This document shows positions 1 to 64,000 of a stretch of 64,000 nucleotides of DNA, piece after piece. Every line of letters begins with the position of its first letter. Within the stretch, counting starts at the first letter, position 1. The DNA is from Pristiophorus japonicus (lineage: Eukaryota). The DNA is taken from positions 37,014,001 to 37,078,000 of the forward strand of contig NC_091997.1 of assembly GCF_044704955.1 (NCBI RefSeq), read 5' to 3'. The notes under the pieces are model-generated. The model made no database searches and was not told where the DNA came from. It saw nothing but the letters and a program-made list of their open reading frames with translations. A program made the translations under genes and the position numbers.

Positions 1-352
1 ATAACTCGGCTGTAAACATCGCGAGTGAATGGCCGACGATATCTAGATCACCAGATGCACCCTGCAAACTCCATGGGTAGTAACAGGCTGCAGTCATCAG
101 TAACAAATCCACAAATAGTCTCAGGCAGATGCCACTTCCCCTGACTGGCAGCCACTGTCAGCATGCAGTCTGTCTCTGAGCTGCAGATTAGCACAGGCCC
201 CCTGTGGGTGGCAGCTGGAGGCCAGGGCGAGCATTGTTCCTGCTCACTGCCTCGGTCACGAGTGACAGACTGACCATACGTATTGTGCCTGTCAGTCAAC
301 CAGTGTCCAAGTAACGATTCACAGAAAGACCGGGATCGAGATTTATAAAGTA

Positions 353-405
353 ACTGACTCTCACTGGGGTACGGGTCCCACACACACTGACTCTCACTGG
401 GGTAC
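353..405 (-). repeat. Short copy of the ~33-bp GAGAGTCAGTGTGTGTGGGACCCGTACCCCAGT minisatellite
   Basis: Reverse complement of the unit seen at 11005-11400, 57915-58756 and 61677-62348. Confidence 0.85.
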
Positions 406-1925
406 ATAAGAACATTAAAAATAGGAGCAGGAGTCGGCCATATGGCCCCTCAAGCCTGCTCCGCCATTCAATAAGATCATGGCTGATCCGACCTTGGGCT
501 CAGCTCCACTTCCCTGCCGGCTCCCCATAACCTTTTACTCCTTTATCGCTCAAAAATATGTCTATCTCCACCTTAAATATATTCAATGACCCAACCTCCA
601 CAGCTTCTGGGGCAAAGAATTCCACAGATTTACAACCCTCTGAAATAAATTCCTCCTCATCTCAGTTTTATATGGGCAGTCCTTTATTCTGAGACTATGT
701 CCCCTAGTTTTAGTTTCCCCTATGAGTGGAATTATCCTCTCTGCATCCACCTTGTCGAGTCCCCTCATTATCTTATATGTTTCGATAAGATCACCTCTCA
801 TTCTTCTGAACTCCAATATGTATATGCCCAACCTACTCAACCTATCCTCATAATCAACCCCCTCATCTCCAGAATCAACCTAGTGAACCTTCTCTGAACA
901 GCTTCCAATGCAAGTATATGCTTCCTTAAATACAGAGACCAAAACTGTACGCAGCACTCCAGGTGTGGCCTCACCAATACCCTGTACAGTTGTAGCAGGA
1001 CTTCTCTGCTTTTATACTCCATCCCCCTTGCAATAAAGGCCAACATTCCATTTGCCTTCCTGATCACTTGCTGTACCTGCATACTAACTTTTTGTGTTTC
1101 ATGCACAAGGATCCCCAGGTCCCTCTGTACTGCAGCACTTTGCAATTTTTCTCCATTTAAATTATAATATGCTTTCAATTTTTTCTGCTAAAGTTTAACC
1201 TCACATTTTCGCACATTATACTCCATCTGCCAAATTTTTGCCCACTCACTTAACCTGTCTATTCCTTTGCAGACTTTTTGTGTCCTCCTCACAATTTGCT
1301 TTTCCACCCATCTTTGCATCATCAGCAAATCTGGCTACATTACACTCGATCCCTTCATCCAAGTCATTAATATAGATTGTAAATAGTTGAGGCCCCAGCA
1401 CTGATCCCTGCGGCACCCCACTAGTTACTGTTTGCCAACCGGAAAATGACCCATTTATCCCGACTCTCTGTTTTCTGTTAGTTAGCCAATCCTCGATCCA
1501 TGCTAATATATTACTCCCAACCCCGTGAACTTTTATCTTGTGCAGTAACCTTTTGTGTGGCACCTTATCGAATGCCTTCTGGAAACCCAAATACACCACA
1601 ACCCATGGTTCCCCCTTATCCACCCTGCTCATTACATCCTCAAAGAACTCCAGCAAATTTGTCAAACATGATTTCCCTTTCATAAAACCATGTTGACTCT
1701 GCTTAATTGAATCATGCTTTTGCAAATGTCCTGCTACTGCTTCCTTAATAATGGACGCCAACATTTTCCCAACGACAGATGTTAGGCTACCTGGTCGAGA
1801 GTTTCCTGCCTTTTGTCTGCCTCCTTGTTTTTACATTTGTGGCTTTCCAATCCGCTGGGACCGCCCCAGAATCCAGGGAATTTTAGTAGTTTACAACCAA
1901 TGTATCCACTATCTCTGCAGCCACT
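404..1925 (-). mobile_element. 5'-truncated CR1-clade LINE (RT and 3' end, frameshifted)
   Basis: ORFs 1246..1764 (QHGF, KAFDKV, GVPQGSVLGP, FADD), 837..1178 and 583..840 (RPHLE..VQFW, RRMRGDLIE, WNSLP); ATAAGAAC-type tail at the left end. Confidence 0.93.
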
Positions 1926-2154
1926 AAGACCCTAGTACAGACTCGGAAACACTAACAAGGTCCTAAAAAATAGAGCAGCTCTGCTCTCCAACACAACCCA
2001 TCCAGAATGACACTTTTTCTTCAAAAGGGCTTCGATGTGAGCAGTAATGGTTAATGTCACAATTACACCGACGTGCCCTGGAGAATAGTCTCCCAAACAC
2101 TGAGACACAGCACATCCCACACACTGCTATTGACATCCCACGCTCACAAGGCAG

Positions 2155-2699
2155 AGCCCCGGGGGAACGGCCCAGTACCACAGGGCAGGCCCCGGGGGAA
2201 GGGCCCGGTCCCACAGGGCAGGCCCCGGGGGAAGGGCCCGGTCCCACAGGGCAGGCCCCGGGGGAAGGGCCCGGTCCCACAGGGCAGGCCCCGGGGGAAG
2301 GGCCCGGTCCCACAGGGCAGGCCCCGGGGGAAGGGCCCGGTCCCACAGGGCAGGCCCCGGGGGAAGGGCCCGGTCCCACAGGGCAGGCCCCGGGGGAAGG
2401 GCCCGGTCCCACAGGGCAGGCCCCGGGGGAAGGGCCCGGTACCACAGGGCAGGCCCCGGGGGAACGGTCCGGTCCCACAGGGCAGGCCCCGGGGGAAGGG
2501 CCCGGTCCCACAGGGCAGGCCCCGGGGGAACGGCCCAGTACCACAGGGCAGGCCCCGGGGGAAGGGCCCGGTCCCACAGGGCAGGCCCCGGGGGAACAGC
2601 CCAGTCCCACAGGGCAGGCCCCGGGGGAAGGGCCCGGTACCACAGGGCAGGGCCCCGGGGGAAGGGCCCGGTACCACAGGGCAGGGCCCCGGGGGAAGG
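2155..2699 (+). repeat. 33-bp GC-rich minisatellite (GGGCAGGCCCCGGGGGAAGGGCCCGGTCCCACA), left part
   Basis: Direct tandem units giving an 11-aa periodicity in all overlapping ORFs. Confidence 0.95.
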
Positions 2700-2946
2700 T
2701 GATATGTCCTTACTATACAGTATAAATGCACACGAGGCCCATACTTGAAAGAAGGTCACTCTGTGACCAGTTACCTTTATTACCAAGACCTCAAGTGATG
2801 AAGGTGGGTGGAGCTTCCCCTTTTATACCTGAAAGTCCCGGTTAGGAATGTCTCCCACAAGTTCACTCCCTTGTGGTCAATGTTCTCAAAGTGTACAATT
2901 TAGGTCAGCTTATACATGGGTTACAATGATAGTTGAATACATGACA
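2700..2946 (-). repeat. 3' LTR of the Gypsy element
   Basis: Direct repeat of 7417-7663; on the minus strand it has TATAAAA (~2821-2827) and AATAAA (~2776-2781). Confidence 0.95.
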
Positions 2947-3200
2947 TCACCTCCTTTCTCCTCTCTCCTCTCCCCCCCCCCCTCCTCTCTCTTCCCCCCC
3001 CCTCCTCTCTCTCCTCTCCCCCCCCTCCCTCCTCTTACCCCCCCCTCCCTCCCCTCTTTCTCCCCCCCCTCTCTTTCTCTTCCCCCCCTTTCTCTTCCCC
3101 CTCTTTCTCTTCTCCCCCCCCCTCTTTCCTCCCCCCCCCCTCTTTCCTCCCCCCCCTCTCTTTCCTCCCCCCCACCTCTCTTTCCCCCCCCCCTCCCCCC
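2947..3200 (-). repeat. Polypurine tract expanded into a G/A microsatellite
   Basis: Almost pure C/T on the plus strand, directly abutting the 3' LTR. Confidence 0.85.
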
Positions 3201-3317
3201 AAGTCTTATTGGGATCACAGGTTAAGTCTCTCTGGTGGTTTACGCTCCCTTGTAGAGCGCCTGAGTTGGGGCTCCGGTTGTTGGGCGCTGGCCTGAGTGT
3301 CTGCTGTTTGCGGTGCC

Positions 3318-6300
3318 TCAGGCCTGTCTGGACTGCTCACAGTGACTGGGCTCTCCTCCACTTGGTTCCGGTGTTCGGTCACCTGTAGAGGAGTCGTGTT
3401 CTTCCTCTGCTTCTTCTATGGGGTTGCTGAACCTCCTTTTAGTTTGATTCACGTGTTTGCGGCAGATTTGTCCATCGGTAATTTTAACTACCAAAACCCT
3501 ATTCCCCTCTTTGGCAATCACAGTGCCTGCAAGCCATTTGGGCCCTGCAGCGTAATTAAGGACAAAAACAAGGTCATTGACATCAATACATCGCGCTCTC
3601 GCATTCCTGGTAGTCACATTGTGACTGACGCCTGCTCTCAACAATTTCTTTCATAATAGGGTGTATAAGGGGTAACCTGGTTTTGAGCATTCTTTTCATC
3701 AGCAGCTCTGCGGGTGGAACCCCTGTGAGCGAGTGTGGTCGGGATCTATTGGCCAACAGGAGGCGTGATAAGCGGCTTTGTAGGGAACCCCCTTGGATTC
3801 AGAGCATCCCCTGTTAGATTATCTGCACTGCTCGTTCCGCCTGGCCGTTTGAGGCCGGCTTCAACGGTGCCGTTCTGACATGGTTGATTCCATTGCCTGC
3901 CATGAAGTCCTGGAATTCAGTGCTTGTGAAGCACGGGCCATTGTCGCTGACCAAGACATCCCGTAGACCATGGGGGTCGAACATTGCCCGTAGACTTTCT
4001 ACCGTGGCAGAGGATGTGCTTGAATTTAAAATGGCACACTCAATCCATTTGGAGTAGGCGTCTACTACAACCAAAAACATTTTTTCCATGAAAGGACCTG
4101 CGTAGTCCACATGGATGCGTGACCATGGCTTGGCGGGCCAGGGGCTAAGGGGGGCTTCCCTGGGTGCGTTGCCCAGCTGGACACATGTGTAGCACCTGCG
4201 AACACAAAGTTCCAGGTCTGCATCTATCCCTGACCACCAAACGTGTGACCTGGCAATTGCCATCATGATGACAATGTCTGGGTGCTCATTGTGAAGTTCT
4301 CTGATAAACACCTCTCTGCCCATCTGGGGCATGACTACTCGGTTTCCCCACAGGAGGCAATCAGCCTACATCGAGAGTTCATCCTTGCGCCTATGAAACA
4401 GTTTAAATTCCTCAGGGCATGCCCCGTACGTGGCTGCCCAGTCCCCATTCAGGACACATTTCTTAACTAAAGACAGTAGCAGGTCTTTATTTGTCCAGAC
4501 TTTAATCTGACGGGCTGTCACAGGTAAGCCTTCGCTTTCGAAAGCTTCAACAGCCATGACCATCTCAGCATCATGCTCAGTTGCCCCCTCAGTGGTGGCT
4601 AGTGGGAGCCTGCTGAGTGCATCGGCGCAGTTTTCAGTGCCCGGCCTGTGCCGAATTGTGTAGTCATAGGTGGCTAACGTGAGTGCCCACCTCTGTATGC
4701 GGGCCGATGCATTTGCATTTATGGCCTTGTTGTCGGCCAAAAGGGACTTTAGGGGTTTGTGATCTGTCTCCAGCTCAAATTTCCTGCCAAACAGGTACTG
4801 GTGCATTTTTTTTCCTGCATATACACATGCTAGCGCTTCCTTTTCTACCATCCCGTAGCCCCCTTCTGCCTGTGACAGATTTCTGGAGGCATAAGCTACC
4901 GGCTGTAACTGACCATTGGCATTCACATGCTGCAACACACACCCAACCCCATAGGACGACGTATCGCACGTTAAAACAAGTTTCTTACACGGGTCATATA
5001 ACGTTAACAGTTTGTTGGAGCATAACAAATTGCGTGCTCTATCAAAAGCCCTTTCCTGGCTGTCCCCCCAGACCCAATCTCGACCTTTGCGTAGGAGCAC
5101 GTGTAGCGGCTCTAACAGCGTGCTCAATTTGGGAAGAAAGTTAACAAAGTAGTTCGGAGCCCCAGGAACGAACACAGCTCCGTCGTGTTACGGGGCCTGG
5201 GTGCTCTCTGGATCACTTCCGTTTTGGAAGCAGTAGGTCTGATCCCGTCTGCTGCTACCCTCCTTCCCAGGAATTCTACCTCTGGAGCCAAGAAGATGCA
5301 CTTCGCCTTTTTCAGTCCCAGCCCTATCCGGTCCAGTCTGCATAGCACCTCCTCCAGGTTGTGGAGGTGTTCTTTAGTATCGCGACCCGTGATGAGGATG
5401 TCGTCTTGAAAAACCACCGTCCTTGGAATCAACTTGAGGAGGCTTTCCATATTTCGCTGAAAGATCACGGCGGCTAAACAAATCCCGAACGGACATCTGT
5501 TATACTCAAACAACCCCTTGTGTGTCGTGATGGTGGTCAGCTTCTTCAACTCACTCGCCAGCTCCTGGGACATGTAAGCTGAGGTCAGGTCCAATTTTGA
5601 AAAAAGTTTGCCACCGGATAGCGTCGCAAAGAGGTCCTCCGCTCTCGGTAGTGGGTACTGGTCTTGGAGTGACACCCAATTGATGGTGGCCTTGTAATCA
5701 CCACATATCCTGACCGACCCATCCGTCTTGAGCACCGGCACGATCGGGCTCACCCAGTCACTGAATTCGACTGGCGAGATGATGCCTTCCCTCAGCAGGC
5801 GGTCCAATTCGCCTTCTATCTTTTCCCGCATCACGTATGGCACCACTCTGGCCTTGTGTACTGGCCTGGCGTCCGGGTTTATGTGAATCACTACTTTGGC
5901 CCCCATGAAAGTGCCGATGCCGGGTTGAAATAATGAGTCAAATTTTACCAGGACCTGTGAGCATGATACTCGCTCCACAGAAGAAATTGTACTGACATCG
6001 CTCCATTTCCAATTCATGACAGCAAGCCAACTCCTCCCCAGTAGTGCGGGACCGTCCCCCGGAATAATCCAGAGTGGCAACCTGTTCCCCGAATCTTTGT
6101 GGGTTACGACTACCGTGGTGCTGCCTAGCTCCGGAATTATCTCCTTTGTATATGTCCGTAGCTGTGCGTCAATCCGCAATAATTTTGGCCTCCTGGCCTT
6201 GGACACCCACAACCTTTCGAACTGTTTGATACTCATCAGGGACTGGCTGGCCCCCGTGTCTAGCTCCATTAATACTGGGATGCCATTGAGGAGCACTTTC

Positions 6301-7380
6301 ATCATTATCGGTGGCATCCTGGTGTATGAACTGTATACGTGCTCCACATGAACTCGCTGAACTTCAGCTTCCAGCGATTTCCCCCAGTATTCATTTGGCC
6401 TCGAAGGGCTTACATCGGGCCCGTCCTCCTCGTACATCAACCTGGCGGCAGGCTTCCTGCACATACGCGCCAAGTGACCGCTGACGTTGCAGTTTCTGCA
6501 GGTATATTGCTGATACCTGCAAGCTCTGGCTGAGTGTTTGCCTCCACACCTCCAGCATGAGCTGGAGGCCCCGTTGTTGGAAACAAAAGGTCCATTACCA
6601 GTCAATCATCTCTGAAACTGTCCTTAAGCGCACCATTAACAGGTGTTGATGGCCCCATTACTGGCTGCATTGTCCATTGCGATGGCATAAATCGCCGTTC
6701 AGCTAGCCATTGTCTCTGTTGCATTCCCCCTTTGGGTTCGACTACATGCTGCGGCATGTCCGATTGTCCTTGTCTGCCTAGAGAACTGTGTGCTCCGTTA
6801 ACAATGCTGACTCCCTGGTCGTTTGCCGCATTTGAGCCAAGATTTCTGTCATACATCATTCTGGTCTCTTCCTCCCCTGAGATAAATGTCTGGGCTATCA
6901 GAGCCACCGCTTCCAAGGTCAAGTCTTTGGTTTTAATCAGTTTCCTGAAAACCCTGGCATGCCCGATGCCCTCAATAAAAAAGTCTTGCAGCATCTCCGC
7001 TCTGCATGCATCTGGGAACTTACATAGGCTCGCCAGTCGCCGGAGATCTGCCACGAAGTCTGGAACGCTTTGCCCTTCTCACCACCGGTGCGTGTAAAAC
7101 CGGTGTCTCGCCATGTGCATGCTGCTCGCCGGTTAAAGGTGTTCCCCGATCAACTTACTGAGCTCTTCGAACGTCTTGTCCGCCGGCTTCTCTGGCGCGA
7201 GAAGGTCCTTCATCGGGAGTACATTCTGGATCCACAAACCGTCAGGAGATGAGCCCTGCGTTTGTCGGCCGAATCCTGTCCCAACCATTCCTTAGTGACA
7301 AAACTTTGCTGTAGTCTCTCAATAACGTCATCCCAATCATCACTAACACAGTACCTCTCGTCTGTGCTGCTAGTGGCCAT
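3318..7380 (-). pseudogene. Gypsy gag-pol broken by frameshifts and stops
   Basis: Gag start MATSST at 7380; zinc knuckle CRNCNVSGHLARMC; protease LDTGAS; RT VFQDDILI; RNase H LTCDTSSYG and ETDHKPL; integrase HVDYAGPF, SDNGPCF, SNGQAERAV. Spread over at least six ORF fragments. Confidence 0.93.
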
Positions 7381-7405
7381 GCTCGTGTGGTTTAAATCCC
7401 AGTTT

Positions 7406-7415
7406 CTCGTCGCCA
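7406..7415 (-). promoter_or_regulatory. Primer binding site TGGCGACGAG (tRNA-Ser-like)
   Basis: Lies 1 nt after the 5' LTR and is complementary to a tRNA 3' end CUCGUCGCCA. Confidence 0.8.
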
Positions 7416-7416
7416 A

Positions 7417-7663
7417 TGATATGTCCTTACTGTACAGTATAAATGCATACAAGGCCCATACGTGAGAGGTGGTCACTCTGTGACCAGTTACCTTTATTAC
7501 CAAGACCTCAAGTGATGAAGGTGGGTAGAACTTCCCCTTTTATACCTGAAAGTCCAGGTTAGGAGTGTCTCCCACAAGTTCACCCCCTTGTGGTCAATGT
7601 TCTCAAGGTGTACAACTTATGTCAGCTTATACATGGGTTACAATGATAGTTGAATACATGACA
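7417..7663 (-). repeat. 5' LTR of the Gypsy element
   Basis: Co-linear with 2700-2946, about 15 substitutions counted by eye. Confidence 0.95.
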
Positions 7664-8010
7664 GAAGGGCCCGGTCCCACAGGGCAGGCCCGGGGGAAGG
7701 GCCCGGTCCCACAGGGCAGGCCCCGGGGGAAGGGCCCGGTCCCACAGGGCAGGCCCCGGGGGAAGGGCCCGGTCCCACAGGGCAGGCCCCGGGGGAAGGG
7801 CCCGGTCCCACAGGGCAGGCCCCGGGGGAAGGGCCCGGTCCCACAGGGCAGGCCCCGGGGGAAGGGCCCGGTCCCACAGGGCAGGCCCCGGGGGAAGGGC
7901 CCGGTCCCACAGGGCAGGCCCCGGGGGAAGGGCCCGGTCCCACAGGGCAGGCCCCGGGGGAAGGGCCCGGTCCCACAGGGCAGGCCCCGGGGGAAGGGCC
8001 CGGTCCCTGT
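7664..8010 (+). repeat. 33-bp minisatellite, right part, resuming after the Gypsy TSD
   Basis: About 10 near-identical units in phase with the left array. Confidence 0.95.
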
Positions 8011-8199
8011 GTGACGAAGTGTTTTCATGATGTCATGCCTGATCGACCTGGCCCTAATGTTAAGCTCGTGCTCCTTTTACCAGATTCCTCATCAGAGGAA
8101 ATAATTTCTCTGTATCTTGCTGATTGAGATTGTTTCATTCCACATTTATCATATCTCTTTTCCCTTCTAAGTATTTCATAGAGTTATAGACTCACAAAA

Positions 8200-9310
8200 A
8201 TTAGACACCGAAGCAGGCCATTTGGCCCATCATGTCCGCGCCGGCCAAAAAAGAGCCACCCAGCCTAATCCCAGCTCTCTGTCCGTAGCCCTGCAGGATA
8301 CGGCACTTCAGATGCACATCTAAGTACTTTTTAAATGTGGTGAGGGTTTCTGCCTCTACCACCCTTTTAGGCCGTGAGTTCCAGACCCCCACCACCCTCT
8401 GGATGAAGAAATATTTCCTCATCTCCCCTCTAGTCCTTTCACCAATTACTTTAAATCTATGCCCCCTGGTTATTGACCCCTCTGCTCAGGGAAATAGAGT
8501 GGATAGGAAGGGTCTATCGAGGCCTCTCAGAATTTTATACACCTCAATTAAATCTCCCCTCAGCTTCCTCTGTTCCAAGAAACACAACCCCAGCCTATCC
8601 AATCTTTCCTCATAGCTAAAATTCTCCAGTCCAGGCAACATCCTCGTAAATCTCTGCACCTTTTCCAGTGCAACCACACCTTTTCTGTAATGTGGTGACC
8701 AGAACTGCACGCAGTACTCCAGCTGCGGCCTAACTAGTGATGTATACAGTTCAAGCATAACCTCCCTGCTCTTGCATTCTCTGCCTCGGCTAATAAAGGC
8801 AAGTATTCCGTATGCCTTTTTAACTAAATGTGCCGATACCTTTAAGGATCTGTGGACCTGCACTCCACGGTCCCTCTGGTCCTCCACACCTCAGTATCCT
8901 CCCATTTATTGTATAGTCCCTTGTCTTGTTGCCCCTCCGCAAATGCATTACCTCACACTTTTCCAGATTGAATTCCACTTGCCCAACTGACCCGTTCATC
9001 GATATCTTCCTGCAGTCTAGAGCTTTCCACCTCACTGTCAACCTCACGGCCAATTTTTGTATCAGCTGCAAATTTCTTATCATGCCCCCTACATTTAAGT
9101 CCAAATCATAAACTTTTACTGCAAAAAGTTAGGGAGCGAGTACTGAGTCCTGCGGAACCCCACTGGAAACAGCCTTCAGTTACAAAAACTCCTCTCAGTC
9201 ATTCCCCTTTGCTTCCTGCCAATTTGCCACCCTTCCTCGGATCCCATGGGCTTTTACTTTGTTGATCAGCCTGCCATGTGGGGCCTTGTCAAAAGCTCCC
9301 ACATAAAACA
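8200..9310 (-). mobile_element. Degenerate CR1 LINE 3' fragment
   Basis: ORFs with RPQLEYCVQFWSP, RKLRGDLIEVYKI and FFIQRVVGVWNS. Confidence 0.9.
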
Positions 9311-9356
9311 TTCATTTCCTCTCGCAACAGTTTTGTGCTCGAGTATTCTGGATTTA

Positions 9357-9590
9357 CCCCTGTGGGACCGGGCCCTTCCCCCGCTGCCTGCCCTGTGGGA
9401 CCGGGCCCTTCCCCCGCTGCCTGCCCTGTGGGACCGGGCCCTTCCCCCGCTGCCTGCCCTGTGGGACCGGGCCCTTCCCCCGCTGCCTGCCCTGTGGGAC
9501 CGGGCCCTTCCCCCGCTGCCTGCCCTGTGGGACCGGGCCCTTCCCCCGCTGCCCTGTGGGACCGGGCCCTTCCCCCGGTGCCTGCCCTGA
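9357..9590 (-). repeat. Inverted copy of the 33-bp minisatellite (variant unit)
   Basis: CCCTGTGGGACCGGGCCCTTCCCCCGCTGCCTG about 7 times; reverse complement of the 2155/7664 unit. Confidence 0.92.
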
Positions 9591-9779
9591 GAGCCTGGGT
9601 TTGTCAATAGCAGTGTCTCAGTGTTCAGGAGATTATTCTCCAGGGCGTGTCGGTGTAATTGCGACATTCCAGTCTCCAAATTGAAAGGTGAAATCTTCCA
9701 GCAGCTTCCGTCCCTCAGTGACCCCGGAGTTGTGCTGATGCAGGAAATGGTCCTCAGTCACTGACAACGCTGCAAGAAC

Positions 9780-10200
9780 CGGGCGGCGGCATGCTGGTAG
9801 GGGTCCCTGGGCGTTCGGGGGAGGGGCATGCCCCAGGCCCACCCCACCGGAGCTGTGGATGTTCCTCACACGACCAATGATGTAGCTTGGGTACGCAGTC
9901 AGACAGCGACTGCTCCCTGGGGCGGGGCAGGACAGGACGGAGCAGCCGTGCGATGGGAGCGTTGCTGAGCTGAGGCCCCCAGTCCATGCTGAGCAGCCGG
10001 GGGCCGTGGCGGAGCCCGTCGGGGGGGCGGAGCCAGAGTGTGAGGGGGGAGGAGCCTATCAGGGGCCCGGGGGTGGAGCCAGAGTGTGAGGGGGAGGAGC
10101 CTATCAGGGGCCCGGGGGTGGAGCCAGAGTGTGAGGGGGAGGAGCCTATCAGGGGCCCGGGGGTGGAGCCAGAGTGAGGGGGAGGAGCGGGTCGGGCGGG
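9780..10200 (-). promoter_or_regulatory. CpG/GC-box-rich putative promoter with a 45-bp triple repeat
   Basis: GGGGCGG and GGGGGAGGAG boxes, three 45-bp repeats at ~10030-10190, and a minus-strand ATG in strong Kozak context (agcATGG) at 9987. Confidence 0.35.
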
Positions 10201-10221
10201 TGCAGAGTGTGTAGGTTGTCA

Positions 10222-10758
10222 GGGGCCGAAGTTCAGTCCCGCTGTGTTTGAGGCCGTGTCACCGCCCGTTGCTGATTTTAGCGCTCGGCGTTAGGTGCGG
10301 GCTCCAACGGCCAATGATGAGAGAGCAGCACTGAATGTGGCCTTGCACTCTCACCCTCGGGCGAGAGCTCAGGAACCGACTGAATTTCCCATCGGGGGGC
10401 TACCGCTATGCTCACTCGGAAACGAGATGAAAAGGGGAAAAAGAAACGCGCAAACTTCCTCACTGTTACAATAATGAAATAAGAAAAACACTTACCTTTG
10501 TCTCCAGGTGAATCCGCCCGAGCTCCGCTGTTTACTCACGGCTGTACGACAGCGTGCCGACGTTCAAACTAAATATCGCGCTCGAGGCGCCAAGGAGGCG
10601 TTGCCCACGCACTGACATCATGGTGGGACAATGTTTTAACGCCCTTAAACAACGAGCACCGACTCTCGCGTCAGGCGCTTACAGCACCCTGAGCCACGCA
10701 CACCTGCCTGACACCCAGTTAACACTGAACATCGGCGTCAGCAACTGAATTCCGCCCC
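10222..10758. mobile_element. Putative MITE (non-autonomous DNA transposon, Harbinger-like ends)
   Basis: Imperfect terminal inverted repeats GGGGCCGAAGTTCAGT ... ACTGAATTCCGCCCC; no clear TSD. Confidence 0.5.
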
Positions 10759-11004
10759 GAGAGAGTGCAGCTCTCAGTCTACACTGTGTGAGCACATGTT
10801 GTGACAGAGCATTGTGTTAACATGGCTTGTTCCAGTTCCCTCTCTGAAGCTTTCACTTGGGTTTCCAGTTTCAAATAACCGAGAAAATAAAATATTAATT
10901 TTACACTGAACTTCATGTCTGTGTCACCATTAGTACCGTGGTTCCATGATTCCAGATTCTTCTCCTGTTACTCAAATATATTTCTCCATCTCAGCATTTT
11001 AAAC

Positions 11005-11400
11005 GTGAGAGTCAGTGTGTGTGGAACTGTACCCCAGTGAGAGTCAGTGTGTGTGGAACTACCACAGTGAGAGTCTGTGTGTGGAACTGTAACCCAGTGA
11101 GAGTCTGTGTGTGGAACTGTAACCCAGTGAGAGTCCGTGTGTGTGGAACTGTACCCCAGTGAGAGTCAGTGTGTGTGGGACCTGTACCCCAGTGAGAGTC
11201 AGTGTGTGTGGGACCTGTACCCCAGTGAGAGTCAGTGTGTGTGGGACCTGTACCCCAGTGAGAGTCAGTGTGTGTGGAACTGTACCCCAGTGAGAGTCAG
11301 TGTGTGTGGAACTGTACCCCAGTGAGAGTCAGTGTGTGTGGAACTGTACCCCAGTGAGAGTCAGTGTGTGTGGAACTGTACCCCAGTGAGAGTCAGTGTG
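11005..11400 (+). repeat. ~32-33-bp minisatellite GAGAGTCAGTGTGTGTGGAACTGTACCCCAGT
   Basis: About 12 tandem units. Confidence 0.95.
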
Positions 11401-11427
11401 GGCATGAGGAAGTAATTTTTCACACTA

Positions 11428-24367: not shown

Positions 24368-24553
24368 CTTTGCGATCTGCACACACCAGTTGAGGAGATG
24401 CTGGGATCCAATGCGGTCCTTGTTCTCTCGGACGTAATCCAGCAGGGATCCGTACGGCATCAGCTGTGTAACCAGCTGCACAGTGGACGTCAGGCAGATC
24501 CCAAGCAGGCGGCAAACGTAAGGGCTGCTCACTCCTGCCATTATGTACGCCTC
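24368..24553 (-). CDS. ERBB2: ERBB2 exon 20 equivalent
   Basis: [62 protein letters not shown]; 186 nt; AG/GT. Confidence 0.98.
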
Positions 24554-24699
24554 CTGCAACACACAAACACTGCTCACCAGTCTGCCAATCGCTGCAACCA
24601 CCACCCTCCGAATCTCTGCTATTGCTCATCTTTCTGTTTCTCTGTAGAATGGGGATTTGGTGAAATTTCCTCATCACCGTGAGGGATGAGGCACCAGGA

Positions 24700-25350
24700 A
24701 TCAAACCAATGTTCCACTCTTTGAACCCACTGAGAGCATCTATCGCACCCCAGGGCAGGTATAGAGCAGTCGCAATAATGCAGCAGTTGGACTGAGGGGG
24801 CTGCAGGTTGTGAGCACTGAGGGGCTGGGACCTGAAGGGAAGCTCCGTGTAGAGTCATCAGCAAGATAGTGGATAATGGGTTGATGATGAATGAAGGAGG
24901 TTACTGATGTGGAGAATGAAGAGAGTTGGAGCACAGAGCCCTGCGAACTTGTATAATGAAAAGAGCCAGAGGATCAGACAGCACAGATAGAACGACGCGA
25001 GAGGAGACTCAGGAGCCTTGAACAGAGCTTCGGTGGGAGGCCACACGATGAGAGCTTGTTTGGAAGTGTAAGGTGCCAGAACCTGTCAGAGCCTTTGGAG
25101 TCATCCAAAGCAACAAAGAATTTTCACCAACGTGTTCATGGGCAGAATTGCAGAGATGTTTAAAAGAGGCACTAAGGACACCAGTGGGACGGCCATGTTG
25201 GAAACCAAATTACTGATCATGGGTTGGGTCAAACAAAAGTGTTGACGGAAGAGAAATAGGGCAGGGATTGGAAGGGTGAGGGGATCACCTTTTGTAGGAT
25301 AGTGCGAGGGAGACAGAGTGGGTATTTGGTTGAAACTGGCCCATACTAAT
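24700..25350 (-). mobile_element. Highly degenerate non-LTR RT fragment
   Basis: APTLFILHISNL and YLADDST resemble RT motifs B'/C in different frames. Confidence 0.4.
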
Positions 25351-25510
25351 TTCACTCCGAGCCGAGAGAGAACAGACTTTCATCCAGAATCTGTTTATAG
25401 AGCTCCTGTTTATTCAGCAGGGTAAGGATTGACTGTATTTCTGTGGCATTTAATAATCAGATGCATCTTGTTTGAAGCCCCTGGACTGCCTCACCACTGG
25501 CCATACTTAC

Positions 25511-25609
25511 ATCCAGGATCTCTTTGTTTGCTTTCGGAGATGTTCCCTCTCTTAAAACCTTAATAGCAACAGGGATCTTCACATCTTCATCCTCCGGCAT
25601 CCACACTCC
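25511..25609 (-). CDS. ERBB2: ERBB2 exon 19 equivalent (VAIK lysine)
   Basis: [33 protein letters not shown]; 99 nt; AG/GT. Confidence 0.97.
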
Positions 25610-25979
25610 CTGCATTCAGGAAAAGGCCAAGCATTGCAGATTATTAGTTGGGCTCTCCCACCGAATCCAGCCAGACAGGATAATCCGAGCAAACCACGCA
25701 GAAACACTGCTGCTGTCACATCATCCCAAATGCCATGGATTCCAGTGGACCAAGACCCTTCTATTCACCCCCATTATGGAAACAGTCAGGTAAATGTGAC
25801 TAGAGCTATTTGAAATTAATTCCACAATTGAGGAGCGGCCCCACAGGGAGTGCGGGCCGGGGAACCATTTTAAATTCCCAGGGGGCCCAGTTGGGGAACC
25901 AGCTCTAAACTCAACTCTAAAGTGTAAAGTGACGGGGCAAAGATACAAAATCCACGGGCTCTCCACGGATCGTGTCCCA

Positions 25980-26648
25980 CATAAGAAATAGAGTAGGCCA
26001 CCTGGCCCCTCCAGCCTGCCCCGCCATTCAATATCATGGCTGAACGGGTCATGGACTCAGCTCTACTTCCCTGCCCGCTCCCCATAACCCTTTATTCCCT
26101 TACTGCTCAAAAATCTATCTATCTCCGCCTTAAATATATTCAATGACCCAGCCTCCAGAGCTCTCTGGGGTAGAGAATTCCACAGATTTACAACCCTCAG
26201 AAGAAATTCTTCCTCATCTCAGTTTTAAATGGTGGCAGCTTATTCTGAGACTACATCCCCTAGTTTTAATTTCCCCGACGAGTGGAAATATCCCCCCTGC
26301 ATCCACCTTGTTGAGCCCCCTCATTATCTTATATGTTTCGATAAGATCGCCTCTCATTCTTCTGAACTCCAATGAATATAGGCCTAACCTACTCAACCTA
26401 TCTTCATAAATCAACCCCTTCATCTCCGGAATCAACCTAGTGAACCCTCTCTGTACAGCCTCCAATACAATTATATCCTTCCTTAAATACGGAGACCAAA
26501 CCTGTACGCAGTACTCCAGGTGTGACCTCACCAATACCCTGTACAGTTGTAGCAGGACTTCTCTGCTTTTATACTCTATCCCCCTTGCAATAAAGGCCAA
26601 CATTCCATTTGCCTTCCTGATCACTTGCTGTACCTGCATAGTCACTTT
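25980..26648 (-). mobile_element. CR1 LINE 3' fragment, same subfamily as 404-1925
   Basis: ORF 26214..26654 and shared 3' UTR. Confidence 0.92.
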
Positions 26649-26825
26649 TAGCAAACGCGTCTATTCAGAGTTCAACACTCCAGACTGCACGTCTGACAGG
26701 ACGGTGTCACTGGCCCTCTGTCACATGATCGATAGCAGACTCCAAGCCGGGTACAAAGGATGGCAGGAATGAGGAAGTGGAGTGACAGCAGCGATTACCA
26801 TTGGTGTGAGGACGTGTTTATTTAC

Positions 26826-26948
26826 CTTGTAAACTGTTCCGAAGGCGCCAGATCCCAGAATCTTCACTTTCTTCATTTCAGTTTCCTTCAGGATTCGGAT
26901 CTGTGCCTGGTTTGGAACAACTCCACTCGGAGTTACTGGCTCGACCAG
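26826..26948 (-). CDS. ERBB2: ERBB2 exon 18 equivalent (juxtamembrane-B and P-loop)
   Basis: [41 protein letters not shown]; 123 nt; AG/GT. Confidence 0.98.
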
Positions 26949-27384
26949 CTGCAGGAGATGAAGCATCACATCACAGAGCGGGTTATATCAGCGACCCGCA
27001 GACTGCCCCGTGAATGTTTGCACACCAGGCCACCCTTTACAACGTGACACAGATTAAAAATATTGAAAGTCAGTCTTGAACATGCGTTGGGGAGCATGTC
27101 TCTCCTCTGGAAACGGTTGGAATGACCTCCCAGGTAGGGTGTGGAGTCACAATGGCGCTTGCTGCTAAGCTGGGTTAAAGTGCCGCTGCGTTACTGGTTA
27201 AACTGCACAGTGGTGTCCTCATGAGGAGGCCATTCCCCCGGGACCAGTGAGAATCACGTTTCACGGTGCGGCGCTTCCTGATCGCTTCACTCTGTGCTTA
27301 CACGAGGGTTGTGTAAATCGATAGCCACGGCCTCTCTGGAGGCTCAAGTCGCATCTTGACTCCAGATTTACACGGTAAAGCTGT

Positions 27385-27512
27385 CGGACGTGGCTCAATG
27401 GCAGCATTCTCGTCAGGTGGTCATGGGTTCAAGCCCCACTCCAGAGATTCCCAGTGTAGTACTGACGGAGTGCTGCACTGCTGGAAGTGCCGTCGTTCAG
27501 ATGAGGCCCCGT
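27385..27512 (+). mobile_element. tRNA-headed Deu-type SINE fragment
   Basis: A-box-like TGGCTCAATGG and B-box-like GGTTCAAGCCC, followed by sequence similar to the SINE at 62925-63190. Confidence 0.65.
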
Positions 27513-27952
27513 CACACTCTGCGGTGCAACACAGTCAAGTGGCTGAGTGAGAGGGGATGGGATGGGGGGGGGGGGGGGGGGCAGGGGATTATTTGATTTG
27601 ACCGTCGCAGGTGTGATGGAAACCCTACCTCAGGGCCTTTGGCTGTGCATAATTGAGATGTGTCATTCCAACATTCTCGCTAAGCTGCGCGACCACACAA
27701 TCCGAAGGTTCTGCCCAGGCCGCTCACCGCCTTTTATAGGGGAGAAGCCGCCCATGCGCGAAAACTTTAATGGGCCACACAGCCAGTTACAGCGGCCACA
27801 CACTAAAAGGAGGGAATGTTAGTGACTGCGCCACTCACTATGTCCAACAGTAGCTGCACTCCCCGCCTCCGGCTGGCGGTAATTACCGCGGGACCGCATC
27901 GGTTGCTGGATCAAGCAGCGGATAACCGCCGGTTTGCTGCGTTCACACTCAC

Positions 27953-28091
27953 CTCCCTCTGCTCCAAGAGTCTCAGCATCGTATGTTTCCGCTTCAGTCG
28001 TTTCTTGCGCTTACACCAGATGACAAGGAGGACCACGAGGACCATGAACAGCAACGCCCCCACGATCCCAGCCACCACCGAGGTCACCTGG
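27953..28091 (-). CDS. ERBB2: ERBB2 exon 17 equivalent (transmembrane and juxtamembrane-A)
   Basis: QVTSVVAGIVGALLFMVLVVLLVIWCKRKKRLKRKHTMLRLLEQRE; 139 nt; phase-2 acceptor; GTGAGT donor. Confidence 0.95.
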
Positions 28092-28289
28092 CTGCACAGG
28101 AGAGAAGCAGAGAGATGAGTCAAACAAGGACTCGCCTCAGACACCAATCCTTGCTCGAGTGGGCCCATGGTGTGGGGGGCTTGGTGGTTGTACAATCTCC
28201 AAAACTCCAGTTGCTGGTCCTGCACTGACCCTGGGAAAGCAGGGAGCTCGAACCTTGATCTGATTGATCAGAAAAATTCTCTTCACTAC

Positions 28290-30600
28290 TGAGATATATT
28301 CACAGAGCACAAGCACACACAGTTTCCAACATGGCAGGCAGCTCTCTCGGAAGCCTCCGGAAATCTGCCTGGTTCTGTTTATTATTAACCCTACACTTGC
28401 AGTACACAATACGTCCACATCCACAGTGTGGAGCTACAAACATTACAAGCTTACAGACATTACACCTTAATGAAGAAGCCATCATAACAAACATCATAGA
28501 TAACTTTCATATTTTTACATAACACAGGATATATAACTTTTTTTTCCATATTTACAAATTTAACTTTACCACTTGTTTTCTGTTTTGAAGAGGATACCTT
28601 CGCTCTCAAACAGAACCTTCCAAACATGATGTTGAATGTAAACTCATTCGAGGCTCATCCTGAGGAACGTTTTCCTCCACGGAATTTCCTTGATTTTCAT
28701 TTGAACTCACTCTAACTTCAGGCTCTTTGTTTTCCTGACTCGGACTCAGACTTTCATTCTGATTCTCTCTTGGATTTGTTTCCAGTACATTGGATTTAGG
28801 ATTTGCTACTGGAATATCAAAACTATCTGATGAGTCAGAAATAATTGAATAATTCCCACCTTCAACTCCTTCCATGTCTGTAGGTAAAATGTGATCAATA
28901 TGAACAAACCTAACCTGTCCATTATCAAACATCTTTACCAAATATGTGCGAGGACCACATATCTTCACCACTCTTCCTGGTAACCACTTTACCCATTTAT
29001 GGTGATGGTTCTTCACTCTCACCTTCTGGTTTAATTTCACACTTCTCTCTTTTACTCTACCTTTATCATGATTCTCTTTCGGTCTTAATTGTGTCTCTTC
29101 TACGGACTGTGCCAAATTTGGCTTTAACAACGAGAATCTGGTTCGTGGCTGTCGTTTGAGAAACAACTCTGCTGGTGTTCGACCAGTAGTATGAGGAGTA
29201 TTTCGATATGTAATCAAAAAATTAGCCAATTTGTGATCCAATGACAACTGTCGTTTCCTTGGATTTGGATCTAACATTTGTTTTATGAGAGCACGTTTTA
29301 CAATTTGTACAGTGTGCTCTGCTGCACCATTCGAAGCAGGATGGTATGGTGGAACCTTGGTATGTTTCACACCATTTTTGCTCGTGAATTGTGCAAATTC
29401 TTCTGAACGAAATTGTGGTCCATTATCCGAAACAATTTCTTCAGGGAGGCCAAATGAAGAAAATAATTTTTCGGAAAATGTCCAATGTTTTACTTGTTAT
29501 TTTCCACATTGGGAACACCTCAACCCACTTCGAATGGCTATCATTCACAATGGACAATTGCTGTTCTTCTAACTCAGCAAAGTCAATATGTAGCCTTTGC
29601 CACACCCTATGAGGCCATTTCCATGGCTGTAATGGTACTGGTGGTGGTTGCTTGCTTACTGATTGACATGTCGTACACTGACTCAGGATGTACTCTATAT
29701 CTTTATCAAGGCCTGGCCACCATAAATAACTGTGTGCAAAACTCTTGGTCAAGCACATTCCCAGGTGCTGGTCATGGAGGTCTCCTAATAATTTGGACCT
29801 GAATTTATTTGGTATAACCACTCTTGCACCCCACATGATACAATCTTTATCGACTGATAATTCATTCCTACGAGTGAAGACTGGATGTGTATCTTTGTTT
29901 ATTACCTGGTTTGGTCATCCGTTTGCAATATACTCATACACCTTTGACATCACTGGGTCACGTTTGGCTCTTCAGCTGTGACTGGCAGTTCATCAATGTA
30001 TGAAAAATAAAACACTTCTTCCCTATCGGGTGTAACTTGTGATGGGGAAGACAATCTAGACATTGCATCAGCATTACTGTTATCAGCTGATCGTCTGTAT
30101 TCAATATCATACGTATATGCTGATAAAATCAAAGCCCATCTCTGCATTCGGGCTGCAGCTAATGTTGGAATTGGGGACTTTGGATGGAGGATTGCTGTTA
30201 GGGGCTTATGGTCCGTAACGAGAGTAAACTTTCGACCATACAAGTATTTGTGAAACTTCTTGACCCCAAAAATTATTGCCAAAGTTTCCCTTTCAATTTG
30301 CGCATAATTACTCTCACTGGCACTGAGAGTGCGTGAAGCAAAAGCAATTGGTCTCTCCTCCCCACGACTTAATACATGAGAGATTACTGCCCCAACTCGA
30401 TATGGAGAGGCATCACATGCTAGCTTGATCTCCTTAGATATGTCATAGTGAACTAACATGGTGCTCTCTGCCAATTTGCTTTTACACTCCTTGAATGCTG
30501 TATTGCATTCTTTTGACCACTTCCAATGGACCTGTTTTTTCAAAAGTTAATTCAGTGGATGTAATACTGTAGCCAAATTTGGTAGGAACTTCCCATAATA
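28290..30600 (-). mobile_element. 3' half of a second Ty3/Gypsy element (RNase H, integrase, probable 3' LTR ~28290-28464)
   Basis: YYGKFLPNL, LACDASPY, VTDHKPL, HDQH..CTTC, HIDFA, SNGAAE; TG...CA-bounded segment with AATAAA at the left end. Confidence 0.9.
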
Positions 30601-33600
30601 GGGGTCGGGGCCCGGGAGACCAGGAGACCAGGGGTCGGGGCCCGGGAGACCAGGGGTCGGGGCCCGGGAGACCAGGGGCCGGGGCCCGGGAGTCGGGGCC
30701 AGGGAGGCCGGGGACCGGGATGCCGGGGGTCGGGGACGGGGAGAACGGGGGTCGGGGACTGGGGACCGGGAGAACGGGAGTCGGGGACCGGGAGAGCGGG
30801 GGTCGGGTCCCGGGTCCCGGGAGAACAGGGGTCGGGTCCCGGGAGAACAGGGGTGGGGTCCCGGGGCCCGGGAGAACAGGGGTGGGGTCCCGGGGCCCGG
30901 GAGAACAGGGGTGGGGTCCCGGGGCCCGGGAGAACAGGGGTGGGGTCCCGGGGCCCGGGAGAACAGGGGTCGGGGCCCGGGGCCCGGGAGAACAGGGGTC
31001 GGGGCCCGGGGCCCGGGAGAACAGGGGTCGGGGCCCGGGGCCCGGGAGAACAGGGGTCGGGGCCCGGGACCCGGGAGAACAGGGGTCGGGGCCCGGGGCC
31101 CGGGAGAACAGGGGTCGGGGCCCGGGGCCCGGGAGAACAGGGGTCGGGGCCCGGGAGAACAGGGGTCGGGGCCCGGGGCAAAGGAGACCAGGGGTCGGGG
31201 CCCGGGGCAAAGGAGACCAGGGGTCGGGGCCCGGGGCAAAGGAGACCAGGGGTCGGGGCCCGGGGCAAAGGAGACCAGGGGTCGGGGCCCGGGGCAAAGG
31301 AGACCAGGGGTCGGGGCCCGGGGCAAAGGAGACCAGGGGTCGGGGCCCGGGGCAAAGGAGACCAGGGGTCGGGGCCCGGGGCAAAGGAGACCAGGGGTCG
31401 GGGCCCGGGGCAAAGGAGACCAGGGGTCGGGGCCCGGGGCAAAGGAGACCAGGGGTCGGGGCCCGGGGCAAAGGAGACCAGGGGTCGGGGCCCGGGGCAA
31501 AGGAGAGCAGGGGTCGGGGCCCGGGGCAAAGGAGAGCAGGGGTCGGGGCCCGGGGCAAAGGGGAGCAGGGGTCGGGGCCCGGGGCAAAGGAGAGCAGGGT
31601 TCGGGGCCCGGGGCAAAGGAGACCGGGGGTCGGGGCCCGGGAGAGCAGGGGTCGGGGCCCGGGGCCCGTGAGAGCAGGGGTCAAGGCCCGGGGCCCGTGA
31701 GAGCAGGGGTCGGGGCCCGGGGCCCGTGAGAGCAGGGGTCGGGGCCCGGGGCCCGTGAGAGCAGGGGTCGGGGCCCGGGGCCCGTGAGAGCAGGGGTCGG
31801 GGCCCGGGGCCCGTGAGAGCAGGGGTCGGGGCCCGGGGCCCGTGAGAGCAGGGGTCGGGGCCCGGGGCCCGGGGCCCGTGAGAGCAGGGGTCGGGGCCCG
31901 GGGCCCGTGAGAGCAGGGGTCGGGGCCCGGGGCCCGTGAGAGCAGGGGTCGGGGCCCGGGGCCCGTGAGAGCAGGGGTCGGGGCCCGGGGCCCGGGAGAG
32001 CAGGGGTCGGGGCCCGTGGCCCGGGAGAGCAGGGGCCGGGGCCCGTGGCCCGGGAGAGCAGGGGCCGGGGCCCGGGGCCCGGGAGAGCAGGGGTTGGGGC
32101 CCGGGGCCCGGGAGAGCAGGGGTCGGGGCCCGGGAGAGCAGGGGTCGGGGCCCGGGAGCGCAGGGGTCGGGGCCCGGGAGAGCAGGGGTCGGGGCCCGGG
32201 AGAGCAGGGGTCGGGGCCCGGGAGAGCAGCGGTCGGGGCCCGGGAGAGCAGCGGTCGGGGCCCGGGAGAGCAGCGGTCGGGGCCCGGGAGAGCAGGGGTC
32301 GGGGCCCGGGAGAGCAGGGGTCGGGGCCCGGGAGAGCAGGGGTCGGGGCCCGGGAGAGCAGGGGTCGGGGCCCGGGAGAGCAGGGGTCGGGGCCCGGGAG
32401 AGCAGGGGTCGGGGCCCGGGAGAGCAGGGGTCGGGGCCCGGGAGAGCAGGGGTCGGGGCCCGGGAGAGCAGGGGTCGGGGCCCGGGAGAGCAGGGGTCGG
32501 GGCCCGGGAGAGCAGGGGTCGGGGCCCGGGAGAGCAGGGGTCGGGGCCCGGGAGATCAGGGGTCGGGGCCCGGGAGATCAGGGGTCGGGGCCCGGGAGAT
32601 CAGGGGTCGGGGCCCGGGGCCCGGGAGAGCAGGGGTCGGGGCCCGGGAGAGCAGGGGTCGGGGCCCGGGAGAGCAGGGGTCGGGGCCCGGGAGAGCAGGG
32701 GTCGGTGCCCGGGGCCCGGGAGATCAGGGGTCGGGGCCCGGGGCCCGGGAGAGCAGCGGTCGGGACCCGGGAGAGCAGCGGTCGGGGCCCGGGGCCCGGG
32801 AGAGCAGCGGTCGGGGCCCGGGAGAGCAGCGGTCGGGGCCCGGGAGAGCAGGGGTCGGGGCCCGGGGCCCGGGAGAGCAGGGGTCGGTGCCCGGGCACCG
32901 GGAGAGCAGGGGTCGGGGCCCGGGAGAGCAGGGATCGGGGCCCGGGAGAGCAGGGGTGGGGGCTCGGGGGAGCAGGGGTGGCCGCCCGGGGGGGCAGGGG
33001 TGGGGGCCCGGGGGAGCAGGGGTCGGGGACCGGGGGAGCAGGGGTCGGGGACCGGGGGAGCAGGGGTCGGGGCCCGAGGGGGGCAGGGGTCGGGTCCCGT
33101 GGGCCGGGAGACCAGGGGTCGGGGCACGTGGCACGGGAGACCGGGGGTCGGGGCCCGTGGCACGGGAGACCGGGGGTCGGGGCCCGTGGCCCGGGAGACC
33201 GGGGGTCGGGGCCCGTGGCCCGGGAGACCGGGGGTCGGCGCCCGTGGCCCGGGAGACCGGGGGTCGGGGCCCGTGAGACCGGGGGTCGGGGCCCGTGAGA
33301 CCGGGGGTCGGGGCCCGTGTCCCGGGAGACCGGGGGTCGGGGCCCGTGGCCCGGGAGACCGGGGGTCGGGGCCCGTGGCCCGGGAGACCGGGGGTCGGGG
33401 CCCGTGGCCCGGGAGACCGGGGGTCGGGGCTCGTGGCCCGGGAGACCGGGGGTCGGGGCTCGTGGCCCGGGAGACCGGGGGTCGGGCCCCGGGAGACCGG
33501 GGGTCATGGCCCGGGAGACCGGGGTCCGGGAGACCGGAGGTCGGGGCCCGGGATAGCAGGGGTCGGGGCCCGGGAGAGCAGGGGTCGGGGCCCGGGAGAG

Positions 33601-36600
33601 CAGGGGTCGGGGCCCGGGACAGCAGGGGTCGGGGCCCGGGGACCGGGAGAGCAGGGGTCGGGGCCCGGGGCCCGGGAGAGCAGGGGTCGGGGCCCGGGGC
33701 CCGGGAGAGCAGGGGTCGGGGCCCGGGGCCCGGGAGAGCAGGGGTCGGGGCCCGGGGCCCGGGAGAGCAGGGGTCGGGGCCCGGGGCCCGGGAGAGCAGG
33801 GGTCGGGGCCCGGGGCCCGGGAGAGCAGGGGCCGGGGCCCGGGAGAGCAGGGGTCGGGGCCCGGGAGAGCAGGGGTCGGGGCCCGGGGCCCGGGAGAGCA
33901 GGGGTCGGGGCCCGGGAGAGCAGGGGTCGGGGCCCGGGGCCCGGGAGAGCAGGGGTCGGGGCCCGGGGCCCGGGAGAGCAGGGGTCGGGGCCCGGGGCCC
34001 GGGAGAGCAGGGGTCGGGGCCCGGGGCCCGGGAGAGCAGGGGTCGGGGCCCGGGGCCCGGGAGAGCAGGGGTCGGGGCCCGGGGCCCGGGAGAGCAGGGA
34101 TCGGGGCCCGGGAGAGCAGGGGCCGGGGCCCGGGAGAGCAGGGGTCGGGGCCCGGGAGAGCAGGGGTCGGGGCCCGGGAGAGCAGGGGTCGGGGCCCGGG
34201 AGAGCAGGGGTCGGGGCCCGGGAGAGCAGGGGTCGGGGCCCGGGAGAGCAGGGGTCGGGGCCCGGGAGAGCAGGGGTCGGGGCCCCGGAGAGCAGGGGTC
34301 GGGGCCCCGGAGAGCAGGGGTCGGGGCCCCGGAGAGCAGGGGTCGGGGCCCCGGAGAGCAGGGGTCGGGGCCCCGGAGAGCAGGGGTCGGGGCCCCGGAG
34401 AGCAGGGGTCGGGGCCCCGGAGAGCAGGGGTCGGGGCCCGGGAGAGCAGGGGTCGGGGCCCGGGAGAGCAGGGGTCGGGGCCCGGGGCCCGGGAGAGCAG
34501 GGGTCGGGGCCCGGGAGAGCAGGGGTCGGGGCCCGGGGCCCGGGAGAGCAGGGGTCGGGGCCCGGGGCCCGGGAGAGCAGGGGTCGGGGCCCGGGAGAGC
34601 AGGGGTCGGGGCCCGGGGCCTGGGAGAGCAGGGCCGGGGCCCGGGGCCCGGGAGAGCGGGGGTCGGGGCCCGGGGGAGCGGGGGTCGGGGGAGCGGGGGT
34701 CGAGGCCCGTGGCCCGGGAGACCGGGGGTCGGGGCCCGTGGCCCGGGAGACCGGGGGTCGGGGCCCGTGGCCCGGGAGACCGGGGGTCGGGGCCCGTGGC
34801 CCGGGAGACCGGGGGTCGGGGCCCGTGGCCCGGGAGACCGGGGGTCGGGGCCCGTGGCCCGGGAGACCGGGGGTCGGGGCCCGTGGCCCGGGACCCGTGG
34901 CCCGGGAGACCGGGGGTCGGGGCCCGTGGCCCGGGAGACCGGGGGTCGGGGCCCGTGGCCCGGGAGCCGGGGCCCGTGGCCCGGGAGACCGGGGGTCGGG
35001 GCCCGGGGCCCGGGGCCCATGGCCCGGGAGACCGGGGGTCGGGGCCCGTGGCCCGGGAGACCGGGGGTCGGGGCCCGTGGCCCGGGAGACCGGGGGTCGG
35101 GGCTCGTGGCCCGGGAGTCGGGGCTCGTGGCCCGGGAGTCGGGCCCCGGGAGACCGGGGGTCATGGCCCGGGAGACCGGGGTCCGGGAGACCGGGGGTCG
35201 GGGCCCGGGAGAGCGGGGGTCGGGGCCCGGGATAGCAGGGGTCGGGGCCCGGGAGAGCAGGGGTCGGGGCCCGGGAGAGCAGGGGTCGGGGCCCGGGAGA
35301 GCAGGGGTCGGGGCCCGGGGACCGGGAGAGCAGGGGTCGGGGCCCGGGGCCCGGGAGAGCAGGGGTCGGGGCCCGGGGCCCGGGAGAGCAGGGGCCGGGG
35401 CCCGGGGCCCGGGAGAGCAGGGGTCGGGGCCCGGGGCCCGGGAGAGCAGGGGTCGGGGCCCGGGGCCCGGGAGAGCAGGGGTCGGGGCCCGGGGCCCGGG
35501 AGAGCAGGGGTCGGGGCCCGGGGCCCGGGAGAGCAGGGGTCGGGGCCCGGGGCCCGGGAGAGCAGGGGTCGGGGCCCGGGGCCCGGGAGAGCAGGGGTCG
35601 GGGCCCGGGGCCCGGGAGAGCAGGGGTCGGGGCCCGGGGCCCGGGAGAGCAGGGGTCGGGGCCCGGGGCCCGGGAGAGCAGGGGTCGGGGCCCGGGGCCC
35701 GGGAGAGCAGGGGTCGGGGCCCGGGGCCCGGGAGAGCAGGGGTCGGGGCCCGGGGCCCGGGAGAGCAGGGGTCGGGGCCCGGGGCCCGGGAGAGCAGGGG
35801 TCGGGGCCCGGGGCCCGGGAGAGCAGGGGTCGGGGCCCGGGAGAGCAGGGGCCGGGGCCCGGGAGAGCAGGGGTCGGGGCCCGGGAGAGCAGGGGTCGGG
35901 GCCCGGGAGAGCAGGGGTCGGGGCCCGGGAGAGCAGGGGTCGGGGCCCGGGAGAGCAGGGGTCGGGGCCCGGGAGAGCAGGGGTCGGGGCCCCGGAGAGC
36001 AGGGGTCGGGGCCCCGGAGAGCAGGGGTCGGGGCCCCGGAGAGCAGGGGTCGGGGCCCCGGAGAGCAGGGGTCGGGGCCCGGGGCCCGGGAGAGCAGGGG
36101 TCGGGGCCCGGGGCCCGGGAGAGCAGGGGTCGGGGCCCGGGAGAGCAGGGGTCGGGGCCCGGGGCCCGGGAGAGCAGGGGTCGGGGCCCGGGAGAGCAGG
36201 GGTCGGGGCCCGGGGCCTGGGAGAGCAGGGGTGGGGTCCCGGGGCCCGGGAGAACAGGGGTGGGGTCCCGGGGCCCGGGAGAACAGGGGTCGGGGCCCGG
36301 GGCCCGGGAGAACAGGGGTCGGGGCCCGGGGCCCGGGAGAACAGGGGTCGGGGCCCGGGGCCCGGGAGAACAGGGGTCGGGGCCCGGGAGAACAGGGGTC
36401 GGGGCCCGGGGCAAAGGAGACCAGGGGTCGGGGCCCGGGGCAAAGGAGACCAGGGGTCGGGGCCCGGGGCAAAGGAGACCAGGGGTCGGGGCCCGGGGCA
36501 AAGGAGACCAGGGGTCGGGGCCCGGGGCAAAGGAGACCAGGGGTCGGGGCCCGGGGCAAAGGAGACCAGGGGTCGGGGCCCGGGGCAAAGGAGACCAGGG

Positions 36601-39600
36601 GTCGGGGCCCGGGGCAAAGGAGACCAGGGGTCGGGGCCCGGGGCAAAGGAGACCAGGGGTCGGGGCCCGGGGCAAAGGAGACCAGGGGTCGGGGCCCGGG
36701 GCAAAGGAGACCAGGGGTCGGGGCCCGGGGCAAAGGAGACCAGGCGTCGCGGCCCGGGGCAAAGGAGACCAGGGGTCGGGGCCCGGGGCAAAGGAGACCA
36801 GGGGTCGGGGCCCGGGGCAAAGGAGACCAGGGGTCGGGGCCCGGGGCAAAGGAGACCAGGGGTCGGGGCCCGGTGCAAAGGAGACCAGGGGTCGGGGCCC
36901 GGGGCAAAGGAGACCAGGGGTCGGGGCCCGGGGCAAAGGAGACCAGGGGTCGGGGCCCGGGGCAAAGGAGACCAGGGGTCGGGGCCCGGGGCAAAGGAGA
37001 CCAGGGGTCGGGGCCCGGGGCAAAGGAGACCAGGGGTCGGGGCCCGGGGCAAAGGAGACCAGGGGTCGGGGCCCGGGGCAAAGGAGACCAGGGGTCGGGG
37101 CCCGGGGCAAAGGAGACCAGGGGTCGGGGCCCGGGGCAAAGGAGACCAGGGGTCGGGGCCCGGGGCAAAGGAGACCAGGGGTCGGGGCCCGGGGCAAAGG
37201 AGACCAGGGGTCGGGGCCCGGGGCAAAGGAGACCAGGGGTCGGGGCCCGGGGCAAAGGAGAGCAGGGGTCGGGGCCCGGGGCAAAGGAGAGCAGGGGTCG
37301 GGGCCCGGGGCAAAGGAGAGCAGGGGTCGGGGCCCGGGGCAAAGGAGAGCAGGGGTCGGGGCCCGGGGCAAAGGAGAGCAGGGTTCGGGGCCCGGGGCAA
37401 AGGAGACCGGGGGTCGGGGCCCGGGAGAGCAGGGGTCGGGGCCCGGGGCCCGTGAGAGCAGGGGTCAAGGCCCGGGGCCCGTGAGAGCAGGGGTCGGGGC
37501 CCGGGGCCCGTGAGAGCAGGTGTCGGGGCCCGGGGCCCGTGAGAGCAGGGGTCGGGGCCCGGGGCCCGTGAGAGCAGGGGTCGGGGCCCGGGGCCCGTGA
37601 GAGCAGGGGTCGGGGCTCGTGGCCCGGGAGACCGGGGGTCGGGGCTCGTGGCCCGGGAGACCGGGGGTCGGGCCCCGGGAGACCGGGGGTCATGGCCCGG
37701 GAGACCGGGGTCCGGGAGACCGGGGGTCGGGGCCCGGGATAGCAGGGGTCGGGGCCCGGGAGAGCAGGGGTCGGGGCCCGGGAGAGCAGGGGTCGGGGCC
37801 CGGGACAGCAGGGGTCGGGGCCCGTGGCCCGGGAGACCGGGGGTCGGCGCCCGTGGCCCGGGAGACCGGGGGTCGGGGCCCGTGGCCCGGGAGACCGGGG
37901 GTCGGGGCCCGGGAGACCGGGGGTCGGGGCCCGTGGCCCGGGAGACCGGGGGTCGGGGCCCGTGAGACCGGGGGTCGGGGCCCGTGTCCCGGGAGACCGG
38001 GGGTCGGGGCCCGTGAGACCGGGGGTCGGGGCTCGTGGCCCGGGAGACCGGGGGTCGGGGCTCGTGGCCCGGGAGACCGGGGGTCGGGCCCCGGGAGACC
38101 GGGGGTCATGGCCCGGGAGACCGGGGGTCGGGGCCCGGGATAGCAGGGGTCGGGGCCCGGGAGAGCAGGGGTCGGGGCCCGGGAGAGCAGGGGTCGGGGC
38201 CCGGGACAGCAGGGGTCGGGGCCCGGGGACCGGGAGAGCAGGGGTCGGGGCCCGGGGCCCGGGAGAGCAGGGGTCGGGGCCCGGGGCCCGGGAGAGCAGG
38301 GGTCGGGGCCCGGGGCCCGGGAGAGCAGGGGTCGGGGCCCGGGGCCCGGGAGAGCAGGGGTCGGGGCCCGGGGCGCGGGAGAGCAGGGGTCGGGTCCCGG
38401 GGCCCGGGAGAGCAGGGGTCGGGGCCCGGGGGTCGGGAGAGCGGGGGTCGGGGCCCGGGAGAGCGGGGGTCGGGGCCCGGGGGAGCGGGGGTCGGGGCCC
38501 GGGGGAGCGGGGGTCGGGGCCCGGGGGAGCGGGGGTCGGGGCCCGGGGGAGCGGGGGTCGGGGCCCGGGGGAGCGGGGGTCGGGGCCCGGGGGTCGAGGC
38601 CCGTGGCCCGGGAGACCGGGGGTCGGGGCACGTGGCCCGGGAGACCGGGGGTCGGGGCCCGTGGCCCGGGAGACCGGGGGTCGGGGCCCGTGGCCCGGGA
38701 GACCGGGGGTCGGGGCCCGTGGCCCGGGAGACCGGGGGTCGGGGCCCGTGGCCCGGGAGACCGGGGGTCGGGGCCCGTGGCCCGGGAGTCGGGGCCCGTG
38801 GCCCGGGAGACCGGGGGTCGGGGCCCGTGGCCCGGGAGACCGGGGGTCGGGGCCCGTGGCCCGGGAGACCGGGGGTCGGGGCCCGTTGCCCGGGAGACCG
38901 GGGGTCGGGGCCCGTGGCCCGGGAGACCCGGGGTCGGGGCCCGTGGCCCGGGAGTCGGGGCCCGTGGCCCGGGAGACCGGGGGTCGGGGCCCGTGGCCCG
39001 GGAGACCGGGGGTCGGGGCCCGTGGCCCGGGAGACCGGGGGTCGGGGCCCGGGACCCGGGAGAGCAGGGGTCGGAGCCCGGGACCCGGGAGAGCAGGGGT
39101 CGGGGCCCGGGGCCCGGGACCCGGGAGAGCAGGGGTCGGGGCCCGGGAGAGCAGGGGTCGGGGCCCGGGACCCGGGAGAGCAGGGGTCGGGGCCCGGGAG
39201 AGCAGGGGTCGGGGCCCGGGAGAGCAGGGGTCGGGGCCCGGGAGAGCAGGGGTCGGGGCCCGGGAGAGCAGGGGTCGGGGCACGGGAGAGCGGGCGTCGG
39301 GGCCGGGAGAGCGGGTGTCGGGGCCCGGGAGACCGGGCCCGGGAGACTGGGGGTCGGGGCCCGGGAGACCGGGGGTCGGGGGTCGGGGCCCTGGAGACCG
39401 GGGGTCGGGGCCCGGAAGAACGGGGGTCGGGGTCAGGGAGACCGGGGGTCGGGGCCAGGGAGACCGGGGGTCGGGGCCAGGGAGACCGGGGGTCGGGGCC
39501 AGGGAGACCGGGGGTCGGGGCCAGGGAGACCGGGGGTCGGGGCCAGGGAGACCGGGGGTCGGGGCCCGGGACCCGGAGCCCGGGAGAGCAGGGGTCGGGG

Positions 39601-42600
39601 CCCGGGAGACCAGGGGTCGGGGCCCGGGACCCGGGAGAGCAGGGGTCGGGGCCCGGGAGAGCAGGGGTGGGGGCCCGGGAGAGCAGGGGTCGGGGCCCGG
39701 GGGAGCAGGGGTCGGGGCCCGGGGGAGCAAGGGTCGGGGCCCGGGGGAGCAGGGGTCGGGGCCCGGGGGAGCAGGGGTCGGGGCCCGGGGGAGCAGGGGT
39801 CGGGGCCAGGGAGAGCGGGCGTCGGGGCCCGGGAGAGCGGGCGTCGGGGCCCGGGGGTCGGGGCCAGGGAGACCGGGGGTCCGGGCCCGGGAGACCGGGG
39901 GTCGGGGCCCGGGAGTCGGGGCCCGGGAGACCGGGGGTCGGGGCCCGGGAGACCGGGGGTCGGGGCCCGGGAGAGCGGGGGTCGGGGCCCGGGAGAGCGG
40001 GGGTCGGGGCCCGGGAGAGCGGGGGTCGGGGCCCGGGAGAGCGGGGGTCGGGGCCCGGGAGAGCGGGGGTCGGGGCCCGGGAGAGCGGGGGTCGGGGCCC
40101 GGGAGAACGGGGGTCGGGGCCCGGGAGACCGGGGGTCGGGGCCAGGGAGACCGGGGGTCGGGGCCCGGGACCCGGAGCCCGGGGGAAGGGGTCGATGGAG
40201 CAGGGGTGGGGGCCCGGGGGAGCAGGGGTGGGGGCCCGGGGGAGCAGGGGTGGGGGCCCGGGGGAGCAGGGGTGGGGGCCCGGGGGAGCAGGGGTGGGGG
40301 CCCGGGGGAGCAGGGGTGGGGGCCCGGGGGAGCAGGGGTGGGGGCCCGGGGGAGCAGGGGTGGGGGCCCGGGGGAGCAGGGGTCGGGGCCCGGGGGAGCA
40401 GGGGTCGGGGCCCGGGGGAGCAGGGGTCGGGGCCCGGGGGAGCAGGGGTCGGGGCCCGGGGGAGCAGGGGTCGGGGCCCGGGGGAGCAGGGGTCGGGGCC
40501 CGGGGGAGCAGGGGTCGGGGCCCGGGGGAGCAGGGGTCGGGGCCCGGGGGAGCAGGGGTCGGGGCCCGGGGGAGCAGGGGTCGGGGCCCGGGGGAGCAGG
40601 GGTCGGGGCCCGGGGGAGCAGGGGTCGGGGCCCGGGGGAGCGGGGGTCGGGGCCCGGGAGAGCGGGGGTCGGGGCCCGGGAGAGCGGGGGTCGGGGCCCG
40701 GGAGACCGGGGGTCGGGGCCCGGGAGACCGGGGGTCGGGGCCCGGGAGACCGGGGGTCGGGGCCCGGGAGACCGGGGGTCGGGGCCCGTGGCCCGGGAGA
40801 CCGGGGGTCGGGGCCCGTGGCCCGTGGCCCGGGAGACCGGGGGTCGGGGCCCGTGGCCCGGGAGACCGGGGGTCGGGGCCCGTGGCCCGGGAGACCGGGG
40901 GTCGGGGCCCGGGTTACCGGGGGTCGGGGCCCGGGACCCGGGAGAGCAGGGGTCGGGGCCCGGGACCTGGGAGAGCAGGGGTCGGGGCCCGGGACCCGGG
41001 AGAGCAGGGGTCGGGGCCCGGGAGAGCAGGGGTCGGGACCCGGGAGAGCAGGGGTCGGGGCCCGGGAGAGCAGGGGTCGGGGCCCGGGAGAGCAGGGGTC
41101 GGGGCCCGGGAGAGCAGGGGTCGGGGCACGGGAGAGCGGGCGTCGGGGCCCGGGAGAGCGGGTGTCGGGGCCCGGGAGACCGGGCCCGGGAGACCGGGGG
41201 TCGGGGCCCGGGAGACCGGGGGTCGGGGGTCGGGGCCCGGGAGACCAGGGGTCGGGGCCCGGGACCCGGGAGAGCAGGGGTCGGGGCCCGGGAGAGCAGG
41301 GGTGGGGGCCCGGGAGAGCAGGGGTCGGGGCCCGGGGGAGCAGGGGTCGGGGCCCGGGGGAGCAGGGGTCGGGGCCCGGGGGAGCAGGGGTCGGGGCCAG
41401 GGAGAGCGGGCGTCGGGGCCCGGGAGAGCGGGCGTCGGGGCCCGGGGGTCGGGGCCAGGGAGACCGGGGGTCCGGGCCCGGGAGACCGGGGGTCGGGGCC
41501 CGGGAGACCGGGGGTCGGGGCCCGGGAGACCGGGGGTCGGGGCCCGGGAGACCGGGGGTCGGGGCCCGGGAGACCGGGGGTCGGGGCCCGGGAGACCGGG
41601 GGTCGGGGCCCGGGAGACCGGGGGTCGGGGCCCGGGAGAGCGGGGGTCGGGGCCCGGGAGAGCGGGGGTCGGGGCCCGGGAGAGCGGGGGTCGGGGCCCG
41701 GGAGAGCGGGGGTCGGGGCCCGGGAGAGCGGGGGTCGGGGCCCGGGAGAGCGGGGGTCGGGGCCCGGGAGAGCGGGGGTCGGGGCCCGGAAGAACGGGGG
41801 TCGGGGCCAGGGAGACCGGGGGTCGGGGCCAGGGAGACCGGGGGTCGGGGCCCGGGACCCGGAGCCCGGGGGAAGGGGTCGAAGGAGCAGGGGTGGGGGC
41901 CCGGGGGAGCAGGGGTGGGGGCCCGGGGGAGCAGGGGTGGGGGCCCAGGGGAGCAGGGGTGGGGGCCCGGGGGAGCAGGGGTGGGGGCCCGGGGGAGCAG
42001 GGGTGGGGGCCCGGGGGAGCAGGGGTGGGGGCCCGGGGGAGCAGGGGTGGGGGCCCGGGGGAGCAGGGGTGGGGGCCCGGGGGAGCAGGGGTGGGGGCCC
42101 GGGGGAGCAGGGGTCGGGGCCCGGGGGAGCAGGGGTCGGGGCCCGGGGGAGCAGGGGTCGGGGCCCGGGGGAGCAGGGGTCGGGGCCCGGGGGAGCAGGG
42201 GTCGGGGCCCGGGGGAGCAGGGGTCGGGGCCCGGGGGAGCAGGGGTCGGGGCCCGGGGGAGCGGGGGTCGGGGCCCGGGAGAGCGGGGGTCGGGGCCCGG
42301 GAGAGCGGGGGTCGGGGCCCGGGAGACCGGGGGTCGGGGCCCGGGAGACCGGGGGTCGGGGCCAGGGAGACCGGGGGTCGGGGCCCGGGACCCGGAGCCC
42401 GGGAGAGCAGGGGTCGGGGCCCGGGAGACCAGGGGTCGGGGCCCGGGACCCGGGAGAGCAGGGGTCGGGGCCCGGGAGAGCAGGGGTGGGGGCCCGGGAG
42501 AGCAGGGGTGGGGGCCCGGGGGAGCAGGGGTCGGGGCCCGGGGGAGCAGGGGTCGGGGCCCGGGGGAGCAGGGGTCGGGGCCCGGGGGAGCAGGGGTCGG

Positions 42601-44565
42601 GGCCCGGGGGAGCAGGGGTCGGGGCCCGGGGGAGCAGGGGTCGGGGCCAGGGAGAGCGGGCGTCGGGGCCCGGGAGAGCGGGCGTCGGGGCCCGGGGGTC
42701 GGGGCCAGGGAGACCGGGGGTCCGGGCCCGGGAGACCGGGGGTCGGGGCCCGGGAGACCGGGGGTCGGGGCCCGGGAGACCGGGGGTCGGGGCCCGGGAG
42801 AGCGGGGGTCGGGGCCCGGGAGAGCGGGGGTCGGGGCCCGGGAGAGCGGGGGTCGGGGCCCGGGAGAGCGGGGGTCGGGGCCCGGGAGAGCGGGGGTCGG
42901 GGCCCGGAAGAACGGGGGTCGGGGCCAGGGAGACCGGGGGTCGGGGCCAGGGAGACCGGGGGTCGGGGCCAGGGAGACCGGGGGTCGGGGCCCGGGACCC
43001 GGAGCCCGGGGGAAGGGGTCGATGGAGCAGGGGTGGGGGCCCGGGGGAGCAGGGGTGGGGGCCCGGGGGAGCAGGGGTGGGGGCCCGGGGGAGCAGGGGT
43101 GGGGGCCCGGGGGAGCAGGGGTGGGGGCCCGGGGGAGCAGGGGTGGGGGCCCGGGGGAGCAGGGGTGGGGGCCCGGGGGAGCAGGGGTGGGGGCCCGGGG
43201 GAGCAGGGGTGGGGGCCCGGGGGAGCAGGGGTGGGGGCCCGGGGGAGCAGGGGTGGGGGCCCGGGGGAGCAGGGGTCGGGGCCCGGGGGAGCAGGGGTCG
43301 GGGCCCGGGGGAGCAGGGGTCGGGGCCCGGGGGAGCAGGGGTCGGGGCCCGGGGGAGCAGGGGTCGGGGCCCGGGGGAGCAGGGGTCGGGGCCCGGGGGA
43401 GCAGGGGTCGGGGCCCGGGGGAGCAGGGGTCGGGGCCCGGGGGAGCAGGGGTCGGGGCCCGGGAGAGCGGGGGTCGGGGCCCGGGAGAGCGGGGGTCGGG
43501 GCCCGGGAGACCGGGGGTCGGGGCCCGGGAGACCGGGGGTCGGGGCCCGGGAGACCGGGGGTCGGGGCCCGTGGCCCGGGAGACCGGGGGTCGGGGCCCG
43601 TGGCCCGTGGCCCGGGAGACCGGGGGTCGGGGCCCGTGGCCCGTGGCCCGGGAGACCGGGGGTCGGGGCCCGTGGCCCGGGAGACCGGGGGTCGGGGCCC
43701 GTGGCCCGGGAGACCGGGGGTCGGGGCCCGGGTTACCGGGGGTCGGGGCCCGGGACCCGGGAGAGCAGGGGTCGGGGCCCGGGACCTGGGAGAGCAGGGG
43801 TCGGGGCCCGGGGGAGCAGGGGTCGGGGCCCGGGAGAGCAGGGGTCGGGGCCCGGGGGAGCAGGGGTCGGGGCCCGGGGGAGCAGGGGTCGGGGCCCGGG
43901 GGAGCAGGGGTCGGGGCCCGGGGGAGCAGGGGTCGGGGCCAGGGAGAGCGGGCGTCGGGGCCCGGGAGAGCGGGCGTCGGGGCCCGGGAGACCGGGGGTC
44001 GGGGCCCGGGAGACCGGGGGTCGGGGCCCGGGAGAGCGGGGGTCGGGGCCCGGGAGAGCGGGGGTCGGGGCCCGGGAGAGCGGGGGTCGGGGCCGGGAGA
44101 GCGGGGGTCGGGGCCCGGAAGAACGGGGGGTCGGGGCCAGGGAGACCGGGGGTCGGGGCCAGGGAGACCGGGGGTCGGGGCCCGGGACCCGGAGCCCGGG
44201 GGAAGGGGTCGAAGGAGCAGGGGTGGGGGCCCGGGGGAGCAGGGGTGGGGGCCCGGGGGAGCAGGGGTGGGGGCCCGGGGGAGCAGGGGTGGGGGCCCGG
44301 GGGAGCAGGGGTGGGGGCCCGGGGGAGCAGGGGTGGGGGCCCGGGGGAGCAGGGGTGGGGGCCCGGGGGAGCAGGGGTGGGGGCCCCGGGGGAGCAGGGG
44401 TGGGGGCCCGGGGGAGCAGGGGTCGGGGCCCGGGGGAGCAGGGGTCGGGGCCCGGGGGAGCAGGGGTCGGGGCCCGGGGGAGCAGGGGTCGGGGCCCGGG
44501 GGAGCAGGGGTCGGGGCCCGGGGGAGCAGGGGTCGGGGCCCGGGGGAGCAGGGGTCGGGGCCCGG
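30600..44565 (+). repeat. 14-kb G-rich, CpG-dense satellite (22-bp GGGGTCGGGGCCCGGGAGAGCA and 29-bp variants)
   Basis: Continuous tandem array running into the gap, with recurring blocks of variant units. Confidence 0.98.
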
Positions 44566-44765
44566 NNNNNNNNNNNNNNNNNNNNNNNNNNNNNNNNNNN
44601 NNNNNNNNNNNNNNNNNNNNNNNNNNNNNNNNNNNNNNNNNNNNNNNNNNNNNNNNNNNNNNNNNNNNNNNNNNNNNNNNNNNNNNNNNNNNNNNNNNNN
44701 NNNNNNNNNNNNNNNNNNNNNNNNNNNNNNNNNNNNNNNNNNNNNNNNNNNNNNNNNNNNNNNNN
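44566..44765. other. Assembly gap, exactly 200 N
   Basis: The round length suggests an unsized scaffold join; different repeat families lie on each side. Confidence 0.99.
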
Positions 44766-45818
44766 TGGGGGAAAGAGGGGGACGGGGGGGAAAGAGGGGG
44801 ACGGGGGGGGATAGAGGGGGACGGGGGGGATAGAGGGGGACGGGGGGGAAGAGGGGGACGGGGGGGAAGAGGGGGACGGGGGGGAAGAGGGGGACGGGGG
44901 GGAAGAGGGGGACGGGGGGAAGAGGGGGACGGGGGGGGAAGAGGGGGGGGAAGAGGGGGGGGAAAGAGGGGGGGGAAAGAGGGGGACGGGGGGAAGAGGG
45001 ACGGGTGGGAAAGAGGGGGACGGGGGGGGGAGAGGGGGACGGGGGGGAAGAGGGGGGGGGAAAGAGGGGGACGGGGTGGGAAAGAGGGGGACGGGGGGGA
45101 GAGGGGTAACGGGGGGGGGGAGAGGGGTAACGGGGGGGAGAGGGGTAACGGGGGGGGAGAGGGGTAACGGGGGGGGGAAGAGGGGTAACGGGGGGGGAAG
45201 AGGGGTAACTGGGGGGAAGAGGGGTAACAGGGGGGGGGAAGAGGGGGACGGGGGGGGAAAGAGGGGGACGGGGGGGGGAAGAGGGGGGACGGGGGGGGAA
45301 GAGTGGGACGGGGGGGGGAAGAGGGGGACGAGGGGAAGAGGGGGACGGAGGGGAAAGAGGGGACGGGGGAGGGGTAACGGGGGGGGAAGAGGGGTAACGG
45401 GGGGAAGAGGGGTAACGGGGGGGAAGAGGGGTAACGGGGGGAGAGGGGTAATGGGGGGAGAGGGGTAACGGGGGGGGAAGAGGGGTAACGGGGGGGAAGA
45501 GGGGTAACGGGGGGGGAAGAGGGGTAACGGGGGGGAGAGGGGTAACAGGGGGGGAGAGGGGTAACGGGGGGGGAAGAGGGGTAACGGGGGGGAAGAGGGG
45601 TAACGGGGGGGAAGAGGGGTAACGGGGGGGAAGAGGGGTAACGGGGGGGGGAAGAGGGGTAACGGGGGTGGTGAAAGAGGGGGAGGGGGAAGAGGGGGAC
45701 GGGGGGGGGGAGAGGGGGACGGGGGGGAGAGGGGGACGGGGGGGGGAGAGGGGGACGGGGGGAGAGATGGGGAGGGGGACGGGGGGGGAGAGGGGACGGG
45801 GGAGAGGGGGACGGGGGT
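44766..45818 (+). repeat. Polypurine minisatellite GGGGGGGAAGAGGGG(GAC/TAAC)
   Basis: Tandem G/A-rich units starting right after the PGAP3 exon 5 donor. Confidence 0.95.
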
Positions 45819-45829
45819 AAGAGACTCAC

Positions 45830-45891
45830 CGGACACAGCACAGGTAGACGGAGTAAAGCATCACGGCCGAAGCACAGAAATAATCCATTTT
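45830..45891 (-). CDS. PGAP3: PGAP3 exon 5
   Basis: KMDYFCASAVMLYSVYLCCV(R); 62 nt; AG and GTGAGT; ends in phase 2. Confidence 0.95.
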
Positions 45892-45957
45892 CTGCAAAAT
45901 GAAAATGACAATAAATGCCACATTGCCGGTGGGTGTAAAACCACGACTGTTGGGTCA

Positions 45958-46056
<99 letters not shown>

Positions 46057-46399
46057 CTACAGGGAGAGAGAGGCTGCCGATCACTTAAAATATCAGTCAC
46101 ATCAAAGAGCCCAGCTTTCAGCCCTGTCGCTCAGCCCTGTCGCTCAGCCCTGAGGTCAGTGTCGGGAGTTTGAACACAACGCATCGCAGGCACAATGCGA
46201 GACTGTGCGTCCGACTTGAGCTAACACCAGCGTGATGAGCGGTGCGAGGACAGGCTGGAGATAACCAGAACACACCGTGCAGTGACTAGCACTCAGCCCT
46301 GCCTCAGCAGACTCCAATTCCATTATGGGAGAACGACATTACACTCTGACTGTCAATGGGTAGGGATGGGATCAGCACAAGCCTCTTCATGGAATGATA

Positions 46400-46915
46400 C
46401 AGCACAGAACGAGCTATCCAATTCGACCCACTCCCCTGCTCTTCCCCGTAGCTCTGCAAGTTTCCCATCTCAAATCCAATTCCCTTTTGAAAGTTATTAT
46501 CGAATCTGCTCCCACCGTCCTTTCAGGCAGCGCGTTCCTGATCACAACAACTCACTGCGTAAAAAAATGTTTCCTCATCTCCCCCTCTGGTTCTTTTGCC
46601 AATCACCTTAAATCTGTGTCCCTCCGGTTACAGACTCTCCTGCCTCTGGGAACAATGTCTCCTTATTTACTCAATCAAAACCCCTCATGATTTTGAACAC
46701 CTCGATTAAATCTCTCCTCAACCTTCTCTGCTCCAAGGAGAACAGCCCCAGCTTCTCCAGTCTCTCCACGTAACGGAAGTCCCTTGTCCCTGGAACCATT
46801 CTGGTAAATCCCCTCTGCACCCTCTCCAAGGTCTTGACAACTTTCGTAAAATACGGGGGCCAGAATTGGCCACAATACTCCAGCTGGGGTGGTTTATAAA
46901 GGTTTTGCACAACTT
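46400..46915 (-). mobile_element. CR1 3' fragment
   Basis: PQLEYCGQFWPP, RRLRRDLIEVFKIM. Confidence 0.85.
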
Positions 46916-46934
46916 CCTCTAAAGACTCTTAGTT

Positions 46935-47545
46935 TTAGTTTGAGTTGGATAGATAAGGGGGAACCAGTGGATATGGTGTATTTGGATTTTCAAAAAGTAT
47001 TGGATAAGGTACCTCAAAAGAGGGTATTGCACAAAGTTAGGGCTCTTGGATTGGGGGTAATATATTAGCATGAATTGAGGATTGGTTAATGGACAGAAAA
47101 CAGAGAGTAGGAATAAACGGGTTGGCAGGCTGTAACTAGTGGGGTGCCGCAAGGATCTGTGCTGGGGCTTCAGCTGTTCACAATCTATAACAATAGCTTA
47201 GATGAAGGGACCGAGTGTAATGTATCCAAGTTTGATGACAATACAAAGCTAGGTGGGAAAGTAAGTTGTGAGGAGGATGCAAAGAGGCTGCAGGGGATAT
47301 AGACAGGTTAAATAAGTGGGCAAGAACATGGCAGATAGAATGGAATGTGAGGAAGTGTGAAATGATCCACTTTGGTAAGAAAAATAGAAAAGCAGAATTT
47401 TTTTTTTTAAATAGTGAGAGATTGGGAAATGTCGGTGTTCAGAGGGACCTGGGTGTCCTTGTACACGAATCACTGAAAGTTAACATGCAGGTACAGCAAG
47501 CAATTAGGAAAGCAAATGGTATTTAAGCTTTTAGTACAAAAGGAT
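46935..47545 (+). mobile_element. CR1 RT fragment
   Basis: DNA similar to the RT of the other CR1 copies (GEPVDMVYLDFQK, GVPQGSVL). Confidence 0.85.
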
Positions 47546-50500
47546 TGGAGTAGAATGATAGAACGGTTCTAGCCACGTGCAAATTGGTGCTGGGAGAAGC
47601 TGATTAGGGAAGTGAACACGTGGCTGAAGGAGTGGTGTGGGAAAGAGGGGTTCCATTTGTATTGGGACAGGAAGGAACATAGAAACATAGAAAATAGGTG
47701 CAGGAGTAGGCCATTCGGCCCTTCGAGCCTGCACCACCATTCAACATGATCATGGCTGATCATGCAACTTCAATACCCCACTCCTGCTTTCTCTTCATAC
47801 CCCCTGATCCCTTTGACCATAAGGGCCACATCTAACTCCCTTTTGAATATGTCCAACGAACTGGCCTCAACAACTTTCTGCGGTAGAGAATTCCACAGGT
47901 TCACAATTCTCTGGGTGAAAAAGTTTCTCCTCATCTCGGTCCTAAATGGCTTACTCCTTATCCTTAGACTGTGACCCCCCTGGTTCTGGACTTCCCCAAA
48001 ATCAGGAACATTCTTCCTGCATCTAACCTGTCCATTCCCGTCAGAATTTTATATGTTTCTATTAGATCCCCTCTCAATCTTCTAAATTCCAGTGAGTATA
48101 AGCCTAGTCAATCCAGTCTTTCTTCATATGTCAGTCCTGCCATCCCAGGAATTAGTCTGATGAACCTTCGCTGCACTCCCTCAATAGCAAGAATGTCCTT
48201 CCTCAGATTAGGAGACCAAAACTGAACACAATATTCCAGGTGAGGTCTCACCAAGGCCCTGCACAACTGCAGTAAGACCTCCCTGCTCCTATACTCCCCT
48301 CGCTATGAAGGCCAACATGCCATTTGCTTTCTTTACTGCCTGCTTCTTTACTGTTTGTCTACCTTCAGTGACTGATGTACCAGTACCGTTGGGACGGGCT
48401 CTACCTGAACCAGGCTGGGACCAGGTCCTAGCGGAAAGGATAAAGGGTGGTCACCAGGACTTCAAACTAGTAAATGGGGTTGGGGGGGGGGGGGGGGGGC
48501 TCAGGTGGAACTTGTAGTAAAAATAGTTTAAAAACAAACGCAAGGGAAGAGAGTAGAGTAACACCAGAAATTGCGCTTTGGGCACTAGAGGTAAGGGGAA
48601 AACTAAAAGATGGAAAGTGATTAAACCAGGAGAGAGAAATAAGAAACATGTGAGTAAAGCAGCAGAGCTGAAGCATAGGCTTGGGTGTGTGGTCCCAAAT
48701 AAGCGTTCTTTATACAAACGCAAAGTGTAAGGAATACATTGAATGAACTGCAGGCACAAATTCAACTTGGAGGGTGTGACATGGCAGCCATTGCTGAGAC
48801 ATTGCTGCAAGTCAGGACTGGGAACTAAATATACCCGGTTATAAGGTCAACGGGACAGATAGGGAAACTGGCAGAGTGGGAGGGGTAGCCTTAGTGATTA
48901 AAGATAAAATCACTTCAGTGATTATATCCTCTCTTAACAGAGGGAAGCAGCCAATGGAGACTTTATGGGTTGTATTAAGAAATAGGAAAGGATTTAAGGC
49001 TGTAGTGGGAGTTGTGTATAGGCCCCCTGGTAGCAGCTGTGAAGTGTTAGATTGTATACATGCAGGGATTGGACAAGCATGTAATAAAGGCAGAGTGGGT
49101 TTAATGGGGCATTTTAACTTTCATATAGATTGGGAAAAGCAGAATAGCATCTGTCAGAAAGGTAGGGAATTTCTTGAGTGTGTCCCAGATAGCTTACAAC
49201 AATATGTCCCAGAACAACAAGGGGACAAGCCATATTAGATTTAGTAATGAGCCAGATTTAGTTATTAACCTAACTGTGCGTGAACATTTATCCAATAGCG
49301 ATCATAACATTATCAAGTTTAATGTAGTGTTTGACGGGAGAAACGTGAAACAGTGACTAAGATTCTAGATTTGGGTAAAGCTGACTTCAGCAGGATGAGG
49401 CAGAGACTGCCCACAGTAAACTGGGCAAACCTGTTCATGGGTAAAACGGCAGAAGATCAGTGGGAGGTGTTCAAAGAATAATTGAAGGTGATACAGAACC
49501 AGTTTATCCCTGAGGGCCAAGAGCTCCACTGGCCCAAAAACCAGCCATGGACGGCCAGAGAGGTGAGGGACAGCATCAACTGAAGGGCAAAGGGCAGACA
49601 AATCCCCCCAAAACACCGATCCTGGCCAATGGGAAAGATACAAAGGGGCAGCACAGGGTCACAGAACAGATAGCGAGAGCTACAAAAAGGGAATATGTAA
49701 AGAAACTCGCGAGGGATATCAAAATCAACACACATTTTTTTTACAATTATATTAGGAAAGAGGCTAGTCAAGAGTAACACGGGCCCCTTAAACACAAAGT
49801 GGTGAGAGTATCGATGATAAGAAGGAAACAGTGGACATGTTGCATAATTACTTTGCGCCAGTATTTACAGTCAAGGAACAGGATAGCATGCTGGAAATCC
49901 AAAGGAAACTAAATCAGGGACTTAATAAAATGAACCCAAGTAAAATAACAGTAATGAAGATGATAATGGCACTAAAGAGTGACAGATCCCCAGGGCCAGA
50001 TGGCTTCCACCCAGGGTTTAAAGGAAGTCGGTGAGTACATTGCAGACGCACTGACTATAATCTTCCAAAGTTCTCTAGACTCAGGAACCGCCCCTTTAGA
50101 TTGGAAAATTGTGCATGTACTCTGCTTTTAAAAATGGTGTGAGGGGGAACCAGGGAATTATGGACCAGTTAGCTTAACATCTGTTGTCGGAAAGTGATTG
50201 AACACCTCGAAAACTTTCAGTTGATCAGAGAGAGCCAGCATGGATTTGTGAAAGGTCATGCCTGACAAACCTGATTGCATTTTTTGAGGAGGTGACTAAA
50301 GTAGTGGACAGGGGAATGTCTATGGTGGTTATTTATATGGACTTCCAGAAGGCCTTTGATAAAGTCCCAGGTAGAAGCCCATGGAATTGAGGGCCAATGA
50401 ATGACCTAGTTAGGCAATTGGCTGAGTGGCAGGAGACAGAGAGTAGGGATAATGGGCAGGTACCCGAATTGGCAGGAGGTGACTGGTGGTGTCCCGCAGG

Positions 50501-51085
50501 GATCTGTGTTGGGGCCACAACTATTCAGAGTATTTATTCATGACTTAGATGATGGCATAGAAAGTCTCATATCCAAATTTCCCAAGACACAAAAATAGGC
50601 AGTACTGTAGGCAGTGTAGATGGAATCACAAAATGACGAAGGGATATCGACAGATTTAGTGAATGAGCAAAACTGTGGCAAATGGATTTCAATGTAGGTA
50701 AATGTTTCAGGTCCACTTTCGACCTAAAAAGGAGAGAACAGGATACTTTCTAAATGCTGCAAGGCTAAAAACAGTGGAGGTCCACAGAGAATCAGGGGTC
50801 CAGGTACATAGATCATTAAAATGGCATGAACAGGTACAGAAAATAATCAAAAAGGCTAATGGAATGCTGGCCTTTATATCCAGAGGACTAGAATACAAGG
50901 GGGTAGAAGTTATGCTGCAGCCATACAAAGCCCTGGTTAGACCACACCTGGAGCACTGTGAGCAGTTCTGAGCACCACACCTTAGGCCACACCTGGAGTA
51001 CTGTGAGCAGTGCTGGGCACCACATCTTAGGGAGGATATATCGGCCTTGGAGGGAATGTAGCGTAGGTTTACCAGAACGATACCG
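47546..51085 (+). mobile_element. Long decayed CR1 spanning the ORF1 esterase end, APE endonuclease and RT; interrupted by a minus-strand CR1 (~47676-48380)
   Basis: NTWLKEWCGKEGF and WDGLYLNQAG (SGNH-like); GGVALVIK, GVVYRPP, GHFNF, SDHN (APE); SPGPDGFH and later RT motifs. Confidence 0.8.
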
Positions 51086-53360
51086 GGGTGCCGCAGGGAT
51101 CAGGGCTGGGACCCCAACTATTTACAATCTATATTAACAACTTGGATGAAGGGACCGAGTGTAACGTAGACAAGTTTGCTGATGATACAAAGATGGGAGG
51201 AAAAACAATGTGTGAGGAGGACACAAAAAATCCTGCAAAAGGACATAGACAGGCTAAGTGAATGGGCAAAAATTTGGCAGATGGAGTATAATGTTGGAAA
51301 GTGTGAGGTTATGCACTTTGGCAGAAAAATCAAAGAGCAAGTTATTATTTAAATGGAGAAAAATTGCAAAATGCTGCAGGACCTAGGGGTCCTGGTGCAT
51401 GAAACACAAAAGGTTAGTATGCAGGTATAGCAAGTGATCAGGAAGACAAATGGAATCTTGGTGTTTATTGCAAAGGGGATGGAGTATAAAAGTAGGGAAG
51501 TCTTGCTACAGTTATACAGGGTAATGGTGAGGCCACACCTAGAATACTGCGTGCAGTTTTGGTTTCTATATTTAAAAAAAGATGTACTTGCTTTGGAGGC
51601 AGTTCAGAGAAGGTTCATTCGGTTGATTCCGGAGATGAGGGGGTTGACTTATGAGGAAAGGTTGAGGAGGTTGGGCCTCTACTCATTGGAATTCAGAAGA
51701 ATGAGAGGCGATCTTATTGAAATGTATAAGATTATGAGGGGGCGTGACAAGGTGGATGCAGAGTGGATGTTTCCACTGATAGGGGAGACTAGAACTAGAG
51801 GGCATGATCTTAGAATAAGGGGCCACCCATTTAAAACTGAGATGAGAAGGAATTTCTTCTCTCAGAGGGTTGTAAATCTGTGGAATTCGCTGCCTCAGAG
51901 AGCTGTGGAAGCTGGGACATTGAATAAATTTAAGACAGAGACAGATAGTTTCTTAACAGATAAGGGGATAAAGGGTTATGGGGAGCGGGCAGGGAAGTGG
52001 AGCTGAGTCCCTGATCGGATCAGCTATGATCGTATTAAGTGGCGGAGCAGGCTCGAGGGGCCGTATGGCCTACTCCTGTTCCTATTTCATATGTTCTTAT
52101 GTAAGATATTAAGGGGAACTGATACGGTAGATAGAGAGAAACAATTTCTGCTGGTTGGGGAGACACTGGAGAGGGTGCAGAGAAGATTTACATGGATGGT
52201 ACCAGAAATGTAAGAGTGTACCTCTCAGGGAAAGATGAACAAGCTGGGTCTCTTTTCTCTTGAAAAAAGGCGGCTAAGTGGTGACCTAATTGAGGTCTTT
52301 CAAATGATGAAAGGTTTTGATAGAGTGGATACGGAGAGAATGTTCCACTTGTGGGGAAGAGCGAATCTAGAGGCCACCAATATAAGATCGTCACCAATAA
52401 ATCCAGAATTCAGAAGAAACTTCTTTACCCAGAGAGTGGTGAGAATGTGGAACTCGCTGCCACAGGGAGTGGTTGAAGCGAATAGTATCGATGCATTTAA
52501 GGGGAGGCTAGACAAGCATATGGGGGAGAAAGGAATAGAGGGTTATGCTGATAGATTTAGATGAGGAAAGACGGGAGGAGGCTCGAGTGGAGCATAAACG
52601 CCGGCATGGACTGGTTGGGCTGAATGGCCTGTTTCTGAGCCGTATATCCGATGTAATATTGCCTCTCTTCATTCTTCCTACCAAAATTTATCACTTCGCA
52701 CTTTTCTGTGTTAAATTTCATCTGCCACGTGTCCACCCATTCCACTAGCCTGTCCTATGTCCTCTTGAAGTCTTACTGCAACTATATAGGGCATTGGTGA
52801 GACCACACCTGAGGTATTGTGTACAGTTTTGGTCTCTTTATCCAAGGAAGGATATACTTACCTTAGAGGGAATGCAACATAGGTTCACCAGACTGATTCC
52901 TGGAATGGGGGGGGGGGAATTGTCCGATGAGGAGAGATTGAGCAGACTGGGCCGATATTCCCCAGAGTTTAGAAGAATGAGAGGTGATCCCATTGAAATG
53001 TTAAAATTCTTAAGCGGCTTGACTGGGTAGATACTGGGAAAATCATTCCCCTGGCTGGAGAATCTATAACTAGGGGTCAGTCTCAGAATAGAGGGTCAGC
53101 CATTTAGGACTGAGATGAGGAAAAGTTTCTTCACTCAGAGGGTTATGAATCTTTGGAATTCTCTACCCCAGAGGGCTGTGGATGCTCAGTCGTTGAATAT
53201 ATTCAAGACAGAGATCGATAAATGTTGGATATTAAGGGAATTAAGGGATATGGGGATAGTGCGGGAAAGTGGAGTTGAGGTCGAAGATCAGCCATGATCT
53301 TATTAAATGATGGAGCAGGCTCGAGGGGCCAAATTGCCTACTCCTGCTCCTAATTCTTAT
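51086..53360 (+). mobile_element. Cluster of at least three CR1 3' fragments
   Basis: ORFs 51434..52006, 52235..52564, 52794..53030 and 53115..53297 with CR1 C-terminal motifs and 3' UTRs. Confidence 0.9.
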
Positions 53361-53444
53361 CTTTTTTCACGAGGAGGAGCCAATAGAAATCTAATTGTCC
53401 CCTTCGTGCAGTCGCTTAAGGAATGATCGATGGAGTGATTCAAC

Positions 53445-53718
53445 ACACCCCTGCCCGCTCCCCTTCCCCACCTCCCGCACCCTCTCCCCATTCCCGTCCC
53501 GCCCGCACCCCACCCACCCTCTCCCTTTAACCCCCACCTGCTCCCCTTCCCCACCTCCCGTACCCTCTCCCCATTCCCCTCCCGCCCACCCTCTCCTTGT
53601 AGCCTCCACCAGCTCCCCTTCCCCACCTCCCGTGCCCCGCTCCCACCCTCTCCCCATTCCCCCCCCACCCGCCATCTCCCTCACCCGCCCACTCCCCCAC
53701 CACCCTCTCCCCATCCTC
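53445..53718 (+). repeat. C-rich low-complexity repeat
   Basis: Recurrent CTCCCCTTCCCCACCTCCCG units. Confidence 0.8.
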
Positions 53719-54061
53719 ACAGGCATTAGAATAAGCCTTGGACGAGGGTGGGATAAATCGGCCAGAGTTCCCGCTCCTGATTCCTGCTAGAACCTGTGTG
53801 GACACAGGGTGAGACCAGGATCAGGCTCGGGCCGATGCCCCCCTAGCACGGTGTGTGAATAGCCCGACAATACTCAGCATTCCCAGGGATCGCTGAGAGG
53901 TTTGAAAGGCAATGCCGGAGGGTGCAGGGCAGGCAGGCAGTTACGATCCTGACAGTGGGGGTGGAACACTGAACAAGCCCAGAGACACCACGGCTTTACA
54001 AATAACTGGGTTTATAGATGCCACCACGGGAGAGCAGAGCAGAGACAAGTGTTGGGGTTAC

Positions 54062-54214
54062 CATGGCGAAAGAGATGCAGGTTTGGTACATCGGAGACTC
54101 GATAGGCACAGCTGCCCGGTATCGGCCCAACATTGCAAAGTTGGCCAGTCCGTTCAGCACTGAGGCAATGGCCGAAGCAGGCTCCTGGAAGAAGAGGAAT
54201 CGGTAGAAGGGCCA
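54062..54214 (-). CDS. PGAP3: PGAP3 exon 3
   Basis: [51 protein letters not shown]; 153 nt; AG/GT. Confidence 0.96.
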
Positions 54215-54542
54215 CTGCAAGAGGAAATGCAAACACAGGCACTGGTCAAAGCACAGAGAGCGCCCGGCATCCCAAGCCTCCCCTCCTCTCTCATTCATCC
54301 TGTCCACCCCCTCCTACTCACTCGCCTCCCGACTGTTCCCTCCCTCCATTCCCTTCCGACCCACCAATGCCCTCACCCCCAATTCTCCTCTCCCCAAGGT
54401 GGGGTCTCGGCAAGGGAATTTCAGGCTCCCCATTCGTTCCCTGCTGTCAAATCAGAGCCCCAGCCAATGAAAGTGCTGACAGCTGAAGCTGTCATCGATC
54501 ACATGCCTGTCAGTCAGCGCCTCGCGGCAGCGACAACTTTAC

Positions 54543-54640
54543 CTTGCCATGAAATTGAGGCACGTTGTGTCCTTCTTTAACGTACAGTCCCACTGTCGCC
54601 CACATACAGTTGTACTTACAGTCATCAGCACAGCTCCAGC
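54543..54640 (-). CDS. PGAP3: PGAP3 exon 2
   Basis: (G)[32 protein letters not shown]; 98 nt; AG/GT. Confidence 0.97.
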
Positions 54641-54941
54641 CTGCCAACACAAACAGACACAAACAACGTCAAAGCTCAGACTGCTGACGGCAACTCATTC
54701 CGACAAAGCTTCATCGCTCGGAGGCAGCGCAGCATTAATGTGTTGGCCATTGCCCGAGAATAAGCCACACAAACCAGACGGGCGCAGGCTCCATCCCCAG
54801 CCTATGATGAGCGGGCTGATCTCAGATGGGCCGCGCTACCCCAGGAACTCAGGAAAGGAAATCCAACTGCTTCCTGTTCCTGATCAATTTCTACTCACTC
54901 CAACTGGACTGGAAAGGACGTGAACATCATGCACAGACGGA

Positions 54942-57905
54942 ATAGAAACAGAAATTTACAGCGTAGGAGGAGGCCATCTCAGCCCATCGTGTCCATGCCG
55001 GCCGACAAAGAGCCCAACGGCCCTCGGTCAGCAACCCTGAAGGTTACATATAAACCTATGAACAATGGCGGAAAGGTAAAAAGCACCCAGCCCAACCAGT
55101 CTGCCTCACACAACTGCGACACCCCTTATACTGAAACATTCTATACTCCACCCCAACCGAAGCCATGTGATCTCCTGAGAGAGGCAAAAACCAGATAAAA
55201 ACCCAGGCCAATTAGGGAAATAAAAATCTGTGAAAATTCCTCTCCGACCCATCAGGTGATCGAAACTAATCCACGAGATCACCCTGGCCGTATTAGATTC
55301 CATGATGTACTTACCATCGTGCCAGCTCTAGGTCCGTAACCCTGCAGGTTATGGCACTTCAAGTGCCCATCCAAGCACCTTTTAAATGTGGTGAGGGTTT
55401 CTGCATCCACCATCCTTCCAGGCAGTGAGATAGAAATCCCCACAACCCTCTACGTGAAGAAGCCCCCCTCAAATCCCCTCTGAACCTTCCACCAACTACC
55501 TTAAAACTATGCCCCCTCGTAATTGACCCCTCCACCAATGGAAATAGGTCCTTGCTATACACTATATCGAGGCCCCTCAAAATGTTATGTGCCTCAATAA
55601 GGTCTCCCCTCAGCCTCCCCTGTTCCAATGAGAAACATAGAAAGTAGGTGCAGGAGTAGGCCATTCGGCCCTTCGAGCCTGCACCACCATTCAATAAGAT
55701 TATGGCTGATCATTCACCTCAGTACCCTTTCCTGCTTTCTCTCCATACCCCTTGATCCCTTTAGCAGTAAGGGCCATATCTAACTCCCCCTTGAATATAT
55801 CCAACGAACTGGCATCAACAATACTCTGCGGTAGGGAACTCCACAGGTTAACAACTCCCTCCGAGTGAAGAAGTTTCTCCTCATCTCAGTTCTAAATGGC
55901 TTACCCCTTATCCTTAGACTGTGTCCTCTGGTTCTGGACTTCCCCAACATCGGGAACATTCTTCCTGTGTCTAACCTGTCCCGTCCCGTCAAAATTTTAT
56001 CTGTTTCTATGAGATCCCCTCTCATCCTTCTAAACTCCAGTGAATAAAGGCCCAGTCGATCCAGTCTCTCCTCATATGTCAGTCTAGCCCTCCCTGGAAT
56101 CAGTCTGGAGAACCTTCGCTGCACTCCCTCAATAGCAAGAATGTCTTTCCTCAGATTTGGAGACCAAAACTGAACACAATATTCCAGGTGAGGCCTCACC
56201 AAGGTCCTGTACAACTGTAGTAAGACCCCCCTGCTCCTATACTCATAACCCCTAGCTATGAAGGCCAACATACCATTTGCCTTCTTCACCCAGCTTATCC
56301 AATCTGTCCTCATAGCTAAGATTCTCCATTCCAGGCAGCATCCTCGTAAATCTCCTCTGCACCCTCTCCAGTGCAATCATGTCCTTCCTATAATACGGCG
56401 ACCCGAACTGCACGCAGTATTCCAGCTGTGGCCTAACCAAAGTATTATACAATTTAAGCATAACCTCTCTGCTCTTGTATTCTATGCCTCGGCCAATAAA
56501 GGCAAGCATTCCGTATGCCTTCTTAACCACCTTATCCACCTGGCCTGCTTCTTTCAGGGATCTGTGGATAAACACTCCAAGGTCCTTCTGTTCATCTACA
56601 CTATTAAGTGACCTACCATTTAATGTGTATACCCTTTCCTTATTAGCCCTCCCCAAGTGCATCACCTTACACTTCTGAATTAAATTCCATTTGCCACTAC
56701 TCTGCCCACCTGACCAGTAGATTTATATCCTCCTGCAGTCCATGACTTTCCTCTTCATTATCAACCACACAGCCAATTTGAGTGTCATCTTCAAACTTCT
56801 TAATCATACCCCCTATATTCAAATCTAGATCATTGATGTATACCACAAAAAGCAAGGGACCCAGTACTGAGCCCTGCAGAACCCCAATGGAAACATCCTT
56901 CCAGTCACAAAAACTCTCATCAACCATTACCCTTTGCTTCCTACCTCCAAGCCAATTTTGGATCCAACTTGCCACTTTGCCCTGGATCTCATGGGCTTTT
57001 ACCTTCATGACCAGTCTGCCATGTGGGACCTTATCAAAAGCTTTGCTAAAGTCAATATACACATCATACGCACTACCCTCATCGACCCTCCTGGTTACCT
57101 CCTCGAAAAATTCAATCGGGTTAGTCAAACACGACCTTCCCTTAACAAATCCGTGCTGACTGTCCCGGATTAATCCTTGCCTTTCCAAATGTAGATTTAT
57201 CCTGTCTTTCAGGATTTTTTCCAATAATTTTCCCACCACTGAGGTTAGGCTGACAGGCCTGTAATTACTCGGCCTCTCCCTTTCTCCCTTCTTAAACAAG
57301 GGTACCACATTAGCAGTCCTCCAATCCTCCGGCACCATGCCTGAATCCAAAGAGGACTGGAAAATGATGGTCAAGGCCTCTGCTATTTTCTCTCTTGCTT
57401 TGGTCAACAGCCTGGGATGCACTTCATCCGGGTCTGGGGACTTATCCACTTTCAATGCTGCCAAACCCCCCAATACCTCCTCTTTCACTATGTCTATTTC
57501 GTCCAGAATTTCACACTCCTCCTCAATAGCAGTATCTACATTACCCCTTTCCTTTGTGAAAACAGACGCAAAGTATTAATTAAGAAGCATACCAACATCT
57601 TCCGCCTCCATACACAGATTACCCTCATGGTTTCTAATAGGCCCTACCCTTTCTTTAGTTACCCTCTTGCTCTTAATATATTTATAGAACATCTTTGGGT
57701 TTTCCTTGATTTTACTTGCCATGAATTTTTCATGCTCTGTCTTAGCATTCCAAATATCCTTCTTAATTTTACCTCTGAACTTTCTATATTCCTCCAGAGA
57801 TTCTACAGTATTTAGCTGTCGGTATATGACATAAGCTTTCCTTTTTTTCTTTCTCCTCCCTTGTAAGTCCCAAATCATCAGGGGCTCTAGAATTGTTATT
57901 CCCAC
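54942..57905 (-). mobile_element. CR1 LINE with an extended 3' UTR, interrupted by another CR1 3' fragment (~55633-56288)
   Basis: ORFs 57576..57905, 56697..57488 and 56252..56665; host sequence TGTTCCAATGAGAA resumes as CCCAGCTTATCC after the insert. Confidence 0.92.
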
Positions 57906-57914
57906 CCTCCAGAC

Positions 57915-58756
57915 AGTCAGTGCCTGTGGAACCGTACCCGAGTGAGAGTCAGTGTGTGTGTGTGGGACCCGTACCCCAGTGAGAGTCAGTGTGTGTGGGA
58001 CTGTACCCCAGTGAGAATCAGTGTGTGTGGGACCCGTACCCCAGTGAGAGTCAGTGTGTGTGGGACTGTACCCCAGTGAGAATCAGTGTGTGTGGGACGA
58101 TACCCGTGTGAGAGTCAGTGTGTGTGGAACTGTAACCCAGTGAGAGTCAGTGTGTGTGGAACTGTACCCCAGTGAGAGTCAGTATGTGTGTAACCGTACC
58201 CCAGTGAGAGTCAGTGTGTGTGGGACTGTACCCCAGTGAGAGTCAGTGTGTGTGGGACTGTACCCCAGTGAGAGTCAGTGTGTGTGGGACTGTACCCCAG
58301 TGAGAGTCAGTGTGTGTGGGACTGTACCCCAGTGAGAGTCAGTGTGTGTAGAACTGCACCCCAGTGAGAGTCAGTATGTGTGGGACTGCACCCCAGTGAG
58401 AGTCAGTGTGTGTGGGACTGCACCCCAGTGAGAGTCAGTGTGTGTGGGACCCGTACCCCTGTGAGAGTCATTGTGCGTAGGATCCGTACCCTAGTGAGAG
58501 TCAGTGTGTGTGGAACAGTATCCAGGTGAGAGTCAGAGTTTGTAGAACTGCACCCCAGTGAGAGTCAGTGTGTGTGGGACCCGTACCCCAGTGAGAGTCA
58601 GTGTGTGTGGGACCCGTACCCCAGTGAGAGTCAGTGTGTGTGGAACTGTACCCCAGTGAGAGTCAGTGTGTGTGGAACTGTACCCCAGTGAGAGTCAGTG
58701 TGTGTGGAACTGTACCCCAGTGAGAGTCAGTGTGTGGGGACCCGTACCCCAGTGAG
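57915..58756 (+). repeat. GAGAGTCAGTGTGTGTGGGACTGTACCCCAGT minisatellite, left part
   Basis: About 25 tandem units. Confidence 0.95.
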
Positions 58757-61675
58757 AAACATAGAAAATAGAAACATAGAAAATAGGTGCAGGAGTCGGC
58801 CATTCAGCCCTTCGAGCCTGCACCGCCATTCAATAAGATCATGGCTGATCATTCCCCTCAGTACCCCTTTCCTGCTTTCTCTCCATACCCCTTGATCTCT
58901 TTAGCCGTAAGGGCCATATCTAACTCTCCCTTGAATATATCCAATGAACTGGCATCAACAACTTTCTGCGGCAGGGAATTCCGCAGGTTAACAACTCTCT
59001 GAGTGAAGAAGTTTTTCCTCATCTCAGTCCTAAATGGCTTACCCCTTATCGTTAGACTATGGCCCTTGGTTCTGGACTTTCCCAACATCGGGAACATTCT
59101 TCCTGTATCTAACCTGTCCAGTCCCATCAGAATTTTATATGTTTCTATGAGATCCCCTCTCATCCTTCTAAACGCCAGTGAATATAGGCTCAGTCAATCC
59201 AGTCTCTCCTCATATGTCAGTCCTGCCACCCCGGGAATCAGTCTGGTGAACCTTCGCTGCACTCCCTCAATATCAAGAACGTCCTTCCTCAGGTTGGGAG
59301 ACCAAAACTGAACACAATATTCCAGGTGCGGCCTCACCAAGGCCCTGTACAACTGCAGTGAGACCTCCCTGCTCCTCTACTCAAATCCCCTAGCTATGAA
59401 GGCCAACATGCCATTTGCCTTCTTCACCACCTGCTGTATCTGCATTCCAACTTTCAATGACTGATGAACCATGACACCCAGGTCGCGCTGCACCTCCCCT
59501 TTTCCTAATCTGCCGCTATTCAGATAATATTCTGCCTTCGTGTTTTTGCCCCCAAAGTGGATAACCTCACATTTATCCACATTATACTGCATTTGCCATG
59601 CGTTTACCCACTCACCTAACCTGTCCAAGTCACCCTGCAGCCTTTTAGCATCCTCCTCACAGCTCACACTGCCACCCAGCTTAGTGTCATCTGCAAACTT
59701 GGAGATATTACACTCAATTCCCTCATCCAAATCATTAACGTATATTGTTAATAGCTGGGGTCCCAGCACTGAGCCCTGCGGCACCCCATTAGTCACTGCC
59801 TGCCATTCTGAAAAAGACCCTTTTATCCCGATTCTCTGCTTCTTGTCTGCTGACCATAGAAACATAGAAACATAGAAAATAGGTGCAGGAGTAGGCCATT
59901 CGGCCCTTCTAGCCTGCACCGCCATTCAATGAGTTCATGGCTGAACATTCAACTTCAGTACCCCATTCCTGCTTTCTCGCCATACCCCTTGATCCCCCTA
60001 GCAGTAAGGACCTCATCTAACTCCTTTTTGAATATATTTAGTGAATTGGCCTCAACAACTTTCTGTGGTAGAGAATTCCACAGGTTCACCACTCTCTGGG
60101 TGAAGAAGTTCCTCCGCATCTCGGTCCTAAATGGCTTACCCCTTATCCTTAGACTGTGACCCCTGGTTCTGGACTTCCCCAACATTGGGAACATTCTTCC
60201 TGCATCTAACCTGTCTAACCCCGTCAGAATTTTATATGTTTCTATGAGGTCCCCTCTCATTCTTCTGAACTCCAGTGAATACAAGCCCAGTTGATCCAGT
60301 CTTTCTTGATAGGTCAGTCCCGCCATCCCGGGAATCAGTCTGGTGAACCTTCGCTGCACTCCCTCAATAGCAAGAATGTCCTTCCTCAGGTTAGGAGACC
60401 AAAACTGTACACAATACTCCAGGTGTGGCTTCACCAATGCCCTGTACAACTGTAGCAACACCTCCCTGCCCCTGTACTCAAATCCCCTTGCTATGAAGGC
60501 CAACATGCCATTTGCTTTCTTAACCGCCTGCTGCACCTGCATGCCAACCTTCAATGACTGATGTACCATGACACCCAGGTCTCTTTGCACCTCCCCTTTT
60601 CCTAATCTGTCACCATTCAGATAATAGTCTGTCTCTCTGTTTTTACCACCAAAGTGGATAACCTCACATTTATCCACATTATACTTCATCTGCCATGCAT
60701 TTGCCCACTCACCTAACCTATCCAAGTCGCTCTGCAGCCTCACAGCATCCTCCTCGCAGCTCACACTGCCACCCAACTTAGTGTCATCCGCAAATTTGGA
60801 GATACTACATTTAATCCCCTCATCTAAATCATTAATGTACAGTGTAAACAGCTGGGGCCCCAGCACAGAACCTTGCGGTACCCCACTAGTCACTGCCTGC
60901 CATTCTGAAAAGTACCCATTTACTCCTACTCTTTGCTTCCTGTCTGACAACCAGTTCTCAATCCATGTCAGTACACTACCCCCAATCCCATGTGCTCTAA
61001 CTTTGCACATCAATCTCTTGTGTGGGACCTTGTCGAACGCCTTCTGAAAGTCCAAATATACCACATCAACTGGTTCTCCCTTATCCACTCTACTGGAAAC
61101 ATCCTCAAAAAATTCCAGAAGATTTGTCAAGCATGATTTCCCTTTCACAAATCCATGCTGACTTGGACCTATCATGTCACCTCTTTCCAAATGCACTGCT
61201 ATGACATCCTTAATAATTGATTCCATCATTTTACCCACTACCGATGTCAGGCTGACCGGTCTATAATTCCCTGTTTTCTCTCTCCCTCCTTTTTTAAAAA
61301 GTGGGGTTACATTGGCTACCCTCCACTCCATAGGAACTGATCCAGAGTCAATGGAATGTTGGAAAATGACTGTCAACGCATCCACTATTTCCAAGGCCAC
61401 CTCCTTAAGTACTCTGGGATGCAGTCCATCAGGCCCTGGGGATTTATCGGCCTTCAATCCCATCAATTTCCCCAACACAATTTCCCGGCTAATAAGGATT
61501 TCCCTCAGTTCCTCCTCCTTACTAGACCCCCCGACCCCTTTTATAACTGGAAGGTTGTTCGTGTCCTCCTTCGTGAATACCGAACCAGTTCTCTATCCAC
61601 GTCAGTACATTACCCCCAATACCATGTGCTTTAACGCTGCACACCAATCTCTTGTGTGGGACCTTGTCAAAAGCC
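58757..61675 (-). mobile_element. CR1 (58757-59856 plus 61584-61675) hosting a younger CR1
   Basis: Host RT sequence is continuous across the insert; ACCA at both junctions. Confidence 0.9.
59856..61587 (-). mobile_element. Young 5'-truncated CR1 with an uninterrupted 507-aa RT-to-stop ORF (59955..61478)
   Basis: All RT motifs in one frame (KSPGPDG, NYRPVSL, QHGF, DFQKAFD, GVPQGS, FADD); (AGAAACAT)n tail. Confidence 0.95.
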
Positions 61676-61676
61676 A

Positions 61677-62348
61677 GAGAGTCAGTGTGTGTGGGACTGT
61701 ACCTCAGCGAGAGTCAGTGTGTGTGGGACTGTACCTCAGCGAGAGTCAGTGTGTGTGGGACTGTACCTCAGCGAGAGTCAGTGTGTGTGGGACTGTACCT
61801 CAGCGAGAGTCAGTGTGTGTGGGACTGTACCTCAGCGAGAGTCAGTGTGTGTGGGACTGTACCTCAGCGAGAGTCAGTGTGTGTGGGACTGTACCTCAGC
61901 GAGAGTCAGTGTGTGTGGGACTGTACCTCAGCGAGAGTCAGTGTGTGTGGGACTGTACCTCAGTGAGAGTCAGTGTGTGTGGGACCCGAACCCCAGTGAG
62001 AGTCAGTGTGTGGGACTGTACCTCAGCGAGAGTCAGTGTGTGTGGGACTGTACCCCAGTGAGAGTCAGTGTGTGTGTGGGACTGTACCCCAGTGAGAGTC
62101 AGTGTGTGTGGGACCCGAACCCCAGTGAGAGTCAGTGTGTGTGGGACTGTACCCCAGTGAGTCAGTGTGTGTGGGACCTGAACCCCAGTGAGAGTCAGTG
62201 TGTGTGGGACTGTACCCCAGTGAGAGTCAGTGTGTGTGGGACCCGAACCCCAGTGAGAGTCAGTGTGTGGGACCCGAACCCCAGTGAGAGTCAGTGTGTG
62301 GGACCCGAACCCCAGTGGGAGTGAGTGTATGTGGGACTGTACCCCAGA
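61677..62348 (+). repeat. Same minisatellite, right part
   Basis: Array resumes after the nested CR1s. Confidence 0.95.
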
Positions 62349-62405
62349 GGTGAAGGATTAATGGTCACGGTGAAGGATTGGGGTGAGGTGTGAAGGGTCC
62401 CTCAC

Positions 62406-62583
62406 CTGCCAGCAGCATGTGGAGAGGCTGCAGTTTGCGGAAGGCCCGGAGCCCGGCGCCAGTGCAGTTTTCCTGCTCGCACAGCCAGACGCAGTGGCGG
62501 TAATGGGGCTCGCGGTCCCCCTGGGAGCAGCGCACGGCCCGCAGCCCCACCACACAGCACAGGGCCAGGGCGGCGGCCCACAT
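62406..62583 (-). CDS. PGAP3: PGAP3 exon 1 (post-GPI attachment to proteins phospholipase 3; signal peptide)
   Basis: [42 protein letters not shown]...QPLHMLLA(G), matching human SQGDREPVYRDC...QPIYMSLAG; GTGAG donor, phase 1. Confidence 0.96.
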
Positions 62584-62726
62584 CCCGGAGCCCAGCTCCC
62601 GGCTCCCCGCGCGGCCTCAACCCGCAGCCCGGGGTCCGTATCAGCCCAGCGCGCCGGCCCCGCCCCCGTCCACCGCGCTGGCCCCGCCCCCGCCCCGGAC
62701 CGGAAGTGAGTGCGGGCGGCGGGAGG
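62584..62726. promoter_or_regulatory. CpG-island bidirectional promoter
   Basis: 143 nt between divergent ATGs; tandem CCCCGCCCC (Sp1) boxes and CCGGAAGTG (ETS/GABP) at 62700-62708. Confidence 0.8.
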
Positions 62727-62781
62727 ATGCGGCTCGCGGGTCTGCTGCTGCTCAGCGCGCTGAGCTCCGCCCGGAGACCAG
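62727..62781 (+). CDS. ERBB2: Probable ERBB2 exon 1 (signal peptide MRLAGLLLLSALSSARRP)
   Basis: ATG with A at -3, hydrophobic core, phase-1 donor CCAG|GTGAGA as in ERBB exon 1, head-to-head with PGAP3. Identity rests on synteny rather than sequence similarity. Confidence 0.6.
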
Positions 62782-62924
62782 GTGAGAGCCCGCGGTCTTG
62801 GCCTGAGGGAAGGGAAGGGGAGCGGGGCTGAGGCTCGCGGCCTGGGCCCAGCCCGGGAGAGAGAGGCCTGAGGGCGCGGGGCCCGGCCCGGGAGAGGCGC
62901 TGCGGTCCCTCGATCTCCACGACC

Positions 62925-63190
62925 AACAATGTGAGAATGACCGGATCATCTGTCTAGTGACATTGATTGAGGGATAAATATTGGCCCCAGGACACCGGGG
63001 ATAACTCCCCTGCTCTTCCAATAGTGCTATGGGATCTTTTACATCCACCCGAGGGGGCAGACGGGGCCTCGGTTTAACGTCACATTCGAAAGGGGCACCT
63101 CGGACAGTGCGGCGCTCCCTCATTCTAAGCTTTTGTGCTCACGTTTCTGGAGTGGTACTTGAACCCACGAACTTCAGACTCTGAGGCATC
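62925..63190 (-). mobile_element. Deu-domain SINE (SacSINE1/AmnSINE-like)
   Basis: B-box-like GGTTCAAGTACC followed by GACGTTAAACCGAGGCCCCGTCTGCC...GGATGTAAAAGATCCCA...AATATTTATCCCTCAA, recognised from memory as the Deu core. Confidence 0.75.
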
Positions 63191-63194
63191 TTGG

Positions 63195-63715
63195 GGAAAT
63201 ACTATGGGGAAGAATGGAAGCTGAGCCAGTAAGGGAGATATTAGGCGGGGCGACCAAACACTTGGTCAAACAGGTGCATTGTAAGGAGAGGGGAGCGATG
63301 GAGAGGAATGCAGGGCCACCATGTTCAAAAGGTCAATACCTTGTTTGAAGGGGAGAGTGGGGAAGTTATAGGGCTGGAGGAGATTACAGAGATAGGGAAA
63401 TGCAAGGGCGAAGGGCCATGGAGGGATTTGAAAATAAGGATGAGAATTTCAAATCCGAGGCGTTGATCAATAAAGAGCCAACATAGGTCAACGAGCACAG
63501 GGGTGATGGCTGAACGGGACGTGGTGCGAGTTCGGGCACAGGCAGCAGAGTTTTGGATGACTGGGAGACCAGCCCCGAGGGCATTAAATTAGTTAAGTCT
63601 CGAGGTAACGAAGGCACGGATGAGGGTTTCAGCAGCAGATGAGCTGAGGCAGGGATGGGCGATTTTACGGAGGTGAAAGTAGGTAGTCTTGGTGATGGAG
63701 TGGAGATGGGTCGGG
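63195..63715 (-). mobile_element. L2-clade LINE 3' fragment
   Basis: YFHLRKIA..CLSSSAAETLIRAFVTSRL motif. Confidence 0.8.
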
Positions 63716-64000
63716 AACTGAGCAGGGTTAAATAGGAAACTTTTTGTGATTATTGATACTTCGTGTACAGTTGAAGCTATAACGACCACTTCAGGACAGA
63801 CATTGGGGTGTAACAGGCAGGTGGTCTCCCAACACAGACCCCAATCTTGATGCGCAGTGAGTCGAAGGGTTTGGAGGTGTATTTCTCCCGTGGCTGGTAT
63901 GGGAATGTTTGTGCTAGTGATTGCAGGTGTGTGTTTTTGCACAGTTCAATGTCGCCAGAATAACCGTCTGTCATTTATTAACTGACGGTCTGATTACCCC

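Follow-up and report, generated by a model that had tools for sequence, protein, structure and literature searches.

We conclude that a 79,429-bp piece of the Pristiophorus japonicus assembly, lying between two runs of 200 N, was very likely placed backwards at scaffolding and that the PGAP3-ERBB2 chimera found there is probably an assembly artefact. In the animal itself, PGAP3 and ERBB2 are likely to be an unremarkable head-to-head pair. The window, meaning the whole 64,000-nucleotide stretch analysed, is G000:C21:37,014,001-37,078,000 in a genome (G000) of 5.9 Gb and 4318 contigs; positions above 64000 continue the window numbering rightward, and adding 37,014,000 converts them to G000:C21.

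As assembled, the minus strand carries PGAP3 exons 1-5 (62583 to 45830), repeat B, 200 N, satellite A, and ERBB2 exons 17-27 (28091 to 14319). The initial annotation had described PGAP3 exons 1-5 ahead of ERBB2 exons 17-27 in frame on this strand, and the exon coordinates bear it out. The further elements of that description also hold. A tblastn search with shark proteins placed no PGAP3 exon 6-8 and no ERBB2 ectodomain exon between 28091 and 45830, ERBB2 exon 1 points the opposite way (+), the run of N at 44566-44765 is 200 long when measured, and the repeats on its two sides are unrelated, with 0 shared 15-mers on either strand. Right of the window we found everything that had been predicted there, as a mirror image: ERBB2 exons 2-16 (+), reverse-complemented satellite A, a second gap of 200 N, and PGAP3 exons 6-8 (+); reverse-complemented repeat B is present there too, between the second gap and PGAP3 exon 6. 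Mis-orientation, already the favoured reading, is supported by the strand switches that coincide with the gaps, the repeat mirror, the exon order, and transcripts that join ERBB2 exons 16 and 17.

Structure of the ERBB2 and PGAP3 genes

ERBB2 exon 1, which encodes the signal peptide, is at 62727-62781 (+), starts as in P0008, and ends in a GT donor. The whole ectodomain is encoded by exons 2-16, placed by tblastn outside the window at 78148-91845 (+), with the phase 2 exon 16 at 91801-91845 (+). The TM, kinase, and tail exons 17-27 lie on the minus strand at 14319-28091 by tblastn with P0008, P0010, and P0007; with boundary picking, exons 17-20 are at 28091-27953, 26948-26826, 25609-25511, and 24553-24368, exons 21-24 at 22679-22521, 22123-22048, 21749-21603, and 19159-19062, and exons 25-27 at 18067-17894, 15532-15253, and 14666-14319. 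Exon edges were chosen at AG/GT beside the tblastn matches, and the canonical splice sites are thus partly there by construction; the independent check on the edges is provided by open frames and protein identities. When the middle piece is flipped, ERBB2 stays open for 1,185 codons with 1001 of 1183 residues identical to catshark P0008 (84.6%), and its ectodomain has 514 of 627 residues identical to the shark protein. The corrected gene has the L1-CR1-L2-CR2 ectodomain, TM segment, tyrosine kinase, and 27 exons of an ERBB2 orthologue, and tblastn covers the domains of P0008 from residue 10 to 1235. The closest named relatives are erbB-2 among the best 120 of 1366 matches, and the best listed relatives of the kinase exon are cartilaginous-fish ERBB2 proteins. 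A search of G000 gave one match for exon 17 and one for exons 15-16. Intron 16 would span at least 49.0 kb after the flip.

In the last ERBB2 exon, near 14484 (-), there is a one-base frame shift relative to P0008 and P0010, with 59-76% identity kept in both frames, which is likely a consensus error. Three public runs (X1-X3) contain this exon at a word share of 0.94; a single differing site would predict a 4.9% loss, and the observed share fits one such site.

PGAP3 exons 1-3 (62583-62406, 54640-54543, and 54214-54062) and 4-5 (46056-45994 and 45891-45830) were found on the minus strand by tblastn with P0121 and P0127 and match the Per1 family. Exons 6-8 were placed by tblastn on the plus strand outside the window, at 127511-127647, 128786-128990, and 130820-130883. 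The flipped gene encodes 319 aa without an internal stop, agrees with catshark P0121 at 264 of 314 aligned residues (84.1%), and has the full Per1 domain (PF04080), 8 exons, and length of about 318 aa of a PGAP3 orthologue. Its intron 5 is about 4.4 kb after the flip. We note that an unplaced contig of 8,096 bp, C3551, holds a second copy of the region around PGAP3 exons 6-8, matching at 97-99% in the best-matching parts and spanning from inside repeat B to a CT-rich tract; it is probably a retained haplotig. We considered C3551 as a contig that spans the gap and rejected it, given its 8,096 bp, its start inside repeat B, and its end short of PGAP3 exon 5.

The two ATGs (62583, - and 62727, +) are separated by 143 bp, at 62584-62726, within a kilobase (62001-63000) of GC 0.66 and CpG o/e 0.60. 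The intergenic stretch is likely to act as a shared bidirectional promoter, a function inferred from the sequence; it contains GC boxes and a motif at 62700 that we take to be of ETS/GABP type. Lengths of transcript contigs suggest an ERBB2 5' UTR of 24-31 nt. Human PGAP3 and ERBB2 are head-to-head as well. The shark pair resembles vertebrate ERBB2 and PGAP3 in its 27 and 8 exons and in the head-to-head arrangement, which is seen directly here, and differs in having ATGs 143 bp apart, a satellite-swollen intron 16, and a frame-shifted last ERBB2 exon.

Gaps, repeats, and the flip

The first gap (44566-44765, 200 N) forms the left end of the likely mis-oriented piece, which occupies 44766-64000 in the window and continues to 124194, where its twin, of exactly 200 N, follows at 124195-124394. 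Only one other N run occurs in the 514 kb examined (404 + 50 + 60 kb), which makes three in all; it is 530 N long, lies at 18185-18714 in ERBB2 intron 24 between colinear exons, and may be either a gap or masked sequence. We infer that the 200-N runs are assembly gaps rather than masked sequence, because the two are of equal length and the repeat type changes abruptly across them; 200 N is a usual scaffold spacer. ERBB2 and PGAP3 switch strand at these two runs only, which are the two ends of the piece.

The repeats beside the gaps give a second line of evidence. Satellite A on the left, at 30600-44565, was delimited by TRF, consists of GC-rich 22/29-bp units that are G-rich on the plus strand, and forms the 3' portion of ERBB2 intron 16; the counterpart of this array at 92543-124194 (31.7 kb), recognised by composition and k-mer sharing, is in reverse complement. 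Repeat B begins the piece at 44766-45825 (TRF), with GA-rich units of ~19 bp that are G-rich on the plus strand, and forms the 5' part of PGAP3 intron 5; the other part, at 124395-126680, is again in reverse complement, as judged by k-mer sharing. The share of common 15-mers is 0.60 between left A and reverse-complemented right A and 0.35 for the corresponding parts of B, versus 0.0 for any same-strand or cross-family pair. Over the 500 bp flanking the gaps, the assembled order gives 12-mer shares of 0.0 and 0.0, which rise to 0.27 and 0.51 when 44766-124194 is flipped. The same flip brings the 27 ERBB2 exons into order on one strand and does likewise for PGAP3 exons 1-7, with exon 8 beyond exon 7. 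A single operation thus restores both repeat continuity and gene colinearity, and the earlier claim that flipping the contig right of the gap would repair both genes is upheld in exon order, strand, open frames, and the pairing of like repeats. This repeat-mirror test offers a cheap means of orienting small contigs.

Megablast of the two A arrays for a dovetail overlap returned 7 short matches of 15-20 bp despite 19% shared 51-mers, and the parts of B align at only 71-81%, with no overlap found that closes either gap. A transposon split by satellite A was sought as an extra orientation marker; blastn between the unique flanks gave no match, and no element half was seen after exon 16. An LTR element piece at ~28300-30600 (-) is truncated, RNase H/integrase-like, and cut off by satellite A. 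Another LTR retrotransposon, at ~2050-8030 (-), retains a zinc knuckle, RT, RNase H, and integrase, each in its own disrupted frame; both elements are Ty3/Gypsy-like. The introns are filled with many LINE RT fragments.

The orientation measured here is relative only, and an alternative is that the middle piece is correct and one or both flanking contigs are mis-placed, or that the pieces come from different haplotypes. A GRB7-like BPS match 560 kb to the left, on the plus strand and opposite to ERBB2 exons 17-27, and the duplication of PGAP3 exons 6-8 on the unplaced C3551 would agree with this. However, flipping the middle alone repairs both genes and both repeats, and the alternative needs two flanks to be swapped and flipped. 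We consider it exceedingly improbable, and it would leave the biological conclusion, that there is no fusion, unchanged.

Under the preferred reading, a mis-oriented middle piece, the contig assembler may have broken twice, once in ERBB2 intron 16, where the GC-rich satellite spans at least 45 kb, and once in the GA-rich low-complexity tract of PGAP3 intron 5. The piece is short and ends on one side in a 32-kb repeat; its orientation signal would be weak, and it could have been inserted in reverse between spacers of fixed length. In PMC10234299, the main long-read gap sites in human include satellite (22.3%) and GA/AT-rich DNA (27.4%), and the piece here likewise ends in satellite and GA-rich DNA. 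PMC6719893 describes inversions as frequent in Hi-C scaffolding of short contigs. The shark case resembles such an orientation error in its short piece of 79 kb, two equal spacers, and one flip that repairs everything. As a counterpoint, 31 of 38 mis-orientations in human assemblies overlapped true inversion polymorphisms, according to PMC10234299. Those are flanked there by segmental duplications, whereas the shark locus is without these.

Transcripts and the fusion readings

Transcript evidence came from three public runs, which represent at most three samples from one study and are possibly not from the assembled animal; we take them to be RNA from the splicing of their contigs. Run contigs, which drop rare variants, were compared over 26700-28400 of the window. 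Each run gave one contig (4288, 5221, and 4155 nt, at depths of 253, 62, and 175) with 0 differing letters over ERBB2 exons 17 and 18. All three omit the 1004-bp intron 17 at the exon 17-18 splice, and are therefore spliced. Beyond the exon 17 acceptor the three share the same 30 letters, which match ERBB2 exon 16 exactly at 91813-91842. Upstream of exon 17 the contigs extend for 1914, 1907, and 1781 nt, known by length only past those 30 letters; the coding length of ERBB2 exons 1-16 is 1883 nt and that of PGAP3 exons 1-5 is 554 nt. The upstream lengths fit ERBB2 exons 1-16 and not PGAP3 exons 1-5.

On the ERBB2 side, then, transcripts follow the corrected order (exon 16-17, three of three runs). 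An exon 16-17 mRNA is beyond the reach of ordinary splicing if the two parts of ERBB2 lie on opposite strands, and no second assembled locus supplies one, because exon 17 matches G000 once, as do exons 15-16. Among the loose ends listed (18 of 20) in the three runs there was no PGAP3 partner at exon 17, and no chimeric RNA was found in these contigs, from which rare forms could be missing. The three runs have no cover at 28125-28238, the part of intron 16 next to exon 17; a hole of this kind proves nothing, and we do not count it against the first exon of the public model P0001. The initial annotation had named normal junctions with no chimera as the outcome that would speak against a fusion; that outcome was obtained for the ERBB2 exon 16-17 junction in all three runs and covers the ERBB2 side only.

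The end of PGAP3 exon 5 and the start of ERBB2 exon 17 are both in phase 2; a fusion junction between them would be in frame, and the computed join (LCCVR-QVTSVVAGIV) stays open for 742 aa. The claim of an open-frame chimera stands to this extent, but the frame match is no better than chance: phases are equal in 62 of the 182 ERBB2 x PGAP3 intron pairs (34%), roughly one in three, and the in-frame join is therefore unremarkable. The computed join keeps the kinase, as does p95HER2-type HER2, which is ectodomain-less.

Exons and repeats would be arranged just as in a flipped contig if the sequenced animal truly carried an inversion, whether on a single haplotype or private to that animal, that broke ERBB2 intron 16 and PGAP3 intron 5. 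It would produce two reciprocal in-frame fusions: ERBB2(1-16)-PGAP3(6-8), open for 762 aa, and PGAP3(1-5)-ERBB2(17-27), open for 742 aa, the latter a kinase that lacks the ectodomain. PMC10164992 lists PGAP3-ERBB2 (8 cases) and ERBB2-PGAP3 (12 cases) in human tumours, where most ERBB2 fusions arise via inversion. The gene pair and the inversion geometry are alike here, and the computed join likewise retains the kinase; the tumour fusions are somatic and come from tumour sequencing, whereas in the shark the chimeric junction is unseen and the breakpoints are unsequenced gaps. Both junctions in the assembly are N runs rather than sequenced DNA, and an inversion would need both breakpoints to fall exactly in the unsequenced 200-N spacers. 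The two original introns also have no inverted homologous repeats for ectopic recombination: A and B have 0 of 4139 14-mers in common on either strand and 1 of 3441 12-mers. All orphaned exons are intact, the frame match is what chance gives, and the loose ends listed show the normal junction only, at depths of 62-253 on unbroken contigs. We therefore regard a real inversion as very unlikely. The form of it in which a germline 79-kb inversion on one haplotype produces reciprocal fusions and the runs examined derive from normal haplotypes or animals has an equally slim chance of being correct. If true, such a germline HER2 fusion would be highly unexpected in a wild vertebrate.

Trans-splicing from opposite strands is known from Drosophila mod(mdg4). 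An inversion fixed in the species, with full-length ERBB2 mRNA made by trans-splicing of exons 1-16 to exons 17-27, would account for both the assembled order and the exon 16-17 junction. However, in-frame cis-splicing from PGAP3 exons 1-5 should then dominate, and no such junction occurs among the loose ends listed. PGAP3 would need the same trick, and both gaps and the repeat mirror would be left unexplained, which makes this scenario extremely unlikely.

Neighbouring genes, public models, and consequences

The order at the locus is GRB7-like, ERBB2 3', PGAP3 3', TCAP, which does not discriminate between the readings. The GRB7/10/14-type BPS match is at G000:C21:36,456,129-36,456,245 (+), 560 kb left of the window. 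In human, GRB7 and ERBB2 are on the same strand, and there may be another rearrangement or mis-orientation between the GRB7-like match and ERBB2. TCAP (telethonin) is present as two inverted copies 36 kb apart, at G000:C21:37,893,165 (+) and 37,929,352 (-), which are 98% identical over ~560 bp; other inverted repeats lie close by, the interval between the copies has no N, and the pair is either a local duplication or a false one. As a synteny marker, MIEN1 gave PF10262 matches in 0 of 24 candidates, which is uninformative given how intron-rich the gene is. Just past the 3' end of PGAP3, a one-strand array of 17-bp units extends for ~185 kb, from 146259 to about 333000, with no N run. In five other sharks, full-length ERBB2 and PGAP3 are recorded on contigs of matching length, apparently the same contig in each. 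A literature search on shark genome assemblies and ERBB2 turned up nothing about this locus.

The public model of this locus is P0001 (Pristiophorus japonicus in UniRef, 'erbB-2-like', 560 aa, in a cluster of one). Its first 25 residues are read from intron 16, it ends at the frame-shifted stop, and it has the kinase and TM domains with no Per1 domain and no ectodomain; it is a truncated, ectodomain-less ERBB2 and not a chimera. The expectation that gene predictors would emit a chimera here was thus not borne out, as P0001 begins in intron 16 without a PGAP3 part and no chimera occurs among the matches listed. PF04080 is absent from the best 120 of 1366 ERBB2-side matches, and an ERBB domain from all 83 PGAP3-side matches. 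A bamboo shark model of 602 aa, P0011, is likewise an ERBB2 that starts at exon 17 without an ectodomain, and hints that shark assemblies repeatedly break in intron 16.

These findings describe a reference error that can be fixed. Left in place, P0001 could lead studies of shark ERBB2 evolution or of cancer genes to report, wrongly, that the receptor is truncated or lost. The PGAP3-ERBB2 fusion is very likely not a real feature of this animal, and the biology is very likely ordinary, with intact ERBB2 and PGAP3.
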